Shown one piece after another: positions 1 through 64,000 of a stretch of DNA of 64,000 bases. This stretch comes from Psammoneis japonica (taxonomy: Eukaryota). The stretch is taken from assembly GCA_008632985.1 (NCBI GenBank), contig QPGO01000074.1:62001-126000 (forward strand), in the 5' to 3' direction. The notes beneath the pieces were generated by a model, which was not told where the DNA came from, made no database searches, and was given only the letters and a program-made list of their open reading frames with translations. How positions within the stretch are numbered: position 1 is the first letter of the stretch; every line of letters begins with the position of its first letter. The position numbers and the translations under genes are program-made.

Positions 1-930
1 GTCACCAAGCTCGCACAGCTCAAATTTGCTGGTCACAATCAGGACAAGCCTGCCCAAGGCATCACCCTCTTCCAATTTGGGATCACTGCACCAGACAGCG
101 CCGAACAGATTGCCTGCCACAAGGCCATGCATGTGCACATTCATGGCGGCACTGCGGCCCCGTCCCTCCAGGACACTCAAATCCTGGAAGCTCCAGACAA
201 GGCGCTCATGGCAACGACAATGCAAGCCGCCCAGCAGTCACACGATGGATGCCATCTGGTGCTTTCTGCTTTGCTTGGGGCCAACCATCCAGTCGTCCAG
301 TGGCTCACCCGTCAACGTCAAGACATGGACCGGTGCACCAATGAATTGGCAGTGCAGGCCACTTGGCACCCAAACCTTCCGGCGGACTTTCAACGCTGTG
401 CGCAGATTGAAGTTCGCCATTGGTTCAAGGCTCAAGAAGCCTCACTCCACCCGTCACCATTCGCACCCTTCAACGTTGTGTTTGAAGCAGCTAAAGGAAT
501 CATCCACTGGCGTCCGCATTTGCCTGCCAACACGCAAGCTGCCAACCCCAGTTCTGTGCTGGGGGCCGCACCGGCTCCAGCATCTCAACGCCAACCTGCC
601 AACAACACGGCCCCTGCCAGCCAAGCTGCAGGAAGCAACAGCGCAGCCCGCAATCCCTCCTGCGACAACCGCTTTGCCACGCTCCGTGACCGCCCCAACG
701 TCAGGTCACGTGATGTCAAAAACTGATGTGCAAGGGACAACATCGACCTCCCCAAAGATGCCCAAGGTCGCCCTCGTTGCTTCCCCTGCCATTGCAAAGG
801 GCAATGCAACACCAACTGTGGCTTGTCCCATGATCATCGCAATGACCACACAGAAGACGAGCAGGCCACCCTTCTCACCTGGGGTGAGGAGAACTGGAAG
901 ACCGAACAGGTCTTTGGCAACGGCCCAAGT
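1..930 (+). mobile_element. Degenerate gag-like ORF end, probably from a tyrosine-recombinase (DIRS/Ngaro-type) retroelement
   Basis: ORF 127-726 followed by a Cys/His knuckle (CFPCHCKGQCNTNCGLSHDH...EQATLLTWGEENW, ~779-900). TpA nearly absent, CpG retained. Family call is by resemblance only. Confidence 0.4.
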
Positions 931-980
931 TCGGGGACTTGGAGCCAAGAGCCTTCACCCATCACACATGGCATGAGACC

Positions 981-3502
981 ATGATGGCAGCTGGGACGAC
1001 CAAAAGTGATGAGTGGCTTGCTCCAATCAAGGGTCGTCTTCAAGAAACAGCAGGAGGAGACAAGTGGGAGGAGGAGCGTTGGACAGATTTCATTGAGGAA
1101 GCATTGTGGTCCCTGCACGAGAATGATGTCGTTGACGGAGACACGATTCGCACCGCCGAGGGCCTTGTCAAGTGCGGAGTACGAACCAAGAAGCATCTGA
1201 TTGCAATGGCCGGAAAGCCTCCCGACGATGAAAAATTGTCGAGAAAGCTTGAGGCGAAAGGCGTGTCTCTCATCATCTGTGCCATGTTGTTCAATGAGCA
1301 CGTCCATGTGAATCGAGATGGAAAGTCTGACTGCTGGCATTGTGCATGTTGAACATGAGTCAAACATGCTGAACTGTTGCTTGCACTTCTGTCCCAAACT
1401 AATGCTTCTTGTCAGTGGTGCAAGAAAACATGTTTCGTTGTTAGATGATTTTATTCAACCTTTCTCATTTTCAATTTTGGTTTGTTCTTAGACTTTCATG
1501 TCGAAGGCTCATCGAGTGCTGTTGAGGGACTCACACTTGAGCCCAAGCAAGAGCTCCATGATCCGACCAAGGATCGCAGCACAACATCTGTGCCAGATTT
1601 TTTCACGCCCACAAAGAGCAACAAGCCCAGGGACATGTTGCTGAATCGCCTTTTGGAATTAGAAGGAAAAGGAGATGGAAAACAAACACCTGATGTCGCT
1701 CCCTTTCTTGCCATTGTTCAATCGAGTGGTTGCGGGAAGACCCGATCAGTTCTGGAGCTAGCTGAGGAACAAAGAGTTGTGCACTTGCTTTGTTCTAACA
1801 TCAAGGGAGGTCTGCACTCTCCAAAGGTTGTCACTGATTTTATCAAAAACATCAAAAAGGCCGGTGCAACCGAATTTCGTGAACGACGAGCTGCCACATT
1901 TCTTCAATGTGTCAAGAAGTGCTCCGGCAAGTGCAATGCAGGACAAGAGTTGTTCTCCGCTCAATTTGAGGACGGGAGATTCGCCAATTTCTACGACGAG
2001 CTTGCAAAAGTTTATGAAGAAAACCGCACCCCTCCCACTTCCCCCGTGCAGAATGGATGCTTGGATTTGAAAAATGGCTCGTCCTCTTCCGACCGAGAGA
2101 ATTTGCCATTGGTTGTTGTGTTCGACGAGGCATTGGGTCTGACAGAATCTGATGCGCTCAACTGCAACTCGCCCTGTCGGTGCATCCGTTGGCTCCTACG
2201 TTTGAATGATTTGATCGGGCTGTTCCTCGACACTTCGGGAAAGCTGCATCATTTTGCACCGGAAAATTCCTCATCGGATGGAATCGCGGGAATTGGCAAC
2301 TTCGCAGGACCTGTGTTTGAGACAGACACTTTCGACCAGTTAAAAGATCACCTTTTCTTTCTTGGTCGTCCTTTGTGGAAAATGCAATGGGAGCATCATT
2401 TGGACAAAGACTGTGGAAAGTTGGTTGAACATGCGAGCAGCAAATTGATTCCAAGCGAAACCAAAGGTGAGGATGCAAGTTGGTTGTGCGTCCCTTTTGT
2501 TTGTCGATTTGGGTTGGAACTGAAAAAGTCTCTAGCGGAAAAGATGGTTGCCGACCACATGGCAATGCTGGTGAAAGTGAGCGAAGACTGCTCAACTGTT
2601 GTCACAAAGTACAAGTCGGAACCAATTCTTGCGGAAGCTGCAGCACGCATTGCTTGTTGCGAGAAATGTGAAGGCATTACAGTGAAAAGTGTGCTGAGAA
2701 ATGTAAGCGCAAATCTAGAAAACAGCATTTTGAAATGTGATGTTGGGGATCGCGGAGAAGTCGCCACTGCTGCTTGGCTTGGTTTCACTCTTGATGGCAT
2801 CCGCATGACCAAGAATTGCAACGTGGAAACGCACAATCTGTCACGTGAGGTTGACGTGTTTCAGTTCCTTAAAGTCTTAGCGCCAGATTTGTCGATGTTG
2901 CCTTATGAACATCAACTGCAGGGATGGAAGATAAACTTCACACATTTCAATCGGTTGAGCTTTACGCCCGATCGGAGCATGCTTGAAACTTGCTGGGATC
3001 GTCATGCAGCATTGCACTTGCCGGTGAAGAAGGCATTGGCATGTTGATCGCTTTGTTCAAGGAAGACACTGCGTGAAACTTTGAGGAATTTGCAACTCTG
3101 CGAGTGCAAGTCAAGAATTGCAAAAACAACTTGAGTGAGATGGCTTTGAACGACCTGTTTCAGAAGCTGGATGTTCGGCGCTGCTCCCCTCGAACCAAGC
3201 TTGCTGATGAACCTTTTTCAGTTGCCTTGGTCATTCAAGTTGGTGAAGGGGACACAGTCAATTTATGCAAACTTGCTCAACTTGGAAGAATGACTCGCAC
3301 CAGTGTGCGTCACAGCCAAAGTGTCCAACTGCAGTTGGCCTGCACTGTGTCTGGAGATTGTTGCAAAGAAATTCAGATGGTGGCAGGCAAATCCATGGAC
3401 AACAAGGACTTCATTAACTCGTCACACTCATTTCAAAATGGCAAATTTCCATGGCTCATAGATGAGCAGTTTCATGATGTCTCAACGGTCAACTCACCAT
3501 GA
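981..3502 (+). pseudogene. CR/Crinkler-like effector pseudogene (header exon + P-loop NTPase + PD-(D/E)XK-like nuclease)
   Basis: Exon 1 (981-1320) is paralogous to 7294-7633. Donor GT is mutated to GA at 1321. A phase-1 acceptor ttcttag lies at 1491. Motifs: Walker A QSSGCGKT, Walker B VVVFDEA, GDRGE and QVKN. Frameshift near 3024 and in-frame TGA near 3074. Confidence 0.7.
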
Positions 3503-4296
3503 AAAAGCAAGTGATTGCAGTGTTTGTTGCTGACAATCATCCTTTGCATTCAGAACGCGGTCCAGAAGGGTGTCTTCAATCACATCAAGCTGCATCTTCA
3601 CAAGTGAATGACCCTGATCAATGTTCCAATCAAATCCCGTGATCAAGCGATTGGCTGTTCTCGTGTTTCCATCAACCCCAGTGTCTCACTGTCGACCCAT
3701 TCAAGCTTGTGTTTTTTGTCTGTGAAACTGGATTTCTCAGTTGCATTTTTTGAAGTGCCTTGTGATGAAGACAAATCCTCAGCATTCATTTCCCAACATT
3801 GGAGTGCTGTGTCCTTGCTCTTTGCACAACACTTTCTGGGTCTGGTTGTCCCACTCAGAATCCCCCATGCCAAGTTCAAGCTTCTTTTTGAGATGAGACT
3901 GGATTGTTGACAACTTCTTCACCATGGAATTTTGCACAACCTGTCCAGCCCAATGCTTCTGCAAGTCAAGTCATGGACACAACAAAGACAAGACTGCCTT
4001 TGTCCACACACTGTTGCAAGCACCATGTTTGCCACTGTCATGAATGGTCAACAAGAAGACTGGGTGACACCCACAATTGACTCTCTTTCCCAATTTCTTG
4101 AGCATGAATGAGTGCGCAAGTGATTTTCAAGGGGATGCTTTTGCAGAGCCCTTTCATCTCTGCATGGAATCAACCATGGAAAACAAGTGCACATCTGACT
4201 GGGCTGCTTTTTGTTGTGGGAGAAGTGGCCTGTTCCAGCTCCAGGTGATGTGCTGAGGTGCACGACCCATCCTTTGCCAATTTTTGCATTTGGTGA

Positions 4297-4428
4297 TTTG
4301 GTGCAATGAACTCCTTCAAAATTGATTTTCTCCAAAATCAAAGGGCAAGTGCACACAAAACTTTTTTTGTGCACACTGACCTTTCAATTTTCAAAAGAAT
4401 CAAATTTGAAGGAGTTCATTGTGCCAAA
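4297..4428. repeat. ~65-bp-arm imperfect inverted repeat (hairpin)
   Basis: tttggtgcaatgaactccttcaaaattgatt...gtgcacacaaaa pairs with ttttgtgcacac...aatcaaatttgaaggagttcattgtgccaaa. Confidence 0.8.
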
Positions 4429-4767
4429 GGTGATTTTTGGCCAGTGTCCCATTTTGCGTGAAAAGTGCTTTCTGTGTGCATGCTTTTTTTCATTTTTTGG
4501 AGGTCATGTTTTTGGTCTGCTTCAACTCAACTGACATCCAAGAACATCCCCTGTTTCCGCAGATGCCAGACAATTGATTTCACTGAGCATGCCATGAAAT
4601 GATGTCCTCTTGTTGATTTCTCATCCATCTCATCCACCATCCCTCAGCACACATTTTTCACTCAAATCTTCAATGCATTGTGGTGAAGAAGAGGAAGCAA
4701 GCTGGTGTTGGCCATCGACACAAGTCAGGAACTGGCAACAGCAAAAACAAAAAAGTCATCATGAGGG

Positions 4768-5100
4768 GCTGTCCTTTCCAAGACAACCTGCCCCCTCTCA
4801 AATCAATGCTGAGGGAGTGGCAGCCACTCCCTCCAACCTCATTGCTGGCAATGCTGCCATCACTCCCTCCATTGCTCTCACCGACCAAATTCCTGTCAAC
4901 CTGAACACCCCTCCACAGAAGGCCCCACTTGTTGTGAAGGGTTGTCCTTTTCCAAGGCAACCTGCCCCCTCCCAAATCAATGCCAAAGGAGTGGCGGCCA
5001 CTCCCTTTAACCTCGCCTCTGACAATGCCACAGCCACTCCCTCCACTGCTTCTGCCAGCCAAACTCCTGTGAATCTGAACCCCTCCACAGAGCGCCCCAC
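4768..5100 (+). repeat. Two diverged tandem copies of a ~175-bp unit
   Basis: The ORF repeats PFPRQPAPSQINAxGVAATPxNL...PVNLN twice (~4770 and ~4945). Confidence 0.75.
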
Positions 5101-7293
5101 CTGCATGCAATCATCCAAATGCCTTTGATGCAACCTGCAAAGATCCCCAGCATGTGGGGTTGGCGCACAATCCAAACCACACAAAGCCGTTGGACCTGGG
5201 CTGGGACTCTCATTGGTGCATGGAGACAGCAAATTTGTGCATGAGTGCTGCCGTTTTTTCTCTCAGTCCAGATGGAAAGCCTGCTTCTAGCCTGCTTTTG
5301 AACAGGCATGTTGTTGCAGATTCTGCCACAGACAGCTGCTTGGCTGAAATTGATTGTCAGCTCCAACATGCCAAGCACACAGGTGACCACTTTGAAAACA
5401 CTGATTTTGTTTTCCCAGATGGCAATGGGCTGGTTCCTTCTGCCCGACTTGTTGTTCGAAGACCGACACCCAGAATCATTTTTCATGCACCACATGGCTG
5501 CTTTGGCTTGTGACAATTCACTTGATTGTGGTTGCTCTGTGTGTTGTTCATTTGACATGCATTTTCTTCTGGCAACTCCCTTTGTGTGTTGTTGTGCCCA
5601 TTGGCGATGCTTGTTTTGTCTCTCTTGACAACTCTCATGTTGTCTTGCTTGCTTCTCCATCCCCGTCCAGCAACATGCACAAAAGGAAGCACCTGTGCAA
5701 CCTGAGCTGTTGTGAGTCTTGTGTCACCCCAAAAGAAGCATTGGAGGTGTCCCCATTTGCTGGCACAGAGAATTTTAAGGATTGGTTCAAACACCTCAGT
5801 TGTGAATCTTTTTCTCATTGCTTTTCCTGGGAAGCCACGTGCAGTGATGTTGCAAAGGCGCGGGCCAATCTCAAAAACAACTGCCCATCTTCAGACATGT
5901 GGTGGCATCTCTCATCCTCAGAGCACCTGTGTGACATCTGGTTCATGAAACTTTGCCAGAAATGTCCTGCCATGATCACCTTGAAAACACAAAAAAATGT
6001 GTTCTCGTCCAAAGAGAAGCCATCCACTTGATCGTGCAGGATTTGGTTTGTTGCTGAACATGCTTCCCAAGGGACATTGGGTGTGCAGGAGACACAAGAT
6101 GGTCACACCTGCCAATTCAGATTCTTGCCCTCAATGCAGATTTTCCAAATCGTGCCTGTTGCGCCAATCTTTGCTTCACAAAAGGAAGTGTGCAGACACA
6201 GACGATTCAGCCATGCAAGTGCATGTGTTGCTCAACAACAGAAAATCCAATGATGATCCCACCGAGCTGGAACCCGGTGTGCAGCCTCCATGCTCTCCCC
6301 AAGGAAATGCAACCAACCTCTTCAGGTGCACCGATTTTGACGACGTTCGTGCTTTGGTCAAGGAAAGGACTGCTCTCGCTTTGCACAAAACCCAGCTGCA
6401 CCTCCAGGTGACCTCTCAGATGAACAAACAGCAAAAGAAAAGAGCTGTGAGTTCTGGAACAGCTTTGGTTTGGAGGGGTTGCTGACCAAGACACATGACG
6501 CGGATGCGTCCCTGGGTGGGCTTGCCCCCATTGTGCCTGAGAATTTGGACAGCACAAGTGCTGCTTGCGTCAAACGTCGCCTTCTTTCTTTGGAAGATCC
6601 TCCAGAGTTTGTGAAAATGTGGCAGCATGAGTTGTCCATTTGGAGAAACCTGAAACAAGCACGTGCGTGGGTTGGTGGCTGAAGAAAGCAATCCACGGCC
6701 ACCAGACCGACGCTGCGTTCGAGCGCCTCCTCGCTCACGAGAGCTTCCGCGGGACGCGCCTGTCACGTGCCATCAAAGGGACAATGAATGCATGCCCAGC
6801 ACATTCAACCACATCTCTCTGTTTTGGTCCATGCTCCAGTGTTCCATGATGGCAAACAAACAACTTCATCTCCTCCAATTCTCTGAAAAAAGGCGACACT
6901 TCATGCCCAAACACAACCAGCCTCACATCTGCTTCACCTGTCAGGGCAGAAAAAATCACCTGTTCACAAAAAATTGCAGGAGATAAAGTTGATTGCGTGT
7001 CACTGTGTGACACTAGAGCATGAAGTAAAATAGAGAGCCATGATCGAATGCCGGTTGCCATCAATGATGCCCTAACACGTTGCTTCGTGTTGCCTCCGTA
7101 CGGTGTTGTTGTACGGCGCTGCTCGTACCGCGTGCAAGTCCTTCTACAGTACGCACGCAGATTGCTGCTACTCACGGACGTGGAATTTTTAATCAGATTA
7201 TTCGGAAAAAACTGGCCTTGCGCTCGGCGCGCGATCCGAGATACCATAGAGAGAATAATAGAGACAGCCGCAAGCACACTGCACACTGAGACC

Positions 7294-9881
7294 ATGATGG
7301 CAGCTGGGACGACCAAAAGTGACGAGTGGCTTGCTCTGATCAAGGGTCGTGTTCAAGAAATAGTAGGAGGAGATAAGTGGGAGGAGGAGCATTGGACAGA
7401 TTTCATTGAGGAAGTATTGTGGTCCCTGCACGAGAATGATATCGTTGACGGAGACACGAGTCGCACCGCCGAGGGCCTTATCAAGTGCGGAGTACGAACC
7501 AAGAAGCATCTGATTGCAATGGCCGGAAAGCCTCCCGACGATGAAAAATTGTCGAGATTGCTTGAGGCGAAAGGCGTGTCTCTCGTCATCTGCGCTATGT
7601 TATTCAACGAGTACGTCCATGTGAATCGAGATGGTAAGTCTGACTGGCGTTGTACATATTGAATATGAGTCAAACATACTGTACAGTATCTCGTTCTTGG
7701 TTTCTATTGTTCCATCGCATATACGGTTTCAACTATAAAAACTCATCCTGATTGTACTTGTCTATTCTTTTCAAAGTAGCTTCACTACAGCAGCAGCAGC
7801 AGCAGCGGACTGGCATGTTTACTGTCTTCGTGAGAAACCACAATTTGTCAGTCACGAATGTTATTAAGTTCCACGATAAGCGTTTTCCATCGACTGTGGG
7901 TGAGTTCTGGGAGGCGACAGGCCTTGAATGGACCATTGACTCTGCGTGTGTCACGGTAAAAATGCTTATGGGCTGGGAAAAATTGAGCGACAATCCCAAA
8001 AATACAGCAAATTATGCTGAGGGTGACCCCAGCTTCGGGATTATGTTTCAGTTGTCGCCTTACCGTACTCCTACATCAAGTCCTACTAGCGACGAATACA
8101 TCAGTATCCAGGCCGAGGAGGAGTCGAATTTTGCTGAATGTATCCAAAACTTATTTCGCGAGAATCCTTTCAATGCAGCTATACCAGAGCTGTACGAAGA
8201 CGAGGCCATCCGTGGGTTACGATTGTTCTTCCAGCAGGGAAGAGAAGAAAGAACAAGGTCGTTGGCTTCGGAGGTGAAAACGCTTGCTCTGATATTTGCG
8301 ATGCCCGGGGCAGGAAAGACTCGGACTGTACAAGAAGCAGCTCATAGTCTTGGTTTGGAGTATCACAGATTCAAGATGTCTAACGCAAACTTGTCCACGA
8401 TGAGAGAGGTAAGGCAGTTCCTCTTGAAAAGGGTAGCAACACTCTGCGACTGCGAAACGAATGCGATACCTCTAGAGAGAAAGGTGCTGGTGCTTCATTT
8501 TGATGAAATTCAATCAATTATGAGAGCTCCACGTGATGACGGAGACAGAGATAATTCCCTTGTGACCACGCTGGCCAAAGAATGTGATGCGTTGATTAAC
8601 AAACATGGGGAGAACCAACGTTCGTGGCTCAAGTTTGTAATGACAGGCACCAATATCTTCTCGGACACACAGATCAATGTGGGCAGTCAAGTGAAAACAG
8701 AATTGATACCGATGGGGGGCTCTTTTTCTCATGACTTTGTATGCCAGCTTGCGAGGAAATATAATCTCATGCCATTTTTCGCTGAAGACAACGAGAAATA
8801 TCTGGAACGCTGTCGCCACAACCGACGCTTTACCGAACGATTTTTCTGTGCTTTGTGGGACAAACGAGGCGAGGGCATCGCTGATCCCTCCGTTGTGGAT
8901 GATGCGTATCACTCGGCACTTAGTGCAATGAGTCGACAAATTGCTGGAAACATGGGAGGAGAAACTATCAACGTATCTTCAGTTGCATGCACTGTCTTCG
9001 CAAAGATTCTGGATATCAACTCTGAGATGATAGTCAACGGCATCGCAATACTCAAAAACTGTTCCATGACTGAGAAGTCTTATATTGCGGGTGGCGGGCT
9101 CAACGTGAAGGAAATGATGGGGAGCGATATTTCAATCTTCTACCCCGCTGGATGTGTTCTCGAGCTCCTTGAACGACTGCTTGCCCGTACGAACTCACGA
9201 CACAGCTGCAACACTGTTATATCTTTCCTCCGCGTCAGTGGAGTCCTTCAGTTTGGAATCAAAGGCCATTTGTTTGAATGGCTGGTGGCCTACGATATTT
9301 CGTCTCCTCGTTCAGAATTTGATGCGCTGATGCCGCCTAATCGCAAGCGTCTCTCGGAATGCATTGGCGCAGTTCCACTCTCTTGCCCAAAAGTCTATGA
9401 GAAGATTGCCGGCGGTGACACAACGAACTATGCATGGATCGTTTTGGACCAGCACAACGCTCATCAAAATCGATGGATAGACTTTGCATACTCAATTGAA
9501 GTCCCGGCTGGTTTCAAGGCTGCGTACATCATAGTGGAATGCAAAACGGGATACAAGAAGGACCGAGCAAAACTGAAGGGAAACTGTGAAACGTTCTTCG
9601 CGAAGGCTTCTGAGTATGCAGGAACTAAATCGGACTTCTTCTTTATGGCCGTCTTTGCATGTGAGCACGAGTTCAATCATGAGGGGTATGCAGAACATCC
9701 AAGAAACTTGGAGACTGCTGTCGCGGTGGTTAATGAGGTGTCTTGTCCCACAATCGCCCGTTTTCTTTGCGCCGACCACAGCAATTCAGGTGACGTAAAC
9801 GCTCTTGTCCACGAACTCACATCTGCGGTGATTCGTGATGATGGGGCAAAGCCGTACCCCGGTGGTACGCCGTGTAAATAA
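7294..9881 (+). CDS. CR/Crinkler-like protein: N-terminal header + P-loop NTPase + C-terminal PD-(D/E)XK restriction-like nuclease; 2 exons (7294-7633, 7777/7780-9881)
   Basis: GTAAGT donor at 7634 and in-frame phase-1 acceptors at 7776/7779. Walker A MPGAGKT, Walker B VLHFDEIQ, KGHLFE, WIDF...IIVECKTG. Normal TA/CG content. Confidence 0.75.
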
Positions 9882-10339
9882 CTTTCTCTCTCGAGGCACT
9901 ACGGGCATCGTCGCACGTGTTTACGGCAGTGATGGTTCGACGAAACAAGCTCGTTTGAATGCCTCAGTACCCTTGATGGTGTCCGTTGTCTGTGGCAACT
10001 GGCAACGTGTCTTATTCAACTGAAACTTCTGCCCCGGTGTAACTCGCTGACTGCTTTTTTGGGACTTTTACCTTCCGCTTGGGATCCCACACAGCAGCTG
10101 CTTTAGTTTGTACAATTTTGGGGCGTGGGCGACTCGGTAAAGTAGTTTATGCGAAAGCTTCATCCAAGGATGATAGGAGTGCGAATCCTGGAATGGCACC
10201 GGCACCTAGCTAGACTCGAACATAGTAGAGATCCAACTCATCAAAATGCACTAAATGATGTATGTTGAAATCCACTACTTTATATCCCATCTATCCCTGC
10301 CAATTCACTGGATGGCACTTTTCGTCACCATCACAGCAC

Positions 10340-10490
10340 CCTGTACAACAGTCGCAAGTGTTGATTGGATTGGATTTTCTTCAGGGACCGCAATCTGCTG
10401 AGCAGGCGAATTTCGGAGGGGACTTGCCCTTCAAACTCATTTATGTGAATCCATGCGATGTACAATTCACTCAGTTCTGACAGCTCCATT
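10340..10490 (-). pseudogene. Leucine-rich-repeat gene fragment
   Basis: LSELYIAWIHINEFEGQVPSEIRLLSRL resembles the NxFxGxIPSEIGLLxxL LRR. No full ORF. Confidence 0.45.
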
Positions 10491-10519
10491 GCAGAAAGAC
10501 AATTTTGGAGCAATCACCT

Positions 10520-11790
10520 GACGATTGCCCTCTGTCCTCTGTCACTCGTTCTCATCTTCTCTTGTGGCTGATGATGCACTCCCTGCAGAGCTCTGTCTCT
10601 GGTTGGTTGTGGTGCAAGCCACAAGGAACCAGACCTTGAGCAGGATCTTGCATCTTGGAGGAGCCCAGAGATGCAGAGCTCCAGCAGGAGAGCTCTCTCT
10701 GCTCATTGACAAGTGAAGTGCCATTGATGAAAAGAAGAAGTGAGCTGCCAGCTGGTGGAGAAGTGGCTTTGAACCAAGTGCAGAGTCAAAGAGTCTGTTG
10801 AGAATGGAAGGAGGCAGGGAAGCAGCTGCAACAGTGGAAGAGTGGCAGGGATGCATGATGCAGCATGTGGTGGGAGGCAGATGAGTCAGTGTGAAGGAAG
10901 GAGGCAAAGCAAACAAGAGCATCATGGAAAGATGGTGTGCTGGGCTGTGCCCAAGCACTTGAATGGCCCATTGAGATGGAGAGGCTGAATCATGCATCAC
11001 TGGAAAGGTGGTTCAAGGCAAAATCAGCAGAAGGAAGAAGGGTGGATGGAGAGGTCAGAGCATAGAGAAAGGTGCAGTGGAGAGTGTCAGAGTTGCAGAG
11101 GTCAGAGGAGGAGGACCAAAAAGGCTTGTTGGGCTGCCTGACAGCAGGTGGAGGAAAGCAAAGAGCCAAAGAGAAATTGATGGCCAAAGAAGCCAAGGCC
11201 GCCAAGGTGATCTCAACAGTGAATGGGAGAAGGAAGATGCCATTGTCATTGAGCAAGGCAATTGTGAGGTGTCCATCAGCAGAAGTGGCAGAGGGTCCAA
11301 GAAACTTCATTCTCGTCACACTTGAGTGGTGTGCCTCAGTTAAAACAGGGGAGGAGGGAGTGGGCAGACCAGGAGGAGGGGGGAAAGGAGCTTGGGGAAC
11401 AGCAACATCAATGGCAACACTGTGGTGGTGGGAGGGAGCTGAGAAAGAGAAGCAGGAGGTGGTGCAGAAATGCTGATGCTGCCAGGGCAGACAGAAGTGG
11501 GCAGGTGGGAACTGGGTTTGCACAGGCTCAAGGTGAGTGTTGTGAGAGGAGTGACAGAGCTTGGTTGTGAGGGTGTTCTGGAGTCTTGCACAGCAGGCCT
11601 CAGTGTGCACATGGCATCTGACATGGTGTGGAAGCATGTCACAAGTGAAAACCCCTGTGCAAGCATGGGGGCACACTGCACTTTTGATGAGATTTCGAGC
11701 AAATTCTGTTGCATCATGTGGAGTTTGGTGTGCTGTCACTCATCAGACACCAGTGATGGTTGGGGCTCAGTCAACCATTGTGTGATGTGA
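10520..11790 (-). mobile_element. Degenerate 3' part of a non-LTR retrotransposon (restriction-like endonuclease type)
   Basis: ORF 10990-11739 contains SVAIDVAVP and LLPFTV motifs, the latter followed in an adjacent frame by DHLGGLG. TpA-depleted. Confidence 0.35.
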
Positions 11791-12340
11791 TGTTGGAGGG
11801 AAACTTGACAATCAGAGTGGGGGACAATTTGCCCGGGGGGGGGCAATCGAATGGGGGCAATCAAACAATTTGGGCAAGCCTTTGATTTTCAATGTGGGTT
11901 TTGGGTTTGTTGCATTTGGGGCTCGGCCGCATCACAATGAATGAAGTGACACCCACGTGCTCAATTTTTATTTTGGTTCCTCTGAGGAGCCCAGAAATGC
12001 AGAGCTCCAGCAGGAGAGCTCTCTGCTCATTGAGAAGTGAAGTGCCATTGATGAAAAGAAGAAGTGAGCCACCAGCTGGTGGAGAAGTGGCTTTGAACTA
12101 AGTGCAGAGTTAAAGAGCCTGTTGAGAATGGAAGAAGGCAGGGAAGCAGCTGCAGCAGTGGAATGGTGGCAGGGACGCATGATGCAGCATGTGGGGCATT
12201 TGGCAGAAGGGACAGGAGATGAGTCAGTGTGAAGGGAGGAGGCAAAGCAAAGTGCATCATGGAAAGATGGTGGCTGGGTTGTGCCCAAGCATTTGAGTGG
12301 CACCCATTGAGATGGAGAGGCAGAATCATTCATCACTGAC
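10657..12340. repeat. Direct repeat pair ~350 bp (10657-11000 and 11984-12340)
   Basis: gaggagcccaga.atgcagagctccagcaggagagctc... aligns. Differences include gaaccaag/gaactaag and gagtcaaag/gagttaaag. Confidence 0.85.
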
Positions 12341-13604
12341 CCTCGATGGCAATGAATTGAAAGAGGTGCTCAGAGGCCATGTGGCAAAAGAGACTGTGAA
12401 GATGATCCAAGGATGCCTTTTTGAGAATGGCCGGACAAAGAATCAAGACTTGGTCAAAGATTGTCACAGACAGCCAGGCAGACAGGAAGAATGTGGCCAA
12501 TTGGCTTGAACAAGTCATGAGCCACATGAGCTGGACTTGGGGGCTTGGACTTCTGGCAACCATGGATCACAAGAAATTGGTCTGTCTGACAGCAAACATG
12601 ATCCACATTGTTGAGGTTGGTTCTTGAAGAGTGAGAGAGAGAACCAGAGAGCCTGTGGCAAAAGAGCTGTTCAGGAAAAACTTTTGGCAGCCATGAAAGC
12701 TTTCAGTCAATCAAGTGGGGGACTTCAGTGGAACCCAGCATGAATTTATGCACATGCTTCACCGTGTTGCAAAATTGACAGCATGATGAAAGCAAGCACC
12801 ATGGAAAGCCACAACTGCTTCTGACCACATTTGACAATTGGAAGAACACTCTGGGGCCTGCCAAATGACAGTTGTGCTTTGACACATCTGACAACAAGTT
12901 GTGCCAGTTCAATGTCAGAACTGAAGTTGTTCATTGATTGCAGCTCTGTGAAGCATTGCTGGACAATTGCCAGTGATTTGTGCGGCAATTTGGCAATTGA
13001 TTTCCTGTGCTTCACCATGGTGAACTTGGGAATTGTCCAAAACAGTTCCTTCAACAAAATTCTGAACAAAAGTTTCTGTCATCTTGCATCAGAAAACATG
13101 TGTCTGGGACAAGCTCGATGACATCACTGTCTTTCCAATTGTCATTTGGACGTTTTCCACCACTTGCCAGTTTTGCCATGCTTTCACCATGTGATTTCAA
13201 TTCACAACATGGCAAAGTGCATGGTGTGGAATTTCATGCTGTTTGAGTGCTGCAGTCCCCCATTTGCCCGATTTTGAAAAACTGAAAGTGTTTGTGGCAG
13301 AGAGCAGGCAGCCAACAAAGGAAAAACGCAAGCATTGCATGAGAGCACAAAAACTCAAAATTGTGAGAGTTGAGAACTGGGACACACGGCATTTTGTCGC
13401 CAATTGCGACATTCCCATAAATGAATTGGACGATTTGTCGTGAAAAACGCCCTTTGAGACAAATTTCAACCGTTGGCGATAAATAAGACAAAATCATCAT
13501 TTAATTGGCGATGGCGTGTCCTAAACACACACGTTATATCAACTACAGTGCTATATGATGAATTTAACTTTCGGCGAAGACTGTACTTATTAATTAATGT
13601 TTTG

Positions 13605-13820
13605 GCGATTTTGTCGTACGTACGACAAATTTTGTCGGATACGACAAATTTTGTCGGATACGACAAATTTTGTCGGATGTACGACAAATTTTGTCGGACG
13701 TACGACAAATTTTGTCGTATCCGACAAACCCCGACAAACCCCGACAAACCCCGACAAACCCCGACAACGTACGACAAACGCCGACAAGAGCCGACAAGAG
13801 CCGACAAACGCCGACAGACG
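13605..13820 (+). repeat. Array of CGACA motifs: five palindromic acgacaaattttgtcg units, then ~10 units with 10-bp period (ccgacaaacc and variants)
   Basis: Read directly from the sequence. Confidence 0.9.
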
Positions 13821-14088
13821 GACGTTTGCGACATACCGATAACGCAACGCTCCCCAACATTCAGAAGTGCCCAGTCGTACTGATAAAAGGTACAGTACAG
13901 CAACACATACCGGTACATTCCGTTGCACTATGTAGAAGTGTTGTTGTCCCGGTATTGACGAGAGTATGGAGACCGCCGAGAGCGGCATGATCGTCGCTTT
14001 GCATCATCGCGCAAAAGAGACATACCGGTAGTGTCAACGGAGACGTTAGCGGTTAGCGTGTGCGGGGGGCGTGGGTGTTTCGTTCGTG

Positions 14089-14283
14089 AGTCGTCGTGTC
14101 GTGACGTGTCGTGTCGTGTCGTGTCGTGTCGTGTCTTGTCGTGTCGTGTCGTGTCGTGTCTTGTCGTGTCGTGTCGTGTCGTGTCTTGTCGTGTCGTGTC
14201 GTGTCGTGTCTTGTCTTGTCTTGTCGTGTCGTGTCGTGTCGTGTCGTGTCTTGTCGTGTCGTGTCGTGTCGTGTCTTGTCGTA
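14089..14283 (+). repeat. (GTCGT/GTCTT)n pentanucleotide microsatellite (CGACA on minus strand)
   Basis: Read directly from the sequence. Confidence 0.95.
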
Positions 14284-15719
14284 TGCCGACAAATTTTGTC
14301 GGACATCCGACAAATTTGTCGGATGAATTTTCGTCGATGACATCGATCGCCAAATTCTGTTAATTACCCCACTTATTGAAACGACATCGCCAAAGTTCAG
14401 GTTGGTTATAAATGACATTAATCATTTTGTAACTTAATTAAACAATGTTTCTGTCCCGTTTATCGCCAACCCGGACATTTTGTCGCAATTCGCGTCTTTT
14501 CGCGACAAATCATCAATTCATTTAAGAAAATGTCGCCAAATGCGACAAAATGCCGTGTGTCCCTGTGCTAAAAAAATCTGTGTAGAATGCAGCAGATCTG
14601 TGCACAATTTTGCTTGCAAGATCAGAGCAAGATTGCCCACCCAACCAAACAGCCTTTCAAAAGACTGGACATTGGTTGGAGCAGATGCAAAATTTCTGCC
14701 AACAGAAAACAAAAAGGAGGCCTTCCCTCAAGTGATTTGGATCAAACAATTGGATCGAACCTGATGTTGGCTCCAAGCTGCAATTTTGAAAGAGAGGAGT
14801 TGTGAGTGGACACAATGTGCAAAAATGCACGCGCAAAAGGACACACAAGAAAGGGCATCAGAAAATTGGAGAAATTTTGGCGGGAAGTTTTTCTGTTGAC
14901 ATCAGAGGGGAAGTTTTTCTGTTGACATCAGAGGCCGCAACACAGTGGTTCCCACTTTCCTTTGTAAATTTTTTAATGTGCATTGTCAAGATTGTCAACA
15001 AGCAGAATTTGAAAAATGCCAGCAAAAGTGCTCAACAAAATGCGGCTGTTTTGTGCATTTCATCTGATGTCTCATTGACTTTTCTTGCACAAGCTTCAAT
15101 CAAATGCGTGCAATCTTTGATCTGGTTGGGATTGAAATCTGTTTTTTGTGATGCACAATTTGGTTTCCTTTTGACTGCAGTCAATTTGAACTTGGTTTTA
15201 ATTTTGTCCTCCTCACTCACATGCGTGTGTCTTCACACGTGTGCAGTCTGCTGCACATGCAGTGCTTCACGCACGCACATGACCCACCTTCATTTTTCTT
15301 CATGTTTCCCAGATTTGCGCAGCCTGTTGGTCTGCAGCATTTTCAGCACATTTTTTACATGCACAATTTTCTGCACATTTCATGACAGCACACCCTCTCC
15401 CCAAAATTTGAAAAACGAGAGCGTGCGCTTGTTGTGACTCACGTGGATCCCACATGTGGTCGCAAATCTGCAAATCAACAACTGGCCATGGCGGTGAAAG
15501 ACTTTGCCCCATTGGCTGATGACAGTGGCTCAACATGTGGTGAAACCTGCTGTCCTTCTGGTTGGTCAAGATGGGTTTTGATTCAGGCACAGCTTGTGTT
15601 TTGTGATTGCGAGTGTGCTGTCACAAATCTGTGGTGTCCAAAATGCTGAGCTGCTTGTGTGTTGTTGTGTGCACGCACGTCACAAAGTTGCTTTTCTGCA
15701 GTGTTGGCATGATCGTGCA

Positions 15720-16330
15720 TGTCAGAGTTTTGCATCCAGAATCATCACAAGTTGCCACAAATGACACTCTTCAAACAAGGCATGTGCAAAAAGAGGTTCA
15801 TTGGTTTTTGATGTGTTTGCCAACAATGCATCCTTCTTCTCCACTTTCCATGCCCAGATCCAGAAAGAGTGCAGGCAGTGCTGCTTGTTCCTGCAGCTCT
15901 CAGAATCACATGCATGAAAAGTTCTTTTCCATGCATGACACTCTTCAAAAAAGGCATGCTCAAAAAGAACTTCACTGGTTTTTAACATGTTCACTTGTGT
16001 TGCATCTGTCTTCTCCAACCTCCACATCCAGATCCAGAAAGACTGCAGAGGCAGAGACTTTGGAGGCAACCCATTGGGGGTTGCCTGAGTTGTCAGGCTC
16101 ATTTTTGAAGGCTTCCCAAGTCTGTCTGCTGTTTCTGGTCCACACTCTAAACATGTCGTCGATGAACCATCCGCAGCATGGGAGGTGCAGGGCAAACTCA
16201 GTCATTGGCACATGCCTTTGTTGTTTGTGCAGCACCTTGCACAGTGTGGCACACATGCAGGTGGCGCTTGTTCCCACAGCTGTTCCAGCAAGTGCATTCT
16301 GTGGCACTCAAGATGTTTTTTGCTTGCTCA
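15720..16330 (-). mobile_element. Penelope-like retroelement reverse-transcriptase fragment with an internal ~180-bp duplication
   Basis: GTAVGTSATCMCATLC, FIDDMFRVW, AVFLDLDV and THQKPMNLFLHMP match PLE RT motifs GTAMG..YA, YxDD, FLDL and YxKP. Confidence 0.7.
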
Positions 16331-16414
16331 CATGCTTTCTTTCTGTGTTTTCTTGGAGTTGCAGGAGTGGAGCTGGGTGCTTGACATCTTGCACCACACA
16401 CCAGCATCCACATT

Positions 16415-16890
16415 GCTCTGGAATCAGTGGCGCTGGATGCACCAATGCACCGGCAAGTGTGTGTTGTGGTTCATGTTAGTTCATCCACATTGTGCTCTCA
16501 CAATGCTGTGCTCTGCACTTTTTGGCAATGAATGAGGTGGGTCAGATGAGCAACAACGCTCATGCTGCAAACCTGCCTGCTCCAGAATCAGTGGTGGCGT
16601 TGGATGCACTGGCAAGCCCATGTTTCCATTCCTGTGGGTTGTGTTGGTTCATCCATGTTGTGCTCTCACAATGTGTTTTGCTCTTTTTGGCAATGAATGA
16701 GGTGGAGTGGAGCAGCGGCACTTCAAACAATGGAACAGCAGCTCCTGCTGCAAACTTGCCTGCTCCAGAATCAGTGGTGCCGGATGCACCAGTGAGCCCA
16801 TGTTGCCATTCCTGTTGGCAGTGTTGGTTCATCCACATTGCACTCTCACAATGCATTCTGCACTTTTTGGCAATGAACAAGGTGGCTGCC
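16415..16890 (+). repeat. Three diverged tandem copies of a ~165-185-bp unit
   Basis: ctccagaatcagtgg...ttcatccacattg..ctctcacaatg...ctttttggcaatgaa repeats at ~16417, ~16580 and ~16762. Confidence 0.8.
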
Positions 16891-17779
16891 ATCAGCAGCA
16901 CTTCAAGAAAGCGAGCTGCAACTGCTGCTGCAAACTCTGGGGTGTTGTCTCCACAAGCATCATTCAACTTAAACATGAACAACAAAATGGAATGTTCATG
17001 GTGCAATGCAAATGATTTTAATTTACAGGTTTTGCAGGGACAGAGGGTGGGCACTCTCATGGGGAAAACGTGCCCCTGTTTCACAGCAAAACTTTGTGTT
17101 TTCCTGACAGGGAGTGGGGGTCTGACCCCACAGTGTGAAAATGTTCATCTGTCACAGTTGACATGTTGTTGCCAGCTGCACAACTGTCAAGGTTTGAAAC
17201 AACAGAATTTTGCACTGTGACAGATTTTAAAAATTGCTGTGAGAAAGGTGGTCTGGATCACTCCAAAATGCATGCTCTGATGCTTGATCTCAAATGTGGC
17301 AGACATGACAAGGTCAGGCTGCATTGACAACACACTCATGTTCTGACATTGAGATCAGAAAAAACAAGGTCAATTGTGCTGCAATCCTGGTTGACTGGCT
17401 TGCAGAGGTCACCCGGATCCAGTGCAACCCAAGAGTTCTTTTTGCGTGCTGCCGGCGGGAACATTCCCAGCCTGCCAAAACAAAACACCGAACTGCATTG
17501 TTCGCACTCTGACAAGTCAGATGCAGCAAGAGCAGTGCAGGCATCATGCACAATTGGCTTGGCTCGCGGAATCTCTCTGGATCCAAGAACGACGGCTGAC
17601 TCATCGTGGTGTTGCAGGCTGATCAAGATGGTGGTCAAGCCAGCTCATCTGCTGCTGTGTCAATCAGCACCATGTGCAGCTCATGGGTGATTACATGAGG
17701 CATGCCACTCGGCAGAAGCAATGTTTTCAGTGTTGTTGGCCCATGACTGATCCCATCGTCACCGGCAGTCCACCAAACA

Positions 17780-17932
17780 CAATGAGGGGAACTGGGGCGG
17801 CCTGCACGTCGCCCACCGCGCCGCTCGTCGTCGTCCGTCGTCTGTCTGCATCCTGCTGCGCGCTACTATCGCGCGGTGACTACTGCAAGAGCTCGGCCGC
17901 CCACAAGGTATCCTCTCCTTGTCTTGGCACCG
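17780..17932 (+). repeat. Dispersed repeat; inverted, edited copy at ~41890-42040
   Basis: aatgaggggaactggggcggcc...aaggtatcctctccttgt...cttggcacc matches the reverse complement of 41890-42040. Confidence 0.75.
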
Positions 17933-17981
17933 ATCAGTGTGTACCGGTATCTTCTTCTTCAGTCTACACTCTCTAAAAACC

Positions 17982-18017
17982 AGAGAGAGCGAGAGAGAGA
18001 GGGAGAGAGAGAGAGAG
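17982..18017 (+). repeat. (GA)n microsatellite
   Basis: agagagagcgagagagagggagagagagagagag. Confidence 0.85.
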
Positions 18018-18322
18018 TAGTAGTGTAGGTATCTACCGTGAATATTGAGAAAGTAATAAAAGGAAGAGTACAGCAGTCACACCAACATGATTTTCAAGAT
18101 TTCAGATGAATCGCCATTCTGTGCTTGCCGCTAGTCTACGCACAAATGAACTGAGTTGAGAGCCTACTGCATGCTCGATGCTGGAAAATGTATCACCGAG
18201 ACAGCTGCTTGTTTGTGACCCCTAGCTAATATGATCTTTACATGGTTCTCCCTAGATAGAGTTGTCCCAGTAGTCTAGTAATAGAAAGTTTTCAACTTCA
18301 GACGATCGCCCACAACACGCAC

Positions 18323-19729
18323 TTAGAGTTCTCCGTGGTTGTTTCTCTTACTTCCCTTCTCGAGTTTGAGATAGGACTTTTCAACCTCCCTAAAATGGAC
18401 AAGGTTTACTTCAAAGTCAATTCCGTATTGCTTGACTTGCTCTAGAGCTCGCTGAATGGCGTTACGGATCCAGCTGTTCTTGTTTCGAAAGACTCCTCCG
18501 CCAACCATTGTCAACAAAATGGGCGGTCGTGGGAGACCTCGGTGGTCCGCTTCAATAATCTTGATGAGGCCGACAAGCACCGTTGCTTCGTAGGTGGCAT
18601 TCAACACGACACGAGCCACGGGTGCCCACACGGTGTCGGGTAGCATGGAGTAACCAATCGAAATGGCCGAGTTGTACGTCTGAGTGACTCGGTTCTCAAA
18701 CGATTCAACGTCGGTGACTGCCGTATCTTCCTGAACACCAATGCGCACGAGTTTGATCAACTCGTCTGCAAGAGCCGTGTCTCCGCCCGTCAGAGCTTGA
18801 TTGACGGGGCTCAATCGTTCTTGGCTCGATTCAATGTAGCCATTCTTGACCTTCCACGGAGGAACATCAAGATTCAAATGTTCCATGAGGTACTCTTCAA
18901 CATCCTCCAGGGAGTTGATCTGGTTGTCTCGAGTCTGTCCCCGGTTGGGACGATCGCCCAAGAAAAAGGGCACGGGGACGAGGTAGTTTCGATATGCCGT
19001 TCCGGCGGCGCAGGCCATGGCACAGGCCGGTCCCTGTGTATGATCCCAATGATAGTTTGTAATGCCTGCTTCGGGTATGACAGCCTGACTCGGAAACTCC
19101 AACATATTGAACTGACTTGCAGCCTGAACCACAGCTCCAAGTTCCTTCGACGTGACGATCGACGAGTCTTGGTGGAGCGCTCGAGCCTCTCCAACAATGT
19201 TTTGCAAACGAACTGTTCCCTCTGTTGCGGGTTCATCACGTGATGATAGCAGTTCCTTTACTCGTGTTCGAAGCTCCTGAACAGAAGGTAAGGAAAAGAT
19301 GCCTGCCGACACTTCTCTTCCATCCTCCAAGCGAAACGTGCATCGCTCTCGTGCGTATCCGGGAACTGATTCATTCTGAAACGTCGCTAGACCGAGGAGC
19401 CGTTCCTGTGTTTCATTGTAGGACGATTCTGCAAAACCAAACAGCGACGCAAAGTAATCGTGTCTTGACATGGTCGATAGGAGTGAGCGTCGGTCTTTGT
19501 TGCCGGCGATGAGGTTTCTGGCGGCGGATGCAGTTTTTCTGGACGAAGCGAGTCGTACTTTGACGGCACGGTGCTGATGGCGGCTGTTGATCTTTCTCCT
19601 CCAAGTAGTCGTTCCTGGAAATGATGAGACACGCACCCAAGTACACTTTTGGTGATATCTCAGCGGCAGAAACTTGGCTATCGGCAGTAAGGCGAGGGGA
19701 ACGGCACTGCCCAGGTGATGGATCTTCAT
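18323..19729 (-). CDS. Conserved hypothetical protein, probable macro-domain/PARG-like fold (start could instead be 19471)
   Basis: Intronless ORF with QAASQFNMLEF, DHTQGPACAMAC, YRNY and LTMVGGGVFRN. This motif set resembles a family also found in bacteria and giant viruses; the fold is inferred. Confidence 0.6.
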   Translation of the reverse strand: MKIHHLGSAVPLALLPIAKFLPLRYHQKCTWVRVSSFPGTTTWRRKINSRHQHRAVKVRLASSRKTASAARNLIAGNKDRRSLLSTMSRHDYFASLFGFAESSYNETQERLLGLATFQNESVPGYARERCTFRLEDGREVSAGIFSLPSVQELRTRVKELLSSRDEPATEGTVRLQNIVGEARALHQDSSIVTSKELGAVVQAASQFNMLEFPSQAVIPEAGITNYHWDHTQGPACAMACAAGTAYRNYLVPVPFFLGDRPNRGQTRDNQINSLEDVEEYLMEHLNLDVPPWKVKNGYIESSQERLSPVNQALTGGDTALADELIKLVRIGVQEDTAVTDVESFENRVTQTYNSAISIGYSMLPDTVWAPVARVVLNATYEATVLVGLIKIIEADHRGLPRPPILLTMVGGGVFRNKNSWIRNAIQRALEQVKQYGIDFEVNLVHFREVEKSYLKLEKGSKRNNHGEL

Positions 19730-20292
19730 GGCCGAGCGCCGAGGGTGTGTGTTTTCCGGGTGTTTTTTGTTCCGCCAAGTTCGACGACGAATCACGAACG
19801 TGACTGAAAATGGCGAGGAGGTGAGGGTCAGGTCGGAGGGAATTCGCAAAGAGATTCCCATGATAGCTATTGATCAACGATTTTATACTGTGATTATACT
19901 TTCAGTTCTACGTGACATATTCGCGATGGGAGTCTCGTATTTCAGGAGAATCACACAAGCTTCCAGACGCGAAAAGACTGCTTGGAAAAACCGCAATCTC
20001 AGAACACTTATTGGTCGCTCTTCTCATTATCGCTCTGACAGCTGCCGGAGTTGTCATCACAGTTACCGAGGAGACCATTGGAGTCTTGTTAGTGCGACAA
20101 GTGCATTGTACATAGAGACCCCCCTTTAGCAGCCCAGTAGATAGGCGAACTGTAAGTAACGAACAAAAGAGAGGCCAAACGAACTGATCTTTCAGCTTTC
20201 TTCTTCACGCCGGCTTGTTCACTCGAAAGAAAAAGGAACATCGACTCTTGTAACACCGATTTGCTTCAGGTTGGTGCGACGAAACAAAAACC

Positions 20293-22804
20293 ATGGGTGG
20301 CTGTCAAAGCTCAACGGCGGTAGCGACGGGCGATTCGTTGGACGCAACTGGTATGTCACATAAAATTTTGGCTGTCGTTTTTTCAATGCAACTGTAAAGC
20401 CTGATGCCATTTCTTCGTCCATCAGACCATCATGATAACAGAAGTCCCCCTATTGCGAATGATGAGAAGGAAGGAGCAAGAACAATCCCGAAGAAGCTCG
20501 CAAAATCGGTTCCCCCCAATCTGACCAACTCGACGGCAGGTTCTTCCGAATACGGTCACCACTCAAAGAAAAGCAGCGATGCGGTTGGTCTAGAAGATAT
20601 TATGAAATCATTAAAGAAAGAAGGAATTCTAACCGAGACTGTTGTCCGAATGGAGGTAAGAAGTGTATAGAACTTTGAAACGTGCGGGCGTTTGAAAGGA
20701 AGAACAACTTCTAAAAGTCATACTTTTGCTTTTCCTCTTTCTATAGACGCCGCTGGGGGTTCCAATTGAAGACATTTACACTGGGGTTCATGATGGCCCT
20801 GTTCTTGGCTCTGGCGTTTCTGGGATTGTTCGTTTGGTGAAACACAAGGCAACAGGAATCGATTATGCAGTCAAGTCCATTGATCTCGACCTTATCAAAA
20901 GCGATGAAGCGCTCATGCAGCTGCGCAATGAGATTTACATCATGTGTCAAGTCGATCACCCGAACGTTGTGAGACTCGAGGAAGTGTACGAGAGTGATAC
21001 AGAGATTTACTTGGTTCAAGAGGTGTGCCTAGGTGGTGATCTCTTTGATCGTCTGGATGAACAGCCAGATTATCATTACACCGAGAGCCGCTGTGCACGC
21101 CTTGTCAAGCAAATGCTTTCTGCGGTTCGGTACTTGCATACAAAGAAAATCATTCACCGTGATTTGAAACTGGAGAATTTTCTATTTGAGACAACCAAGC
21201 CCGACTCGGAGTTGAAGCTGATTGATTTTGGGCTATCAAAGCATTTTCAGTATGGCCAGGTCCATCATGAAGCTGTGGGTACTCCTTATACAGTCGCTCC
21301 CGAAGTCATTCGAGGTGCTTACGATGAACGCTGTGATTGCTGGTCGATCGGGGTCATTGCATACCTGCTCTTGAGTGGTGAGACCCCGTTTGGAGGGGTT
21401 GACGGCGAGAATTTGCTTCATGTTAAGAATGCAATTCTCAGTGGCTCTTTTGATTTTGAACCAGAAGATACATGGAAGCACGTGAGTGACAGTGCCAAGC
21501 ATTTTATCAAAACTCTTCTAGTGGTGGATTACCATGACCGACCGTCGGCAAAAGAAGCACAGATGCATCCATGGCTGGAAAGACAGCTTCGACAGAATGG
21601 TAACGGTGCGAGCCTGAAACCAAATGTGGTTGAGGCACTGGTATCGTTTAAGGAATATTCAGATTTGAGAAAAATATTGTGTGAAGTCCTGAGCTTCACT
21701 CTCCTCCCTGCCCAAATCAAGAGCCTACGTGGTGAATTTGAGAAGCTGGACACGAATGGCGACGGAGAAATTACAATGTCTGCCTTGAAGAAAGTTCTTT
21801 TGGAGAATGCAGACTCAGGGTCTCTGGGCGGGCTTACTGACGACGAGGTGGAAGACATCTTCAACGCCATGCGTGTTCGACAATCGGATACTACGATCAG
21901 TTATCATGAATTCATAGCTGCGGGTCTATCGCAATGCGAAGTAGACGACCGCAATCTCCGTTTGGCGTTTGACCGCCTCGATACGGAAAGAAAGGGATTC
22001 ATCACGCTCGACAACATTGTTGACTTAATTGGATCGAATGGCGACAAAGAAAAGTTGAAGAATATGTGGGTTGACAGTATGAGGGGAAGCCATATTGATC
22101 TGGAACGGATATCGTATGCCGACTTTTTGCATTTGATGAGATCTCAACCGGAAGGTAGCGGAAGGAGAAGGCAAGGAAGCTTCCTTAGACGGGCCAGCAT
22201 GCGAAGGCTGGAGAAAATACCCGAGACTCCGCCGCCAGAGCCTGAGTTTTTTGCGGCTGAATCAGGGGGCGTTGTTGCTTCGACTCCAATTCGAGTCGGT
22301 TTCAAAGATACATTCACCAAAGAGGATTTCCGAACGCCACCGTCGTTTGTACGTCCAGTGCTAGTCAAGCAACGATCTCGTTCGCTGGAGGAAGCAGGAT
22401 CAGCTCCAATGGTACCTGACGAAGAACAGGAAGATCTGTTTCCGAGACCGCCTCTACTTAAAGCAAACACGACGCGGACCATTGCTCTTCCTGGAAGACG
22501 CTGTAAAGGCGATTTTGCTGATGTCTCGTGGGACGAAGCCCAGTCACCACTCGTGGCGAATAAGCAGCTATTTAGAGCGCTTCGTGAGATGCGCTTAGGT
22601 GTGTTGGATGCCAGTAAGCGGTTTGAAGAGAAAAAGGCTTCACGGGCACGTTCTGCGGGCCTCGTAATGAAACGGGGCATGTCCTTCACAGGGAAAGAGC
22701 AGCAAGATCTCGTCCAAAGCGCCAGGAGACGCGCAGGGCGGACAAGAAAACACAGAACAGCCTCAGACGTGACCGGGATGGTGCGGCCCTCAACGGAACC
22801 ATAG
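20293..22804 (+). CDS. CDPK: Calcium-dependent protein kinase (exons 20293-20350, 20426-20655, 20747-22804)
   Basis: MGGCQS myristoylation-type start; GSGVSG, HRDLKLEN, DFG and APE motifs; EF-hands DTNGDGEI and DTERKGFI; in-frame GT-AG introns. Confidence 0.92.
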
Positions 22805-22855
22805 ATCAAGTAGCTCGAGCAAGATTATACACGTTCATAAACATTTACTACACTT

Positions 22856-25479
22856 TCACTTATATTCCTCTCTTAACTTCTTCATCATACTTATCATTTC
22901 GTCCACTTTCATCTCGCCCTCAACCTTGTTCTCTCTCGTCCTAATGTTGACAGTTCCGTTCTTGACTTCAGCTTCACCGACGACTAGCTGAAAGTTGTAT
23001 TGAGCAACCTGAGCGTTCCTCACCTTCTTCTGGAATGTAGCTTTGGTGAGGTCAACATCAGCGTAAAATCCCTCGTCATGAAGCTTATCGCGGACCGACT
23101 GGCAGTAATCCTGCCAGTCCGCGTGAATGGGTACAACCATCACTTGACGGGGACTCAACCAGAGCGGCCATTTTCCTCCATAATGCTCACAGAGAACAGC
23201 AAACATTCTCTCCACGCTACCCAACATGGCACGGTGCACCATGACTGGACGAGCAAACTCATTGCCCTTTTCCTTGGAACCCGTGTTGTACTGCAAATCA
23301 AATCGAATGGGTAGCTGAAAGTCAAGCTGAACGGTAGCACACTGGTGAACCCGATCCATGGCATCCATCACCTTGATATCAATCTTAGGGCCATAAAAGG
23401 CACCATCACCAGCGTTGACTCGCCATCCGCCCTTACCGGCGAACTCATCCATTGCCTCTGCAAGAGCTGCCTCGGCACGCTCCCAAAGAGCAATGTCTCC
23501 AAGCGCCTTTTTTGGGCGAGTGGAAAGCTCAAGTTTGTACGACATGCCAAACGTGTCGTACACTTCCTTCATGAATTCAAGGGCCGCAACAACCTCCGAT
23601 GCAATTTGATCCTCACGGCAGTAAATGTGAGCATCGTCCTGCTGGAAGCGGCGAACCCGCGTCAATCCCGACAGGGCTCCCGATAGCTCGTTACGATGCA
23701 AGACACCAAAGTCGGCAAACCGAATGGGCAAGTCCCGGTAGGACCGAATCTGCCCAGCAAACATGAGGCAGTGGCCTGGGCAGTTCATGGGCTTCATGGC
23801 CCACTCTTGGCCTTCCACCTCGAAACAAAACATGGCATCCTTGTAGTGCATGGCGTGTCCCGATTTGTGCCACAAATCTAGATTGTACACGTTGGGAGTA
23901 ATGACTTCGTCATATCCGCGTTTCCAATACTGAGACTTGATGTAGTCAATAAGCTTGTTGTAGATTCGTGCACCATGTGGAAGCCAGAAAGCACTGCCGG
24001 CAGACAACTCATGAAACATGATTAGGTTCTGCTTTGCGGCGATCCGACGGTGGTCACGTTCCTTGGCCTGTGGTAACGAAAAGAAAACAGGTAACAAGAT
24101 TGGACGGTAAGTTCAATCAGCCTTGAAATACACAAGTGATTCACAACATCGAAACAGAAAGAGAGCTCCGAATTGAAATGAATGGTTAATCGTTTGTCAG
24201 TCACGGTTCATTCCGAGAATGAGATTCGAAAAGGTTGTCATCATCGCACTCCGCATCGGACAATTCCCAAAACAACAGAACGACGTACCTTTTCTTGGTT
24301 TTCCTTCCAAACCTTGAGCATCTTCTTGTCGGGAAAACTGATACCATACATACGCTGAAGAGTATCATTGTCCGTGTCACCTAGCCAATTCGTGGACGAA
24401 TGCCTCGTGGCGGCAAAAGCCTTGACCTTGCCCGTGTGAGGGACGTGCGGTCCTCGACAGAGATCAATCAAATCCCCGCACTTGTAAACCGTAGTGCGAG
24501 TACCGTCTGGGACCTTAGTCTTGAGAATCGAAACCTTGAATGGGTTATCGGCAAACAGCTCAAGAGCTTCGTCTTTTGTGACAACCATGCGCTCAAACTT
24601 TTGCTTCTGTTTGATAATCTTGGAAACCTCCGCTTCGACGGGTTTGTAGTCATCCTCTCTCAGGGCATCCTTTCCCATGTAAGAGTCATAATAGAAACCT
24701 CCAGCAAGAGGCGGTCCAATGGTGAGTTTGCACCCATAGAGATGCTCGAGAGCTTCTCCCATCATGTGAGCCGATGAATGCCAAAACACCGTCTTGGCGT
24801 CCTGATCAGCATCAAACTTGAGTAATTCCAACTTTGCAACGCTTCCCACGAGAGGCCTCGTCATGTCCCACAAAACCGTTTTCGAAGAAGCCTCATCTTG
24901 CTCGACTCCACCATCTGCCATGGCCTCACTGAGCATGTCTTCGCCTTCCATACCGTCCTCGGCCGGGTCATAATCACTGACATAGGATTCATACGTGACC
25001 CGAGCAACAGCCGAGGCATCGGCCAGTCCCTGACTAATCACCTTTGCTACATCATAGGGCGAAGTCTTCCATGACTGAAACGGATTACCCTCCTTATCCT
25101 TGTCAAGAACCGTCCCATCGGGCATGGTAACGGCAATATCAACCGGCGTCTTGGTGTCGAGCTCGCTCTGGCGGCGTTGCTTAATTTCAGCATAGACCGC
25201 ATCACGCGTCTGAAGCCATTCGGGATTCTTGGTACGCTCCACAAACGAATCGCCTCCGATACGAACCGCGCTCGAATCATCCATGCGAGGTCCCGTCGAT
25301 GCCTTGGCACGACGTCCCTGTTGACCGGTTTTGTTGGCATCTTGTTGCTGCTGTTTTTCGTCTTGTTCCGAAACGGGTTGCTGTTTCACTCCGGGTGCAT
25401 CAAACACTGAAAACTTGTCCGTCTCGTTGACGGAAATTCCAGGCGTTTCGCCTGCTGCCTTACTCCCCTTTTCGACCAT
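22856..25479 (-). CDS. TARS: Cytosolic threonyl-tRNA synthetase (intron 24068-24288)
   Basis: TGS region, [48 protein letters not shown]. Splicing joins ENQEK|AKERDHR. Confidence 0.97.
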
Positions 25480-25899
25480 ACTCTTGCTTTTTCTTTGTTA
25501 TGTATCGAACACCCCCCTTTCAATGAGATGAGAACATATGAATGGGTTCCGTCTGAAATTCTGGTTCTAGTCTAGCAGTTTGCAGTTTGTGGCGCCGATG
25601 CTTCGCAGCCGCACAAAGCCTGTGTAGGAGCCGGTACACTTTGTACGCAGACGGACACAAAGCTCCAAAGCGCGAAACGTGCAGAGGGCTTTTTTGAATC
25701 ATCTTTTCTTACTCGCGCAATTCTCATTGCTTGTTGACTTGTCCTTGGAGTCTCGGCTGTGATTCTTCTTCCTCGACATTCGAATTGATCTCTACCCGCC
25801 GACGATTGTTCGAAGGTAGCTTAGCCAGCGGCACAAGGCTGACCGAGAAATGGTCTTGAAGGCCAAGTTTTGGCACACCTTTTGTGTCATGGGACTGCG

Positions 25900-27500
25900 G
25901 CAACAAGGCAAGATTCCCAGAGGTGCTGCATCCGCGTCACAGACGAGAACAAAGAAGGAATGTTCACATCTCATCAATGGCAGACAGCTCAATCCATTGA
26001 TCCAGGTTGCAAAGACTTGGAGCTGATTGGTCTGACAAAATGGGAATTGCCTGACCTGTCTCACGGCTCCTTCCTGACCTCCATGTGACCACTGGCGCAT
26101 TTGCACACTTGCGTCCCCAATCACACACACAGAAGACACTGAATTCTACACTCAACTTGTTTGCCTGAGATCATGTGTTGCCACATGCTGCCTCTTTGTT
26201 GAAAATCCCATGGAGTCTTCTGCAAATCGATGCTGGTGGTTGGCTGGTGTTTGAAGTTCTGGGTGTGCACTGTGCACAGAGGCAGCCACAAACTCATCCA
26301 CAAACACGCACATTTCACCCTTTCTTGTGGAGAACCAGACCTTGTCGATGACTTGTCCCCAGATAGAGCCCTCAAAGACACTGGGCCTTTCAAGCAGATC
26401 CACCATCTCTCCTGTGCCAGTTTTCCTGGCAGAGCTGGTGGTGCGCCACCATGTGTGTGCGGTGGCTGTTTGATGCCCTGCACAAGATCCAGTGTGATGC
26501 TGGCATTTCCTTGAAGCATGCTGACAATGGCAGGTGGTGGTCAGCAGTGGCACACCATTTGCACAGAACTGATCCTGCTCTGCTGCTGTGGTTGGCACAA
26601 GGCTTCCTGCAAGGGAAAGGCTGCATTGTTCGGAGTGGGCTTGGTGTTTGTGGAGCCTTTCTCCCTCATGAAAAACCCACCCATGTGATGGGAGTCCACC
26701 TGCTGCAGTGAGGTCATTCACTTGGTGCATGTGCAGGGCCAACTTGCCACAAAAGACCATTCCACAGGGCTCCTTGAGATGACAGAGGTGGCTCTGGTGG
26801 CAGCATCTCTGGCCCTTGGGTGCAGGCTTCCAGTGTGAAGTGGTGCGTGCAAAGCCAGTGGATCGTTCAGACATTGCAGTGTTCTTGGCCCAGCAGGTCA
26901 TGTGGCACAAGGCAGACAAGGCATTGTGGCCACAATGCTGGCAGTGGGAGTCATGCCATCATTGTCTCTGCAGGAGTGCCTCTCTGAGCAGCAGCAGCTG
27001 CAGTGTTGGCACATGTGGCTTTGGCGCACATGCAGCACACATTGACCCAAACAATGTTGGCAAATGCCAGCAAATGACCAGCATTGTTGGCTGCTGCTCT
27101 TGCAGCCAAGGCTGGGATTTCCCAACAGAAGACTCTCCACCCATGTTCCTTCAAGCCAACATCCTTGGCTGGGGGCAGCAACATTGTGGCATGGTCACCC
27201 AGACAATGTGTGGGATTGGGGTCAGCAGCTGTGTGCATGGATGGCCAGCACTCCACTCTCAATTCAAGGCTGTGGATGAGGGAGATGCATCTGTCCTTCC
27301 CCACTGAAGCTCCAAGATCTGGCTTTCTCTTAGACAGCAGAGCACAGAGAGCTGTCCTGGGAGTTGCCATGTGTCATCTGCAAGATTGGCAGTTGGAATC
27401 TGTCATGAAACTGATTGTGACAGAGGGCATCATGTGAAATGTTCATGATTGTTGTGCAGAAGCTGCTTGGGATTTGGACACTTGACAATGTGGCATTGTG
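25900..27500 (-). mobile_element. Highly degenerate retroelement fragment (possibly non-LTR 3' region)
   Basis: TpA/CpG-depleted with fragmentary Cys/His knuckle-like text (TADHHL..CQHASR). No clean ORF. Confidence 0.25.
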
Positions 27501-27999
27501 GTTTTTTGGAATTGTCTGAGATTGCCCAATTGTGAGAATGCATGCATTCATGCATGAATGTGCCATCAAGTTAAAGAGTTACAGAGACCTGTCGATGGTC
27601 ACAAAGACAGGCAGGAAACTGCCATCAATGTCTCAACCAATCACAGATCCAGTGACCAATGAATTCCAAGGTCTGAGGTTCAAAATGAGAATGGAGTCTT
27701 GCTTCTGTTTTTCTTTTGTGCAATCAAGAACTTCTGGTTCTTGATGAGTCTTCACACCATGTGCATCTGTGTCGCTTCCAGCACCAGTGCAAGTCACTTC
27801 TTGTTTTCTCTCAATTGTTGCTCGTTGTCAAGCAGCCCAATTCTTGTTCTCACAGTTTAGAAATTGGCAAAACTGCTCCTGCTTGATCATCTGCTTTGCC
27901 ATTTTGCTCTCTGCAACACAAAAACTGCCACAAACCCACACACTTCCTCTGCACTGTAGAGACCTGACTTGCTTCAAAATTGTTGCAGAAACCAGAGCC

Positions 28000-30020
28000 C
28001 AACACTTTGCTCATCAAAACAACATCAACATGGACACCACCCAGATCACTGCTGTCATTGCTGCCACTCTGTGCCTGCTGCCATCCAACCCATCCTGGAT
28101 GCGCAGAGCAACCCCAGCAGGTGATTTCATGAGATCTCCTGCCTTGGCTTGCAACAACTTGCTTTGCTGCAGTCATTGAGGTGATGCTGCTGTCTTTTCC
28201 TGTGCCTTGAGCCTCTGCCAACCACTTTCTCAGTGCCAAAAAGACCAACATCTGTGTGCTCCTTGATGAGCTGTGTGCTGGGTCCACATCCTTTGGTTGG
28301 GGCAACATCTTTGCCATTGACATCAATGCAGGGGACACTGCAGCCACAGCAGAGAATTGCATCATTCTGGCTGCCTGCAGAAACATCACCCTCAAGCAGA
28401 TTTGCATGTCATCTGCTGCCTGCATCAATGGGCAGAACTGTGGGATGCAAAACAACTGTCAGCTGCATCTGTGACTCTGCAGCTCATTGGACAAGCACAC
28501 CAAGCAAGTTGTGGCAAATGCTTTCAAGCAGCATCACATTGGTGACATTGATTGTGGTGCATTGCACCTCAAGATGCTGCCAGCCAAGACTGAGATTGAC
28601 ACTTGCACTGCTGCTTCCCACATTTGTTCAGAGCTTTCTGCCCTGGACATCTGCTTGGTGGAGACCACCAAGCATGATGTCAAAGCCTTCAACAAGCATG
28701 TGAGGGACAAGGTCAAATCCCTGTCAAGCTGTGGCAGGACCTCCAACAATTTGATCAGAATTCATGTGTGGGACATTTTGCCTGTGCCAGCAAGAATTTT
28801 GCCAAGCACATTGAACAGATCAATGACAACAAGAAGATGTCACCTCCAAGCAACTCACATGATTTGTGCTGAAAAGAAGCACCAGGCCCTTGTTCTCAAG
28901 AAAAAGAGGAGCATCCCACAACCAAGGAACAGGAGCAGATTGTTGCCCTCAAAGCAAAAGTCAACAAGCTCAAGATCCCGTGCAGCTGAAAGTCTTTGCA
29001 GGGGTCATCAGGTCAGAAACCTTCTGGAGCCAGGAAGTCAAAGAGAAGAAGAAGTCAAACACCACACCAAGCTCAAGGTCAAGAAGCCCAAGTTTGAAGG
29101 AAAATTGGCTTGGCACACTGTTGAGCCAAAGCTTGGAGAACCCTGGGTGTCAAGACCTCAGAGGGAGAAGAATGGAAGTGCTCTTGTGACTTCCACAAGT
29201 GTTGGGCCCAGCATGGACTCATCACCCAGTCAAGGATTGCCATGCCAAACAGAGGGCCAGCCAGAAATGCTCCAGCAACATTGTCGCACAAGCAGATTGC
29301 CTGACTGGAGCCATTGTTGGTCAGTGGCAAAATGTCTCCTCCACAGGAAATCAACAATGGCAATGATGTTTTTGTCTCATCATTTTTCACTGTTGTGCAA
29401 ACCTCCACAGGCATGACTGCAGGGCCATGCCACCACACCACCATGCAGTTGCTGGGCCAGATGGGCCAGATGGGCCAATGGATCTAGAGTCAAATCCCCA
29501 CAGGTCTGGGTCAATCTCGCCAATGGGAGAGCTGGCTGCAGCTGCTGTCCCAGGGCAAGCAAACTCTTGCCAATCTTCAAAAGCTGTTGAGCATGGCCTG
29601 GAGTCATGGGGTTCTCTCTCTGGCCTGCTCCAGGGCCGCTGGGTTGTTGATGCCCACCAGATGCATGGCTGCTTGCCCAGGTGTCAGCAGGATTGCCTGC
29701 TCCAGCGCCCAGCCAAAGTGTTGAGCCAGAACCAGATGGGTGTGACCCAGGAATGAATTCAGAGCAGTTGCAACCACAGAGCCATCCTCATTTGGTCCAG
29801 ACACTGCATTGATGCCCCCCACCAGACAATGCATCAGACCCACATGCATTTGATGCACCTGCTCCAGGCCAAGGATTGGTTCCACCAGTGGTGCCTCCTT
29901 GACAGTCAGCAGTGGCACCAAGCTGCTGTCTTCCTGTGCCACCCAAGAGATCAACAACATCACAGTTGCAAAATTCAACAGCTGAATCTCAAAGGTGCTG
30001 GGGGTCACCTCTGCCCCCCC
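28000..30020 (+). mobile_element. Degenerate Ty1/copia (CoDi-type) gag/protease fragment
   Basis: QNNCQLHL..SLD, GALHLK..KTEIDT..HICSELSALD..DVKAFNKHV, AWHTVEPKLGEP and TSGASLTVS (protease-like) resemble diatom copia gag-PR. Confidence 0.55.
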
Positions 30021-30029
30021 CCCCCCCTC

Positions 30030-31750
30030 CCCATTGCAAAATCTCCCATGGCACCTCAATTGTGCGTGCACTGCCTGATTCCCGGTCAACAAATCCATTC
30101 AGCTGAACACTCCTCATCCTGCAGTGCCGCTTTCACTGTCTCTCATCTCCGCGCACATGCCTTGACATCTTTCTTGCTGTTTTCTCTTGCCCTCCCTGAG
30201 GCAATCTCAAATCGGGTCTCTTCAAATGCAATCCTCTGGGCCTGGAAGGACAACAATCCCATCACAAAGTTGTTGCTGGGAATTCCACAGCTCCAGCTGT
30301 CAAACTTCACCTCAAACACCATCTGTCACTGCACTGCTTGGGTCTGGGTGAGCCAGGTTGTTCAAGCAAGCAACAACATTGAGTGCCGGTTGCACAAAAT
30401 CAGGGGCTGCAGGGAGACTGATGGTCCCCACTCCCAACATCAAATGCAACAGCATTCACATGGACTCTTTCAGCCATTCCAGATGACATTTGGACAATCC
30501 CAGGATGTGAGTGAGTGGGGCAGCACTTGCCAGTCTATCATGAAATGGCTTCAGATCACTTGTCACCACAATGACCACACACTGCACAGTCACACCGCTG
30601 AATTGCTTGGGTCATGTTCACTTGGCAATCCATTGGCAATCTCCCCTTCTGGGGAGGCAGCATCCTCAATCCCCAGGACCAAGCATTTGTCATTTCCTTG
30701 CCATCTCCAATTGCTTTGAAAGTCTTGCAGTGTTTTCATGGGAAAGCTTCCCCATTGAGACAAACAAACATTTCTGTTGGGAGACTGTTTTGACCACTTT
30801 AGATTCATGTGATGACATGGATGAAGTTGAAAACAAAGGTTGGTTGCAGCATCATGGTGACATTCCCCTCCTCAGCAATCTCCTGGGTGTGGGTGGTGCT
30901 CACCTCTGACTCATGCTGTGTCAGAGCTTCATCTTCTGCCATGTCGGGTTTAAAAGGCATGCAAAGCAGTGTTCATTGCAGGTGGCAGTGAAGTTTTTTT
31001 CAAGATCGCATCACAGACCCCATGACTGTTGCCAAAAATGGATCACTTTGTGCAGGATTCTCCTGGGGGAGTGGTCACAGACATTTCCATGTTCTGTCAT
31101 TGGCACTGTCCAGTTGTGCTTCTTGCAATGATTGCATTGATGCACCCTGATGAACGAATGGGGGGTCACAGAGTGACTCTCCTTTTTTTGTCTTTTGTTC
31201 CGATTGAGAGAGTGATTGCAACAACTGTTTGTTGATCAGCTTCTTTTCCAGTGGGCAACTCAGTCTGCACAGTGGGATGAGATTTGCCCCATTGTCCATC
31301 CATTTTGCTGGCTTGCAATTGTGCTTGCATGGCTTCCCAAGGCATGTTCTTCTGGATGTGTTGGGAGGAGTTGTCGGGCAGGTGGGGCCTGGCCAAACAT
31401 CAAGGCAAACAAGCTGGGCATCCTCTGAAAAAACAGGATCATGGTTGTCTCGTTCATGCTGGCATTGACGCACCGGTGCACAATCATCAATGGCTGCTGT
31501 CCATGGGCAATCAGTTGCCAACGTTTGATGCGGGAAAACTGGCATTGTGCTGAAATCATTTGTGTGAGAATTGCATAAAATGGCAGCCTAACCAACTGGG
31601 GTTGTCGAGTCCCAATCATCATCAATGTCTTGTTTGTCACAGTTGTCCTGGGGAGAATGGCCACCAGGCTCATGCGGCAAAGATGTCTTGCGCAACGCGA
31701 CTTGGTCTGCATTGAAGTTGCATCTTTTCCTCCTGTGCACAACAATGCAG
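30030..31750 (-). mobile_element. Degenerate non-LTR retrotransposon fragment (endonuclease-like region)
   Basis: Weak resemblance (NASMNETT ~ DANE motif). TpA/CpG-depleted and frameshifted. Confidence 0.25.
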
Positions 31751-31802
31751 AAGGAGGCGGTGTGATCTAAGCTGAGGGAGTCTCAGCTGTGAAGAATCGT
31801 CA

Positions 31803-33086
31803 TCAAATTGCCCTGTGCTGCGTCATGATGTGCCCATGGATGATCCATGATTTCTTGCAGACTTCCTTGTGTTTTCCCAAAGTCCAGTCCCACTGCTGAC
31901 ACTGTTTGCTGCAAAACCAAACTTTCTTGCAGTTGCTGCAGTGCATCATTTTGGCCGGGGCAACAACATTCTCTTTCTTGGTGCAACAAAAGTTGCAAAT
32001 TTTGCTGCTTGGGTCTTCTTCATCCTTGCTCGTCCTTTCACCCAAACAAATCTTTGTCTGCTGCTGAATGCTTGAAGCCTGTTCTGGTGAGACAAAAGAA
32101 CACATGTGCATGTTGTCCATCATGTCGGCGCAGCGTTTGCACGCTGGAGAGCAACAGTGGAAGTGCCAGCAATGGTTGCAGTGAATCTGGTGTGGTTTCT
32201 CGGGAGTCTCAATGTTGGAACAAGGAGTGACTGTGCATTTGGGAAAGCATTTGCAGCACTGAGATGCCGTTCTCAAATTCATGAGCCTGCAGCGCATGGA
32301 GTTGCAAGACTTGCGCCAAACCAAACTTTTCTCTTGCAGAGTGAAATCAGCCTTGGTGCGCAGCACACCAGAAGTAGATCTTGACTCAAGTTCACCCAGA
32401 ATCTCGTGCCACTCTCCATGCATTTGCCAATGTGCATCAAGAACGTCCAACATGCCGAGCCGTCTCATGGTGGGAATGAGAAGATTGACAGGAATGTCTC
32501 TCTTGGTTGGCGCAGAACCCTGGAAGGTGCTGGGATCGAAATCCACACCCGTCTCGGGAAGGACAACATCCCAAGTGTCCACACATGCACCAGCCAAAAA
32601 CTCGCGAACGCGAAAATGAAGAACAGTCTTGATCATTTCACTCGCATCATGGTGACATTTGATCCTCAAAGAGAGGGTGCAGAGCAGGCTTTTGTGGATG
32701 GCCTCACAAATGCGATCCTTGAGAGGCGCGCCCCACTTTGCACTTCCCAACATGTGCTTGAAAAAGGTCGACATGTAGTGTGCCTTGGTCTGCATGAGAT
32801 CAGTGTGCTCTCGCAGCTGTTGCTGCATTTCTGGTGTGATTGCACTGTGACGACCCCATGTGTCAAAGATGCAATCGACAGCACAGGCAATCGTCTGCTC
32901 GTGAAAGCCCTGAATCTGGTCAATGGCAGCTGCAGATGGTTCGCCACACTTGACAAACCGCTTGAGGCGATTCAATGACTTCCCACCTTCATCGAACTCT
33001 GTCAGCGCAGGCAGGCTCTGCCCTTCAAAGTCGTCGACGACATCTTCGACTTTTGCGAGCCAACTTAGATCAGAGACGTGCGTCAT
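31803..33086 (-). pseudogene. MYND zinc-finger protein gene, hyper-edited (ORF still open)
   Basis: C-terminal MYND CNFC...CSNCKKVWFCSKQCQQWDW..KHKEVC and a second MYND-like motif. Only one Tyr in 427 aa, with Cys/His excess. Confidence 0.7.
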
Positions 33087-36000
33087 GGTGACTTGCAGAG
33101 TGCCTCAGCTTCAGTGGCAGGAGTGGACTGCATCCACATTGCTCTGTTGGTGCGGTCCATCACCCAATTGGGTGCTCCGCATTTTAGATTTTTGGTGCTG
33201 CCACGCTATGCACTGGACCAACCGACGCACGCAACCGACCAACCACTCCCAACTGGGAGGTCTGCAAGTGGTGCGGAAGACACTGGACAGCAGGCAACCC
33301 CTGTGGGCAACCGGTGTTTGGAAAAATCATGTGAACGCTGGACAGACTCTGCGTGTTTTTCATCCATGCCATCCGTTGAAATGTTGTTCTTGGCAGACGA
33401 TCGGCAACAATGGGGTCAGTTCTTGCGGTGCCCCGTCATGGGTCAACAATGCTGAAAAACCCATTTTTGTTGATTGAGGTGCCTTTTGCAATCGCCCACA
33501 CATTGAACATGGTGCCAATCATCCCGTGGTTTGGCTTTGTGATCGATTGATCTGGCCACCACAATCTGTCCGTTGATCATGCTTTGTGTGCTGGATCTGG
33601 AGAATCTCCGCAAGCCAGCCAATTGTGCATGATGCTTGCATTGTCTTCCTTGACTTCAATGCACACATTGGAGCATGAGCATTGCAGTTGGGTTTTGCTG
33701 TTGGCATGGTCTGGGATTGTGATCCCGCCACCTCAGATGCCTCTCTGATGATTGCACTGGATCCGGGTGCAGTCCGCAAGCCAGTTGACATGGATTGCAG
33801 TTCAATCCAGCCTCGTTGATTTTGATCTGTTGTGTCAAAACATGAGTGTGACATCTGCCACAGCCCATTGCCTTTGCTGTTTGCTTCACACCCATCTCTG
33901 ATCGTGTTGAACCCGGATCTTCCGCGCAACATTCTTGCCACATCCTCGGCCCTTTTCTTGTTGCTTCTGATCTGTTGTGCCAGAGCAATGATGTGCTGTC
34001 CACACAGCCTGCTGGTGTTCCCTCTTCACTTTACTCTCATCACATTTGCTTGATGAAACAGGCATCTTTGCTGCATCTCTCCACTCATTCGCCATCACGG
34101 ACGTCACATTTTACATTTTTTGTGCTTCATGCATGTGTGTGTCACAACATTCTTTGTTGACCATTGCAATGGTTTCACATGAATCACTTTTGTCACATGT
34201 TCTGATTTGAACAAAATGCATCTTTCAATGCTTGGGCGAGATGCAACTCCCCTTTTGCATTTTTGATGAAATCGATTGCATCATTTTTGATGTTGCTTTG
34301 TGCACATTTTCATGAACAATCCCCCCACCCATGAGTTTCCACAAATGTTTGATCTCAGACGGAACTGGCACTTCATCTGCGTGGTCCACAGATTCCATGG
34401 GAAAAATCATGACCACAACTTTGAAATTTTAAAACTCTCAGGACCGGACCGGATTTTCCCTCCATTTGCTTTCCTTTTGTCAAAATTTTGACCTGCTCTG
34501 TCTGATGCTCAGTCTTGTTGACCCACCCTTGCACAACTCTGGTCATGCAGAGCAAATCCCGCTGACTTGTCATGAGTTTCCAGCACAATTTCTGAGCAGA
34601 TCTGCAACAAAATTCTCATCTGAAAAACTCACTTCTCTCTCACAAAACCCCGGTTTTGCCTTTTTGCACTCAGCTTTTTTGTCTCATTGCAACCCTTCCG
34701 TCCAGCCATGGCCGCCAATGTTCTTGCCACAATCAAACATGGTGCACAACTTCTCCTGCCAAGTGCTTTTTGCAGTCAGGCACTGAGGCTGAGTTCTTGC
34801 TTAACCAAACAAAGCTTGCCCTCCATCATGACACCAGCTCTGCCATTGCTGACTTTGTCTGTGGTCAGTTTGAACAGCTCCTCATGTTCTGTGAAGGACG
34901 CATTGTCCCAGTCACAAAACCCACTTCCTTCCTCAATGGTGGCAATGAAGCCAAGCATTTGTGCAGCTTCCTCAATGCCATCGGCAAAGTTGTTCCCATG
35001 TTGGCAACTTGCCAATGTTTCAAGGCACATTTTGTCTCCTTGGCACCTCAAGGCGACGTGGTGACATGCAACTTGCCTCGTGCTGAGACTGCTTTGGATG
35101 ACATTGAAGGGCCTCTACAGCCCAATGGCGCCAGCAATCCTCCATCCCTTTGGCACCTCAACTTTGGCAATCCTGCCATTGCTGAAGAACAGCCAGTCAT
35201 CACTGCTCCCCCCCCTCCTTTCCTCTCCCTCCAGGTTGCTCCTTTCCTCTGGAATTCATTCCTGGAAATGATTGTCCCAATCTGGCTGCTGAGTTTCTGG
35301 CATTGCACATGTGGCAGAAAAGGCCATTGGCTGCATCCAACAGCATGATGTGGGGCATTCTCTTGACCAAGGAGGACCTCTTTTTGATCAAGCCACCAAT
35401 GGTCTCCAAGTTGTTGATGACAATTTCACAACTCTCAAAGTCTGCAACTTCTGTGATGACAATTTTCATGTGGTTGTGCCCTTTTTGGATGGTTGCGCAA
35501 GCATCCAAACTGCCATCAGGACATTCTCCAACTTGACCTGGCAGACTCTTGGGGCCATGGTTCAAGGCCCAACTGCAAACAATGTGCAAACGGAGTTCAG
35601 ACAGGTGCAGCTGCAGTCACTCAAAGCCCTGTCACTGTCAACGTTGACACCCCTGAGACCAAGAAGGATCAGGATCTCAGGAAGAGGGCTGCTGACATTC
35701 AGTCTTGGTGCTCTTTGTCCTTTTGCCACAAGGTGGTGGGTTCTGATGCCATTGCTCTCAGCACACTCAAGCCAGTTTTTGTCAATGCTTTCCAGGAGTT
35801 GAGCAAGACCAAAAGGGCTTGCTCTCTCTGTGAGGTTGTTGTTGCAGCTCTCAACAGCCAGAAATCAATGGATGTCTTTGATCAAGTTGTTGCCTTTTGC
35901 CAGCTTGTGCAAATGATGCTTTCCCTGATGGCATTTGTTGCTTTTGTCTTGCTGACCAACCTCCAAAAGCTTTGGTCACAATGTGTCTTGCTGACACCAA

Positions 36001-36307
36001 CATCATGAACTTCTCCACTCCCCACATGGACAACGCAGAATGTTCTCAGAAGGCGAAGGAAGGCCAGGAGATTTCCAAGCATTCTCTTGCTGCAGATTCA
36101 AAGAACACAATGACCAAGTTGATCAAGAAATCCACCCTTTGCAACAAAGGTCATGCCTGTGACTCCTTGGACGTTGTGTCTGCTCTTGCCAACTTCAGGC
36201 TTGTCTTCAATGCTCTCATTGAGAACTTTGATGAGACAGCTCTCTGGCAACAGCTTCTCTGCCACCACCGCGTGACTTTTGGCAAGAGTCGAAAGCAACG
36301 GGTTGTG

Positions 36308-36744
36308 TGCAACACACAGCTGCCAATGAGAGTCAGTGCATCACGGCGACGTGTTGCAGCCTTTAAATGTCACAAAGGGCGTGACAAAAACAACCTTTTG
36401 TCTGCATGCATGCTGCATTGTGAATTCATGGCGGAGTGGTTCATCGCAACCATCAGGCAGGAGGCCAGGGGTTCGAAACCCTGAGTGGGAGTTGTCTGCA
36501 GCAACGTTGATCACTGTCGAACGCGCAAAACTCTGTGCAGTTCTGTGTGTTCCTTCGCACTGTTCCGCCAAAACCGTGCAGTGTCAGCACACGTTGGTAA
36601 AGAGCCGCATGGGCGCGTGATGCATGGGGAGGAGTGCAACACACAGCTGCCAATGAGAGTCAATGCATCACGGCGACGTGTTGCAGCCTTTAAATGTCAC
36701 AAAGGGCGTGACAAAAACAACCTTTTGTCTGCATGCATGCTGCA
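36308..36744 (+). mobile_element. 437-bp miniature LTR element (TRIM-like): 110-bp LTRs 36308-36417 and 36635-36744, 4-bp TSD TGTG
   Basis: TG...CA LTRs differ at one base. Polypurine tract ggggaggag precedes the 3' LTR. Absent from the paralogous gag copy at ~38755. Confidence 0.85.
36426..36490 (+). promoter_or_regulatory. tRNA-derived Pol III promoter-like segment (A box TGGCGGAGTGG, B box GGTTCGAAACC)
   Basis: D-arm-like gcgg-agtggttca-tcgc and T-arm-like caggg-gttcgaaa-ccctg; no proper anticodon arm. Confidence 0.55.
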
Positions 36745-39700
36745 TGTGAGCAATGGCAACACCCATGAAATTGCTGCAAATGTGCTCAATGACACTCAAA
36801 ACATCATCCATGCCTTCTTCCAACTTTGAGGTGTTCTGGGTTGCAGCGAAGCCATTCCCAACTTGCAGGATGTCAGTGTCTGGGCTTTGGACATCTCTGA
36901 GTGCTTGGCTGGCCAGTCGACTCAGGATCTGGAGACCAACATCAGTCGTGTCCCCCCCCCTGGAACTTTTGGCAGCAAGTGCTTGCTCTGTCAGCTTGCT
37001 GCAGAGTCAGGTGCCACTTTGGCGACTGGCAAGCACCCAGCTGAATCACCCCCTGCTGCAGCATCTCCATCCAAGAAGCTTTGTTGCAAACAGACATTGA
37101 CTTGTGCAAGAAGGATGGGTCTCCCAGCTGTCTCTGGAAATCCTTGCCAGCCTCCCATCACCCTGGTTGTGGCCAAGAAAAGCGCAGATTCAAGCACTGA
37201 AGAGCACCTGTGTCCTTGCTTCTTGACACGCGGTGCTCACTGCAGCCATCAGAAATGCGGCAAGCCCCACACTGCAAACTTGTGTGCAACCTCCCCGATG
37301 GGAAGTGTGGCGAGTTGATCAATTTCGTCAATGATGCTGGCAACCTCTTTTGCTGAGAGAAAGGGCCCCAGCGGCGCATCTGCTCAGTCTCATCTTTTGA
37401 CAAACTGGCAAACCTTCTGTTTTAAAATGTCACCTCACACTGAAATTCCTTTGGTTTTTTTTCAACCTTGCTCCTCCAGCTTGAATTGTTGACTTGGCTG
37501 TTGCAAATTCTTCAGGCAAAACCGTGGGTGCAAAATGGGACCCAGGATGCAGCCCCTCTGCTTCCTGCTGGAAACAAGCAGATGCCATCTGACTTGCTTG
37601 GTTCAGCACCTCAAGATGTCCCAGATGCAGCACCTGTCTCTTTGGATGAAATCAAAGAGCTTCGCCCTGTTCTGCCCCCCATGAATTGACCAAGTGCCTT
37701 GCCATGCCATTGCAGCTCTTCCCCTGGCTTTTCCTCTCCCTCCAGGTTGTTCCTTTCCTCTGGAGCTCATTCCTGGAAACAATTGTCCTGGTTTGGCCGC
37801 TGAGTTTCCGACGCCAAGTGTGTGGCAGAAGGCCATTGGCTGCATCCAACAGCACAACGTGGGTTGTTCTCTCAACCAAGGAAGACCTCGTTTTGATCAA
37901 GCTGCCAATGGTCCACAAGTTGTTGATGATTTCATGAACCTCAACATCCACAACTGTGGTGACAACAATTTTCAGGTGGCTGCACTCTTTTTGGACGGTT
38001 GTGCAAGTGTCCAAACTGCAATCAGGACATTTTCCAACTTGACCTGCCTGGCAGCAGACTCTTGGGGCCATGGTTCAAGGTCCTGCTCCAAACAATGCAA
38101 ACAGAGTTCAGGCAGGTGCAGCTGCAGTTGCTCAAGGCCCTGTTGCTGTCAACGTCAATGCCCTGAGACCAAGAAGGACAAGGATCTCAGGAAGAGGGCT
38201 GCTGACATTCAGCCTTGGTGCTCTTTGTCCTTTTGCCAAAAGGCAGCAGGTTCTGACACCATTGCTGTTGGTGAGCTCAAGCCAGTTTCATTGATGCTCT
38301 CCAGGAATTGAGTGAGACCAAAAAGGCTTGTTGTTGCAGCTCTCAACAGCCAGAAATCAATGAATGTCTTTGATCAAGTTGTTGCCTTTTGCCCAGCTTG
38401 TGCAAGACTTTCCCCAAATGCTTTGGTCATGATGTGTCTTGCTGACTTCAACATCATGAACTTCCTCATTCCCTGTGTGGACAATGCGGAATGTTCCCAG
38501 AAGGTTGAGGAAGGCCAGGAGATTTCCAAGCATTCTCTTGCTGTGGATTCCAAGAACAGGGCTGCTGAGTCAATGAAGAAATCTGCCCTCTACAACAAAG
38601 GTCATGACCGTGACTCCTCAGATGTTGTGTCTGCTCTTGCTGACTTCAGGCTCATCTTTGATGCTCTCATTGAGAACTTTGATGCAACAGCTCTTCAGCA
38701 ACAGCTTCTCCACCATTGCCGCATGGCCTTTGGCGAGAGTGGCAAGCAATGGATCACGAGCAACGGCAACACTCATGAAATTGCTGCAAACATGCTCAAC
38801 AACATTCAAAACATCATCTGCACTTTCTTCCAACTTGGAGGCATCCCAGATTGCCACGAGGCTGTTTGCAACTTGCAGGATGTCAGTGTCTCCAGGCTCT
38901 GGATGTCTCCGAGTGCTTGACCAATCAGTCGATTCATGATCTGGAGACCAACATCAGTGGTGGTCCCCCTGGAACCTTTGACAGCAAGTGCTTGCTCCGT
39001 CAGCTCACTGCAGAGTCAAACACTGCACCCAACACTCTGAGCCTTAAAAAGCTCAATCTTCTCATTTCTTTTCTTTGGGATTTGCTTGGATGCAAATGTG
39101 ACACAAGAGCCCTCACTGTTGGCATGGTGGCTCACAACTTGCACAAGCTTTTGATCATCCTTGGGGATTGGCTTGCATGACAACCGCATCAGTTGGTGGA
39201 CATGTTGTCTCCACCATGCCTGCTGGAATTCTACACATGTTGCTGCCCCTGTGCTCATTGCTGGCTCTTCCTTCTTCAGAACATTTTCAATGCAGACTTG
39301 GTTGCTCATTGTCTTGTCGCACAGTGGATGTTTGAATGACAAGGCAAGAAGGAGCAAACTTTGGACCAACTTCCTTGCAAGCTGCACCACTGTGTGTCTT
39401 CCATTCTCTCTTGGGAAAAAGCACAATTTGTCTGCCATGTGCACTTTGAGACTCCAGCATCAGAGCCTCTGCATTGGGCCATCTGCTGTTTGGTCAAGCA
39501 TCTCAAGTCAACTCCCCAACCAACAGGAGGCACAGATTGGAACTGTCATCCCACGTGACCCGCGAAGGCTTGAATTCTTCCCCAGATTCCAGAGACTGTG
39601 TTGTGATGAATGCTCTTGAATTTGTGGTGTCTGTCCTTGTCTTGGTGGGGATTGTTGCTTTTGTGGAGTCCATTGATGAACCCTTAGATCCAGAGTGCTG

Positions 39701-41654
39701 GTGAGGGCACTGTTCCTCTTGCAATTCCCAAGAACTTGGTTGTCCTGCAAAAACAGACAACTGGACTAGTTCTGGTTGACAAAATCGTCAGACTGCTTGG
39801 TCTCTTTGGGGGGCAGCAGATGCTTTGCATTTGTCTGCACTTTGCACTTGTGCCAGAATTGGCCCCAACTTGCAGGGCAAGCACTGTGAGCTGGCATCAA
39901 CACGCAATTGGCAAATGACATTGCCCATCCATCTACCCTCACCTCCCTCATTCTGTCCATGTTGCTCAGCCTAAAGACTTGGACCTTTTTCTTCCTGAGT
40001 CAAGAACTGCCACAGCCAATTTACTCTTGGTTGTTCTCCAAGTCATGGCCGGCCCCTGTGCAGACCCCACCGCACTTGGGATGGCTCGTGCACAATGCAC
40101 CCACTGTTTCAAATTCACCAAAGATGTGAAATGGAATTTGGATGACCCAGAGATGCTCGTGGAAGATCTTCCAGAGCATTGCTGCCAGCTGCAGCTTGCC
40201 ATGCATGCCTTGCATGTTGCAGCATGGGTTGACTCTGTTTTTTGTAAACAACTCAAGTTGGATTCTGTCCTGTGTTGAGTCAGAGATGTTGCAAAATTCA
40301 CTCATCTGTTTGGTTGCTGTTGTGATCATTGCTGTGACCAACCTTCCAACACTGGAATGGGCAAGATCTTCACAGCCATTGAGCAGGAGCTTGAGCAATG
40401 CAATGCAGCTCCAAATCATTGTGAAAGTTTCAGTGCTGAGATGCTCACCAAGTTGAAAGCTCGTGCTGATGCTCAGCATGCAGTGGATCCGGACAGCCTT
40501 GCTGGCACCAGGTGTGCCTTTTTGTGGTGCCCATCTCCAAGAATGGGTGCAGATGGCCAGTTGCTCCAGCCTGGTGTGTGTGGTGCCTTGACAGCATCTG
40601 CACTGAAGCTGGAGACTGTCAATGCCTCACCAATGCTGACACTTTGCACATCTTGGCTGAGTCCATGTCAAAGATGTGGGCATGGTGCTGGTGCAGACAG
40701 AAGAATGGCCAGCATGGCAAAGAGAAACTCTTCACTCTGAATCTTTGCCATGGAGGTCTTGATTTGGTCAAGCCCATGTGCCGCATCATTGAGTGGTTTG
40801 TCTGCCTTCGCAGTGCATCTGACACAACAACTCTGCTGTCATTGTGTGAGCCCATGGGCAAGGAGATTGAACTCATTGCCGCCAAGGCAATCAAGAAAGA
40901 CATGCATGAAGTGGCCCCAAGGTGTGTAAACTTGATCCGGTCAAGGACAAAAAGGCTGTCAAGTGATGGTCATCCCACTTGCTTCATGTCGAAGCCTGCT
41001 CAGTGCTCCATCAATTGGCTTTGGCACAGAAGCCATCCAGTGCTCTTGCACTGGCATTCAACTGCCTTCACGGCATGTCTTAGAAACTCTGCGTTGTTGG
41101 TGGACCACCAAGGCAGAGCTCTTGACCGCTCGGCGGCCATGCCCCACCTTTTGTAAATTTTTCAAAATTGTTTGTTGAAATTTTGTCTTTCTCATTTGTT
41201 TCTGGTTTGTTGACATGTTCGCATGTTTTGACCAGTTGTCTGGGCCACACTCATGAGCACTGGGATCTCAGCCCACCCGTCACATGTGGACTCCACTTTG
41301 GCATTGTTTTCAATTGAGCACAACAAGGCAGTTGGCATTGGCGCAAATGTGAGGTGACCTCCATGCTCCAAACCCACCCTGATTGGATGGTGTCATCTGT
41401 GTCGTGTGCATTCTTGAAGGTGCAAATGTGCTTTCATGACTCATTTTGAACTGTCCAATGGCTCTTGATGTGTTCCTGGGCCTTGGAACACGTCTTTGTG
41501 ACAATTTTCTTTTTCAGCGATTTGACACCTCACATTTGGAGGTCAATTCCATGGTTTAGATTCCATTTTTCTCTTTTTTTCTGGCTGGCTCTGATGCCTC
41601 CGATGACATGGGCACGCACACCGCACTTCGCACAATGCGTTGGCAGCCATCTGG

Positions 41655-42205
41655 TCTGTTCATGCATTGCTGGGGAACAAAATGGACGCAGCTAGATCTG
41701 CAGATTTGTCCCCCTTTTTCTGGCTGTTGTCTCAGCAGCATCACGTGAACACACATGTTTGCACATGTTCTGTGCATTGGATGTGTTCATGCATTGATTG
41801 TTGAGGCCATTTGGCAGCTCTGCACTGTGACACGTCATCGGCGGCATTGCACAGCCAAGCCAAGGCGGTGGCAGGGAATGTGCGATTTTTGGTGCCAAGA
41901 CAGCAGGCGAAGCACAAGGAGAGGACACCTTGCAGGCAGCTGCACTTTTGGAGGAGTCACCATGTGACAGCAGCACGCAGTTGAAGGTGGATGGACAGAC
42001 AACAGACAATGATGAGAGGCCGCCCCAGTTCCTCTCATTGTTCTTGGCCGGCAATCAGCAAAACAATGGGGTCAGATGCAGTGCCCCCTTGTGGGTCCAT
42101 GACACTGAAAAATTCCCACCCAGCCCATCCCTCTGTTCGTGCAATGCTGGGGAACAAAATGGATGGAACTGGATCTGCAGATTTGTTCCCCTTTTTCCCG
42201 CTGCT
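41655..42205. repeat. Short direct repeat (~41655-41730 and ~42133-42205)
   Basis: tgctggggaacaaaatgga....ct.gatctgcagatttgt.ccccttttt occurs twice. Confidence 0.75.
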
Positions 42206-42656
42206 GTGAAACATCACAGCTGAGCCACTCGGCTTGACCCACCACGCTTCCACTCCATCACAGTGGGGCCTTCAAAGCCTGAGCCTTGCAATCACTAAAT
42301 CACTGGCTGACCAATTGACCCGCTGCTCCACCAAACTACAATCCCAACTCTCCAACCTCAATTCGAAATCCATCCCTTTTCCTGCCTACATGACGACTCA
42401 GTAAGTTCCACCCTTGCTCCGCGTCTGCCCCCCCCCCCCCCCCGCGCCACTGGGTTATTGTGCGATCTGCATGTAAGGTACCGCATGCATCGCCGACTTC
42501 TTTTTGATGGTAACGACATCGGGCTTGAAATTCAACGTTGCCCGATAGATCCATCAGTTCTTCACTGAGGCCTGCCTTTGATCGTTCGTTCGGTTTCGAC
42601 GGAACTTATCAAACTGTGAGAACATATTTTTGAAAGGCTTGAGCTGTTTCGCTGCG

Positions 42657-43820
42657 ATGGAAGTTGGACAACACAGTGCGTGCAACAAGAGGAAGAGGCC
42701 TCTGCCGTCCTCAGACCGTGAGTCAGTCGAGGAGGAGGACCAATCGAATGCCGAAATTGCTGTCCTAAGATCAGTGCTGCTCAACGATGAGTCGTCCAAG
42801 CATCAAATTCTTTCACTAATTTTTGCGTTTGCCAGCTACACACAACTGGCACGACAGCTCCCGCTGGTGTGCAGATTGTGGAAACGGACATCCAATCTAA
42901 ATGTCGTCTGGGAGCATCATCTTGAGTCCATCCAAACGTCCAATCATGCCGCACCGGAATACTTTCAAGGCCCACCAGTGTTTGGCAACCCCCGGCACTT
43001 TCAATCCTGGAAAAATGTTAGGCCAACTTCTGAGTCAAACAATGAGCAACATGACCAAGGCGACAATCGCATGACCAAAGATTTGTTCCAGCGAGTATAC
43101 CGAGAATGTGCTCTCTGCTCTGGATTCTTTAATGGGACTGAACGACCTATTCCACCTCTGGACCTTGATTTGATGCAACAGCTCCAACGCTTTGAAAAGG
43201 CAAATGACTTGGAGCTACCACTCACCATTCGTCTCTTTATCGGTCGCTCCAGAATCGACCGCCTTGTTTACCATCTCGGTACAGCAAACTTGGATTACGA
43301 GAATCTGGAGTATCTACTCTTTGAGGAGAGCAAGGTACTCTTGCCACTCCTCATGGATGAGCAGGGGTGTTGGACTCTCTTTTGCATGTTTGAAAAACTA
43401 GCCGGCCATCATGCTAGTAGGAATGAACTCTCCTGGTTGGATCCACCCGTGTACAGCCTGTCCAATGAGCCTTTTCTTTGGAACGGCCAAGGTCCTCGTA
43501 TCAACCAAGACTTGACGCAACAGCTTCGGCAACACCTGGTTTTGGAAAACTCACGGTTTTCCGTCTATATGGGACAGTACGCGTTAGAATCGCGGGATTG
43601 GGGTTTTCTCGAAGAAAACGAAATAGACGAGGCATCGAGTAGGCCTAGCTCCGGGCAAGAGACTGACCCGTACGATACTCATGATGCAAGAGTAGCCCCG
43701 AATGACGACGACTCGGTCGGCGGTGCACCCGAATACGATGATTTTGGCATTACCCGATCAACGATGCAGGACACTAGCTCGGACGAGGAAGTTGAATGGG
43801 ATGGCTCATTGACATCGTGA
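42657..43820 (+). CDS. F-box protein with SMI1/KNR4-like segment and acidic tail
   Basis: ILSLIFAFASYTQLARQLPLVCRLWKR...VVW (F-box); LQRFEKANDLELPLTIRLF. Confidence 0.7.
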   Translation: MEVGQHSACNKRKRPLPSSDRESVEEEDQSNAEIAVLRSVLLNDESSKHQILSLIFAFASYTQLARQLPLVCRLWKRTSNLNVVWEHHLESIQTSNHAAPEYFQGPPVFGNPRHFQSWKNVRPTSESNNEQHDQGDNRMTKDLFQRVYRECALCSGFFNGTERPIPPLDLDLMQQLQRFEKANDLELPLTIRLFIGRSRIDRLVYHLGTANLDYENLEYLLFEESKVLLPLLMDEQGCWTLFCMFEKLAGHHASRNELSWLDPPVYSLSNEPFLWNGQGPRINQDLTQQLRQHLVLENSRFSVYMGQYALESRDWGFLEENEIDEASSRPSSGQETDPYDTHDARVAPNDDDSVGGAPEYDDFGITRSTMQDTSSDEEVEWDGSLTS

Positions 43821-44013
43821 AGATGTGGTACTGAATTCAGCGGCTCTGGACAGGACATAGCGCTTCAAGAAAAGAAACAATCGCTATATCGACAGCGGGG
43901 CCTCGCCTCTCACCAGAGACACTCTAGAGAGGCTAATCGGCGTAGGACATGAAGACATCAATCCAGCAAATAGACTTGACTGTCGATTGAGAGATGAACG
44001 TAATTGCGAAGAA

Positions 44014-44447
44014 CACTCGTACTTGAAGAGAACGGTGCCCAAGAGTCGATACAGCAGGCGCAGAAAGTGATCTTCGGCTTCCATTTGCATAAAAACAGTT
44101 CGTTTGCAAGCAAAGAACGACCATTGGAACAAACGCTACCACTAGATGATGTTTATGTAGACTAGTCACAGTCTCCTTTGTCGTCTGGTTTGTTGTCGAT
44201 CGAGCAGCTTGAGCCAGTCTGCAAATTTGCAAAGCATACTTGTACTAGAAGAGAACGGTACCCAAGAGTCGATGCGGCAGGCAGGAAGTGATCTTCGGCT
44301 TCCATTTGCGTATAACTAGTTCGTTTGCAAACAAAGAACGATCGTTGCAACGTACACTAAATTAGGATGGTATTTATATAGACAATTCACAGCCTACTTT
44401 GTCGTCTGGGTTGTCATCGATCGAGCAGCATAAGCAAGTTTGCAAAC
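44014..44447. repeat. Tandem duplication (~222-bp unit) of the MYND gene 3' end and UTR
   Basis: gaagagaacggt.cccaagagtcgat...tttgtcgtctgg.ttgt..tcgatcgagcagc occurs twice. TA is retained in both copies. Confidence 0.85.
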
Positions 44448-45032
44448 TCGCTTGTGCTCCTTCCAAGAACGTCGTTGACAATCTTTGCTGCAAAACTCGG
44501 CAGAATGACAACGACCGCACAACAACATTTTATTCTTGGTGAGCACCTTGGAACAGCAATCGCACTGTCGCGTCCTTGGCTGGGCTTTAAGTTTGGCCTT
44601 GAGTTTATCTAGACAATTACAGGGGATCCGTCGAGAAGCATACCTTACGGCGGAGAGTTTCGAACCAGTAATTCTTCCAAAGACGTCATTGGATTCCACG
44701 AGCTTCCTCATTAACTCTTCCTGGGACATGTTGGGTTTTCGCAACTCATCATATGTCTCAAACTCCCAGCAAATCTGTAGTACGGTTTGTTGATAATCAT
44801 TAAGGCTTTTTGCTTCGGTGTTTTCTAGCAAACTGTCCGTCACAACTCGCAGCGCCATTTTCTTGACAGCTTCATCTGGAGGTGGTTGTCCTTCTGATAC
44901 GAGTTTGTCAATAAAAGGTTTTGAACTAAAATGTCTCGGAAAGGCCTCCATCACTTTCATCAAGTACAACATTGCACGTTGATTTTCGGCGTCACTGCCG
45001 CTGCCGTGGCTACAAGACGAGTGCGGGGCCAT
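44394..45032 (-). CDS. MYND zinc-finger protein (5' end uncertain)
   Basis: RRIPCNCL and CDCC...CGRCHSAEFCSKDCQRRSWKEHKRVC. Confidence 0.8.
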   Translation of the reverse strand: MAPHSSCSHGSGSDAENQRAMLYLMKVMEAFPRHFSSKPFIDKLVSEGQPPPDEAVKKMALRVVTDSLLENTEAKSLNDYQQTVLQICWEFETYDELRKPNMSQEELMRKLVESNDVFGRITGSKLSAVRYASRRIPCNCLDKLKAKLKAQPRTRQCDCCSKVLTKNKMLLCGRCHSAEFCSKDCQRRSWKEHKRVCKLAYAARSMTTQTTK

Positions 45033-45719
45033 GTTTGCGTTGCGCAGTTCGGGACGAGAGAAGCTCACTTTTCGGGTCTGGTGTGAGAGCGAGTTTGGGC
45101 TGTTCGACTATTGACTATATTATTGAGGGCCTACTACCTGATATCCTCCCGGCTGTGTCCTGTGTCCGTCGTTCAACATCATCACAGATCACAGGCAGGC
45201 AAGATGGTATTATTTTTCGTGTTTCGTCAGAAGATAGAGAGTCTAAAAGTCACGCATCAGACAGAAGCCGGGCGAGTGCCAGACATTTTGGCGGGAAAAC
45301 CAACACAGACATTTTGAGCCTACATTTATATCTGGTACAGTTTCTACAGATTCCCACTTTACTTAGACGAAGGCGTTAGTTCAAATAAAATAGGATATTC
45401 AAGAATGAAGCTTTAATTTAAGCGTTGGACGATAAACGCACATTCGTCATGCCTTTTCAACGTTTATGAAAAGTATCCGAGCCCGTAGGTCATATTAAAT
45501 CAATTCAAAAAAAAGCCTGACGACATTGTACGACATCCAAGAAATTGCGGGAAAGCCACTCCCCTTCGCTCGACACCGTCAAGCGACACCACACCATCAT
45601 TTCAAGATTTTACATCGAACATCATTGCCAGATGGTACTGCATTCAACAAAGATCTAAACCTCCTCGACTCATTCTCGCTTTATTACGATTACTTGTGTG
45701 TTCTTGTTGTTGCGCAACC

Positions 45720-48700
45720 ATGTCGACACAGTCAACCGAGGTGGTGTCATCGAGCGTCGCAGGGGATTCCTCTTCGTTCAACAATGCTGGAGTTTCTGTG
45801 AGTTCCAGCTTGGAGCGAAAGATGGAACTCCTAGAAGAACGCTTTACCAGACGCTCCTCTAATGCAGCAGCATCACCAGAGACCATATTATCAATACACT
45901 CATCCGCTACTTCCTCGCATTCGGAAAAATCACATCATTCCTTTTCGTTCGACCTACCAACAGCATCCCGATCGAGTTCTGTTGGAATTGATTCCAATTT
46001 GAGTACAGCGTCAAACTTACCATCATCGTCAATAAGATCTAGAAGACGGCCATCCAGATCGAATTCGCTTCGAGCGGTAAGTATGGCGGCTGAAAAACAA
46101 ATGCAAAAGGTTCGAACGACGTCGGTTACTTCTCCTTTGATGTCCATACGGGCCGCATCTCCGCATCTCCCCTTTATGGTACAAGAACAGGAGAGATCTC
46201 AATCCATGTCGAACTTACCGTCGCCATCCATGTCTAATGCTTCTGGTTACTCGAACCAGACCATGCAGACATCTCATCGTGCAAAGCGCACCGCACCACC
46301 ACAAGCGGCGGCTCAAGTCGTGGCAGAGTCGCCTCCGACACTCTTATCGCCAAAGCCTGGTAGGAATACGACAAACAAGGGTCAAGCAACGGCACCAACC
46401 AAAGACAACGCTTCTTCTATGCCAAGATCAGTTCTTGGAACGGTAAGTACCATAATCCGCATATCATGGAGGAGTCGTGACTTGCGTTTTGTGCAAAAAT
46501 GTGCATTTTCTCGCATAATGTCTCGTGCGTTTTTGTCAATTTCGTTTTACGTGTCGGCGTCAAGTTTTCTTACACTTTCTGTTCTTCTTTCATCTTTGTT
46601 CCTTGTATCGCTTCACCATGGTTCGACAACGACAGCAAAAGACCGATAAGCGCAAGTCTGTTCCCATGAAGCGACCGGCACCGTCCGTGACGGATAAGAA
46701 ATCGACGTTGCTTAGCAGCAAGAGTTCTCCGGCGGTCGCAGAGAATGGACGCAAACGGGGCCGTCTTTCTGATGGTCCGCGAATGTTCATTTCACCCAAG
46801 GGCCATCAGAATTCTCTCGACGGTCATTCAAGAGACCCCTCCAATTCAGCCAAGGGTTCCTCCAAATCCAAGCCACCCAAGAACAATACTTTGATTAATG
46901 ATTTCTTTGCGATCGCCGTCAAGAAACCCAAGGCTGCTGAAAAGATGGAGGCTCCTCCTCCGGCTGCTGTTGCTGCCAAACCCGTCACGGCCAGTCGTCC
47001 GAGAATTTTGTCGTCGTTGGATGACACGTCGTCGTCGAGCAAGGACGGGGTTGCAACGAGATCAACGTCGTCGTCAAGAGAGTTGGATCGGATGCGAAGC
47101 AAACTGGAGCAACTACAACAATCGTACAACGACAAGGATGAGCAACTCAAGGCGGTGGCGAATAATCAAACCATTATGCATACAGCCATCAAGGCAGCTC
47201 TGAGTCAACGAGAAAAGGAATTAGAAGAGGTAAAGGCTGCTTCGGAACGAAAAGCAGCCATTACCGCGCGTGCAGTCGAAACACTTGTGCGTGCCGAAAG
47301 CGCCACCGAAGCTAGAGAATTGCGGGAAAAGCTTGCTCTCAATTGTGCACGGTTGGGGAGAATTGTCTATACCCGGGCCGGGATGCGTGCGGTCGAGAGC
47401 TGGGAAGATGGGTACGCGTCCAAGAATCTGAGGAAGCGACGGGCCGAATTGAGAGCAAAACGCGATACACTTGAAAAACGAAGGGATGCTGCTCGAGCGG
47501 CGGCAGAGGCTGTCAGGGACAATAAGGAAAACCAGGACAGCAGCGGCACAAGGGTGGGAGGGCTCTTGGTCGACGATGAGCTTGCGGCGATGGAAGCCTT
47601 GGAATCTGTTCGCTTGCACCTGGCAACGATAAAGCAAGAGGAGGCCGACCTTGCAGAGGAGGAACGCGCTCTTCACACGGAAAAGGGGATTCACATTCGA
47701 AGCTTGAAGCGAGTCGCCAGTGAAGATGCCTCGCGATTCAAGTCTCGACCAAAGGTAGGTCTCAGTTGGACTTACGAATCCATGTCGAATGCCATAGCAC
47801 ACGTGCTTGTCTCACACTGTATATATTGTCAACATCGATTTCAACTTCAGTTGCACGGTCGATACGTTTTGGTTACGCTACTTGGCAAAGGTGGCTTCTC
47901 GGAAGTTTGGCAAGCATACGATCTGGTGGAGCTGCGTGAGGTGGCTGTAAAGATTCATCAATTGGACCCGCGGTGGTCCGATGCAAAGAAAGAGAATTAC
48001 ACCAAACACGTGTCTCGGGAATACGAAATCCACCGCGACGTTCGTCACCCACGTATCGTCTCGTTATACGATGTCTTTGAGATTGACAACAACTCGTTTG
48101 CCACAGTTTTAGAACTGTGCAAAGGAACGGATTTGGATGCCTTGCTGAAAGAGAAGAAGAGGCTACCGGAACGAGACGCCCGAGCTATTTTGTTGCAGAT
48201 TCTATGTGGCATGAGATATTTGAGCCTCCCTTCTTCGGATGGGAGCAGACAGGGGATTATTCATTATGATTTGAAACCGGGAAACATTTTGTTTGATGAG
48301 TTTGGTGATGCAAAGATTACTGATTTTGGACTAAGCAAAATTGTCGAGAACGACCCGGCCGATAGTATGGAACTTACGAGCCAGGGCGCCGGCACATATT
48401 GGTATTTACCACCAGAGTGCTTTGTGACGAACCAGAGTGTTCGAATCAGGTATATTGATTTTTCTTGCTGTGCGTTCTCTTGAATGACCTTTTTTGGTTG
48501 GGAAAGCTAACTCTCGTTTTATCCGTTTGGCTCTTTCAGTAACAAGGTAGATGTGTTTTCGATCGGGGTCATTTACTATCAGATGCTCTTCGGAAGGCGT
48601 CCATTTGGTGATGGCCAGTCACAGGATAAGGTCCTGAGCAATCTGACAATGTTGAATGCTCGGGAGGTGAGGTTTCCTAGTGGCATACAAGTTTCCGACG

Positions 48701-48804
48701 AGTGCAAGGAGTTCATTCAGCAGTGTTTGACTTATGACCAAGCATTTAGGCCAACTATTGGTCAGCTTTGCCAAAGTCCGTACTTGATGAAGAAGAAAAT
48801 CTAA
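45720..48804 (+). CDS. TLK: Tousled-like Ser/Thr kinase (introns 46443-46635, 47755-47850, 48450-48539)
   Basis: Coiled coil with RLG...ESWEDG; LLGKGGFSEV, VAVKIHQL, IIHYDLKPGN, ELTSQGAGTYWYLPPECF, SNKVDVFS. Confidence 0.93.
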
Positions 48805-48853
48805 AATTAGATCTACCTTTCACAGTGTACGTTCCGTCTAACTTGTGTTTGAG

Positions 48854-50069
48854 TCACGCCTCACAAAATCCCACAACTACATCTGTAGCTACCTTGCCAA
48901 CGACATCCATTTTGTAACCTCCTTCCTGGATAAACACGGTTGGGATATCGCGAATCGTTCGGCCAATCGTTTGGCCCACTTTAGAAAAGTCATCACCGAT
49001 GAGCTTGAAGCCGGCTCGTCGAATGCTCACTTCGTCTCCTTCGTGCGTATCGAGACCTAGCGATACCACCAGCGCCTTTGCTCCAAAGTCAACAATTCTG
49101 TTCAAGCCCTGTTGTAATGCCACTTTGTAATCCTCCCATGTGGTGCCTGGAGATAGGGGCAAATGTAACGTAGTACCGACGCCGTCACCCGCTCCAGTTT
49201 GATCCGAGAAGCCACTATGAAACGGATAATCAAAGTCAGGGTCGCAGTGCAGTGAAACCACTAAAACAGTCGGATCCTCGTAAAAGATGGATGCTGTCCC
49301 ATTCCCACAGTGATAGTCTTCAATGTAACACAATGTATGAAAAAAGACTGTTGAGTAAGACTTCCAAATTACTTGTTTCTCAAGCCAGCCTTGTTCGACA
49401 CGTACCGACATCTAGAATTGCCACCTTGGAGCCGCCACCTAGCCGCGATTGAAGGCTCCGGGCGGCATAGGCTGCATGATTGATATAGCAGTATCCCCCA
49501 AAGCTATCATGAGCTGCATGGTGTCCAGGATGAGTTGTCACAGCATAACATGCACGTGATTGAAAGGATTCATGAACGGCTAAATTCACCACGGCCGCAT
49601 CCCACGTTAACTCCTCCTTTAAACGAGCAACAATCGGAGTGCACAAATCGGTGCAAAAATAAGCCACCTTTCCCATAACATTTTTGCTTGGACGTTGATG
49701 AGGACATCGAGGAAGCGGAACATTCAGCGGAACCAGTGGCGGAGGCACTCCCGGTGTGGTCTCTCGCAAGGCACAATCCGGATCTCTTCCGTCTCCAAGA
49801 TCTTCCCATTCTTTCCAGGCGGTCGTCAGAAACGCAAGCAGCCCTTTACTATGCACTGAATCATAATCGCGAATGGCGCCTGCTTGTGAACATGGTGGTG
49901 TCACGAATTTCACATTTGCTTGCGTTTGCCGTTGTCGCAAATGTTGCAAAATGAGTGCGCGACGATGCCGTGGGTGATTGTGAGTGTCGTTTGCATCCGC
50001 GTCCTTGTCGACCGAATCTAGAGGCTCCTCCGACTCAGAGGCACTCCTCGATACAACCACCAACTCCAT
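48854..50069 (-). CDS. Histone deacetylase superfamily / acetylpolyamine amidohydrolase-like protein (intron 49318-49405)
   Basis: PGHHA, GGYCYIN, spliced ILDVDYHCGNGT, VSLGLDT, QEGGY. Confidence 0.88.
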
Positions 50070-52277
50070 GTGCAGTTACGGTACAGTATCGAGGGTTGAT
50101 GTGGAAGCAGTGCTCCTCTGCCGCCGTACGTATTGCGCATCGAAAGGTCGCTGAAAAAGTGAGCACAAACGGACCCGTAGGATTCTACGTCTATGTACCA
50201 CGATATCTGTCCGTGACCCGGGTTGCGTCGCGATGATGATTAGATTATTCGCGATTGATTCGCGATCGATGGTCGATGGCGACGCGATACAGTACAGTGT
50301 ATGGGGAGAGGGGAGAGCGCAGAATGGAGAAAGGAGTTGAGGTACAGTATTGTGAAAATTGGCTCATCTTCGCTGGGAAAGACAGCACGGACACGGCCAA
50401 CTTGTATACCGGAGAGTAGCCAGACAAGTTCGTTCGCCCACTTCGTTAAGCATGTCGGCGAAAAAGGCACCTTGGGTCAAACGGCGTCAGTAGGGCCTAG
50501 TAAAAATTGGCCGGCAGTAGGGAAGCACACCGGTCTTAGCAGTGTTAGGAAGGGTTTCGGTTAAGCACGAAACTGGAGTCGTTTCCCTTTGAGCGTTTGT
50601 CAATGCCATGGGCAAAGGCTTTCATAGATTGTTGCTCTCACTTTTTCAAAAAAAAAAAAAAAAAGCCCGGAGAATAGTCTTGAGTCTAGGCTTTTCCCTG
50701 TTGTCATGACATTTAGTTCTCTTGGATTTGTGAGGGCGGCGTTCGCCATGCCCATGTCATACGATCCGTCCGCACTTCATAGCTCAAAAAGTTTTTGACA
50801 GAGATATCCGGAGCTCAGCCATCCATCCATCACGATCACGATCTTCACGATGTGTGAGTGCCAAAGTTTTGAATTGATTGTGTGTTACTAATGTATTGAG
50901 AACATTTATGGGATCAAGTGGCCGACGAACTGCAAATAGAAAGAGAATCAAAGAGGTACAGCACACTGCACAAAGGCTCCGGACAATACACACGATTGAA
51001 TCCTCTTAATCGTTTCTTCATCGTTCCATTGCCGTTTCGAGTCACTCTTTTTGATGTCGTCATAAGGGTCGTAGTCACACAAATCCACGCTGCAGGTCAA
51101 AAGGAATAATCGATGCTTTGGGAAGGAACCACCTACGGCCCAAACACCCCAAAACGCACGACCGCCCAATCCGGCCGAAAACGTCTTTGTCTCGGAGAAT
51201 CAACTCGCCGCTAGCATGAGAGTGTGAAATGGAGTCGTCTGGAACTGGTTTGAATAAAATCCGACCAATATTGCCTGTGTTGTGATCGATTCATCTTGGG
51301 GTGTAAGCGAGCATTCCGATGTGACGTAGGCAGAAAAGGTCGTCGATCAAGTCTTGACACCTTTGTTGACACCCGTTCTCATCCACTCCCGGCTCAAAAA
51401 TCAAAAAGCAAGATCAAACAACACCCAAAAAAGAGAAATCAAAGAACAAAGTAAGTGACATCGTGCAATCATCATTCTATCATCTCCACATGCACTGGGG
51501 GTGATGCACTGGGGGTGTAGGGGAACGCACGGGAAGGCGCCAGAGAGTTTTTGTTGACTCGGTCGGGCGCCGTCATCTTGCTTCCCATCGAAATCGCGAG
51601 TGTTCGACAACAAACCATCCACACCCCACCTTGTACTGTACTGTCCAATGCTTCAAGGAGGCCATGAACTCCTCACAATTGTCGGCAGTGGCCTTTTCCG
51701 GCCATGGTTGCCGCGGGCAGGTGTGGCGGGGAGCTTCTCAGGTTGAAGGTGGTGTTCGCTTGGGGTTCTCATCGTGACTGAAAATTGACACTCGTGACTC
51801 GTTCGGAGCTTCTCTTTTGAGATTCCGATCGAATGACTCGATCGACTCCCTTATCAAGCACGACATACACGCACGAACCACGACCCACGACCACCGATGT
51901 ATGACCACCACTGAGCACAGAGCACACCGTTGACCGTGACGAGTAAAGAGTGATGAATGAGCGCCGGCAGAAACATGGGTCATCACATGCACTTGGAACC
52001 ACAGCGTTGTGACTGTCATCCAGAGTCCACTCTGAGTATGATTTAACCTGCAGAGCATTGGTTCTTTTGTACGAGCACACATCGGATGCACGAGCGCCAA
52101 CCATACCACACATCACCCCCGCCGTCCTATCGTTCACTCGTTCATCAGCACTATGACAGTGCCGCTTGTCCAAAACAACAACATGCGACAATTCAATGCT
52201 AACACTGACCGTCGTTTCATTGTTTCGATTAATACAAGAGCAATATCACGGAAACTTGATTCGAACCCACCAACGAT

Positions 52278-53830
52278 ATGAAGTTCATCTTCCTTTCCAT
52301 CCTGGCCGGTGCCAGTGGAGTTCTGGCGGCCCATCCCAGCCTTCGTCACGAGGAAGGCTTCTTGCCTCATGCCAGCATGGTCGACAAGGTCGGTCCGCAC
52401 CAAGGACAGAGGAAGTTGAGTACCTGCCAAGAGAGTCACTCCACTCTGTTGATGTACAACCCCGGTGCCGATCCAAAGCCATGCATGAATGAAGTCACGA
52501 AGACAGACTTTGGATGTACGGCCGAAGATGTCAAGATTGCAGCAGTCAAGATCGAGAGACTCTACCGCATTGTGGGTGGCGTGGAGGAAGACATTATGCC
52601 AGACCCGATCACCAAGGAATACGATTGCTCCGCCGGAGAGGACTTGCTCGTCGACCTTGAATTGGACCTGACGTCCACCGCCACCGAGAGATACGACATT
52701 GCCACATGGCTAAGCTACGAAGGCGCCGACTTTGCGTACATTGGAAATGATTGCACTGTCGCCAGCTATAATGTTGAAGCTCTTGAGAACATTGACATTT
52801 TAACCAGGCCGGTGGGAAAATACGACGATAACTGTGGAGATGTTTACGGTGTCTCCTCTCCGTATTCTGCGGATGTCTGCGGCTTGCCGTTGAAATGCTT
52901 AGATGCGAGTGCCACCAGCGGGGGCACCGTTACGGTCGGCGCTTGTAATACGTGGAAGCAGAACGTCAAGGGTAAAGTATGTGATCAGGCTGACCGATCC
53001 ACCTTGCTCCCAGGAGCCCCCTCCAAGTGCAAGTGCGAGTATCTCCACTTCCCCATTAACATTCGGTGTGGACTTTCGGCCACGTGCAACCTGTCACCTG
53101 CAACGCATGAGTGCGTTGCTGTTGATGGTGAACCGCCCACGCACTCTAATGTCGCTGATGTCTTTACTGTTACGTCTGACCCCGACAACACTTGTGATCA
53201 CGAAATGACACTCGCGAGTTCCGACAATGGAGGAGCAGGCTGTGTGGCAGACCCTCACGTGATTACCAGGAGCTACGAGTTAGATGATGGAAATGCCTGG
53301 ACGGACCCGGTCGACCCTTGTGAAGAGGCGTGGACGTACGTGGATACCGCGAACCCATCTCTTGCCGATCCCGTTGCGCACGGTCCCTACCAGTGCCTAA
53401 AGGATGTCCCAACTGCTCAGACATTGGGGGCTACTGATGACTGTGATGAAAGCCCAGATGTTAATTACTTGGGCGAGACTAAGTCTCCCCAAATGAGGAC
53501 TGCACTTTTACTCTCACGCGCACTTGGGAAGCGAAGGATTCTTGTGGCAACACGGATACCAAGACTCTGGACATTCAGGTCGACATGACGGTAGCACCCA
53601 CTTTCACCAACTGTCCTCAACACAAGACTGTCAACATCTGCAAAGACACGTACATTCCCGATGCATCGCCGACCGCCACGGACCGTTGCGGTAACCCTGC
53701 CACTGTCAGTTGCAACGACTGTACTTGGGTGGCTGAAGGCGTGCTTAGCCGCTCGTGGACGGCCACGGATGATTGTGACAACGAGGCGACTTGTACGCAG
53801 CTAGTCACATTCAACATGGCTTGCACCTAA
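52278..53830 (+). CDS. Secreted cysteine-rich protein with HYR-like repeats; one frameshift at ~53490
   Basis: Signal peptide MKFIFLSILAGASGVLA; repeats DTxxPxL...ATDDC...TRTWxAxDxCGN. The reading frame continues in another frame after a C-run at 53487-53490. Confidence 0.7.
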
Positions 53831-54124
53831 GTCCGCCCGGCGGGGCCTTTGAATGTCGCACAAGGTGTTGGCGGTCGGCATTCAACCTAAGTAGTAGTTT
53901 AGGAAGAGGTTCGAGGCGCGACGACAAGGTACATTGGGTCGGACTCGGGCCGCCAGATACATGTTGACGATGGCTCGTGGCGCAACAAGGTGGCGATGAT
54001 GGGGTGCGAGCGAGCCACTACATATGGACGAGGTGTGGATTTGGTTTCATATACATGTGAATGCTTGCGACATACGCGTCAAGTTGTGGACCCGTTGATG
54101 TGGTGTGGTGGGCGGACTGCAACC

Positions 54125-54342
54125 AGTGTGTATCGGAGAGTAGCCGGACAGCTATTCTCGCCCATGCCGTAAATATTTTGCGAAATAAGGCGCCCTGGGC
54201 CCAGGACGAAAGAGAGACTTATACATGAAAAACCCTTGGCTGCAGGAGACCAAAAAACCCGTACTCAGCAGTGAATAAGAATAGGAGGTTTCCGTTGTGT
54301 GCGAAACTGGAGTCGTTTCTCTTAGAGCATTTGTCAATGCCC
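54125..54342 (+). repeat. Diverged duplicate of 50400-50610
   Basis: ggagagtagcc.gaca and gaaactggagtcgttt....gagc.tttgtcaatgcc are shared. Confidence 0.7.
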
Positions 54343-54647
54343 TGTCAGGACGAATGATGTGAGCCTTTAGTCGCTCTTTCCCGCCCATCACGCTAGAGGC
54401 GTCGATCATCACACAATGTACGCCGAATAGAGTGTTAAGGGTACAATACAGGCAACAGTACGTATTGCTTAACAAACGCGTCAAAGGGGCAGCAGTGTGC
54501 CAGGATGGAAGAAAAGTGTCGATGCAAGCTTTTCCATGCAATGCAATCACCACGCCACACAAAACTTGTGCCCTGTTCAACAACATCAACACCGTGACGA
54601 TCGTCAAACCTCACTTTCATCGGGTCGAGTTCAAAGCAGTAGTCGTT

Positions 54648-54815
54648 CTATGCCTTTACGTAAATCACGCTCAAATTGTTGGCAGGCATTTCAACGGTTT
54701 CTTGGAGTGTCAAGCCACAAGCCGATGCTTCTTGGACAACCTGCTCCAGATCCCGCTTGCCCCAACTCGGGTCTCTCATTCGAAGACTCTTGTCAAAGTT
54801 TCTGTCCAAAAATGA
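54648..54815 (-). pseudogene. C-terminal fragment of a DUF938/METTL26-like methyltransferase
   Basis: NFDKSLRMRDPSWGKRDLEQVVQEASACGLTLQETVEMPANNLSV; the N-terminal part is missing. Confidence 0.7.
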
Positions 54816-55012
54816 GACTGTCCGAAAATGAGACGAGGAATGGACTTGTGAGACTGACCCAAATCCAAATTGTTTGCCAAAGACAGTCTCCAGAGAGAGA
54901 AAGAGACCCATGGCAATGGTTCCCATATGCAGCATGACTTACAAATTAGACTCGACAGCCGTCCCGTGAACCTTGTGGCTTGCAGGGTCCATGACAATGC
55001 AAGACACCTCCA

Positions 55013-58000
55013 CCCTAGAATTGCCACCTTGGCGCCACCACCTGGCTGCGATTGAAGGCTCCGGGCTGCATGGGCTGCATGGCCAATGATGTGGCAGTTT
55101 TCCCCAAAGCCGCTGTCATGAGCTGCATGATGTCCAGGATGAGTTGTCACAGCATAACATGCACGTGATTGAAAGGATTCATGGACGGCTAAACTCACCA
55201 TGGCCGCATCCCATGTTGACTCCTCTTTTAAGCAAGCAACAATCAGAGCTGCATGGTTGACACAGCAGTGTCCCCTGAAGCTGTCATGAGCTGCATGATG
55301 TCCCAGATGAGTTGTCACAGCATGACATGCACGTGATTGAAAGGATTCATGGACGGCTGCATTCACCACGGCCGCATCCCACGTTAACTCCTCCTTTGAA
55401 CAAGCAACAATTGGAGTGCACAAATCTGTGCAAAAACAAGCCACCTTTCCCATGACATTTTTGATTGGACACTGATGAGGACATCAAGGAAGTGGAACAT
55501 TCAGCAGAACCAATGGCGGAGGCTGTTGGAAAGTGTGCATCAAAAGCACAAACACAGAAATTGGACAGCATGCACCAGCCCAATGTGCTCCACATGAAGC
55601 ACCAGAGCTGCCAATGAAGCAGTCATCATTCTCTTTTAACTCTTAGAAAGCATTGCAATGACAAGCTTGTCCATTCTGCCCTCAGGATCAGCCTTGGAGG
55701 ACTGAAGCAGCCCTGAGACAGCTGCCAGAAGGGTGAATCTCAGCAGTTGAAAGAGAATGAACCAGCTGAGAGCTGCAAAAGTGAGAAAGAAGAAAAGAGA
55801 GTCATTCTTGCCAAGTGAGAGACATTTTCCTGCTTTTCCAATCCAACTTGAGTGGAAGAGGCAGAGGCAGAGGTGGCAACAGGAGCCATGGAAAAGGACC
55901 CTCTGGAAGAGGAAACAGGGGTGGCAAGCAGAGCCACAAGAGCATTGAAGACTGCGTCTGCTGCATTGGAAATGCCAAGCAAGCATCTGATTTTCAGATT
56001 GCAACTGAGTTCATCATCAACTGCACAAAGAAAACCTGTGAATTTGGAAATGATGTGGCAACTGCACTCAGCACTTACACTCCATGTGACATGAGTTCCA
56101 AGAAGCCAACTTTGCAGGTCAGCTCAACAGGAGATGACAAGATTGATGTGGCACTGAACAAGCAGTGTGAAATTGAACTCAAGACCAAATTTGATGCCCA
56201 CATTAAAAGGACTCAGATGCATGAGAACACCTTGATTAAGGCTTGTGCTCTGCTCTGGGAAAGGTGCTCCAAGGCCATGAAGAACAAGATTCAAGCAAGG
56301 AATGAATTCCAAACCAAGATTGAGAACAACTCCATTGAATTGCTCAAGACCATCAAGGAGCATGCATTGAATCATCAAGAGCACAGATGCGACATGGCCA
56401 TCATCTCAGATTCTATGAGGGCTGTGTTGGAAACCAAGCAAAAGGAAAAGGAGAGTCTGCAAGATTGCACCAAGCAATTCAGGGTTGCAAGAGACGTCAT
56501 GAAGTCTCACATCAGGGGACCAATTGTCCTCACCAAGATGGCAGAGGGCATGTTGGATTGTGATGAGTCCATGCAGACACTGTCAAGAAGTGTCAAGAGA
56601 AGGCATTCAGCCAGCTGATGGGTTTCATGCACTTGGAGATTGCAGATCAACGGAAGCACAGATCAATTGTCACTTCTCACAGGAATGAACACTCAACAGT
56701 TGCTCAAGAACAACCAGCATCCCAAGTCCATTGCAGAAGCCAACATGGTGTTGAGAAACCACACCTTTGATTGTGTCAAACAGCCAACAGGAACAGGAAC
56801 AATCAAAACAACAACTCTGATTCCAAGAAACAAGAAGAAAATCAAGAAATCACCCTGTCTTTTGCTCAGATGGAAGGCAGGTGTGCTGCTGTTGTGGAAA
56901 GGCAGGACACAAGTCCACCAATTGCAGGGAGAGAGGCTCAAGAGCTCAATCAGAATGGTCCATCAACAAGGCCAAGGCCAAAGAAGAAACAAGCACTGTT
57001 CAAGCAGCTGATGATGCCACCAGTGCTGCAACCATTGGGACCAAGTCTACAGTTTCTGGATGGGCTGGCACTCATGTTGATGCATCTCTCCACCAAGGAC
57101 AGTCTGATGACATGAGAGACTGGATTTTGTTGGACAATCAGTCCACAACCACCATCTTCTGCAACAAGAAGCCAGTCGCAGACATTTGTCTGTCTGATGA
57201 AGTCATGAGATTGCACACACACAGAGGAGTGCTGATCACGACTCACAAGGCCACTGTGCCTGGATTTGGTGAGACCTGGTTTAATCCAGATGCAATCACC
57301 AACATTTTTGCTCATTCCAACATGAAGAAGAAGCACAGGATCATGTGTGATTCCTCCCAAGACAATGCATTCACCGTTCATCTGCCCCACAAGAAGGTCA
57401 AGTTCAAGGAGGATGCAAGTGGGCTGCATGTCTACAAGCCCAAAATCCAAGACATCGGAGCTCAGCTCCAATTCACACAGAGCATTGAGGAGAACAAGAA
57501 GTTCTGCACTCCATGCCAATTTGAGCAAGCCAAAGAGCTTGAGAATTGTTGCACGTGTTGGGAAACCCAACCATGAACGATCTGAAGGCCATCATTTGCG
57601 TGAAGTGACAGCATCAAGAAAACAATCCTGTTACAACCAAGGACTTGGATTTGGCTGAGAAGATCTTTGGACCAGACATTGGAAGCCTGAAAGGCAAGGT
57701 CACCAGGTGAAAGCCAGAGCCAGTTGTGGAAGACTGCGTTGAGATCCCAAAGGAGCTCATTGCGGCTCAGCACAAAGTCACTCTTTGCCTGGATGGACTC
57801 AAGGTGAATGGATTGTCATTCCTCACCACAGCGTCATGAACATTTTTTATTGCACTGCACAGCTGCTGAAGGATTTAACCCAAGCAACCCATCAGGAAGC
57901 TCTGGAAGGTGTGCTGCAAGTCTAGAACAAGGCCAATTTAAAGGTCACGCGCATTCATTGCAACAACAAGTTCAGGCCCATTGGAAATGCACTTGAAGAC

Positions 58001-61000
58001 AAGTTCAATCTTAAGATGAACTGCACTCATGCTCAGGAGCATGTCCCAGAAGCCAAGCAGAACAACCGAGTCATTCAAGAACATGCCAGGGCAGTCTGTC
58101 ATCAACTGCCATTCAAGCATCTTCCAAAGCTCATGGTGGAAGTCATGGTCACTGAGGCTGCTGAGAAAGTCATTATTTTCCAGCCAAGCAAGGTGTTTCA
58201 AAGCATTGCAGTCCAAGAATGATTCTCCATCAAAAGAATCTAGACTGTGACAAGAGCTGCAAAATCACATTTGGCACTCATGTGCAAGCTCACAATGACC
58301 CGGATCCCAAGAACACCCAAGAGTCACGGACCTTGGATGGCATTTGTTTGCACCCAACCAACAGCAACCAGATTGGACATGAGTTGCTGCACTTGCACAC
58401 TGGCAAAAAGATCACCCGTTGCCAGGTCACCCCTGTGCCCATCACTGCAGCCTTCATCATTTGGCTGAAATGAACAAAAGATGCCCAACAGTCTCAAGAT
58501 TGAGAACCGCACTGGAATTGTCATGCGCAACAGTGCTTGGATTGCAGGAGTGAATTATGATGAAGATCATTCAAAGATGAAGACTGCAATCTAGAAGAAG
58601 ACACTAAAGCAAGGGACAAGGAAGACAACAAGGAAGGCAACACAGACTGGGGAGACTCCAAAAGAGGAGTCAGCCAACAAGAGCTGCAAGGAACAATCCA
58701 AGATCAAGAGTTGGATGAAGAAGCCAGCTGCATCAGCGAGGAGCAAGATGAAACTCAAGACAAAGCATCCCAACAAGAAGAGCATCTTGGAGACAATGAC
58801 AAAGAAGGTTCCCAATCATTGGAAGGAAGTGGAGTCTCCCAAGAAATTGATGACATGATTGAACACATCAATGAACTGCAGAATCAAGAGCAGGAATTCT
58901 CTCCAGAAGTGCAAGAGCTCACTGCCAAAATGCAAGAGCCAGAATCCAAAGACGAGTCTGGAGACAAACAGAGTGAAACTGAAGAGAGTGTTGAAGAAGA
59001 GCCTCTTGCCAAGTCAAGGACAGGAAGAACTCTCAAACCTCCAGTGAGATTTGATGATTGCCGGTGTCATTTACAGACTCAGGCTCACTTGCAAGTCAAA
59101 GAGTGCAGCTTGGAAATGGCCAGGATTGTGGCCATGACAATGTGCCAATGGAATGAAAAGATCAGTGCAATCACCGCTGTTGAGGAAGCACATGAATTCA
59201 TTCAAACTTGCAGCTTGGCATGAGGACTCCAGAAGGTTGGAGAAGAAGGCCACAAGTCGGCCACATCAGAGCTGCAGCAGATCCATGATGGAGCAGTTTT
59301 CAAGCCCATTCACATCAAGGACATATGACTCCTCTGGAGAGGAAGAGGGCCATGGAGAGCCTCATGTTTCTCACAGAGAAAAGAGATGTGGACAAATCAA
59401 GTCCAGATTGTGTGCAAACGGAAGCACGCAATGAGAGCGCATGGACCAAGACAAAACTGCCAGTCCACAGCATCCACTGAGTCCATTCTCATCACAGGAG
59501 TGATTGATGCCAAGCAAGGCCAAGACGTCATGACAGCAGACATTCCCAATGCATTTGTGCAGATGGACATTGAGGTCAAGGAAGAGAAGATCATCACGAA
59601 GATTTGTGGAAGGATGGTGGACATTTTGCTGGAATTAGATCCTGAAACTCGTCAGGACCATGTTGTGTGCAAAGGCAAGCACAAGGTCCTCTGCGTTGAA
59701 ATGTTGAAGGCACTCTGTGGAGTGTTGGTGTCTTCCACATTCTTTGTTGCAAGAAGTTCTGTCAAGACATCAAAGGAATTGGATTGAGATAATCCGCATG
59801 ATCCATGTGTGGCCACCGCACTGTGAATGGCAAAAAGCACACTGTGACATTGCATGTGAACGATTTGAAGTTGAGCCACATTGACAGCAAAGTCAACAAT
59901 GAGTTTAAGATTTGGCTTGACAAAACTTGTGCAGACAAGATTGGAAAGGTCAAAGTGATGTGTGGAAAGAGGCATGATTGCTTGGCCATGATTCTAGATT
60001 ACAACATTCCAGGAATGCTGCAAGTGGACATGGTGCTTTACATTTAAGGCGTGATCAGGGACTTTCCGGAAGAATTGTCTGTGACATGGATTGCCCATGG
60101 AACAAGAAGCTCAACAAGGTGGACAAGAAGAGCCAGAAGTTGGACCTCAAAGGTGCTCAAACATTTTGCACTTTTGTGATGAAGGGCATGTTTCTTTGCA
60201 AGAGAGCCAGACAGGACATCCAGCCTGGCATTTCTTTTCTCACCACTGGAGTCAAAGAACCAAATGAATTGGATTGGATGAAGCTGGTGAGGGCCATGAA
60301 TTTCCTCAAGAAAACCCAGCATGAGATTGCAGCCACATCTGCTGGAGACAAAGTCATCATCAAGTGGCATGTTGATGCCTCCTTTGCAGTTCACCCAGAC
60401 TGCAAAAGCCACACTGGAGCAACGATGACTCTTGGAAAAGGTGTCATTGCATCTGTCAGCATGAAGCAGAAGATCAACACCAGGAGTTCCACCAAAGCAG
60501 AAATCATTGCAGGAGACAATGTTGTGTCAAAGGTCCTTTGGACCAAGCTGTTTGTTGAAGCCCAAGGTTTTCCAGTCAAGCACAACATCATGCATCGTGA
60601 CAACCAGAGTTGCATGAAATTAGAAGAAAACGGAAAAGCCAGTTCAGGCAAACGCACAAGACACTTCAACATCAAGTGTTTTTACATCACCAATCTCATC
60701 AAGCATGGAGAACTTGAGATTAAGTTCTGCCCAACAGACAAGATGATTGGAGATCACATGACCAAGCCTGTGGTTGGCAAGAAGCTCATTGTTGATCGTC
60801 AAACTGTCATGAACATTCAAGTGCCTGAGATGGGCAAACACACTTGGAAGTGCAAAAAATCTTGTCATTGGTCAGCAGGAGCATGTTGGAAAGTGTGTGT
60901 CAAAAGCACAAACACAGAAATTAGACAGAGTGAAGAAGACACATGTGCCAGCGCTGATGTGCTCTACGTGAAGCAAGAGAACTGCCAATGGAACAGCTGC

Positions 61001-61780
61001 TGTGTTCTCTTTTGACTCTTGGAAAGCATTGAAATGACAAGCTTGTCCATTTTGCCCTCAGGATCAGCCTTTGAGGACTGAAGCAGCCCTGAGACAGCTG
61101 TCAGAAGGGTGAATCTCAACAGAGGCACTCCAGGTGCGGTCTCTTGCAAGGCACAATCCGGATCTCTTCCGTCTCCAAGATCTTCCCATTCTTTCCAGGC
61201 GGTCGTCAGAAACGCAAGCAGCCCTTTGCCATGCACCAACTGACAATCGCCAATGGTGCCTGCTTGTGAACATGTTGGTGTCATGAATTTCACTTTTGAT
61301 TGCGTTTGCCATTGCCGCAAATGTTGCAAAATGAGTGCGCGACCACGCCTTGGGGGTGATTGTGACAGTCGTTTGCATCTGAGATTGTGAGAGTCGTTTG
61401 CACCCGAGTGTCGACGGAATCAAGAGGCTCCTCCACCTCAGAGGCACTCCTCGACACAACCACCAACTCCACATGTCCCGGTAGCTACAGCACCGAGGGT
61501 CGATGTTAAGAGCAGTGCTCCTCTGCTGCCGCATTGCGGCTCTGCGGTAAAATGCCATTGAAAAAGTGAGCACAAAAGGTGGGATTCTACAGTGCAGTAC
61601 ACACTGTAGGCAAGTACCACACGGTATCTGTCCGTGACCCGGGTTGCATCGCGAAAATAGCGATCGACGTACCCAGTACTATGGTACTTGAGGGGGTGAA
61701 CGGTGAACGCAGAAAGCAGAAAGGAGTTGAGTTATTGTGAAGCTCATCTTCGCTGGGAAAGACGACACGGACGCGGCCAA
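55013..61780 (-). pseudogene. Duplicate of the HDAC gene 5' part and upstream region (49411-50400), split by the copia insertion, with an internal ~170-bp tandem duplication
   Basis: 55013-55523 and 61122-61780 align to 49411-49746 and 49742-50400. Confidence 0.9.
55524..61121 (+). mobile_element. Full-length degenerate Ty1/copia (CoDi-type) LTR retrotransposon; LTRs 55524-55745 and 60884-61121; 5-bp TSD GAGGC
   Basis: TG...CA LTRs; GAGGC at 55519-55523 and 61122-61126, single in the intact gene at 49742. Gag knuckle CCCCGKAGHKSTNC, protease WILLDNQST, integrase EHVPEA, RT ADIPNAF/HVNDL, RNase H VDASF/DNQS/TKP. Many stops and frameshifts. Confidence 0.95.
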
Positions 61781-62285
61781 TGATTAGTATCAGTTTTGTT
61801 CCGGTGATCGTATTGGTGGTGTCTTTAGCACAGGGCTCTCATGGCTTTGCGAATCTTCAACCCCTCAGTCAACGTTCCATGCGCAGCCTTTCGACTGGCC
61901 GCCTCATCCGATTTCGTTCGCCCTGCATCTTGTTGTCCAAGACTCCACAACAACAGGAAGAAAAAGATTCACCGTTTGAGTCACTTGATGTAGTACTGGA
62001 CCGTGCTCGAAAGCGGAATCAAACCCCATTGATCCTTGGAAAGTTTCAGTCATCTGTCTTGAATCGACGAGTGTTGTTTCCATTTCTGTCTGTTTCTGAC
62101 ATCTTGTTCATCTTGGTCGCTGTCGCACTTGACGCGAAAGGATTTGCAATCGGTTTGTTTGTGGAAAGGCAACGCTGGCTCCACTTCAAAAACTAGTAAT
62201 GGAACAACGGAATGGCGCGTCACTTTTGAGATACGCCGACTTTTATCCCGTCCTTCTAGCAATCGCCTTGGACCAGATTATTTGA
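61780..62285 (+). CDS. Small predicted plastid-targeted membrane protein; frameshift at ~62163
   Basis: Signal peptide ending SHG-F followed by an Arg/Ser-rich transit peptide and hydrophobic helices. Adding one G restores FVGKATLAPLQKL...YPVLLAIALDQII*. Confidence 0.55.
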
Positions 62286-62717
62286 TGAGAGGAAGCATAC
62301 TTTTGTTCTTTAGACGTTGAAAGCCAAAGTAATGAGCTATAGATACCCGTAGCTTTGCACCGCCACGTGGGCAGAGTGGCGATTGCGTGCCAAACTGGGC
62401 ATTTCGATCGAACTGAGTGAGCGCACTGTTGAAGTCGTCAAGTCTTCCAATGAGCATTTCGCGATTGCTTCCACTTTGGAAGCTAAAGATACAACTTCAA
62501 TAGGTTTGGTGTCAGCGCATAGTTTGCAGTTACCAAGTCCAAAACTTACCCTTGGAGAAGGTGGCCGTGATCCTCTCACTACCTTACGGTATGTTGAGAT
62601 GTCAGTTTGTCCGTGACATTTCTTGAGTCGTGCATGGCACCATATGCGTGTCACGACTGAACAACGGCGGAAGAAAGATCACAGAAACGGAGGATTTCAC
62701 AATATTACAAAAGCATC

Positions 62718-63600
62718 ATGGTCTTCAAGAAAGTTGTGAAACAGGCCAAACAAGGTCTAGTAGTATCGATCTCCTTTGTACTGCTCGCAATCGCACATCG
62801 TCGCCTTCGTCCTGATTTGGATGAACAGACCCATCGTTGGCTATACGAGTCTGACGACAACGACAGCTGCTTGGAAAATGACTATTGCCGATTCGCATTG
62901 GGACTCACCCTCCTTGTCATTACGCCGCTTATCATCTTCTGGAACGAGCACCAACACGTAAAGCTAGAAAATCTCTACATCACAGCGAAACGACATGTAC
63001 AAGACATTCAAAGCCCAAAGATCGCTCCACCCACAACGATGAACGGCAAATTGGTATGCTTCAGCGGAAGACTTCAGGGGGAGACTACGCTTTGCGATGA
63101 CTTGTTTCCTTGTATCAAGGTCGACAGCGCCCTTTTGCTGGTACGTGAAATTGAGATCTATCAGTTCGTTCAGAAGCGCCAAGGCGAAGACGGGTATACG
63201 CTCAAACAGGAGTGGTGCAGACTGCCTCAGCCGGACCCGTCCAAATTCCCCGACAAGAAGAATTTCAATGGCAACTGGGAACTGTTTGCAGACAATGACC
63301 GGTGGTCGACACCGGCCACAAGCTCAACGGCAAGCCCATTCAATTTGGAGATAATGTTGTTGTCTTTCGGGCTCCATCTCCAAGCGTCGGAGCCTTTGCG
63401 ATCCCTCGGGAGCTCATGAATGAAGCCTTTCTTGGCGAGCGCCACGTCCATCGACTGGCCGAGCTTGAATGGATCAAGAGCTCACAAGGAGAATGGTGCG
63501 AGGTGAAATTTTGCTTCAGCCTGAACCCGCAGAGTCTTGAGCTCGTCTCGGAAGGCATTTGTGATTGTCACAATGATGGTGAGTGGAATGGAGGTGGGGC
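62718..63600 (+). CDS. TMEM43/LUMA (DUF1625) family protein; frameshift near 63300, 3' structure unresolved
   Basis: IIFWNE, NGKLVCFSGRL, LVREIEIYQF. Confidence 0.6.
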
Positions 63601-64000
63601 GGCGCGTGTCTTTTCTCGTAATATCGCTTGTGGCACAAAAGCATCTCATATTATGAAGGAAGACACGGGCCGCCCCACTACGTTTTCGAGAACAAACACT
63701 GTACGTTGCTGCATCAGAAATCATGCTGACGCACGCCCTGATTTTCCCTTTCGTCTCTGTTACACATGTAGGTGAATTCATCTATGACGGTGACAAAGAT
63801 CGCATTGGAACAATTCGTTTCAAATGGCACTTTGTAACACCACAGGACCTGACGATTGCAGCGGAGGCCGTCATGCCTGGTCGCCCCTGCACCGCCGGCT
63901 ATGGCAGTAGTGGACGGAACGTCAGAGAGACCGGGGCACTGCGTAAAATGATTATGCAAGATTTATCGTTTGGCTTCCAAGAAAAAAGCCCACTGCTGTT

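Follow-up and report, generated by a model that had tools for sequence, protein, structure and literature searches.

Why should long tracts of a diatom contig be almost devoid of one dinucleotide, TpA, and what kind of process could have removed it? We asked this of a 64,000-nucleotide stretch from Psammoneis japonica (GCA_008632985.1 QPGO01000074.1:62001-126000), the whole of which was analysed and is called the window below. A sequence-only reading had described five near-TpA-less, TG/CA-rich and transposon-rich domains in it.

Extent and content of the TpA-poor domains

Our own segmentation, with a calling threshold of at most 3 TA per 300 bp, likewise returned five domains (Table 1), with edges no more than about 560 bp from those first proposed (the largest gap being 14030 against 14590). 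In 1-kb sliding windows, the observed/expected (O/E) ratio of TpA is 0.00 to 0.19 in the domains and 0.31 to 0.77 in the intervening DNA, and that of TG and CA is 1.35 to 2.26 in the domains. Altogether, the domains hold 168 TpA in 37,672 bp (4.5 per kb, or 0.45% of dinucleotides), compared with 944 in the 26,328 bp of the islands (35.9 per kb); at island density, 1,351 would be expected in the domains (Poisson P = 0 at machine precision). Per kb, the domains have 106.6 TG and 107.1 CA, against 71.8 and 73.0 in the islands. The edges are sharp, to less than about 100 bp. The depletion of TpA in the domains is thus real and strong.

The description of the domains as transposon rich was verified for domain 5, where we found a full-length Ty1/copia element, recognised by its TG...CA LTR termini, its 5-bp duplication and a collinear polyprotein. 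In domains 1 to 4 we found dispersed or tandem repeats, and no protein there could be recognised as coming from a transposon or virus. A mobile origin is therefore recognised for one of the five domains, although all five are discrete and sharp edged. The copia polyprotein is collinear with intact diatom relatives (residues 1 to 1622 of P0003, by tblastn); its relatives carry Pfam PF07727, and all six of their named eukaryotic sources are diatoms. Domain 4 starts about 200 bp upstream of a ThrRS open reading frame (ORF end, 25497) and contains a MYND-finger ORF, which is a host-type gene trapped in the domain.

CpG loss is co-located with TpA loss, a point that the sequence-only reading had not stressed. 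CpG stands at 19.5 per kb in the domains and 61.0 per kb in the islands, and its depletion is uneven: O/E is 0.74 to 0.87 at 1001-3000 and 0.57 to 0.68 at 32001-33000, where that of TpA is 0.03 to 0.19.

Table 1. Features of the window (positions counted from its first nucleotide)
Feature	Position	Strand	Remark
TpA-poor domain 1	1..7031	.	33 TpA
Putatively hypermutated copy of normal segment 7287-7687	974-1377		domain 1
P-loop ORF, few Tyr	1449-3044		domain 1
TpA-poor domain 2	10293..13502	.	12 TpA
Direct repeat inside domain 2	10658-11002 / 11984-12338		88% identical
TpA-poor domain 3	14030..17881	.	30 TpA
Inverted dispersed repeats, domains 3/4	17331-17585 vs 33592-33850; 17820-17922 vs 41914-42020
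TpA-poor domain 4	25711..42402	.	48 TpA in 16.7 kb
MYND-finger ORF, 433 aa	31806..33104	-	domain 4; nearly without Tyr; CpG moderately reduced
Internal duplication of domain 4, about 1.3-1.8 kb	copy 1, 35219..37009; copy 2, 37730-39018	+ (copy 1)
Functional histone deacetylase (HDAC) gene	48857..50075	-	Pfam Hist_deacetyl, E 5.9e-30 and 3.3e-12; normal DNA
TpA-poor domain 5	54662..61548	.	45 TpA; copia element and flanking HDAC pseudogene fragments
Putatively hypermutated duplicate of HDAC segment 49412-49746	55015..55523	+	left of copia insertion
Target-site duplication GAGGC, 5 bp	left, 55519..55523; right, 61122-61126	+ (left)	single copy in HDAC gene at 49742-49746
Full-length Ty1/copia LTR retrotransposon remnant	55524..61121	+	frameshifted polyprotein
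5' LTR, TG start	55524..55762	+	TG-vs-CA double mismatches to 3' LTR
3' LTR, CA end	60880..61121	+
Duplicate of HDAC segment 49742-50400	61122..61780	+	right of copia insertion
Outer edge of putatively hypermutated domain 5, sharp	61580..61588	.	inside HDAC duplicate

Direction, flanks and limits of the change

The polarity of the change was read from three duplicate pairs (839 aligned nt) in which one member lies in normal DNA, the HDAC gene serving as an un-mutated reference copy. Nineteen of their 21 TpA sites are converted (10 to CA and 9 to TG), two are kept, and reverse changes number zero. CpG became TG or CA at 13 of 51 sites and AA became GA at 5 of 63, while dinucleotides overlapping neither TA nor CG, a class that leaves out AT and GT because of their overlap with TA steps, are 83 to 96% kept. 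The copia polyprotein points the same way. At 35 conserved Tyr columns, defined as those where 80% or more of 30 intact diatom relatives have Tyr, the window's element reads Cys (TGY) at 14, His (CAY) at 10, Tyr at 3 and another residue at 8; its other conserved residue classes, Arg excepted, are 62 to 92% kept. The earlier claim that TA gave way to TG or CA, rather than being gained in the islands, is borne out by both data sets.

In alignments of internal duplicates, too, TG or CA stands in place of TA, as the sequence-only reading had observed, and some positions carry TG in one copy and CA in the other. There are 3 such double mismatches between the LTRs and 31 in the 35-39 kb duplicate, the latter within its first 1,010-nt block, where they make up 62 of 145 mismatched sites. 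Such mismatches imply that sites were resolved independently and in situ, and on this evidence the conversion acted on resident DNA, after insertion or duplication. Outcomes are site by site and symmetric between strands; strand-coordinated runs were absent in two of three runs tests, the third being nominally low (P 0.03).

The duplicate to the right of the copia insertion shows where the change stops. Its TpA sites are converted up to about 61580, whereas from 61588 six of seven are retained, GTAC, ATAC and GTAT contexts among them; this edge sits about 460 bp beyond the LTR. The un-mutated partners (7287-7687 and the HDAC gene) retain their TpA. Because conversion ends within the duplicate and the functional HDAC copy is normal, its spread was evidently not limited by homology, and domain edges, not sequence homology, bound the conversion. 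This sharp limit agrees with the earlier proposal that the process is confined to putatively silent domains centred on mobile DNA.

Survival of TpA in the domains, relative to the islands, depends on the flanking bases: it is 0.78 for TTAA, 0.19 for CTAG, 0.026 for GTAC, 0.022 for ATAT and 0.004 for ATAC/GTAT (1 vs 157), a flank effect of about 200-fold. All of the 15 lowest-ranked tetramers contain TA, and the same flank ranking was obtained with 77 environmental copia loci as the baseline (chi-square P 9e-29). This rule, by which RTAY is erased and TTAA largely spared, appears to be new. The part of the flank model that predicts direction, TG or CA, is moderately supported by the alignments: in unambiguous contexts, 29 of 42 sites went as predicted (P 0.0098), while a metagenome contig (L039) taken alone lent it no support (5 vs 4). 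CpG survival is 0.22 to 0.63, without an RYRY rule, and the rate ratio k_TA/k_CG was 5.8 and 9.6, so that TpA loss is some 6 to 10 times faster. CG to TG/CA transitions are present in the domains, as 5mC-driven CpG decay predicts; given the other flank dependence and the faster rate, the TpA process is distinct from that decay, as had been supposed.

Independent reads had been called for, and we compared the window with contigs of a public run from one study (X1), possibly the same sample as the assembly. These match 24001-44000 at about 99.9% identity, with 1 to 6 differences per listed piece of 1 to 4 kb (eight pieces, over 20 kb). They reproduce the TA-less sequence, and its lack of TA is therefore not peculiar to this assembly. 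Fifteen fixed differences fall in 25.7-42.4 kb: 4 between TA and TG/CA, 10 between CG and TG/CA and 1 other. Four differences at TpA, of which 48 are left, compare with one at about 15,000 non-YR sites (Fisher P 6e-10); the remaining TpA sites still differ between two near-identical genomes.

Beyond the window, contig L039 has CA or TG at 11 of 17 TpA sites of three 85 to 90% identical relatives, keeps 22 of 25 CpG and reads His or Cys at five of six Tyr columns, and three database copia proteins from other lineages have Cys or His at Tyr columns. TpA erasure is nonetheless not universal among diatom-type copia DNA. Ordinary composition was found in 77 of 80 environmental loci, several with CpG O/E of 0.10 to 0.35 yet normal TpA, and the nearest 240 database relatives all have at least 1.4% Tyr, both lists favouring well-preserved copies. 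The accessible part of a mutation-accumulation paper on P. tricornutum gives CG, CC and TG as mutable and does not flag TpA.

A candidate process and its rivals

We consider it likely, from these comparisons, that the domains preserve the long-term trace of a TpA to CpA/TpG hypermutation, targeted by region, of putatively silenced mobile or foreign DNA and its flanks of a few hundred base pairs. The T:A pairs of TpA steps would become C:G, on both strands and site by site, in resident DNA. Such a process would be of the same kind as one reported once before, in the chlorarachniophyte Bigelowiella natans, here acting at saturation on a copia element and repeats. In that species, integrated viral DNA undergoes A:T>G:C hypermutation at TpA only (Mettrop et al., bioRxiv 10.64898/2026.01.13.699255, version 2026-04-14); in mutation-accumulation (MA) lines the TpA rate was episodic and about 1000 times baseline, the target being transcriptionally silent. 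The earlier statement that no description was known thus stands for diatoms, in the literature searched, but not overall, and the kind of process is not new.

An enzyme recruited by silent-chromatin marks might chemically alter a single base within the T:A pair of 5'-TAY-3' (that is, 5'-RTA-3'). A change of this base pair reads as A>G on one strand and as T>C on the other, so the sequence fits either A or T as the base attacked, and not specifically the adenine target that the sequence-only reading had inferred. Our preferred candidate, which we rate somewhat short of an even chance, is a DNA adenine deaminase, which would yield hypoxanthine, read as G; the main alternative, a mutagenic thymine modification, seems to us rather unlikely. 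We found no gene for a candidate enzyme within the window, in agreement with the sequence-only reading. An ADAT2/ADAT3-type deaminase was proposed for B. natans (10.64898/2026.01.13.699255), and the accessible part of another report (PMC10354150) presents ADAT2/ADAT3, of the TadA family, as the sole eukaryotic enzyme family shown to deaminate DNA adenine. However, amphioxus BjADAT2 is reported there to work on hairpin or single-stranded DNA, the context being 5'-GAA-3' where A is deaminated and 5'-TCG-3' where C is, not TAY in chromatin, and with respect to this one published context ADAT2 fits poorly. Whatever the enzyme, inactivation would be irreversible, with Tyr codons turned into Cys or His and the element hidden from profile searches.

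Could the loss instead be a passive by-product of heterochromatin, in which poor mismatch repair or an error-prone polymerase fixes T:G or A:C mispairs at TpA, through Pol eta-type WA errors, say, or a non-canonical form of mismatch repair set off when 5mC is deaminated? The accompanying CpG decay and the site-by-site, strand-symmetric outcomes would suit this explanation. Where mismatch repair is deficient, mutation spectra abound in C>T at CpG and in T>C preceded by a purine. The specificity in the duplicate pairs is too narrow for a passive origin, TA being changed at 19 of 21 sites and AA at 5 of 63 with other dinucleotides largely kept, and the same counts make the WA motif of Pol eta, an earlier candidate, a poor fit; the 200-fold flank effect is a further difficulty. 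Moreover, TpA was lost beside near-intact CpG (in L039 and at 1001-3000), so CpG-derived mismatches are not required, and the B. natans process is an episodic one far above baseline (10.64898/2026.01.13.699255). We regard a passive origin as improbable. Far more so is a sequencing or assembly artefact, whereby a modified transposon base is misread (A as G, or T as C) and TA is really present. Modified bases can give systematic transition miscalls on some platforms, and X1 may share the assembly's own sample; against this, its contigs carry the TA-less sequence too, across 20 kb, every site reads consistently as TG or as CA irrespective of strand, the coding consequences (Tyr to Cys or His) are coherent, and the signature recurs in database proteins as well as in an unrelated contig from a metagenome. 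In addition, Illumina data of the MA lines yielded the B. natans mutations as de novo calls (10.64898/2026.01.13.699255).

The label "reverse RIP", which the sequence-only reading had attached to this DNA, would imply a homology-dependent premeiotic process that mutates duplicated DNA. Repeated DNA is indeed affected here, and diatoms have, according to partially accessible sources, DNMT4, which is related to RID, the enzyme of fungal RIP. The label is misleading all the same: the functional HDAC copy, the partner at 7287-7687 and the outer part of the duplicate are untouched, mutation ending inside a duplicated segment; two of three tests lack strand-coordinated runs; and the chemistry is A:T>G:C, not C:G>T:A. 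The B. natans target, too, is single-copy (10.64898/2026.01.13.699255). We give a RIP-like origin very little credence. RNA editing of retrotransposon transcripts (ADAR/ADAT-like A-to-I), fixed by reverse transcription and reinsertion, would account for a 5' U-preferring A-to-G change, which is typical of RNA adenosine deaminases (10.64898/2026.01.13.699255). Its chance seems to us negligible, because both strands contribute about equally in coding sequence (Cys 14 vs His 10), the LTRs diverged after insertion, flanks of HDAC fragments and host-type ORFs are mutated too, and sites are polymorphic in place relative to X1. Equally negligible is the notion that these elements are natively poor in TpA, or that TA was gained in genes. 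Static composition alone would allow it, but a functional polyprotein needs Tyr (2.6 to 5.2% in intact relatives), TGY or CAY stands at 24 of the 35 conserved Tyr columns, and gene-derived fragments in the domains have lost TpA by comparison with the functional gene. Native composition is refuted by the polarity pairs, the Tyr columns and the HDAC duplicate.

Targeted hypermutation of TpA, if this is what the domains record, would extend the B. natans type of process to diatom retrotransposon DNA, at saturation. A more speculative proposal, which we hold possible but doubtful, is that editing at TpA is an ancient form of DNA-editing immunity, coupled to chromatin and shared across the SAR supergroup (at least stramenopiles and rhizarians), with a dedicated RTAY-specific enzyme. 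Were this true, the enzyme would be a natural DNA adenine deaminase active on chromatin, or one that makes a mutagenic thymine modification at TpA, in the latter case as a second epigenetic mark beside 5mC; the editing would be a main route of permanent transposon inactivation in diatoms, and the source of much of their unannotatable "dark" DNA.

Relation to known mutational systems

RIP, in Neurospora and other fungi, converts C:G to T:A, mostly at CpA, with TpA as the product; duplication triggers it and sets its limits, and both copies are mutated. Like the process proposed here, it is a hypermutation by transitions that cannot be reversed, and it disables mobile DNA and skews dinucleotide content, but here A:T>G:C destroys TpA, domain edges set the bounds and the partner copy is spared. 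Decay of 5mC at CpG shares the palindromic YpR target, the TG/CA products, the restriction to domains and the site-by-site action on both strands; it differs in target and flanks and is the slower by 6 to 10 times, and each decay is found without the other (L039 and L026). CpG methylation of transposons is documented in some diatoms, in sources available to us in part. We know of no modified base for TpA. APOBEC3 and ADAR, in animals, edit single-stranded cDNA or double-stranded RNA while the element replicates. Theirs are also deaminase-type transitions on retroelements with a 5' neighbour preference, but they are strand specific, confined to the element and common to both LTRs, none of which holds here.

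The closest likeness is to B. natans. In both, A>G/T>C occurs only at TpA, giving TpG or CpA, in discrete regions of an otherwise normal genome; those of B. natans are of foreign origin, and here a mobile origin was recognised in one of five domains. In neither is there copy-number dependence, the functional HDAC copy and the outer duplicate being untouched here. The long-term signature is likewise one of TpA-poor, CpA- and TpG-rich clusters, which in B. natans include a TpA-depleted subset of coding sequences enriched for reverse transcriptase and DDE domains (10.64898/2026.01.13.699255), and a mutation rate exceeding baseline by orders of magnitude was measured there and is suggested here. 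The targets differ, being a giant virus or virophage there and an LTR retrotransposon with trapped host-gene fragments here, as does the degree: the NCLDV region has a rho of 0.45 and 3.3% TpA, so that the domains described here, on O/E and TpA content, are far more saturated. The terms "CpG", "trinucleotide" and "flanking" are absent from the main text of the B. natans preprint (10.64898/2026.01.13.699255), relative to which four features of the present locus appear to be new: the RTAY>>YTAR rule, the edge about 460 bp out, the in situ divergence of the LTRs and the co-location with CpG loss.

TA-poor domains and the direction of change

Dinucleotide observed/expected ratios (O/E) in sliding 1-kb windows separated five blocks, with a TpA O/E of 0.00-0.19, from the intervening DNA, where it is 0.31-0.77. 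Inside the blocks the O/E values of TG and of CA are 1.35-2.26, and CpG is mostly depleted as well. Segmentation at no more than 3 TA per 300 bp gave the domains listed in the table, whose edges lie near those of the sequence-only reading and bear out its observation of TpA-poor, TG/CA-rich blocks. The domains hold 168 TpA in 37,672 bp, against 1,351 expected at the density of the gene-bearing islands between them (944 in 26,328 bp), and the transition at their edges occurs within ~100 bp. Contigs of the public sequencing run X1 span 24001-44000 with 1-6 mismatches in each of the 8 listed pieces (1-4 kb), so that the TA-less sequence is not specific to the present assembly. This goes some way toward setting aside an assembly artefact, as X1 belongs to a single study and may be the source sample.

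Features of the window (segmentation at no more than 3 TA per 300 bp for the domains)
Feature	Coordinates	Strand	Context
TA-poor domain 1	1-7031		segmentation
P-loop ORF	1449-3044		host-type, domain 1
TA-poor domain 2	10293-13502		segmentation
TA-poor domain 3	14030-17881		segmentation
TA-poor domain 4	25711-42402		segmentation
MYND ORF	31806-33104		host-type, domain 4
Histone deacetylase (HDAC) gene	48857-50075	minus	Pfam, island
TA-poor domain 5	54662-61548		segmentation
Full-length Ty1/copia element	55524-61121		domain 5

To polarize the change, 30 intact full-length copia relatives were aligned with the element of domain 5, and columns with at least 80% agreement were kept (650 columns). 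At the 35 conserved Tyr columns the window copy retains Tyr at 3, and carries Cys at 14 (all TGC/TGT), His at 10 (all CAC/CAT) and another residue at 8. Other conserved residues are mostly 62-92% kept; Arg is 51% kept and has changed mainly to Gln, Cys and His, as CpG decay predicts. Tyr content is 2.6-5.2% in all 120 relatives versus 0.58% in the 345-aa ORF of the window. Three duplicate pairs that are split between normal DNA and a TA-poor domain (839 aligned nt) are just as one-sided: of 21 sites with TpA in the normal copy, 19 have changed in the TA-poor copy (10 to CA, 9 to TG), and every TpA of the TA-poor copy is TpA in its partner too. CpG became TG/CA at 13 of 51 sites in the same pairs, and among the normal copies is one functional, conserved gene. 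By these sequence comparisons, TA is ancestral and TG/CA derived, as the sequence-only reading had supposed. Two further candidate pairs proved too diverged to use, namely the AAA-like ORF of domain 1 (1449-3044) compared with 7752-9878 (E 0.22), and the pair of MYND ORFs, whose alignment is limited to the 68-residue finger.

TpA and CpG sites both continue to change between near-identical genomes. A comparison of the window with X1 gives 15 fixed differences in 25.7-42.4 kb, where 48 TpA are left; 4 are TA<>TG/CA, 10 are CG<>TG/CA and 1 is of another kind (excess over non-YR sites, Fisher P 6e-10 for TA and 4e-17 for CG). All 14 YR differences agree with change from TA/CG to TG/CA in one lineage or the other.

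Content of the domains and the signature in other elements

The element of domain 5 is collinear with intact relatives by tblastn across residues 1-1622, with several frameshifts. Its LTRs (~240 bp) have TG at the start and CA at the end, and a 5-bp target-site duplication (GAGGC) flanks the element. The site of insertion lies in an incomplete duplicate of the HDAC gene: 49412-50400 matches 55015-55523 plus 61122-61780. All six named eukaryotic labels among its relatives are diatoms (Fragilaria crotonensis twice, Nitzschia inconspicua twice, Nitzschia sp. Nitz4 and Attheya sp.). One Ty1/copia RNase H fragment, P0172, bears the label of a bacterial MAG (Culicoidibacterales), probably through eukaryotic contamination of a bacterial bin. 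The native reverse transcriptase (RT) catalytic box of this lineage (P0003 and relatives) is HVDD rather than YxDD, and in the window (~59.7 kb) it reads HVND.

Domains 1-4 hold tandem and dispersed repeats and two host-type ORFs, and no transposon or viral protein was recognized there by Pfam, tblastn, profile HMM or homology search. Pfam gave nothing credible for these domains among 142 ORFs of at least 110 aa and 88 shorter ones; the 55.8-61.0 kb element was the only match both for 388 copia-family proteins in tblastn and for a copia profile HMM run against 1,171 six-frame ORFs; ORF 28475-29413 had no match among 1,083 candidates; and Rfam and tRNA scans were empty. The Pfam result carries little weight, because Pfam also misses the RT region of the verified copia element, for which it gives neither an RT nor an integrase match. 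Stop triplets on both strands of the TA-poor domains number 1,894 TGA, 159 TAA and 87 TAG, and the near-loss of Tyr codons and of TAA/TAG leads to long spurious ORFs in all frames and to escape from Pfam. Automated annotation would be misled by both effects, and estimates of transposon content and of gene number for such genomes are consequently probably off.

Several local features deserve mention. A unit of a small ORF plus a P-loop/AAA ORF occurs twice, intact in normal DNA at 7024-9878 and in domain 1 at 888-3044; the two have a 404-nt segment in common (92% identical), and the P-loop ORF is otherwise unalignable. A short TA-normal gap between two TA-poor domains (13503-14331) is very high in CpG (O/E 1.9 at 13501-14500), and a tandem array of 18 copies with 10/15-nt spacing (14039-14331) follows the CpG-high, TA-normal stretch. 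At 36007-37340 the summed word depth of X1 contigs is ~49,000 and ~12,000 versus ~60 elsewhere, a depth that is not equivalent to copy number. Rfam and tRNA scans give no match for this segment, which may represent either a repeat of very high copy number or sequence common to another source.

The islands encode a CDPK-type kinase, a threonyl-tRNA synthetase, a second kinase, a MYND-finger protein, an AAA-type ATPase and a histone deacetylase (Pfam), and the window's genes are almost without introns; together with the diatom labels of the copia relatives, this makes a diatom the probable source. ORFs 18326-19873 (minus strand, 516 aa) and 52260-53585 (plus strand, 442 aa) lie in normal DNA and have no credible Pfam family. 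A contig of a second public run, X2, omits 221 nt (24067-24287), bounded by GT..AG on the minus strand, within the threonyl-tRNA synthetase gene, which makes ORFs 22859-24112 and 24244-25497 a single gene with one intron. X2 is probably RNA, despite being recorded as 'DNA?'; it leaves most of the TA-poor domain uncovered and is uninformative on expression.

The signature is also seen outside the window. When conserved Tyr columns were scored in 317 retrieved copia relatives, three proteins from databases, which belong to other copia lineages and are 28-48% identical to the window element, had Cys or His at these columns: P0270 (Tyr at 1, Cys at 4 and His at 5 of 12), P0293 (at 2, 8 and 3 of 14) and P0346 (at 1, 3 and 2 of 10). 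Their source may be the same organism or others. Their HVDD box was considered as a mutated YVDD, a reading that we rejected since His is native in 30/30 intact relatives. Among 80 metagenome copia loci 77 are ordinary. One, L039, is exceptional, with 0 RTAY versus 5 YTAR, a TpA O/E of 0.25 and His/Cys at 5 of 6 Tyr columns; three relatives from the same metagenome, 85-90% identical, have normal TpA, and at their unanimous sites 11 of 17 TpA are CA (8) or TG (3) in L039. The signature is thus not confined to the window's element family or data set; the species may be the same or another. In a relative of L039 with normal TpA overall, L061, 4 of 16 TpA are TG/CA relative to two relatives, which may reflect either the process at an early stage or ordinary divergence.

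Flank dependence, independence from CpG decay and domain edges

TpA survival relative to island density depends strongly on the flanking bases, falling from TTAA (0.78) through CTAA/TTAG (0.32), CTAG (0.19), ATAA (0.135), GTAA and CTAC (both 0.13) and ATAG (0.05) to GTAC (0.026), ATAT (0.022) and ATAC/GTAT (0.004; 1 vs 157). These survivals agree with a model of two independent half-sites, in which a 5' purine promotes and a 5' T protects. With 77 environmental copia loci (335 kb) as the baseline the ranking is the same, from TTAA (0.34) down to ATAC (0.004), and the class distribution differs at a chi-square P of 9e-29. We regard the tetranucleotide rule, RTAY >> mixed > YTAR, as firmly established. 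The half-sites also predict direction, namely TA>CA where the 5' neighbor is a purine and TA>TG where a pyrimidine follows 3'. Among polarized events in unambiguous contexts 29 of 42 agree (P 0.0098), as do 4/4 of the most recent (the X1 differences) but only 5/9 in L039; given the overall and L039 figures, direction is held as a tendency only.

CpG survival ranges from 0.22 to 0.63 without an RTAY-type rule, RCGY being kept best, and because the flank rules differ we reject a single mechanism for both losses. The decay constant of TpA exceeds that of CpG 5.8-fold in the polarized pairs and 9.6-fold in L039, which has kept 22 of 25 CpG. The two losses can occur separately: at 1001-3000 a TpA O/E of 0.12-0.19 stands alongside a CpG O/E of 0.74-0.87, and seven environmental loci (L026, L079, L011, L016, L005, L080 and L034) have CpG at 0.10-0.35 and ordinary TpA (0.47-0.77), indicating that CpG decay without TpA decay is common in diatom-type transposons.

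The changes arose in place. At insertion an element has two identical LTRs; those of the window element differ at TG-versus-CA double mismatches and at TA-versus-TG/CA sites. Similarly, the internal duplication 35.2-37.0/37.7-39.0 kb has 31 TG/CA double mismatches, or 62 of 145 mismatched sites. Such double mismatches are the mark of an ancestral YpR step resolved separately per copy, after duplication. Runs of the TG-versus-CA outcome along the DNA (21 vs 21.5 expected; 15 vs 12.7 expected) led us to reject strand-coordinated bursts, only the pooled duplicate set of 22 sites being nominally low (7 vs 11.6, P 0.03). The runs tests argue for independent single-site events on both strands and against processive action on one exposed strand.

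The HDAC duplicate shows where the process stops. In its right fragment, TpA of the gene copy are converted from the LTR edge (61122) to ~61580, whereas at 61588-61780 of the same duplicate 6 of 7 TpA are kept, GTAC, ATAC and GTAT included; TpA in the functional HDAC copy are unchanged. The stop in mid-duplicate, ~460 bp past the element, together with the intact functional copy, points to a chromatin-domain-like boundary. Homology length bounds repeat-induced point mutation (RIP) and a domain edge the process in the window, and the earlier description as a 'reverse RIP' needs correcting on this point.

Mechanism and relation to known systems

The data show a domain-restricted, post-insertional, TpA-specific and flank-dependent A:T>G:C process that is quicker than, and separate from, CpG decay. 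The core of the sequence-only reading, a separate TpA-directed process in transposon chromatin, was right (19/21 TpA; conserved Tyr columns). Any mechanism is constrained to an RTAY target with TTAA nearly immune, acting on resident duplex DNA, on both strands and site by site, with chromatin-domain-sharp edges a few hundred bp outside the element. Some diatoms are genetically transformable.

The 200-fold flank dependence and the sharp edges favor an enzyme over passive damage or poor repair. Pol eta-like synthesis, one of the candidates originally put forward, would also act at AA (WA errors), and the polarity pairs argue against it (AA>GA at 5/63, versus 19/21 for TA). The base attacked may be the adenine or the thymine of the T:A pair, which sequence alone cannot tell. 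We favor an adenine deaminase that would prefer a 5' T and a 3' pyrimidine. Native TadA is reported to prefer a UAC/YAC context, with a 'YAC' preference in early adenine base editors. The main alternative is a mutagenic thymine modification. Thymine hydroxylation may favor TpA in dinoflagellates and kinetoplastids, a preference that a review on the subject does not confirm: it calls the distribution random and mentions no TpA preference in dinoflagellates. As for ADAT2 specifically, the candidate of the Bigelowiella natans authors discussed below, the one ADAT2 known to deaminate adenine in DNA has a preference for GAA and for hairpin or single-stranded substrates (PMC10354150), which argues against it.

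Literature searches for TpA hypermutation in diatoms found nothing. The available part of the P. tricornutum mutation-accumulation paper gives CG, CC and TG as mutable contexts, with a GC>AT bias, and the available parts of a diatom DNA-methyltransferase paper and, by term search, the founding diatom copia paper and a 2025 diatom-transposon preprint contain neither the stem 'hypermut' nor a report of dinucleotide skew. The novelty originally claimed must nevertheless be corrected: a 2026 preprint on one chlorarachniophyte, B. natans, is the sole earlier description that we found of TpA-directed A:T>G:C hypermutation (Mettrop et al., bioRxiv 10.64898/2026.01.13.699255). Of the 302 nuclear point mutations recorded in its 15 mutation-accumulation lines, 231 lay within two integrated viral regions and arose in some lines only, at ~6e-7 per site per generation (~1000x baseline); 230 of the 231 were A>G or T>C, all at TpA. 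The larger region is single-copy and transcriptionally silent. The genome has 124 TpA-poor, CpA+TpG-rich clusters, reverse transcriptase and DDE domains are enriched in TpA-poor coding sequences, and the authors propose an ADAT2-like adenine deaminase. The terms 'diatom', 'CpG', 'trinucleotide' and 'flanking' are absent from the main text by term search, and TpA makes up 6.0% of dinucleotides in the B. natans nuclear genome (10.64898/2026.01.13.699255). In the window's gene islands the figure is 3.6%; together with the diatom names of the copia relatives and the near-lack of introns, this speaks weakly against B. natans as the source of the window. By analogy, the system in the window would be of the same kind, perhaps recruited by marks of silent mobile DNA. 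The window process is an instance of this very recently described kind, to which it adds a second major algal lineage and four new constraints (the flank rule, the domain edge, homology independence and CpG-decay independence); that the footprint is saturated in a second lineage, one of ecological dominance, suggests that such genome defense is widespread among eukaryotes rather than a curiosity.

Follow-up and report, generated by a model that had tools for sequence, protein, structure and literature searches.

The 64-kb window analysed here (the whole stretch of 64,000 nt from contig QPGO01000074.1 of Psammoneis japonica) is a mosaic of 34.9 kb of TpA-poor and 28.6 kb of normal sequence. It very probably records a regional process that converts TpA in place to CpA or TpG and is accompanied by a slower decay of CpG. 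Two copies of a duplicated exon, one near 1 kb and the other near 7.3 kb, fall on either side of this divide: the 1-kb copy sits in a region undergoing erasure of TA and CG, and lost nearly every TA for that reason. In the domain of the 1-kb copy, a process acting on DNA after the duplication would have replaced TpA by CpA or TpG (A:T to G:C transitions), and CpG in the same domains would decay to TpG or CpA more slowly than TpA is lost. The 7.3-kb copy would have kept its ancestral TpA in the neighbouring untouched domain.

Mosaic composition of the window

Pooled over the TpA-poor blocks (Table 1), the observed/expected (o/e) ratio was 0.05 for TpA and 0.28 for CpG, compared with 0.54 and 1.01 in the normal blocks, and the ratio for CpA/TpG was raised (1.73 versus 1.18). 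ApA was untouched (1.20 versus 1.14), showing a strict specificity for TpA, and the G+C content was 0.488 in poor and 0.491 in normal blocks. The depletion is restricted to blocks with sharp edges, no more than a few hundred bases wide. The block with the depleted exon copy contains two sub-blocks (1–2554, with o/e ratios of 0.10 for TpA and 0.68 for CpG, and 3029–6881, with 0.02 and 0.32) and a less depleted stretch between them (2555–3028, TpA o/e 0.27). The normal blocks carry genes for a threonyl-tRNA synthetase, two kinases and a deacetylase. The TpA o/e ratio of 0.58 in the block of the 7.3-kb copy compares with 0.49–0.54 in the blocks with housekeeping genes and 0.56–0.59 in the contigs of two relatives.

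We also applied the cut-offs given in the accessible text of a preprint on Bigelowiella natans (Mettrop et al., bioRxiv 2026, 10.64898/2026.01.13.699255), with an o/e measure of our own that averages the CpA and TpG values. Half of the 1-kb windows passed (32/64), with runs of 4, 3, 16 and 6 consecutive windows. A Pfam search of 45 open reading frames (ORFs) in the poor blocks found no transposon or viral protein domains; its single match was a MYND finger. The ORF with this finger was considered as a partner for a MYND gene in a normal block, in what would have been a third pair, and was rejected because only the domain matches (37% over 68 amino acids). Block type is not reflected in word depth. 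Depth, which is not copy number, was like that of single-copy DNA in the poor segment 5209–6881 and higher in the untouched gene, whose exon copy shares 400 nt at 93% with the affected copy. Being repeated thus seems insufficient by itself to account for what is targeted.

Table 1. Coordinates and characteristics of the features in the 64-kb window
Feature	Position	Strand	Details
TpA-poor block with depleted exon copy	1–6881		Composition
TpA-depleted exon 1 copy (N-terminal domain)	974–1375	+	ORF 981–1352; exon equivalent 981–1320
ORF of 521 aa, 3' of depleted exon copy	1482–3047	+	Partly TpA-depleted
Normal block with 7.3-kb copy	6882–10442		TpA o/e 0.58, CpG o/e 0.96
TpA-retaining exon 1 copy	7287–7685	+	Exon 1, 7294–7633; GTAAGT donor at 7634
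Rest of intact 7.3-kb gene	7634–9881	+	Intron 7634–7779 (GT..AG); exon 2, 7780–9881; ORF-based
TpA-poor block	10443–13352		TpA o/e 0.04, CpG o/e 0.12
TpA-poor block	14612–17731		TpA o/e 0.05, CpG o/e 0.27
TpA-poor block, 16.4 kb	25861–42252		TpA o/e 0.04, CpG o/e 0.25
ORF with MYND finger, within 25861–42252 block	31806–33104	-	Pfam
2.5-kb tandem duplication, in 25861–42252 block	35219–37009 / 37730–39018		
Part of intact histone-deacetylase-family gene, normal block	49412–50126	-	Pfam PF00850; BLASTN; reference of second pair
Left half of decayed deacetylase-family copy	55015–55523	-	Split by LTR element; TpA and CpG partly lost
TpA-poor block centred on LTR retrotransposon	55306–61398		TpA o/e 0.08, CpG o/e 0.20
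LTR retrotransposon (structure-defined)	55524–61121	+	LTRs 55524–55745 / 60884–61121; TG...CA ends
Right half of decayed deacetylase-family copy	61122–61531	-	Less depleted: 3 TpA versus 8 in reference

The exon pair

Aligned with MAFFT, the two exon copies (974–1375 and 7287–7685) are 93.0% identical over 399 shared columns and differ by 28 substitutions and one 3-nt indel. TpA occurs once in the 1-kb copy and 16 times in the 7.3-kb copy, where seven of the sites correspond to CA, six to TG and two to AA, and the only one kept is a GTAC (7493/1185). The totals of 13 CA/TG, two AA and one kept are exactly those that the original prediction had obtained by eye, and the tally of dinucleotides in the alignment confirms the TA pattern. 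The span of homology given there, 981–1372, needs only slight widening, to 974–1371 and 7287–7681 by BLASTN. Of the 24 CpGs of the 7.3-kb copy, five read TG or CA in the 1-kb copy; conversely, the 7.3-kb copy has CA at one site that is CpG in the 1-kb copy. The other differences are seven transversions, including the two TA-to-AA sites, and a CA/TG swap at 1024–1025. Changes at TpA were said to dominate over few other differences, and they do: they make up 13 of the 21 transitions in a sequence where TpA bases account for 8% of the 7.3-kb copy (binomial P = 6e-10 for at least 13). Losses reached 15/16 for TpA versus 5/24 for CpG, and none of the transitions fell at ApA.

The 1-kb copy has also lost its splice donor (GGAAAGT versus GGTAAGT in the 7.3-kb copy). 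Homology continues for about 50 nt beyond the donor, inside the intron, which identifies a DNA duplication rather than a processed copy. The second exon of the 7.3-kb gene encodes an AAA ATPase domain (Pfam PF00004, E 1.9e-05), and in a contig of a paralogue from sequencing run X2 position 7623 is joined to 7779, the intron having been removed. Run X2, labelled 'DNA?', looks transcript-like because it covers gene parts only and holds this intron-less joint. The ORF at 1482–3047 is unrelated to exon 2 of the 7.3-kb gene (best E 0.22). It retains 19 TpA, 11 of them in YTAR contexts, and its tyrosine content is 0.8%, versus 2.3–4.3% in the genes of normal blocks.

An LTR retrotransposon, a tandem duplicate and a second gene pair

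The LTR retrotransposon is flanked by a 5-nt target-site duplication (GAGGC at 55519–55523 and 61122–61126), and a Pfam search of its 13 ORFs found no reverse transcriptase or integrase domain. Swaps of CA for TG are the main kind of difference between its LTRs, and between the tandem duplicates, within the poor blocks. The LTRs differ at 29 of 229 columns, including five such swaps. The tandem duplicates differ by 63 adjacent transition pairs, 49 of them CA/TG swaps, compared with an expectation of 24.2 ± 4.1 adjacent pairs from 2000 shuffles (maximum 38). Furthermore, the element splits a decayed copy of a deacetylase-family gene, which provides a second paired control: the left half (55015–55523) differs from the intact gene in a normal block (49412–49746) by 10 TA-to-CA/TG and seven CG-to-CA/TG changes. 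As read from these pairs, TpA loss has acted in place, after duplication or integration and independently on each duplicate copy, and has spread 200–500 nt into the flanking gene copies.

These pairs make it exceedingly improbable that the signature arose from ADAR-like A-to-I editing of RNA, with the edited transcripts then reverse-transcribed and integrated. According to the preprint (Mettrop et al., 2026), ADAR prefers adenines that follow a U, and one poor block does consist of an LTR retrotransposon. However, LTRs are identical at integration and these now differ by CA/TG swaps, and the flanks outside the transposon are depleted too. Moreover, the homology of the 1-kb exon copy enters the intron, which excludes a processed copy as its source, and the copy carries both T-to-C (seven) and A-to-G (six) changes, interleaved with each other.

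Direction of change

An alignment of two sequences does not give the direction of change, and the best-known repeat-linked dinucleotide mutator, the repeat-induced point mutation (RIP) of fungi, produces exactly the CA/TG-to-TA differences that would be seen if the 1-kb copy were ancestral and the 7.3-kb copy mutated. A search for proteins closely related to the exon peptide found none, neither at similar length nor among longer proteins; the 58 matches in a representative search were all at most 54% identical over the matched stretches, the best-scoring ones near 45%. The polarity could therefore be tested at the amino-acid level only, by scoring six TA-linked amino-acid differences against 22 family homologues. 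Two were uninformative, and all four informative codons favour the residue of the 7.3-kb copy: Val over Ala (19 versus 2 among 22 homologues), Tyr over His (16 versus 2 among 21), Ile over Val (16 versus 5 among 22) and, at a second Val/Ala position, Val over Ala (10 versus 7 among 20).

A third genomic copy, represented by one contig of run X1, reads TG at 1283–84 and 1299–1300, sites that are CA in one window copy and TA in the other, making a TA ancestor most parsimonious. At 1292–93 the third copy has TG and both window copies have CA, a pattern that calls for one more change, or for the 'intact' copy to have been hit earlier. These comparisons draw on 40 of the 976 variant rows of sequencing-run contigs against the window. 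Direct polarity is available for five of the 13 sites, and block-level inference covers the others. The 7.3-kb copy is not pristine, as judged by outgroups, which mark it as derived at Arg33His (where CpG became CpA), Lys89Leu and Ile56Ser. They also favour the state of the 1-kb copy at 1272 (Ile 7, Val 0), so the earlier estimate of about five changed CpGs in two dozen agrees with the count of 5/24 with the reservation that one of the five may be a gain in the 7.3-kb copy. In metagenome DNA, an exact 46-nt word had no matches (0), and a search with a tighter family alignment recovered two short loci, L001 and L002 (44–48% identity), which served as composition baselines only.

The composition of the blocks points the same way, with the 7.3-kb copy in a block as rich in TpA (o/e 0.58) as housekeeping blocks and relatives, and the 1-kb copy in one with o/e ratios of 0.02–0.10. 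Furthermore, changes from CpA to TpA cannot produce the CA/TG swaps seen between duplicates elsewhere in the window. Together with the homologue residues and the third copy, these observations support TpA loss in the 1-kb copy as the direction of change, as originally proposed; no paralogue or orthologue with the TG/CA states that would make the 7.3-kb copy the derived one was found among the 22 homologues and the third copy. We consider the reversed polarity highly improbable.

Sequence context, strand and chemistry

The TpA sites that survive in poor blocks are unevenly distributed among contexts. RTAY accounts for 3 of 117 in poor blocks versus 331 of 994 in normal ones (Fisher P = 2e-15), and YTAR for 66 of 117 versus 172 of 994 (P = 1e-18). 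As seen in these survivors, the process has a tetranucleotide preference in which RTAY is most sensitive, being almost eliminated, and YTAR least. A half-site rule for the strand (the strand that is hit should be the one in which a pyrimidine follows the A) was obeyed in 11 cases and violated in six, which is not significant. The seven T-to-C and six A-to-G changes of the 1-kb exon copy revealed no strand-coherent tracts, forming eight runs compared with 7.5 expected by hand calculation.

Modified bases cause systematic errors in long reads, and the records for the assembly and for runs X1 and X2 name no platform. Both points would fit an artefact of assembly or base calling, with heavily modified TpA and CpG bases misread as CA or TG in long reads, but such an artefact has very little probability. 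Contigs of run X1, perhaps from the sample used for the assembly, match the poor blocks, with other letters at 3/544 positions in 5244–5787 and 5/~900 in 10987–11888. The changes also look like products of evolution, as each duplicate reads CA or TG independently, missense changes occur and the 5-nt target-site duplication is present. The degree of depletion, furthermore, varies with sequence context and with distance from the LTR element.

For the regional TpA loss itself, the chemistry could be an enzymatic deamination of adenine in DNA to inosine, which is read as G. We rate a TadA/ADAT-like or other putative deaminase as the agent at a little short of an even chance. In bacteria, TadA acts on the A of UACG, a target that would fit the TAY preference; its link to the window is pure inference. 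The natural tRNA target of TadA/ADAT2 has a U before the edited A, like the T before A in TpA. Activity of these adenine deaminases on DNA has been reported, as cited in the accessible part of the preprint (Mettrop et al., 2026).

A real regional loss of TpA with a different chemistry is rather unlikely, although it accounts for part of the evidence. It could involve a modified thymine that mispairs with G, such as 5-hydroxymethyluracil or a base-J-like base at TpA, or error-prone repair synthesis triggered by the deamination of methylated CpG. TpA is self-complementary, so A-to-G on one strand is indistinguishable from T-to-C on the other, and the confinement of CpG loss to TpA-poor blocks would fit a coupling to repair. 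However, a WA signature of the polymerase-eta type should hit ApA, which kept its o/e ratio and had no transitions in the exon pair, and TpA loss ran ahead of CpG loss. We know of no report of thymine hypermodification in diatoms.

Comparison with known systems

The closest parallel is B. natans. In the accessible text of the preprint, its mutation-accumulation lines show hypermutation only at TpA, to TpG or CpA, in integrated viral DNA, and its genome has clusters of 1-kb windows that are TpA-poor and CpA+TpG-rich; the targets are an integrated giant virus and a virophage, and the viral region has a Rho of 0.45 (Mettrop et al., 2026). The window shares the near-exclusive and region-limited conversion of TpA to TpG/CpA and the clusters of TpA-poor, CpA+TpG-rich DNA. 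The B. natans pattern of substitutions almost only at TpA recurs in the exon pair (13/21 transitions and 13/16 TpA sites), accompanied by transitions at CpG. As far as the accessible text goes, several differences stand out. B. natans is a chlorarachniophyte and the genome here is diatom-like; the DNA hit here comprises an LTR retrotransposon, other repeats and neighbouring copies of host genes; and depletion is far deeper (TpA o/e 0.05 versus the Rho of 0.45). CpG co-depletion and the RTAY preference are found here, whereas that text mentions neither CpG nor flanking-base context. The evidence consists of de novo mutations in B. natans and of comparative sequence here. A literature search, with most subscription journals outside its coverage, found no reports of TpA loss in diatoms.

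Like fungal RIP, the changes are regional, DNA-level, dinucleotide-specific transitions that ruin repeats, affect each copy separately and leak into neighbouring genes. RIP, however, converts CpA to TpA and lowers G+C, whereas the poor blocks lose TpA at an unchanged G+C of 0.49. The CpG o/e ratios of 0.12–0.68 in poor blocks, with their excess of TpG/CpA, resemble the 5-methylcytosine decay of methylated transposons, a process that cannot remove TpA, the site of the dominant change here (13 sites versus five CpGs). The deaminase-type changes, the presence of a mobile element among the targets and the neighbour-base preference also recall the editing of retroelements by the animal enzymes APOBEC (C to U in DNA) and ADAR (A to I in RNA). 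Those enzymes act with a strand bias while the element is RNA or is being reverse-transcribed; the process in the window hit both strands, after integration, and the flanks as well.

Biological implications

The affected domains may be silenced, CpG-methylated repeat chromatin, and such chromatin would suggest a genome defence that is a mirror image of fungal RIP. We tentatively propose, as possible rather than probable, that diatoms have a putative DNA adenine deaminase acting at silenced chromatin in a defence that is RIP-like but opposite, erasing TpA, RTAY first. Integrated mobile DNA would be hit after its insertion, and the mutations would spread a few hundred bases into neighbouring genes, which would gain Tyr-to-His/Cys and Ile/Val changes and lose splice donors. 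If so, the system would, together with Bigelowiella, be widespread in the stramenopile-alveolate-rhizarian supergroup and constitute a natural A-to-G editor of DNA in a double-strand context.

Composition alone could not provide the direction, timing (after duplication or integration) and context of the changes, which the exon and LTR pairs supply. The consequences for annotation are practical. TpA-poor blocks lose TAA and TAG stops and acquire long false ORFs on both strands, and their normal G+C means that they are missed by G+C-based scans. Genes adjoining such blocks are exposed to quick change, with loss of tyrosines and splice sites. The agent would also be relevant to base editing, should it prove to be an adenine deaminase that works on chromosomal DNA. 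A domain-restricted mutator of TpA only has been reported once so far, for a chlorarachniophyte, in the 2026 preprint. Its signature is present here in a deeper form, with half of a 64-kb window of a diatom-like genome almost free of TpA, which suggests that a counterpart of fungal RIP is widespread in major marine algae and has been overlooked.

TpA loss in a duplicated exon

Pairwise alignment of the TpA-depleted first exon (1-kb copy) with its TA-retaining duplicate (7.3-kb copy) gave 93.0% identity over 399 shared columns; the two differ by 28 substitutions and a single 3-nt indel. TpA dinucleotides number 16 in the 7.3-kb copy and one in the 1-kb copy. At the 16 sites the 1-kb copy carries CA (7), TG (6) or AA (2) or retains the TpA (1), which reproduces every figure of the original prediction (13 changes to TG/CA, two to AA, one retention). 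Five of the 24 CpG in the 7.3-kb copy are TG or CA in the 1-kb copy, as in the earlier estimate of about five in two dozen; conversely, a single CpG in the 1-kb copy corresponds to CA in its duplicate. The remaining differences are seven transversions and one CA/TG swap (CA in one duplicate, TG in the other). The dinucleotide tally thus agrees that the TA change is the main difference (13 TA sites vs. five CpG). TpA bases, which make up 8% of the sequence, account for 13 of the 21 transitions (P = 6e-10). The TpA loss in the exon copy is real.

Amino-acid changes result from six of the 13 TA-linked differences, and these six were compared with 22 homologues. All four informative residues favour the TA copy over the other: residue 41 (Val 19 vs. 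Ala 2; 22 homologues with a residue at that position), 107 (Tyr 16 vs. His 2; 21), 63 (Ile 16 vs. Val 5; 22) and 24 (Val 10 vs. Ala 7; 20). Residues 23 and 50 were uninformative, and the 1-kb state was favoured at none of the six. A third copy, in one contig of sequencing run X1, has TG at two positions (1283-84 and 1299-1300) at which the window copies have CA and TA. A TA ancestor requires two single transitions and other ancestors three, so TA is the most parsimonious ancestral state at both positions. At 1292-93 the third copy has TG and both window copies have CA. By these comparisons, five of the 13 sites are directly polarised, every one towards loss in the 1-kb copy, and we judge the direction originally proposed to be right. 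Derived states also occur in the 7.3-kb copy, at Arg33His (CpG-to-CpA), Ile56Ser and Lys89Leu, and at position 1272 the outgroups side with the 1-kb state.

Organization of the two genes

In a BLASTN search of the window against itself, the exon pair was the sole homology between the two loci, starting 7 nt upstream of the ATG and ending ~50 nt into the intron. Because the homology extends into the intron, exon 1 was duplicated at the DNA level. The 1-kb copy has lost its splice donor (GGAAAGT) and is followed by a 521-aa ORF unrelated to the 7.3-kb gene. The N-terminal domain encoded by the exon matched no Pfam family. A representative library contains 58 relatives (top-scoring at ~45% identity), with conserved Trp/Leu/Gly/Cys positions, and the domain is N-terminal in relatives of 62-710 aa whose C-terminal parts vary, some having a P-loop.

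One X1 contig resembles the 7.3-kb copy until 7623 and then 1369 onward, and a contig of a second run (X2) fuses 7623 to 7779, its source being a paralogue with a different exon end. This contig and the intron-less joint indicate that more paralogues exist, one apparently with a GC-type donor. X2 coverage of window 1-13000 is confined to gene parts, giving a transcript-like look, yet the run is labelled 'DNA?'. The undepleted AAA gene has a summed word depth of 226-332 in X1 (225 in one 962-nt contig) and depleted 5209-6944 has ~60-77, although depth does not equal copy number. The AAA gene may be multi-copy and, if so, would speak against simple repeat-triggered targeting.

A mosaic of depleted and undepleted blocks

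We pooled six TpA-depleted (poor) blocks (34.9 kb) and five undepleted (normal) blocks (28.6 kb). Observed/expected ratios (o/e), poor vs. normal, were 0.05 vs. 0.54 for TpA, 0.28 vs. 1.01 for CpG and 1.73 vs. 1.18 for CpA/TpG. G+C is equal (0.488 vs. 0.491) because the AT-to-GC change at TpA is offset by the GC-to-AT change at CpG, and G+C profiles therefore miss the poor blocks. Loss of TAA and TAG stops leaves long overlapping ORFs on both strands (e.g., 1-7000).

Normal blocks carry genes for threonyl-tRNA synthetase (exon at most 88% identical to database proteins; 80% to a Pseudo-nitzschia multiseries model, one of two hits with an organism-specific source label and the sole hit assignable to a species), an EF-hand kinase, a second kinase, a MYND protein and a histone-deacetylase-family protein; the window's genes have few introns. 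The synthetase match and the scarcity of introns suggest a diatom-like genome. Two strongly depleted stretches flank the 1-kb copy, whose gene region has reached an intermediate stage of depletion (TpA o/e 0.10-0.27, CpG o/e 0.68-0.85).

Two further features lie in or between poor blocks. An island between two of them looks like a terminal-inverted-repeat element inserted after its surroundings lost TpA. A MYND zinc-finger frame within a 16-kb poor block, only distantly similar to the normal-block MYND gene, may be a host-type gene trapped in a depleted domain.

Coordinates of features in the window
Feature	Position	Particulars
Exon 1, 1-kb copy	974-1375	homology 974-1371
Exon 1, 7.3-kb copy	7287-7685	homology 7287-7681
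Exon-encoded domain	981-1319, 7294-7632	~110 aa
Splice donor, 7.3-kb gene	7634	GTAAGT; intron to 7779; 700-aa second exon with AAA ATPase domain
Undepleted AAA gene	7294-9881
Stretch of X1 word depth at AAA gene	7813-10416
Island	13353-14611	1.26 kb; TpA o/e 0.58, CpG o/e 1.80
Inverted repeats edging island	13370-13506 / 14436-14572	59-64 nt
Palindromic repeats in island	13608-13728	19-21 nt
Tandem array in island	14039-14331	10/15 nt
MYND frame in poor block	31806-33104 (-)	433 aa; E 1.3e-06
Normal-block MYND gene	44394-45107
Uninterrupted site in intact deacetylase paralogue	49742-49746
Tandem duplication in decayed deacetylase copy	55080-55355 / 55248-55523	168 nt
LTR element	55524-61121	5.6 kb; 222/238-nt direct terminal repeats; TG...CA ends; 5-nt target-site duplication GAGGC

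TpA loss in place

The terminal repeats, end motifs and target-site duplication of the LTR element mark it by structure as an LTR retrotransposon, and it splits a deacetylase-gene copy. Identical when inserted, its terminal repeats have since come to differ at 29 of 229 columns; the differences include five CA/TG swaps. The left flank differs from the intact paralogue by 10 TA-to-CA/TG and seven CG-to-CA/TG changes; the right flank is less affected (3/8 TpA remain). By our segmentation, the block edges lie ~220 and ~280 nt beyond the element. Within the decayed copy to its left, identical reference TpA sites had independent outcomes in the two 168-nt repeats. The LTR pair, the mixed strands and the hit flanks contradict RNA editing before integration.

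A 2.5-kb tandem duplicate in the 16-kb poor block has 176 transitions in 1263 columns, with 63 adjacent pairs vs. 24.2 +/- 4.1 expected by shuffling (maximum 38 in 2000 shuffles). CA/TG swaps make up 49 of the 63. Such swaps are expected when an ancestral TA or CG decays separately in the two copies; CpA-to-TpA mutation is incapable of producing them. Contigs aligned to window 1-13000 gave 775 transitions vs. 193 transversions, and among the 40 variant rows listed of 976, 14 form seven CA/TG swaps, 13 are CG/TG/CA differences and one is TG to TA.

Sequence context

Poor blocks retain 117 TpA. Among these, the RTAY context is nearly absent (3/117 vs. 331/994 in normal blocks, P = 2e-15; ATAC/GTAT 0, ATAT 1, GTAC 2) and YTAR is enriched (66/117 vs. 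172/994, P = 1e-18; TTAA 31, CTAA/TTAG 25, CTAG 10). Half-site densities in poor relative to normal blocks were 0.03 (TAT), 0.05 (TAC), 0.13 (TAG) and 0.22 (TAA). In polarised pairs, YTAR was kept at 4/9 sites vs. 3/35 for other sites (P = 0.02). A hit-strand test (A then pyrimidine) gave weak support, with 11 sites as predicted vs. six not. The near-total loss in the exon pair fits this preference, since every one of the 16 TpA in the intact copy is RTAY or mixed. The 521-aa ORF keeps 19 TpA, mostly YTAR (11/19) and with few in Tyr codons (4/19), so context, not selection, explains the survivors; its Tyr content is 0.8% vs. 2.3-4.3% in normal-block genes.

Mechanism and relation to known systems

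These results show a TpA-specific transition process that is directional, active on both strands, block-limited and post-integration; CpG decays in those blocks as well. CpG decay, though present, cannot account for the TpA loss. Untouched ApA (o/e 1.20 poor vs. 1.14 normal) makes a WA-type polymerase signature unlikely. As the agent we tentatively propose enzymatic adenine deamination in DNA, a reading we hold at slightly less than even confidence. The process would be targeted to silenced, CpG-methylated chromatin. The main alternative chemistry, thymine modification or a repair-coupled error, seems somewhat less likely.

Fungal RIP is a mirror image of similar working: its defining feature is TpA gain, whereas the poor blocks lose TpA. 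No report of TpA loss in diatoms was found in the literature searched. In the available text of a preprint on the chlorarachniophyte Bigelowiella natans (Mettrop et al., 2026, bioRxiv 10.64898/2026.01.13.699255), two integrated viral regions in mutation-accumulation lines mutate at ~1000x the genome-wide rate, nearly all at TpA to TpG/CpA; TpA-poor windows rich in CpA+TpG cluster in the genome, and the authors suggest an ADAT2-like deaminase. By our own o/e measure, 32 of the 64 1-kb windows fall within the cut-offs given there. On that text, B. natans is the closest known case, and the process is best filed with a kind otherwise known only from that preprint. The same text is without the words 'CpG' or 'context', whereas the window has both CpG decay and a context preference. 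To the Bigelowiella case as described there, the present data add direction, timing, sequence context and CpG coupling.

Follow-up and report, generated by a model that had tools for sequence, protein, structure and literature searches.

What has removed almost every TA step from parts of a diatom chromosome, and why do a few of them persist in particular sequence contexts? The window analysed here is a 64-kb stretch of diatom nuclear DNA from which every statistic below is drawn; its ThrRS homologues point to diatoms, and against a dinoflagellate origin the spliced-leader motif had 0 matches. It contains five kb-scale domains in which the observed/expected ratio (o/e) of TpA is 0.03-0.09, as against 0.52-0.60 in the rest of the window. 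A sequence-only reading had proposed that 5'-TAY-3' is edited preferentially, that YTAR sites survive, and that the agent is an enzyme with sequence specificity. The depletion does resemble the trace left by an enzyme that edits DNA and is aimed at mobile elements. We favour, with a probability of about 0.65, an in-place TpA-directed DNA transition process acting on silent transposon-bearing domains, combined with a sequence preference that the editing machinery exerts strand by strand. This estimate covers the process and the strand-wise preference and excludes the chemistry.

The domains were called by HMM segmentation on TA density itself, flank identity playing no part, and comprise 36,457 nt in the five depleted and 25,519 nt in the four normal domains (Table 1). 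The depleted domains are sharply bounded, with a GC content of 0.47-0.50 and CpA/TpG o/e raised to 1.5-2.0. One contains a copia element with its target-site duplication (TSD), and others contain repeats. Besides mobile DNA, a MYND gene and a copy of a P-loop gene lying within them are likewise edited. Comparison of ORF 1449-3047 with 7752-9881 as paralogues gave nothing beyond a weak P-loop match.

Table 1. Features of the window (positions are those of the 64-kb stretch)
Feature	Position	Strand	Remarks
TA-depleted domain	2..6975	.	HMM; contains a partly edited tract and an edited paralogue copy
Partly edited tract in domain 2..6975	1001-3000		TA o/e 0.14-0.19, CG o/e 0.74-0.87
Edited copy	974-1377		counterpart is normal sequence 7287-7687
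TA-depleted domain	10466..13413	.	TA o/e 0.03, CG o/e 0.13
Internal repeat of domain 10466..13413	10658-11002 / 11984-12338
TA-depleted domain	14588..17857	.	TA o/e 0.05, CG o/e 0.32
Largest TA-depleted domain	25840..42292	.	TA o/e 0.04, CG o/e 0.25
Edited zf-MYND ORF in domain 25840..42292	31803-33104	minus
Internal repeats of domain 25840..42292	35219-36301 / 37730-38752
Unedited "empty-site" paralogue of copia flanks	49471..49974	+	in normal domain
Tract normal in the window, TA to TG/CA in X1 DNA contigs	52201..54324	+	second version
TA-depleted domain with copia	54665..61476	.	HMM; ~860 bp left flank and ~355 bp right flank included; TA o/e 0.09, CG o/e 0.23, CA/TG o/e 1.66/1.76
Target-site duplication GAGGC	left 55519..55523, right 61122-61126	+	read directly
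Copia-type LTR retrotransposon, heavily edited, degenerate	55524..61121	+	TA o/e ~0.09
5' LTR, begins TG	55524..55747	+	aligns to 60884-61121
3' LTR, finishes CA	60884..61121	+	LTR pair alignment

Ty1/copia elements are recognised by direct LTRs running from TG to CA, a 5-bp TSD and a gag-PR-INT-RT-RNase H polyprotein. The element in the window has its LTR pair, the GAGGC duplication, an empty-site paralogue and a polyprotein alignment. A tblastn search with 41 full-length, RVT_2-bearing diatom copia polyproteins covers 55878-60865, and in three-frame translation the coding pieces are spread over three frames with TGA stops, the ORF being broken. The empty-site paralogue carries a single GAGGC (49742-49746) at the overlap of repeat families D2 and D4. 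The word depth of run X1 is 250-1000 across the copia versus ~50 in its flanks, so the element is multi-copy; no further copy was found within the 64-kb window.

The process is narrowly confined to TpA. In three pairs of paralogues, each with a normal and a depleted member, transitions occur at 26 of 63 A/T bases within TA, which amounts to 26 of 31 TA sites, and these divide evenly into 13 TG and 13 CA. Only 10 of the 441 non-TA A/T bases carry a transition. The direction is from TA to TG or CA, since the empty-site paralogue stands unedited in a normal domain. At 60 consensus-Tyr codons, Tyr is kept at 5 and replaced by Cys at 22 and by His at 16, while other residues are kept at 52-85%. Tyr content is 0-0.6% here versus 2.6-5.2% in homologues (120 listed of 200 matches). 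Pairwise differences by themselves are free of direction, and one could imagine that the depleted state is ancestral and that the normal domains gained TA through RIP-like C to T changes at CpA. This polarity is contradicted and hardly credible: the depleted copies have lost conserved Tyr codons, the normal domains hold intact housekeeping genes (ThrRS, CDPK), and related copia loci in metagenome contigs (best 80 of 388) have a TA o/e of 0.39-0.95 with none TA-depleted, although best-scoring loci favour intact copies and are weak evidence on the distribution of TA depletion.

Editing is at the DNA level and follows integration, because TA changes have arisen independently in the two LTRs and the unique sequence on either side of the copia is edited; the corresponding sequence of the empty-site paralogue is not. 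The two LTRs are 82% identical and differ chiefly by TA to CA/TG and CG to TG/CA changes that each acquired on its own. TpA-directed transitions therefore affect the DNA of transposon-bearing domains and reach a few hundred bases into the flanks. These data already contradict pre-integration RNA editing, in which the retrotransposon RNA would undergo ADAR-like A-to-I hyperediting and reverse transcription would carry the changes into DNA. Such an origin would suit a retrotransposon, and ADARs favour a 5' U (PMC10661471, Table 1); hyperediting of repeat-derived dsRNA shares with the present case the A to G change, the 5' U/T preference and the repeat targets. It is nonetheless very improbable, since the LTRs, identical at integration, carry independent TA edits, non-TE flanks, the P-loop gene copy and the MYND gene are edited, non-transcribed flanks differ in DNA, and both strands are affected. 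The preferred 3' base is also a pyrimidine (T ~ C, then G, then A), with TAG intermediate, and not the G of the ADAR hot spot, which PMC10661471 lists as 5'UAG.

A further alternative is that modified heterochromatin bases were systematically miscalled in sequencing or assembly. The sole DNA run with the stretch is a single sample, possibly the assembly source, and is not independent support. An artefact is still very unlikely, as the depleted element also shows 18% divergence between its LTRs, together with frameshifts and TGA stops. Nor would opposite-strand miscalls yield a clean TG or CA per site, and pairs of depleted copies show 65 CA/TG double differences. The depleted sequence recurs in X1 contigs, with 1-4 differences in each piece.

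Survival of TA depends on its flanks. The seven surviving TAs cited in the sequence-only reading are all present in the copia (55637/55644, 56204, 57282, 57923, 58241, 58605, 59636), and survivors are mostly YTAR, as it had claimed: 73 of 132 TAs in depleted versus 153 of 912 in normal domains (Fisher p 4.9e-20), and 19 of 34 within the copia alone. The bias recurs domain by domain (p 8.5e-6, 0.065, 1.9e-4, 3.3e-7 and 1.1e-8). In the pair 974/7287, 13 TAs became TG/CA, and the edited strand reads TAY at 12 of them (5 of 6 at strand-informative sites). Both exceptions pointed out earlier are real, namely ATAA to ATGA at 49676 and TTAA to TTGA at 49620. The absence of AA and AT depletion holds too, with AT o/e of 0.74-1.17 and AA o/e of 0.85-1.65 across both kinds of domain. 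Far from being uniform, which would have spoken against the proposal, flank-normalised NTAN survival ranges from 0.79 (T..A) to 0.00 (A..C / G..T); a survival of 0.70 is also obtained for TTAA, and ATAC/GTAT has 0 survivors versus ~200 expected. On a family-matched baseline of 80 unedited copia relatives, survival is 0.37 for YTAR, 0.096 for mixed sites and 0.011 for RTAY.

The contrast of TAY with YTAR captures a real bias but is too coarse, the preference being graded as TAT ~ TAC > TAG >> TAA. In log-likelihood, a uniform model lies 66 units below a Y/R model and 79 below a four-rate model. The per-strand rates by base 3' of the edited A are 2.27 for T, 1.97 for C, 0.91 for G and 0.21 for A, and with these the multiplicative four-rate per-strand model accounts for all 10 NTAN classes. 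CTAG survives at only 0.16-0.18, i.e. TAG is edited well. The half-site that really resists editing is TAA, and an A at +2 adds protection: survival is 0.46 for TAAA and 0.27 for TAGA versus 0.01-0.07 for TAY-N. The composition of survivors is biased at +1 (p 4.6e-28) and +2 (p 1.4e-20), that at +3 not being significant, and survival by hexamer falls from 0.63 down to 0.009. Among copy pairs, the ratio of sites edited in one copy to CA/TG differences is 9:12 at YTAR and 2:38 at all other sites (p 6e-4). Where one strand reads TA-R-A, the multiplicative model under-predicts survival (~0.075 versus 0.21 observed); some effect therefore crosses strands or sits 5' of the T. Survivors are, moreover, strand-asymmetric (39 YTAY versus 16 RTAR, p 0.006), for which the simple model gives no account. 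A model with Y-T-A favoured on the edited strand was rejected, as it would predict RTAY survivors.

Back-mutation as the origin of YTAR survivors is ruled out by a three-copy comparison in which both sites read TA in the normal copy, and is also countered by the 5 retained Tyr codons, which are ancestral. The TA survivors that could be compared with an outgroup or with conserved Tyr columns are thus ancestral.

Flanks also determine which strand is changed. At ancestral Tyr codons the 5' base predicts the strand: a preceding Y gives 18 Cys to 6 His, whereas a preceding R gives 4 Cys to 10 His (p 0.008). The bulk products are skewed in depleted domains, where YTGY:YCAY is 1217:881 (491:473 in normal domains) and RCAR:RTGR is 1148:848 (500:460 in normal domains), while the symmetric TG/CA product classes remain near 1. 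Protection by chromatin alone is insufficient to explain this, because shielding picks no strand. Of the earlier proposal of a sequence-specific enzyme, the strand-wise sequence specificity of editing is upheld by the rate model, the Tyr fates, the product asymmetry and the ancestral survivors; as for the enzyme itself, these data suit lesion repair as well.

A second DNA version of part of the window behaves differently. Over 52201-54324, 30 of the 32 listed differences of the X1 version fall at TA, and the X1 contig 49986-53432 is identical to the window through 52200 and then shows 25 differences, 23 of which are TA edits. In this version the edited domain runs on for another ~2.4 kb, into a gene that is spliced and expressed. 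Contigs of run X2 are spliced, so X2 behaves like RNA; at this gene they agree with the window version. X2 has no cover over 54605-61609, a gap to which we attach no weight. Of the 40 TAs in the sole recent-looking tract, 52201-53398, 23 are edited, alongside 1 CpG change. Edited sites comprise 11 of 16 RTAY, 6 of 9 YTAR and 6 of 15 mixed, which amounts to no flank bias in this tract (maximum-likelihood Y:R ratio 1.15). The rates derived from survival fit it worse than a uniform rate by 6.8 units (logL -50.0 versus -43.2), and in the profile likelihood the survival-derived Y:R ratio of 3.9 fits poorly. Strand choice was predicted correctly at 3 of its 6 mixed sites, or 5 of 9 with sites outside the contig, and a runs test on the 23 edits found no clustering (19 runs versus 20.6 expected).

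The flank-blind second version thus disagrees with the flank-dependent editing of the old domains. It could mean that primary TpA editing is blind to flanks and that the bias of old domains comes from a second layer, either sequence-dependent lesion repair or shielding chromatin. Partial protection of the other strand by one refractory half-site points the same way. We regard this as quite unlikely. In its chromatin form it meets the difficulty that TG or CA is set by the flank, at Tyr codons as in the bulk products; only that form is weakened, since a strand-specific repair of hypoxanthine could still choose strands.

CpG also decays in the same domains. CG o/e is 0.13-0.50 there, CpG survival is 0.21-0.53 with little effect of flanks, and in the paralogue pairs 38 of 61 CpG are kept versus 2 of 31 TA. 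The decay of CpG to TG/CA is a process separate from TA editing, because it is much slower and almost independent of flanks. Presumably it reflects 5mC deamination, diatom TEs being CpG-methylated according to the text of PMC9998398. It shares its domains with TA editing, and several metagenome copia relatives likewise have a CG o/e of 0.03-0.3. However, it also occurs in other diatom copia elements without TA loss, and cannot itself yield TA loss.

Our preferred reading, an in-place TpA-directed process with strand-wise preference, works as follows. The A of 5'-TA-3' becomes G on whichever strand is hit, which equals T to C on the partner, and TA ends as TG or CA. The chance per strand depends on the +1 base, a pyrimidine being best, G intermediate and A about tenfold below pyrimidine, with protection by A at +2. 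The two strands act nearly independently; RTAY therefore vanishes, YTAR lingers, and TTAA or T-Y-TA-R-A survives best. The likeliest agent would be an enzyme that is brought to silenced chromatin and there deaminates DNA adenine to hypoxanthine, read as G; the footprint of this enzyme on the sequence would cover no less than T(-1) to +2. Adenine deamination is our leading guess, held at a little under even odds.

Fungal RIP, a comparable process, converts C to T mostly at CpA, thereby raising TpA and AT content; it is triggered by duplication, and both copies are mutated. Like RIP, the present process is an in-place DNA transition hypermutation of repeats or mobile DNA that has a dinucleotide preference, leaks into single-copy neighbours and inactivates coding sequence. 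Unlike RIP, which creates TpA, it destroys TpA and keeps the GC content (TpA o/e 0.03-0.09, CpA/TpG 1.5-2.0, GC 0.47-0.50). The paralogues at 7287-7687 and 49412-50400 are unedited and their partners edited; these repeats are short (~400-860 bp), so duplication of such size alone is probably not the trigger.

The tRNA deaminases TadA and ADAT2-ADAT3 act on the A that follows U33 (a "UA" context), and TadA/ADAT2-like proteins have the deaminase fold with an HxE/PCxxC zinc site. Their context is listed as 5'ACG in PMC10661471, and the resulting U-A-C agrees with the favoured TAC here. In contrast to that context, TAT and TAC are edited equally well, and a G at +2 brings no advantage. Reports of DNA activity for the amphioxus and trypanosome ADAT2 are cited in the main text of a preprint (bioRxiv 10.64898/2026.01.13.699255).

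The same 2026 preprint, on a chlorarachniophyte, is the one previous description of TpA-directed hypermutation. Its main text reports that integrated viral DNA in mutation-accumulation lines of Bigelowiella natans undergoes hypermutation de novo from TpA to TpG/CpA, the targets being integrated NCLDV and virophage DNA, and a deaminase-type defence is proposed. As there, changes in the window are transitions confined to TpA, regional and in mobile DNA; the shared features described in that text are almost exclusive A to G / T to C change, all at TpA, over kb-scale regions at the DNA level, against the usual GC-to-AT bias, with long-term TpA loss and a gain of CpA and TpG. Signs that such change also arises de novo in the window are indirect, namely LTRs that diverged after integration and two DNA versions that differ by TA edits at the edge of a domain. 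The present case differs in its host, a diatom and not a rhizarian, and in its targets: integrated giant-virus and virophage DNA is hit in B. natans, but an LTR retrotransposon, further repeats and genes next to them in the window. Depletion is also mild in B. natans (Rho TpA 0.45, NCLDV region) as compared with the near saturation here (0.03-0.09). In the main text of the preprint (supplements apart) no flank motif is described, and none of the words flanking, trinucleotide, context and diatom appears. Among openly accessible papers and preprint main texts, no account of TpA hypermutation in a diatom turned up. Near-saturated TpA editing in diatom transposons would extend the phenomenon to major marine primary producers.

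An alternative chemistry would start from thymine. A TET/JBP-type dioxygenase would make 5hmU, or a further-oxidised T, at the TpA of silenced repeats, and mispairing or faulty repair would turn T to C. As an A to G change leaves the same sequence as T to C opposite it, all counts fit A and T equally well as the modified base; the thymine motif would read R-T-A preferred and T-T-A refractory. To our knowledge, abundant 5hmU has not been reported in diatoms, which speaks against this route. In dinoflagellates, on the other hand, 5hmU is the product of a TET/JBP homologue; it is concentrated in repeats and aids transposon silencing, and older work found T preferentially replaced in TA and TC (both in passages of PMC11572971). 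TC is unaffected here, as seen in the scarcity of non-TA changes given above, and a T to C mutational outcome does not figure in those passages. Altogether we consider the thymine route unlikely, if worth keeping in view, and leave the rest of the probability to something not yet thought of.

More tentatively, we suggest that the window records a diatom or lineage-wide chromatin-targeted TpA editor that is strand-specific (T-A-Y-B favoured, T-A-R-A disfavoured) and recently active; its motif would be the fingerprint of the enzyme and, together with the rhizarian case, it might represent an old SAR-shared defence, a mirror of RIP. The case for recent activity is that two versions of the locus differ in their spread into an expressed gene; such collateral edits in a neighbouring expressed gene are a cost of this defence. 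The quantitative motif (TAY > TAG >> TAA with protection by +2 A) offers a handle on the enzyme, against which candidate deaminases or dioxygenases can be matched, and a natural DNA-adenine editor, if true, would be of interest to base-editing technology.

In genome annotation the motif allows a TpA footprint to be told from CpG decay. It also helps to spot edited pseudogenes, which are Tyr-free and rich in Cys and His and whose long open frames mislead gene callers. The long ORFs of the depleted domains are largely a side effect of TAA/TAG loss. Pfam assigned no family to 21 stop-free ORFs of these domains, copia pieces included, and only the MYND ORF gave a match. The latter contains 0.2% Tyr versus 1.7-3.7% in 7 homologues, and at 7 conserved Tyr columns it carries 5 Cys, 1 His and 1 Phe.

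A TpA-specific process, making transitions in place and strand by strand, with spreading and a footprint spanning T(-1) to +2, has acted on the TE-bearing domains of the window. Five such domains were delimited from per-kb dinucleotide counts and a two-state HMM on T followed by A (see the table). Observed/expected (o/e) ratios in these depleted domains are 0.03-0.09 for TA, 0.13-0.50 for CG and 1.5-2.0 for CA/TG, versus 0.52-0.60 for TA and about 1.0 for CG in normal domains, at the same GC content (0.47-0.50). The per-kb counts show neither AA nor AT to be depleted in either kind of domain, as the sequence-only reading had noticed. Loss of TAA and TAG leaves TGA as the one stop, hence the long open frames in all six frames of depleted domains, where many of the 112 ORFs of at least 130 aa sit; none of the 21 tested there has a Pfam family. 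Gene callers will be misled by such domains.

The window is eukaryotic nuclear DNA of a diatom. The best matches of its threonyl-tRNA synthetase ORF (22856-24112) reach 88% identity, and the named ones are diatom entries (e.g. a Pseudo-nitzschia multiseries model, 80%). Among 120 listed of 200 matches, the copia polyprotein comes closest to entries named from Fragilaria crotonensis and from Nitzschia inconspicua. The stretch 20747-25497 lies in a normal domain and holds housekeeping genes.

Features of the window (window coordinates)
Feature	Position	Strand	Remark
Depleted domains (five)	2-6975, 10466-13413, 14588-17857, 25840-42292, 54665-61476		Two-state HMM
Calcium-dependent protein kinase with EF hands	20747-22804	+	In normal domain
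Threonyl-tRNA synthetase, two exons	22856-24112 + 24241-25497	-	In normal domain
Open 433-aa zf-MYND ORF	31803-33104	-	Inside depleted domain
Intron CT..AC	49317-49406	-	88 nt; spliced X2 contigs
Uninterrupted paralogue of copia insertion site	49471-49974		In normal domain
Intron GT..AG	51450-52239	+	788 nt; spliced X2 contigs
Copia LTR pair	55524-55747 and 60884-61121		Ends TG..CA
Target-site duplication GAGGC	Both sides of copia element		5 bp

The segment 55524-61121, singled out from sequence as a copia, coincides exactly with an LTR retrotransposon bounded by its LTRs and target-site duplication. Full-length diatom copia polyproteins (n=41) align across 55878-60865, with shifting frames and TGA stops. 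In X1, a DNA sequencing run, contigs over the element are 5-20 times as deep as in the flanks, so it belongs to a multi-copy family.

The polarity of the change is fixed by comparison of the predicted proteins. At the 60 codons of the copia where at least 60% of homologues have Tyr (a few being overlapping-frame duplicates near frameshifts), 5 are Tyr, 22 Cys and 16 His, while all other residue types are retained at 52-85%. Tyr makes up 0-0.6% of the copia pieces versus 2.6-5.2% in homologues (120 listed of 200 matches). The zf-MYND ORF, whose homology to proteins of about 410 aa from other sources covers about 95% of its length, has 0.2% Tyr versus 1.7-3.7%; at the seven conserved Tyr columns it has Cys five times and His and Phe once each, nearly all Tyr having given way to Cys or His. 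This ORF may have come with a TE or be a host gene enclosed by the domain. In three pairs of paralogues, one copy normal and one depleted, 31 TAs of the normal copy have become 13 CA, 13 TG and 3 AA, with 2 kept, and transitions affect 10 of 441 non-TA A/T bases, while 38 of 61 CGs are kept.

The change acts in DNA, after integration. This follows from the copia LTRs, 82% alike and separated by independent TA edits; from eight pairs of depleted copies, with CA in one and TG in the other at 65 sites, TA against TG or CA at 14 and TA in both at none; and from non-TE flanks of the copia, which are edited for roughly 860 bp to its left and 355 bp to its right. The same LTR, flank and copy-pair data, together with the Tyr data, contradict RNA editing, an artefact or a reversed polarity.

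The TAs that survive are ancestral. In the left flank of the copia (55015-55523) a single-copy sequence, 49412-49746, is present as a tandem duplication (55112-55253 and 55280-55420); these three copies polarise the survivors, TA being the state of the normal copy at each of the two informative sites.

The earlier observation that TAY is changed preferentially and YTAR spared is borne out by survivor counts, a rate model, copy pairs and Tyr codons. Of the 132 surviving TAs, 73 are YTAR, versus 153 of 912 TAs in normal domains (p 4.9e-20). Counting NTAN by domain kind gives survival of 0.70 for TTAA, 0.27 for CTAA/TTAG, 0.18 for CTAG, 0.04-0.12 for the four mixed classes (YTAY, RTAR), 0.023 for ATAT, 0.014 for GTAC and 0 for ATAC/GTAT (0 vs 148). 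Scaling each flank pair to the total of its four YR cores, a quantity left constant by the process, leaves this matrix unchanged, and the bias repeats in all five depleted domains. With a family-matched baseline of 80 related unedited copia loci (the best 80 of 388 metagenome relatives), survival in the copia is 0.37 for YTAR, 0.096 for mixed and 0.011 for RTAY sites (p 7e-7). All ten classes are reproduced by a model that treats hits on the two strands as independent and lets the rate depend on the base 3' of the A (A 0.21, G 0.91, C 1.97, T 2.27); it is better than a Y/R model by 12.7 log units and than uniform survival by 79. The +2 base is A in 55% of survivors versus 26% (p 1.4e-20); the +3 base has no significant effect on TA survival. 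Half-site survival is 0.46 for TAAA and 0.27 for TAGA versus 0.011 for TACC and 0.022 for TATT, and hexamers grouped by both half-sites form a monotonic 70-fold gradient (0.63, 0.48, 0.21, 0.13, 0.035, 0.009). Two features misfit the model: survivors are strand-asymmetric (YTAY 39 vs RTAR 16, p 0.006), and a refractory half-site protects the other strand in part.

Tests free of a baseline agree. In depleted copy pairs the ratio of one-copy edits to CA/TG sites is 9:12 at YTAR, 0:13 at RTAY and 2:25 at mixed sites (p 6e-4). Tyr codons always read TAY on the coding strand, and the 5' base decides their fate: after C or T, ancestral Tyr codons are now 18 Cys, 6 His and 5 Tyr; after A or G, 4 Cys, 10 His and no Tyr (p 0.008, 5' base vs outcome). 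All five retained codons are TTAY. Bulk products lean likewise, YTGY:YCAY being 1217:881 in depleted vs 491:473 in normal domains (p 2.7e-4) and RCAR:RTGR 1148:848 vs 500:460 (p 0.006), with symmetric classes near 1. That a 5' pyrimidine might instead favour editing of its own strand is excluded, since it would predict RTAY survivors.

The locus exists in two versions. Contigs of X1 span 49986-53432 in one piece, which agrees fully with the window as far as 52200; beyond, 25 differences comprise 23 TA to TG/CA, 1 CpG change and 1 non-TA A to G. Seven more TA edits, reaching to 54324, come from other contigs, so that TA to TG/CA accounts for 30 of the 32 listed differences in 52201-54324. X2, an RNA-like run from the same sample, has spliced contigs that match the unedited version in the window; the assembly may derive from X1. 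In one version the edited domain thus runs on into an expressed gene for about another 2.4 kb, which implies a process recently active and able to damage neighbouring genes. The end of the 788-nt intron falls right at the start of the tract edited in the other version. No flank bias is seen among the 40 TAs of this tract, 23 of them edited (RTAY 11/16, YTAR 6/9, mixed 6/15); the fitted Y:R ratio is 1.15 and a uniform rate outperforms the survival-derived rates by 6.8 log units. Saturating bursts masking a kinetic preference could account for this, as could a different substrate state in the transcribed gene, or repair or some other second layer that depends on the flanks.

The sequence-specific enzyme proposed from sequence is partly supported. 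The specificity is real, strand-wise and graded (TAT, TAC > TAG >> TAA, with protection by A at +2), for which the TAY/YTAR rule is too simple, and the bias present in old domains is not visible in the one fresh tract; the specificity may reside in the modifying enzyme or in repair of the lesion. The leading candidate is adenine deamination, A to I then read as G, by an enzyme that would be recruited to silent chromatin. TadA/ADAT2 is described as acting on the A after U33, in the context 5'ACG (PMC10661471); TAC here fits, but the equal TAT does not. The main chemical rival is a thymine route, in which a TET/JBP enzyme would yield 5hmU; in dinoflagellates 5hmU is reported to mark TA and TC and to silence TEs (PMC11572971). 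Fungal RIP is ruled out, its chemistry being opposite, and so is ADAR editing; short paralogues are left alone here.

The one published case comes from Bigelowiella natans, where integrated viruses undergo TpA hypermutation; the authors of that study propose an ADAT2-like enzyme (bioRxiv 10.64898/2026.01.13.699255). The signature here is that reported in the preprint, whereas the present case concerns another supergroup branch and retrotransposons, is near saturation and has a measured target motif; the preprint's main text, to which this comparison is confined, mentions neither flank context nor diatoms. A full-text literature search found no report of TpA hypermutation in diatoms.

The most fitting reading of the CpG loss is ordinary decay at methylated CpG, in keeping with the methylation of diatom TEs (PMC9998398). 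CpG survival in depleted domains is 0.21-0.53 with small flank dependence, the loss being far slower than that of TA, and 17 of 54 Arg positions of the copia have become Cys, Gln or His, a mark of such decay. CpG decay of copia is common: several related loci show it without TA loss (the lowest CG o/e being 0.03, with TA o/e 0.85), and TA loss is found in none of the best 80 of 388 metagenome relatives. Five of the metagenome loci (L032, L056, L047, L037, L023) have CG o/e of 0.03-0.27 with normal TA (0.47-0.85).

The stretch 1001-3047 is partly edited (TA o/e 0.14-0.19, CG o/e 0.74-0.87), TA editing being clearly ahead of CpG decay. Its P-loop ORF (1449-3047, 532 aa) is intact and lies behind 974-1377, which is an exon-like copy of 7287-7687. 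Of the 23 TAs surviving in this stretch, 19 are preceded by a pyrimidine on the + strand, a hint of strand-biased editing. A CG-rich minisatellite at 14039-14331 (10/15-bp units, 18 register copies, CG o/e about 2.1) lies in the interval that separates two depleted domains and has almost no TA of its own.

Follow-up and report, generated by a model that had tools for sequence, protein, structure and literature searches.

The closest described systems are the RIP of ascomycete fungi, the spreading of methylation, and APOBEC and ADAR. RIP changes CpA to TpA (C:G to T:A) and leaves the DNA AT-rich; it is triggered by duplication, mutates both copies of a duplicate, and depends on cytosine methyltransferases of the RID/DIM-2 type and on a premeiotic stage. 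In plants and mammals, methylation spreads over a few hundred bp. APOBEC, which acts on cDNA, and ADAR, which acts on RNA, operate before integration, leave the LTRs of an element alike and cannot touch the host flanks; RNA adenosine deaminases prefer a 5' U or T neighbor. RIP also leaks into adjacent single-copy genes (PMC3105345). A description of TpA-directed mutation of diatom transposons was not found in full-text searches of the open literature or in term look-ups in PMC2806351, 10.1101/2025.10.24.684338, PMC12718438 and PMC9258296.

The window, a 64,000-nucleotide stretch of diatom DNA, contains an intact gene of the HDAC family (Table 1). Of its 3872 homologues, the top match is 52% identical and carries PF00850. 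Two sets of run contigs were compared with the window: X1, the DNA contigs of a public run, which may not be independent of the assembly, and X2, whose contigs skip introns, as those of RNA do. The HDAC intron is backed by an X2 contig that skips from 49317 to 49406, with CT..AC ends. A partial duplicate of the gene, comprising exon 1 and the promoter, has been cut in two by a Ty1/copia element, and its left part carries an internal tandem duplication of 168 bp. The two flanks are 74-90% identical to the intact copy, and a CGA to TGA stop is present in the second tandem copy. By X1 depth the flanks are single-copy (54-58, versus 200-1000 over the copia element).

Table 1. Features of the locus, in window coordinates.
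Feature	Positions	Strand	Basis or remark
Intact HDAC-family gene	48854..50069	-	ORFs and homologues with PF00850
HDAC exon structure	exon 1, 50069 to ~49406; 88-bp intron, 49318-49405; exon 2 to 48854	-	
Reference copy of duplicated segment	49412..50400	.	most of exon 1 and ~330 bp upstream (promoter)
Single-copy gene region	52200..54324 (CDS 52280-53830, +)	.	unmutated in the window; X1 contigs with dense TA to TG/CA tract
TA-poor DNA left of duplicate	54471..55013	.	no paralogue in the window; probable outer part of mutated zone
Partial HDAC duplicate, cut in two	~55014-55523 and 61122-61780		
Left flank, tandem copy 1	55014..55247	.	aligned to reference 49411-49640; 280-510 bp from LTR
Left flank, tandem copy 2	55248..55523	.	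aligned to reference 49471-49746; 0-280 bp from LTR
Target duplication GAGGC (5 bp)	55519-55523 left of copia; 61122-61126 right		
Degenerate Ty1/copia LTR retrotransposon	55524..61121	+	numerous stops and frameshifts
5' LTR of copia	55524..55745	+	TGTTGG...CAGCA
3' LTR of copia	60884..61121	+	TGTTGG...CAACA
Right flank, mutated part	61122..61480	.	aligned to reference 49742 to ~50076
Right flank, unmutated distal part	61481..61780	.	aligned to reference 50077-50400, promoter-derived

The inserted element was assigned to Ty1/copia by its TG..CA LTRs, the 5-bp target duplication and an RVT_2 domain (PF07727) recognized through homologues of its C-terminal ORF; Pfam searches with the window's own degraded ORFs gave no direct match. 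The C-terminal ORF (302 aa) has 233 longer homologues, at no more than 66% identity over 80% of the query, with Fragilaria and Nitzschia among the named sources, and PF07727 is found in 120 of the 120 homologues listed. Its C-terminal motifs are presumably those of RNase H. No further copy of the element was found within the window. Observed/expected ratios over the element are 0.06-0.12 for TA and 0.06-0.25 for CG. Comparison with 30 homologues yielded only seven conserved tyrosine columns, of which one is kept, two read His and one Cys, a direction that is as expected in numbers too small to use.

The polarity of the changes in the flanks was set by 40 HDAC homologues. At TA sites where a change alters the protein, most or all of these homologues keep the residue of the intact copy (e.g., Y195, Y193, Y175 and L154 in 40/40, Y69 in 39/40) and none has the residue of the duplicate; judged from these proteins, the intact copy holds the ancestral state. 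The fate of each TA dinucleotide was scored against it, pooling the three flank pieces and excluding gapped sites, for 41 TA dinucleotides in all. When conversion was set against distance from the LTR, the check that the earlier note had proposed, TA had become TG or CA at 12/14 sites within 0-280 bp, 9/17 at 280-470 bp and 1/10 at 470-700 bp (Fisher test, below 470 bp versus beyond, p = 0.0025). Counted per base, transitions in TA context versus at other A/T were 12/26 versus 8/243 at 0-280 bp, 9/34 versus 6/142 at 280-470 bp, and 1/21 versus 6/80 past 470 bp. The reverse change, from TG or CA in the reference to TA in the duplicate, is absent within 380 bp of the LTR, and the five reverse calls all lie farther out than this, in the poorly aligned distal part. 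Conversion of CG to TG or CA (20 of 70 sites; 11/34, 6/18 and 3/18 at 0-280, 280-470 and >470 bp) is rarer than that of TA and has no clear gradient.

The first tandem copy has 11 TA sites, of which six became TG, four were kept and one suffered a transversion; nine of the 11 in the second copy became TG or CA, with one kept, in a TTAA context, and one transversion. In the right flank conversions lie at 105, 108, 122 and 333 bp from the LTR, followed by three more at 369, 410 and 458 bp, just beyond 61480. Farther than 460 bp, none of nine aligned TA sites is converted (seven kept, two transversions), and other substitutions are at least as frequent there. The four letter changes from which the earlier note had started are all borne out by the alignment: tttactat to tttgccat (reference 49845, duplicate 61225), gataca to gacaca (50050, 61453), aaataag to aaacaag (49657, 55434) and cataac to catgac (49674, 55451). 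Permutation runs tests on four tracts gave no sign of the strand coordination expected of a processive one-strand enzyme (p = 0.34-0.74). An apparent mirror-image strand bias, with TG:CA at 12:3 on the left and 2:5 on the right (Fisher p = 0.052), was discarded, being absent in the X1 tract described below (17 A>G versus 13 T>C at 30 listed TA sites), as was a TAY/RTA trinucleotide rule for the strand converted, which fits just 5/9 asymmetric sites of that tract.

Two internal comparisons date these changes relative to the insertion. The 5' and 3' LTRs mismatch at 26 positions, among them three clean sites where CA faces TG, four sites with TA versus TG or CA, and one with CA versus CG; about 10 of 223 LTR positions differ in a manner that involves neither TA nor CG. 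The two tandem copies likewise resolve the ancestral TA differently, as had been claimed: reference sites 49484 and 49486 read TG in copy 1 and CA in copy 2, and four more TA sites are converted in one copy only. Since the LTR pair and the tandem flank pair each differ at shared sites, the change took place on DNA after insertion. The changes are directional, TpA-specific and made in situ. They are fixed A:T>G:C and C:G>T:A mutations, for which "editing", the term used in the earlier note, is a misnomer.

The right edge of the mutated zone is abrupt. There is no TA in the 358 bp of 61123-61480, where 12.5 would be expected, and there are 15 in 61481-61780 (10.5 expected), matching the reported return of TA-rich text near 61480. 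The zone edge is a switch, not a gradual fade. The reach on the right is ~360-460 bp, and on the left conversions extend to at least 480 bp; homology there stops at 55013, so the duplicate by itself gives no reading of a fade on that side. The adjoining 54471-55013 has 7 TA in 543 bp versus 19.0 expected, a count equally poor in 4/476 unedited windows of 543 bp, and dense TA returns to the left of 54470. By composition, the TA-poor zone on this side probably extends to ~54471, ~1 kb from the LTR. The idea that mutation spreads from the copia element into the host-gene copy therefore stands insofar as directional post-insertion changes reach the flanks and then stop; its fixed extent of a few hundred bp does not. 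The edges of other TE blocks in the window are sharp within ~30-300 bp and, the TE termini being unmapped, are neutral on leakage. X2 RNA contigs stop at 54271 and restart at 61720, which puts these ends ~200 bp outside the edge at 54471 and ~240 bp outside that at 61481, and the blank between them is no sign of silence. Because the zone edges lie this close to the RNA contig ends of two neighboring genes, the domain may be bounded by active genes, without distance decay.

The same signature extends over the TE blocks of the window, ~35 kb in all (34.7 kb), where TA observed/expected is 0.00-0.19 per kb. Relative to unedited DNA, the density of TA is 0.10, that of CG 0.27 and that of CA plus TG 1.49, with base composition unchanged (A/C/G/T of 0.257/0.244/0.244/0.255 in edited and 0.258/0.244/0.247/0.251 in unedited DNA). 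Among the TA survivors in these blocks RTAY is nearly extinct and TTAA is kept; the tetranucleotide preference is weak among the polarized events of the X1 tract and of a second duplicate pair. In this pair the copy at 970-1390, within a TA-free block, has 13/17 TA sites converted versus 7283-7700, with no reverse changes and 6/25 CG converted. Both this copy and the block at 1-3000 have lost TA and kept most of their CpG. The ORF at 1449-3044 has no significant similarity to that at 7752-9878 (E = 0.21).

The intact HDAC paralogue, 5.6 kb away, is at background TA. Since neither this paralogue nor the duplicate's distal 300 bp has been touched, targeting is by region, not sequence identity. 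A TIR-bounded island of ~1.2 kb (13370-14572) is unmutated between two TA-free blocks, and therefore the process is not continuously saturating the whole domain; it may act in episodes, or the island may be of recent origin. Of 80 environmental relatives of the copia element, not one has a TA observed/expected below 0.39, and several show CpG loss without TA loss (e.g., L056, with CG at 0.03 and TA at 0.88). TA loss is restricted to this diatom lineage and does not characterize the element family.

X1 contigs carry a further tract over the single-copy gene region to the left of the duplicate. In one contig, of 3456 nt and at single-copy depth (50), 23/40 TA sites are changed in 52200-53432 versus 0/69 in 49986-52199, with a sharp start at 52200; all 25 differences of this contig from the window lie in 52201-53398, 23 of them at TpA. 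At least seven more changes are listed up to 54324, the tract extending up to 3.3 kb from the LTR. Among the run contigs listed, no joint skips 55524-61121, a result neutral on the existence of an empty-site allele. The RNA contig over this gene is the unconverted version and the X1 DNA contigs are the converted one. The tract may be an allele, a gene-conversion product or something else. In the mutated flanks X1 and the window differ at 4 letters of 674 (54472-55145) and at 1 of 717 (61404-62120), and in copia pieces of 340-416 nt at 2-3 letters each.

On balance we favor, with some reserve, the reading that a hypermutation which acts on DNA, region by region, and which this diatom lineage applies to transposon-containing intervals has leaked into the flanks; as a case of leakage it is built on one insertion with polarizable flanks and 41 TA dinucleotides. 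Inside such an interval TpA would become TpG or CpA, which, the dinucleotide being palindromic, is an A:T>G:C transition at one or the other of its base pairs, and CpG would become TpG or CpA more slowly and independently. Resident DNA would be targeted after insertion, repeated or not, and all DNA within the interval would be covered, here including the dead copy of HDAC exon 1 on either side of the copia element. The targeting unit may be a chromatin or modification domain whose edges are set by active genes, and the geometry of this one insertion suggests nucleation at the TE. Candidate chemistries would be oxidation of thymine at TpA by a dioxygenase of the TET/JBP type, with subsequent mispairing with G, or enzymatic deamination of adenine on DNA; the CpG part could be ordinary deamination of 5mC. 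A bolder form of this reading, which we put forward tentatively and hold to be somewhat less likely than not, is that a currently active, enzyme-driven A:T to G:C system operates at TpA in silenced DNA as a genome defense, with a chemistry that runs counter to that of RIP and is not known from any organism, and with tracts polymorphic within one culture. Because the single-copy gene is converted in X1 DNA and unconverted in the RNA contig, this system would be able to spread from a transposon over a neighboring gene and inactivate one allele.

The mutated flanks are themselves duplicated DNA, and the second example at 970-1390 is likewise a duplicate, so the HDAC fragment might have been mutated as a repeat, through the 1-kb duplicate and its 168-bp tandem, by a RIP-like homology trigger to which the adjoining copia element is incidental; the overrun of fungal RIP into adjacent single-copy genes (PMC3105345) would fit such an account. 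In both pairs, however, only the copy in the TE block is converted, with no reverse changes near the LTRs or anywhere in the second pair, the distal 300 bp of the HDAC duplicate is unconverted, and the gene under the X1 tract is at single-copy depth, without a second copy in the window. We regard this trigger as unlikely. Even less credit is due to the view that a pseudogene simply decayed neutrally in a genome biased throughout towards TG and CA, without any regional process. Both the duplicate and the copia element are old, as is seen in the LTR positions that differ outside the TA and CG types and in flank transversions of ~2-5%, but the non-functional distal duplicate keeps its TA despite at least as many other substitutions (transitions at 1/21 TA bases versus 6/80 other A/T), and intergenic DNA is at background TA, for example at the 69 TA sites of 49986-52199.

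The read-out itself might be at fault, either through assembly or base-calling errors at modified bases or through a modification of silent regions that polymerases read as G or C, in which case some of the apparent mutations would be epigenetic marks. Between the window and the X1 contigs, the TA sites of 52200-54324 differ in one direction only, a pattern that might in principle arise from a hemi-modified or platform-dependent read-out. Against this, the X1 contigs, with the caveat on independence given above, match the window across the mutated flanks and the copia pieces, the element also has indels, frameshifts and LTR indels, and a one-strand mark would not yield a fixed letter on both strands; an artefact of this kind appears very improbable. 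Editing before integration, by RNA-level A-to-I change or mutagenic reverse transcription of a read-through transcript that included the flanks, might fit the likeness of A>G with a 5' U or T to the neighbor preference of RNA adenosine deaminases. It is hardly compatible with LTRs that differ from each other at TA and CG sites, with flanks at single-copy depth that are colinear with the genomic paralogue including its promoter, with the intact 5-bp target duplication, or with the intermixing of TG and CA that marks both strands as affected, and we give it almost no weight.

If regional hypermutation is the true explanation, it would be the first case in which repeat-associated hypermutation proceeds by A:T>G:C at TpA, as well as the first system of this kind from a non-fungal host, and would imply an unrecognized DNA-modifying activity on adenine or thymine at TpA, which would interest epigenetics and might be a natural editor of A:T to G:C. 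The core of the case lies in the flank data, as they attribute the TA-free state of the transposons to regional mutation of resident DNA and not to a property of the element or of its replication. The process would be able to damage neighboring genes. In this genome the dating of transposons by LTR divergence would be misled, as would the annotation of repeats (these copies escape Pfam) and the calling of ORFs, the last because TAA and TAG vanish and long ORFs arise in all six frames.

Set beside the known systems, the locus shares with RIP its dense, dinucleotide-specific transitions in resident transposon DNA, the destruction of coding capacity, and an overrun into adjacent DNA, here as far as ~460 bp into the right flank and 480 bp or more into the left one, with the X1 tract over a single-copy gene. 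It differs from RIP in that the direction is reversed, from TpA to CpA or TpG (A:T>G:C), with TA at 0.10, CA/TG at 1.49 and composition unchanged; in that only the copy in the TE block is mutated, the intact HDAC copy and 7283-7700 being spared; and in its host, which is a diatom. The CG to TG or CA changes within TE blocks (where CG is down to 0.27 of its density in unedited DNA) and in the flanks (20/70) resemble the CpG decay that follows methylation, and the reach of a few hundred bp fits the figure for methylation spreading in plants and mammals. Such decay cannot yield TA loss, however, which is here the stronger and more complete signal, and the two losses are separable, both in the block at 1-3000 with its copy at 970-1390 and in the environmental relative L056. 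APOBEC and ADAR likewise put transitions into retrotransposon copies in clusters and according to context, and A>G is what ADAR produces, but here the LTRs differ at target sites and the host flanks are changed.

Conversion of TA dinucleotides to TG or CA in a partial duplicate of an HDAC-family gene is tied to distance from the retrotransposon that splits the duplicate (see table). The window is nuclear diatom DNA, and its genes and the inserted element find their best named relatives in Cylindrotheca, Thalassiosira, Fragilaria and Nitzschia. The duplicate sits 5.6 kb from the intact copy of the segment, and the HDAC intron is confirmed by a spliced RNA contig of run X2, a run that behaves as RNA in that its contigs skip introns. 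By its sequence the element is a Ty1/copia retrotransposon; homologues of its C-terminal ORF reach 66% identity across 80% of the query, and PF07727 is present in all 120 that were listed. Pfam recognized nothing in the window's own degraded copia ORFs. A short dispersed repeat (72-84% identity) has one copy at the intact gene, bordering the duplicated HDAC segment where it ends (50403-50610), and another upstream of the duplicate (54127-54344); it may be a marker of how the HDAC duplication arose.

Features of the HDAC locus, the inserted element and the blocks nearly lacking TA
Feature	Position	Strand	Remarks
HDAC-family gene	exon 1 50069 to ~49406; exon 2 to 48854	-	88-bp intron; from ORFs
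Duplicated HDAC segment, intact copy	49412-50400		most of exon 1 and ~330 bp upstream
LTR retrotransposon	55524-61121		LTRs 55524-55745 and 60884-61121; TG..CA ends
Target duplication GAGGC (5 bp)	55519-55523 and 61122-61126		one GAGGC only at that point of the intact gene
Left flank, internal 168-bp tandem duplication	copy 1 55014-55247; copy 2 55248-55523
Blocks nearly without TA (five)	1-7000; ~10500-13400; ~14500-17750; ~26000-42250; copia and flanks

The three flank pieces of the duplicate were aligned to the intact copy and each ancestral TA dinucleotide was scored, gapped sites being excluded. Conversion had affected 12 of 14 sites at 0-280 bp from the LTR, 9/17 at 280-470 bp and 1/10 at 470-700 bp (p = 0.0025 by Fisher's test, below 470 bp versus beyond). 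Per base, transitions at 0-280 bp numbered 12/26 in TA context versus 8/243 at other A/T positions, and beyond 470 bp 1/21 versus 6/80; between flanks and intact copy no reverse-direction change was seen up to 380 bp from either LTR. Change of CpG to TpG/CpA was less complete than that of TA and lacked a gradient (11/34, 6/18 and 3/18 by rising distance). The polarity of these changes is shown and not assumed, because at the protein-changing TA-site differences most or all of 40 HDAC homologues match the residue of the intact copy (Tyr195, Tyr193, Tyr175 and Leu154 in 40/40, Tyr69 in 39/40), and the residue of the duplicate occurs in none of the 40. Every word pair cited in the earlier note was found in the sequence, and its observation that mutation extends from the copia into the host-gene copy is confirmed as a whole.

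Both LTRs were the same sequence at insertion and now differ at 26 aligned positions. Three clean sites pair CA in one LTR with TG in the other, as expected when a single ancestral TA or CG has been resolved separately in each; four sites have TA against TG or CA, and one has CA opposite CG. Independent resolution of ancestral sites, as claimed earlier, is also borne out by the tandem flank copies, with TG in copy 1 and CA in copy 2 at reference positions 49484 and 49486 and four further sites changed in one copy only. It follows that resident DNA was the target, once both the tandem duplication and the insertion had taken place, and pre-integration editing of RNA or cDNA is excluded by these same divergences. 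Neither strand coordination of the changes nor a mirror-image strand bias across the copia was significant. Loss of TA as a property of the copia family is ruled out by 80 environmental loci encoding relatives of its polyprotein, in which TA observed/expected is 0.39-0.95 and never lower, against 0.06-0.12 in the window's copia; several of these relatives combine strong CpG loss with normal TA. A trigger by homology, as in fungal RIP, is argued against by a second duplicate pair in which, as in the HDAC pair, only the copy within a TE block is mutated. In this pair, 970-1390 lies inside a TA-free block and 7283-7700, in unedited DNA, is untouched; 13 of 17 TA sites are converted, one is kept and three are otherwise changed, 6/25 CG sites are converted, and there are no reverse changes.

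On the right side of the element, 61123-61480 contains no TA (12.5 expected) and the next 300 bp contain 15 (10.5 expected). Converted and kept TA sites are intermixed at 360-460 bp from the LTR and no TA is converted beyond, placing the right extent of the zone at about 360-460 bp. The left fade is not readable from the duplicate because homology to the intact gene stops at 55013. The 543 bp past the duplicate hold 7 TA versus 19 expected, a scarcity matched in just 4 of 476 same-sized windows of unedited DNA, and TA is dense again leftward of 54470. Judged from this TA density, the left extent is probably about 1 kb. The reach of the zone in the flanks is variable and not a fixed few hundred bp, and its boundary is closer to a switch than to the fade described earlier. 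The other block edges in the window, where TE termini are unmapped, are sharp. X2 RNA contigs cover the neighboring genes up to 54271 and again from 61720, and the proximity of the zone edges to these contig ends (~200 and 240 bp) hints that active genes bound the mutated zone.

Contigs of one public sample (X1, a run with DNA contigs, and X2) were placed on 48800-62400. X1 agrees with the window in the mutated flanks (4 differing letters of 674 at 54472-55145 and 1 of 717 at 61404-62120) and in pieces of the copia; with a depth of about 50-58 in the flanks against 200-1000 in the copia, the flanks are single-copy and the copia family multi-copy. At 49675 and 49677 in the intact HDAC gene, both X1 and X2 contigs have G where the window has A, seemingly an ordinary allelic variant of the expressed gene. 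Unexpectedly, X1 differed from the window at 178 places overall, mostly A>G (65) and T>C (40). One contig of 3456 nt (49986-53432, depth 50) carries 25 differences, all in 52201-53398, of which 23 are at TpA (13 A>G and 10 T>C), one is a CpG C>T and one another A>G; changed TA sites number 0/69 in 49986-52199 versus 23/40 in 52200-53432, and at least seven further sites are changed up to 54324. A spliced X2 contig (52555-54271) has the window's unconverted letters without a difference, so a single-copy gene (CDS 52280-53830) is present in this one sample in two versions, the second with a dense TA>TG/CA tract that starts sharply and extends in the direction of the copia. Most simply, this would be a second allele on which the zone extends for 3.3 kb or more; the 57% conversion would fit a nearly saturated allele if contig building takes bubble branches at random.

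Loss of TA is not peculiar to the copia insertion. TA observed/expected per kb is 0.00-0.19 in the five blocks versus 0.31-0.70 in 33 wholly unedited per-kb windows, and over 34.7 kb of blocks the density relative to unedited DNA is 0.10 for TA, 0.27 for CG and 1.49 for CA and TG, the base composition being that of unedited DNA. Survival of TA is strongly neighbor-dependent: ATAC/GTAT occurs 0 times in the blocks and 145 in unedited DNA, ATAT 1 and 62, GTAC 2 and 90, and TTAA 31 and 30, the blocks being taken for these counts as 1-7000, 10500-13300, 14600-17700, 26000-42200 and 55524-61122. This RTAY-over-TTAA bias is strong among survivors and weak among polarized events. Loss of TA is separable from loss of CpG, because block 1-3000 has almost no TA (0-5 per 250 bp) yet retains most of its CpG (5-17 per 250 bp). 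An open frame of 532 codons in the same block (1449-3044) has a P-loop-like motif and lacks any Pfam match. Through the disappearance of TAA and TAG, the dead transposons of all the blocks, for example at 55500-61200, show open frames of 80-345 codons on both strands and in several reading frames; Pfam found none of the expected domains in the open frames of TA-free blocks, and gene callers and repeat annotators will go wrong there. Between two blocks lies a unit of ~1.2 kb (13370-14572) that resembles a non-autonomous DNA transposon of recent insertion. Inverted repeats of ~137 nt form its ends, its subterminal repeats are palindromic, and 10/15-bp tandem repeats make up a CG-rich array at 14039-14331. 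This island is TA- and CG-rich and unmutated, suggesting that the process is episodic or slower than insertion.

The evidence, from few sites at one insertion and one further pair, fits regional hypermutation of resident DNA inside transposon-containing intervals, within which TpA>TpG/CpA and CpG>TpG/CpA would accumulate and enclosed unique DNA would also be mutated. The TE-nucleated chromatin domain proposed in the earlier note is partly supported: a regional, TE-associated process acting in situ is what is observed; chromatin and nucleation are what we infer as the basis of the zone. Candidates for the chemistry are oxidation of thymine at TpA, after which it would mispair with G, and deamination of adenine on DNA. 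Loss of CpG is a general feature of methylated transposons; to our knowledge the TpA part of the process has no counterpart. Searches of openly available full texts turned up nothing on mutation directed at TpA in diatom transposons, and the underlying phenomenon looks new and merits dedicated study. Among known systems the closest is fungal RIP, including its leakage into neighboring single-copy genes (PMC3105345). Two defining features of RIP are lacking, in that mutation here runs the other way and a single member of each duplicate pair is hit.

Follow-up and report, generated by a model that had tools for sequence, protein, structure and literature searches.

The composition of the 64,000-nt stretch of DNA analysed here (the window) is bimodal: in this one 64-kb window, five TpA-poor domains are set against a genic remainder (Table 1). 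The depleted domains hold 151 TpA in 36,504 nt (O/E 0.06), with a CpG O/E of 0.30 and a TpG/CpA O/E of 1.70-1.74, whereas the 26,500 nt of normal DNA hold 923 TpA (O/E 0.54) with a CpG O/E of 0.99; base composition is equal in the two compartments. The domains are discrete and sharp, with TpA down and CpA+TpG up, and their borders are abrupt at 500-nt resolution. One of the five contains a complete copia element and has 0-7 TpA per 500 nt, versus 7-31 in normal DNA. TAA and TAG stops are depleted in the affected DNA, and a Pfam search of 72 long ORFs of the depleted domains returned a single match, a zf-MYND finger. Rfam identified no RNA family anywhere in the window, and tblastn revealed no paralogue of ORF 1449-3044 within it. 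The host is a diatom: the best named matches of its ThrRS (76-82% identity) are nearly all from diatoms, with a bolidophyte next at 74%.

The TG...CA LTRs, the 5-bp target-site duplication and a gag-pol region collinear with RVT_2-bearing relatives mark the complete element as a Ty1/copia LTR retrotransposon. The profile used for alignment has 1502 positions and derives from 33 intact full-length relatives, and Pfam RVT_2 was present in each of the three relatives tested. The window's own copia ORFs gave no Pfam match at E≤0.01 nor at E≤10, and a search with the copia profile detected no copia fragment elsewhere in the window. The element bears frameshifts, stops and indels of the kind typical of old decay. 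Its insertion divided a deacetylase pseudocopy in two, and the empty target site is visible in the intact paralogue in normal DNA.

Table 1. Coordinates of domains, genes, repeats and peptide motifs in the window.
Feature	Position	Strand	Remarks
TpA-depleted domain	1..7000	.	948-1388 has a paralogue at 7260-7698, in normal DNA
TpA-depleted domain	10500..13500	.	Repeats without classification
TpA-depleted domain	14500..17500	.	Minus-strand RT-like strings CMCATLC and THQKPMNLF
TpA-depleted domain, largest	26000..42500	.	ORF 40470-41156 with AFTACLRN; 2.5-kb tandem duplication
TpA-depleted domain	54500..61500	.	Contains copia element; CpG also low
THQKPMNLF string	15816-15790	-	Putative Penelope RT in the sequence-only reading
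CMCATLC string	16259-16239	-	Putative Penelope RT in the sequence-only reading
AFTACLRN string in ORF 40470-41156	41064	+	Putative tyrosine recombinase in the sequence-only reading
Intact deacetylase-family exon	49380..50075	-	Pfam Hist_deacetyl; unmutated reference in normal DNA
Deacetylase pseudocopy, upstream half	55015..55523	-	Tyr codons now Cys/His; one CGA -> TGA
Copia 5' LTR (TG...CA)	55524..55745	+	5-bp target-site duplication GAGGC just before, 55519-55523
Degenerate copia gag-pol	55785..61012	+	Frame in at least 12 pieces; collinear with 8-1487 of the 1502 profile positions
FGTHVQ, His codon	58279..58281	+	Motif starts 58270; Tyr in 31/33 relatives
KALCG, Cys codon	59716..59718	+	Motif starts 59707; Tyr in 33/33 relatives
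HDCLAM, Cys codon	59979..59981	+	Motif starts 59973; Tyr in 28/33 relatives
WHVDASF, His codon CAT	60368..60370	+	Motif starts 60365; Tyr in 13/33 distant, 23/28 close relatives
NIMHRDN, His codon CAT	60593..60595	+	Tyr in 20/22 close relatives; absent from the sequence-only reading's list
NIKCF, Cys codon TGT	60677..60679	+	Motif starts 60668; Tyr in 27/33 relatives
GDHMTKP, His codon CAC	60755..60757	+	Motif starts 60749; Tyr in 10/33 distant, 13/18 close relatives
Copia 3' LTR (TG...CA)	60884..61121	+	GAGGC duplication after, 61122-61126
Deacetylase pseudocopy, downstream half	61122..61780	-	TpA conversion graded; CpG mostly kept

An earlier, sequence-only reading of this DNA had quoted ten peptide strings as traces of lost tyrosines, and all ten were located at or near the places it gave. 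We scored the copia columns against the 33 intact full-length relatives and 35 closer metagenome relatives. At the 15 Tyr-consensus columns of the 33 relatives, the window carries Phe at six, Cys at five, His at two, Arg at one and Tyr at one; Tyr is retained at 1 of 15 columns versus 218 of 315 for other consensus residues (Fisher p = 1.4e-6). The six Tyr columns of ORF5, scored against the 35 closer relatives, read His at three and Cys, Tyr and Phe at one each. Relatives might naturally carry Cys or His at such columns, but they do so rarely (23 of 644 cells, 3.6%). Among the seven copia motifs that had been read as lost Tyr, the support is strong for FGTHVQ, KALCG, HDCLAM and NIKCF and moderate for WHVDASF and GDHMTKP, but not for DGICL (58336), whose column in the 33 relatives is mostly Ala (Ala 19, Tyr 7, Cys 4).

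The sequence-only reading had extended this loss to three unrelated transposon classes, of which copia alone stands. In ORF 40470-41156, the pattern ...HW.S.AF..C.R presumably resembles a recombinase C-terminus; the ORF gave no Phage_integrase match in Pfam at E≤1, no homologue among proteins of 125-399 aa in a word-based search, no usable match in the ESM Atlas and nothing at E≤10 by phmmer against the PDB. The RT-like ORF on the minus strand (15790-16307) contained no RT family in Pfam at E≤1, had no homologue among proteins of 196-2000 aa and produced only chance-level matches by PDB phmmer. Neither the tyrosine recombinase nor the Penelope RT identity was confirmed by profile, word-based or PDB phmmer searches. 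A second, independent case of Tyr loss is, as judged from aligned sequences, the pseudocopy of the host deacetylase gene, which relative to the intact exon has lost five of five Tyr codons, three to Cys and two to His. In both of the two alignments listed, acetylpolyamine amidohydrolases of solved structure carry Tyr at two of the lost positions; one of these alignments also shows Tyr at a third.

The direction of change was read from four paralogue alignments with one copy in each compartment, two of them overlapping in part of the normal copy. The normal copies hold 54 TpA, of which 13 are kept in the depleted copy, 35 read TG/CA and 6 read otherwise, such that 35 of the 41 changed sites are TG/CA. 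Conversely, none of 235 normal-copy TG/CA reads TA in the depleted copy, giving TA->TG/CA differences of 35:0. In the pair 948-1388 and 7260-7698, 13 sites have TA in the normal copy opposite CA or TG. A two-copy comparison alone carries no polarity, and TG/CA could in principle be ancestral if the normal compartment had gained TpA by RIP-like C-to-T change at CpA. We consider this exceedingly improbable, given that the TpA-bearing copies are intact, domain-matching genes, that outgroup enzymes have Tyr at converted codons, that the 33 and 35 copia relatives show Tyr where the window has Cys/His, and that the normal TpA O/E of 0.54 represents no excess. The earlier proposal that TA is ancestral and that TAY codons became TGY/CAY is upheld by the paralogues, the pseudocopy, the outgroup Tyr and the copia relatives alike. 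At the level of sequence comparison, an ancestral TA and a conversion of TA to TG/CA that acted on DNA after insertion are strongly supported.

Conversion is also present in non-coding LTRs, flanking DNA and host-derived pseudocopies. The loss of Tyr is a by-product of a domain-wide TpA -> TpG/CpA dinucleotide conversion, not a trait of three transposon classes or of tyrosine itself, and the change from Tyr (TAY) to Cys (TGY) or His (CAY) is the footprint of that conversion in protein. The related suggestion that removal of Tyr inactivates enzymes without creating stop codons stands in part: TAA and TAG are removed, but CpG decay generates new stops, as where CGA became TGA in the pseudocopy of the deacetylase, and copia's reading frame now lies in at least 12 pieces.

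The two copia LTRs, identical at insertion, now differ at four sites where CA lies opposite TG, which supports a change after insertion. Discordant sites with TG opposite CA number 66 in repeat pairs inside the domains versus 1 in a normal-normal pair, and both kinds of product occur in the paralogue comparisons (TG:CA = 20:15). Conversion of TpA in the downstream flank is complete as far as about 61455 and mixed from there to about 61580, with none beyond 61588; host-derived, non-transposon flank is converted to approximately 350-450 nt from the LTR end. Alternatively, the elements may have been TpA-poor before arrival through selection, horizontal origin or ADAR-like RNA editing fixed by reverse transcription, since retroelements have an RNA stage and ADAR favours a 5' U, as stated in a recent preprint (bioRxiv 10.64898/2026.01.13.699255). 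Prior TpA poverty is highly improbable in view of the discordant LTRs, the conversion of host-derived pseudocopies and flanks, the effect on both strands (Tyr to Cys and to His, with TG and CA products) and the ordinary TpA content of 39 of 39 metagenome relatives (O/E 0.43-0.83, none depleted). RNA editing carried through retrotransposition, in particular, is at odds with the presence of both TG and CA products, discordant LTRs and converted flanks. Several of the metagenome relatives have a CpG O/E of 0.15-0.4.

TpA survival relative to normal DNA varies with the flanking bases, from 0 for ATAC/GTAT and 0.02 for both GTAC and ATAT to 0.18 for CTAG, 0.30 for CTAA and 0.75 for TTAA, values which presuppose that ancestral composition equalled the baseline used; the ranking is almost unchanged with the copia relatives as baseline. 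Erasure is most thorough at R-TA-Y and least so at TTAA. Among the surviving sites the 3'-neighbour preference is strong, but in the direct paralogue comparison, a small sample, it is weak (C 8/28, T 15/38, G 6/18, A 5/22). Diatom transposons are methylated, and CpG decay proceeds by 5-methylcytosine deamination. At CpG sites of the normal paralogue copies, 26 of 94 read TG/CA in the depleted copy, and the simplest account of the CpG loss is decay of 5-methylcytosine within these same silenced domains. The CpG>TpG/CpA changes in these domains match the decay of methylated transposons, but 5-methylcytosine deamination cannot remove TpA. Furthermore, 1-3000, 32001-33500 and the flank 61122-61455 are TpA-poor and retain much CpG, indicating that TpA loss extends beyond CpG loss.

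Accurate-read unitigs of run X1 bridge the region and span the domain border at 61404-62000. Inside the domain, at about 50x word depth, they reproduce the TpA-poor sequence with 1-4 differences per 340-670 nt. At the single-copy edge 54262-54757, the unitigs and the window differ at eight positions, seven of which are window TpA read as CpA/TpG, the sole allele found in X1 at those sites. These seven differences hint at recent TpA conversion; X1 possibly belongs to the same project as the assembly, in which case they may reflect strain, time-point or assembly effects instead of mutation in progress. Some platforms are known to miscall bases at modified motifs, and a disagreement at seven TpA sites of one domain edge could also be expected if modified bases in heterochromatin had been miscalled and the true DNA were TA and CG. 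We regard a sequencing or assembly artefact as very improbable, since the X1 unitigs reproduce the TpA-poor interior and cross its border, strand-specific miscalls would yield TA and CG at the same frequency as TG and CA, and the element carries the frameshifts, stops and indels of old decay. The sequence comparisons above show the pattern and its direction, its timing with respect to insertion, that both strands are affected and that it reaches into the flank. A conversion of TpA to TpG/CpA in transposon-rich diatom domains, acting on DNA after insertion, driven near completion and running beside ordinary CpG decay, is in our judgement likely.

Such a conversion would amount to an A:T to G:C transition on either strand. 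Its targeting follows the domain and not sequence homology: copia and its LTRs are hit together with a few hundred bases of adjoining host-derived DNA; paralogues outside the domains are untouched. As to the chemistry, we infer tentatively, by analogy with the proposal made for Bigelowiella natans, that adenine may be deaminated to hypoxanthine in 5'-T-A-Y by a deaminase recruited to silenced chromatin, a reading that is plausible if somewhat short of probable. The natural target of TadA and ADAT2/3, A34, follows U33. These enzymes likewise deaminate adenine beside a 5' U/T, and the bacterial TadA site U-A-C resembles the proposed T-A-Y, although for these tRNA deaminases activity on the DNA of chromatin domains would be hypothetical. 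Since the changes are strand-symmetric, A>G and T>C are indistinguishable from sequence, and R-T-A is an equally valid reading of the context. A TET/JBP-type oxygenase could thus convert T in R-T-A of silenced DNA to 5-hydroxymethyl- or 5-formyluracil, with mispairing to G and a T-to-C outcome; 5-formyluracil does mispair with G, and modified thymines are abundant in some algae. We consider this thymine route rather unlikely, and the sole published proposal for the TpA signature is adenine deamination.

Several known systems resemble the adenine-deaminating process favoured here in some respects. Repeat-induced point mutation (RIP) of fungi, which the preprint also discusses, consists of C>T changes at CpA, which make TpA, and mutates both copies of a duplication. 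It shares with the present case a host process that introduces one class of context-specific transitions into mobile DNA and leaks into neighbours. Here, in contrast, TpA is destroyed by A:T -> G:C change, leaving the affected DNA with a TpA O/E of 0.06, and the copy outside the domain is unchanged. APOBEC3 and ADAR editing in animals is also deamination-type hypermutation that disables retroelements (PMC4866542). It precedes integration and affects one strand, its substrates being RNA or replication intermediates, whereas here both strands, the two LTRs independently and the non-transposon flanks are altered in place.

The only precedent that we found for a TpA-erasing signature, in literature on TpA, hypermutation, transposons, adenine deaminases and diatoms, is the preprint on Bigelowiella natans; "TpA" in a Phaeodactylum chromatin paper was the word "Tpase" and is not a precedent. 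The preprint describes, in mutation-accumulation lines, a hypermutation of integrated viral DNA confined to A>G/T>C at TpA, differences between culture time points, and enrichment of reverse transcriptase and DDE domains among low-TpA coding sequences, and it proposes adenine deamination, citing TadA and ADAT2/3 as candidates (bioRxiv 10.64898/2026.01.13.699255). Both systems show almost exclusively A>G/T>C at TpA, yielding TpG/CpA, in regions of foreign or mobile origin, with a long-term scarcity of TpA and abundance of CpA+TpG. The differences are also considerable. The host here is a diatom, of another phylum than the chlorarachniophyte B. natans; depletion is near saturation (O/E 0.06 over 36 kb, versus a Rho of 0.45 reported for the B. 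natans NCLDV region in that text); and the targets are transposon domains with adjoining host-derived DNA rather than the integrated viral DNA described there. CpG is co-depleted in most domains here, and the word CpG does not occur in the main text of the preprint. The flank preference (RTAY erased, TTAA spared) and the spread of about 0.4 kb are seen here, while that main text lacks "trinucleotide", "diatom" and "Tyr". In B. natans the de novo mutation rate was measured directly and is greatly raised, at about 1e-7 to 1e-6 per site per generation, whereas here the process is known from sequence comparison.

Diatoms and chlorarachniophytes may conceivably share one system, perhaps SAR-wide, in which a chromatin-guided 5'-T-A-Y DNA adenine deaminase would act on silenced mobile DNA on both strands, leak over a few nucleosomes and be active in culture; we offer this as a speculative possibility, less secure than the chemistry itself. 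The findings bear on annotation, because loss of TAA/TAG fills affected DNA with long spurious ORFs, transposon proteins drop under Pfam thresholds, and public protein collections already contain Tyr-poor, Cys/His-rich "proteins" of such origin. Details of use in looking for the enzyme are the RTAY/TTAA preference, the attack on both strands once DNA has integrated, the choice of targets by domain and not by homology, the spread of about 0.4 kb past the element and the separability from CpG decay. The first report of mutational genome defence by A:T>G:C change at TpA dates from 2026 and concerns one chlorarachniophyte, and the diatom end state would add a second major algal lineage, one of great ecological weight; if so, this suggests that the process is old or recurrent. 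If shared as proposed, the system would represent a natural "adenine base editor", the counterpart of RIP in fungi.

At 500-nt resolution, the window splits sharply into two compartments: five TpA-poor stretches (depleted domains) and a genic remainder (normal DNA). The depleted domains mostly hold 0–5 TpA per 500 nt, compared with 7–32 elsewhere in the window. Observed/expected ratios (O/E) over the whole window are 0.27 for TpA, 0.61 for CpG, and about 1.5 for CpA and for TpG. When pooled, the depleted domains (36,504 nt) retain 151 TpA (O/E 0.06), with CpG at 0.30 and TpG/CpA at 1.70–1.74, whereas normal DNA (26,500 nt) has 923 TpA (O/E 0.54), with CpG at 0.99 and TpG/CpA at 1.17; base composition is equal between the compartments. 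TAA and TAG together (both strands) number 222 in the depleted domains and 768 in normal DNA, though the depleted sequence is longer, so that TGA is nearly the sole stop left. Stop-to-stop ORFs of at least 100 aa reach 35.9 per 10 kb in the depleted domains versus 22.3 in normal DNA, an excess that is a hazard for gene prediction. A zf-MYND frame within the largest depleted domain contains 1 Tyr, 30 Cys, and 24 His.

Coordinates of features in the window
Feature	Position	Strand	Remarks
TpA-depleted domain	1-7000
TpA-depleted domain	10500-13500
TpA-depleted domain	14500-17500
TpA-depleted domain	26000-42500
TpA-depleted domain	54500-61500
CpG-rich island	13501-14500		CpG O/E 1.8-2.0; TpA normal; flanked by two depleted domains
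Tandem repeat array	14039-14331		10/15-nt repeats, inside CpG-rich island
P-loop-like frame	1449-3044	+	532 aa, open, GCGKT; depleted domain
Counterpart gene	7024-7659, then 7752-9878	+	GAGKT; normal DNA
ThrRS exon	22856-24112
zf-MYND frame	31806-33104	-	433 aa, open; largest depleted domain
Second MYND-type gene	44394-45107		normal DNA
Tandem duplication	35219-36301 + 37730-38752		2.5 kb, 78% identity; largest depleted domain
Recombinase-like ORF	40470-41156
Intact deacetylase-family copy	49380-50075	-	normal DNA; Pfam Hist_deacetyl
Unoccupied copia target	49742-49746		seen in paralogue
Deacetylase pseudocopy	55015-55523 + 61122-61780	-	split by copia
Copia LTRs	55524-55745 and 60884-61121		ends TG...CA in both
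Copia target duplication			5 bp, GAGGC
Copia ORF	59978-61015

Searching a representative library with the copia ORF gave 21,510 relatives (E ≤ 0.001), and the closest named relative among the matches listed is from the diatom Nitzschia. A profile built from 33 relatives, picked among 150 matches listed (1000–2000 aa, Tyr at least 2.5%), matches 12 collinear frame pieces in the window, covering profile positions 8–1487 of 1502 (55785–61012). The decayed pieces yield no Pfam match because intact relatives themselves score merely 37–63 bits for RVT_2, which is present in all three tested. The element is a dead Ty1/copia element. Searching the whole window with the profile found no second copia fragment, and in X1, an independent accurate-read run with a single-copy word depth of ∼50–58 in its contigs, depth over the element is 110–1220, which indicates a multicopy family. 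None of 39 metagenome relatives is TpA-depleted. The G+C content of the element (55524–61121) is 46–48%, versus 36–45% in relatives at metagenome loci L001–L015, and has been raised to the host's overall G+C; 34 TpA are found where 315 are expected, and the loss of ∼280 would explain a rise of ∼5 points.

The sequence-only reading held that conserved Tyr had become Cys or His in three classes of transposable element, and all ten peptide strings that it quoted are present in the window at or near where it had placed them. A profile column was scored if 20 or more relatives were represented there and 60% or more of them had Tyr. At the 15 such copia columns, the window reads F6, C5, H2, R1, and Y1, so that the consensus residue is kept at 1/15 Tyr columns versus 218/315 of all others (Fisher p = 1.4e-6). 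The refuting condition that the reading had set, Cys or His occurring naturally at these columns in relatives, does not hold: the relatives carry them in just 23 of 644 cells across the profile's 21 Tyr-consensus columns. The copia claim is largely right: support is strong for FGTHVQ (Tyr in 31/33 distant relatives), KALCG (33/33), HDCLAM (28/33), and NIKCF (27/33 distant, 12/20 close), and moderate for WHVDASF (13/33 distant, 23/28 close) and GDHMTKP (10/33 distant, 13/18 close). DGICL lacks such support, with Tyr in 7/33 distant relatives, Ala in 19, and Cys in 4. At the six Tyr columns of the copia piece ORF5, compared with 35 closer metagenome relatives, the window reads H3, C1, Y1, and F1; these loci were found with six peptide patterns, three containing the His residues at issue, and most carry Tyr at those positions despite the His-bearing patterns.

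Four copia-like proteins from public metagenome assemblies (P0032, P0108, P0055, and P0039; 33–48% identical to the window ORF) are Tyr-poor, and Cys or His occupies most of their Tyr-consensus columns (C5 + H5 at 12 columns in P0032, C4 + H5 at 11 in P0108), indicating that the same footprint exists in other public assemblies. As to the other two classes, no family or homologue was found for the recombinase-like ORF (Pfam, word-based protein search, ESM Atlas, PDB phmmer) or for the RT-like strings near 16 kb (Pfam, word-based protein search, PDB phmmer). The class of each, and hence "the catalytic Tyr" of the former, is a suggestion from motif resemblance only.

Evidence from outside the transposon also gives the direction of change. 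The copia insertion lies within the pseudocopy, a duplicated piece of a deacetylase-family gene of the host. Where the two copies align without gaps, each of the five Tyr codons in the intact one corresponds to Cys (three) or His (two) in the pseudocopy, in which a CGA also now reads TGA. Of the solved acetylpolyamine amidohydrolases among the matches listed, two could be compared by alignment: both have Tyr at two of the five positions, and one of them has it at a third; Tyr is therefore ancestral there. Between 7260–7698 (normal) and 948–1388 (depleted), normal TA lies opposite CA/TG at 13 sites, one of them Tyr>His in a conserved exon, with no site in reverse. Across four normal-versus-depleted alignments, two of which have part of the normal copy in common, 54 normal-copy TpA were kept in 13 cases, became TG/CA in 35, and changed otherwise in 6; of 94 CpG, 58 were kept and 26 became TG/CA. 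None of 235 normal-copy TG/CA reads TA in the depleted copy. The proposal that TA is ancestral is thus borne out by both the paralogues and the deacetylase outgroup.

In the region 888–3044 (+ strand), the P-loop-like frame is preceded by an exon that shares 92% identity with exon 1 of the normal-DNA counterpart. This depleted copy has lost TpA and retained much CpG with its frame still open; it may be a gene that still codes while undergoing the process, or it may have become a pseudogene recently.

The two copia LTRs, identical at insertion, now disagree at four sites, where one has CA and the other TG. Repeat pairs wholly inside depleted domains show 66 such sites, versus 1 in the sole normal-normal pair. 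Because each discordant site needs independent changes at one ancestral YpR step, the process acted on integrated DNA. The tandem duplication is the source of many of these sites. Converted TpA in paralogues yields both TG (20) and CA (15), and Tyr>Cys and Tyr>His occur in roughly equal numbers; both strands were thus affected. Homology is not the trigger, since the paralogue outside the domain is unchanged. The process spreads into the flank: in the pseudocopy 3′ of the 3′ LTR, all TpA are converted to ∼61455, conversion is mixed to ∼61580, and none is seen past 61588. This flank retains most CpG, and at 1–3000 and 32001–33500 TpA loss exceeds CpG loss, so the two decays are separable.

TpA survival relative to normal DNA depends on flanking bases: it is 0 for ATAC/GTAT (0 in depleted domains, 149 in normal DNA), 0.02 for GTAC and ATAT, 0.05 for ATAG, 0.12 for ATAA and CTAC, 0.135 for GTAA, 0.18 for CTAG, 0.30 for CTAA, and 0.75 for TTAA. 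These values fit a model, additive over the two strands, in which the A disappears most quickly before a pyrimidine, more slowly before G, and most slowly before another A. The ranking is nearly unchanged when 15 copia relatives serve as the baseline (ATAC/GTAT 0/41 expected, GTAC 0/15, TTAA 10/24). The direct paralogue sample by 3′ base (C 8/28, T 15/38, G 6/18, A 5/22) is too small and saturated to confirm context.

X1 contigs match the TpA-poor sequence with 1–4 differences per 340–670 nt and span the border at 61404–62000. At the single-copy edge 54262–54757, seven of eight differing sites are window TpA read as CpA/TpG in X1, the sole allele there (five T-A-Y, two T-A-G, and zero T-A-A), and 25 of 40 listed X1-window differences are exchanges among TA, CG, TG, and CA. 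The edge differences are consistent with recent or continuing activity, but could instead reflect strain, time point, or assembly, because X1 may share a project with the assembly.

The ThrRS exon's best named matches are 76–82% identical and nearly all from diatoms (bolidophyte 74%), and genes in normal DNA are long with few introns; the host is a diatom. The main text of a 2026 preprint on Bigelowiella natans describes hypermutation (A>G/T>C, at TpA only) of giant-virus and virophage DNA integrated in its genome and proposes an ADAT2-like DNA adenine deaminase (bioRxiv 10.64898/2026.01.13.699255); a term search of that main text returned no CpG, trinucleotide, diatom, or Tyr. Our literature searches gave no other description of this signature. 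The window records domain-targeted TpA-erasing hypermutation in a diatom, a kind described once only, very recently, in another phylum, whose chemistry may be adenine deamination or thymine oxidation by a putative enzyme. To that description the window adds a flanking-base preference, action on both strands of integrated DNA, spread into the flank, and separability from CpG decay.
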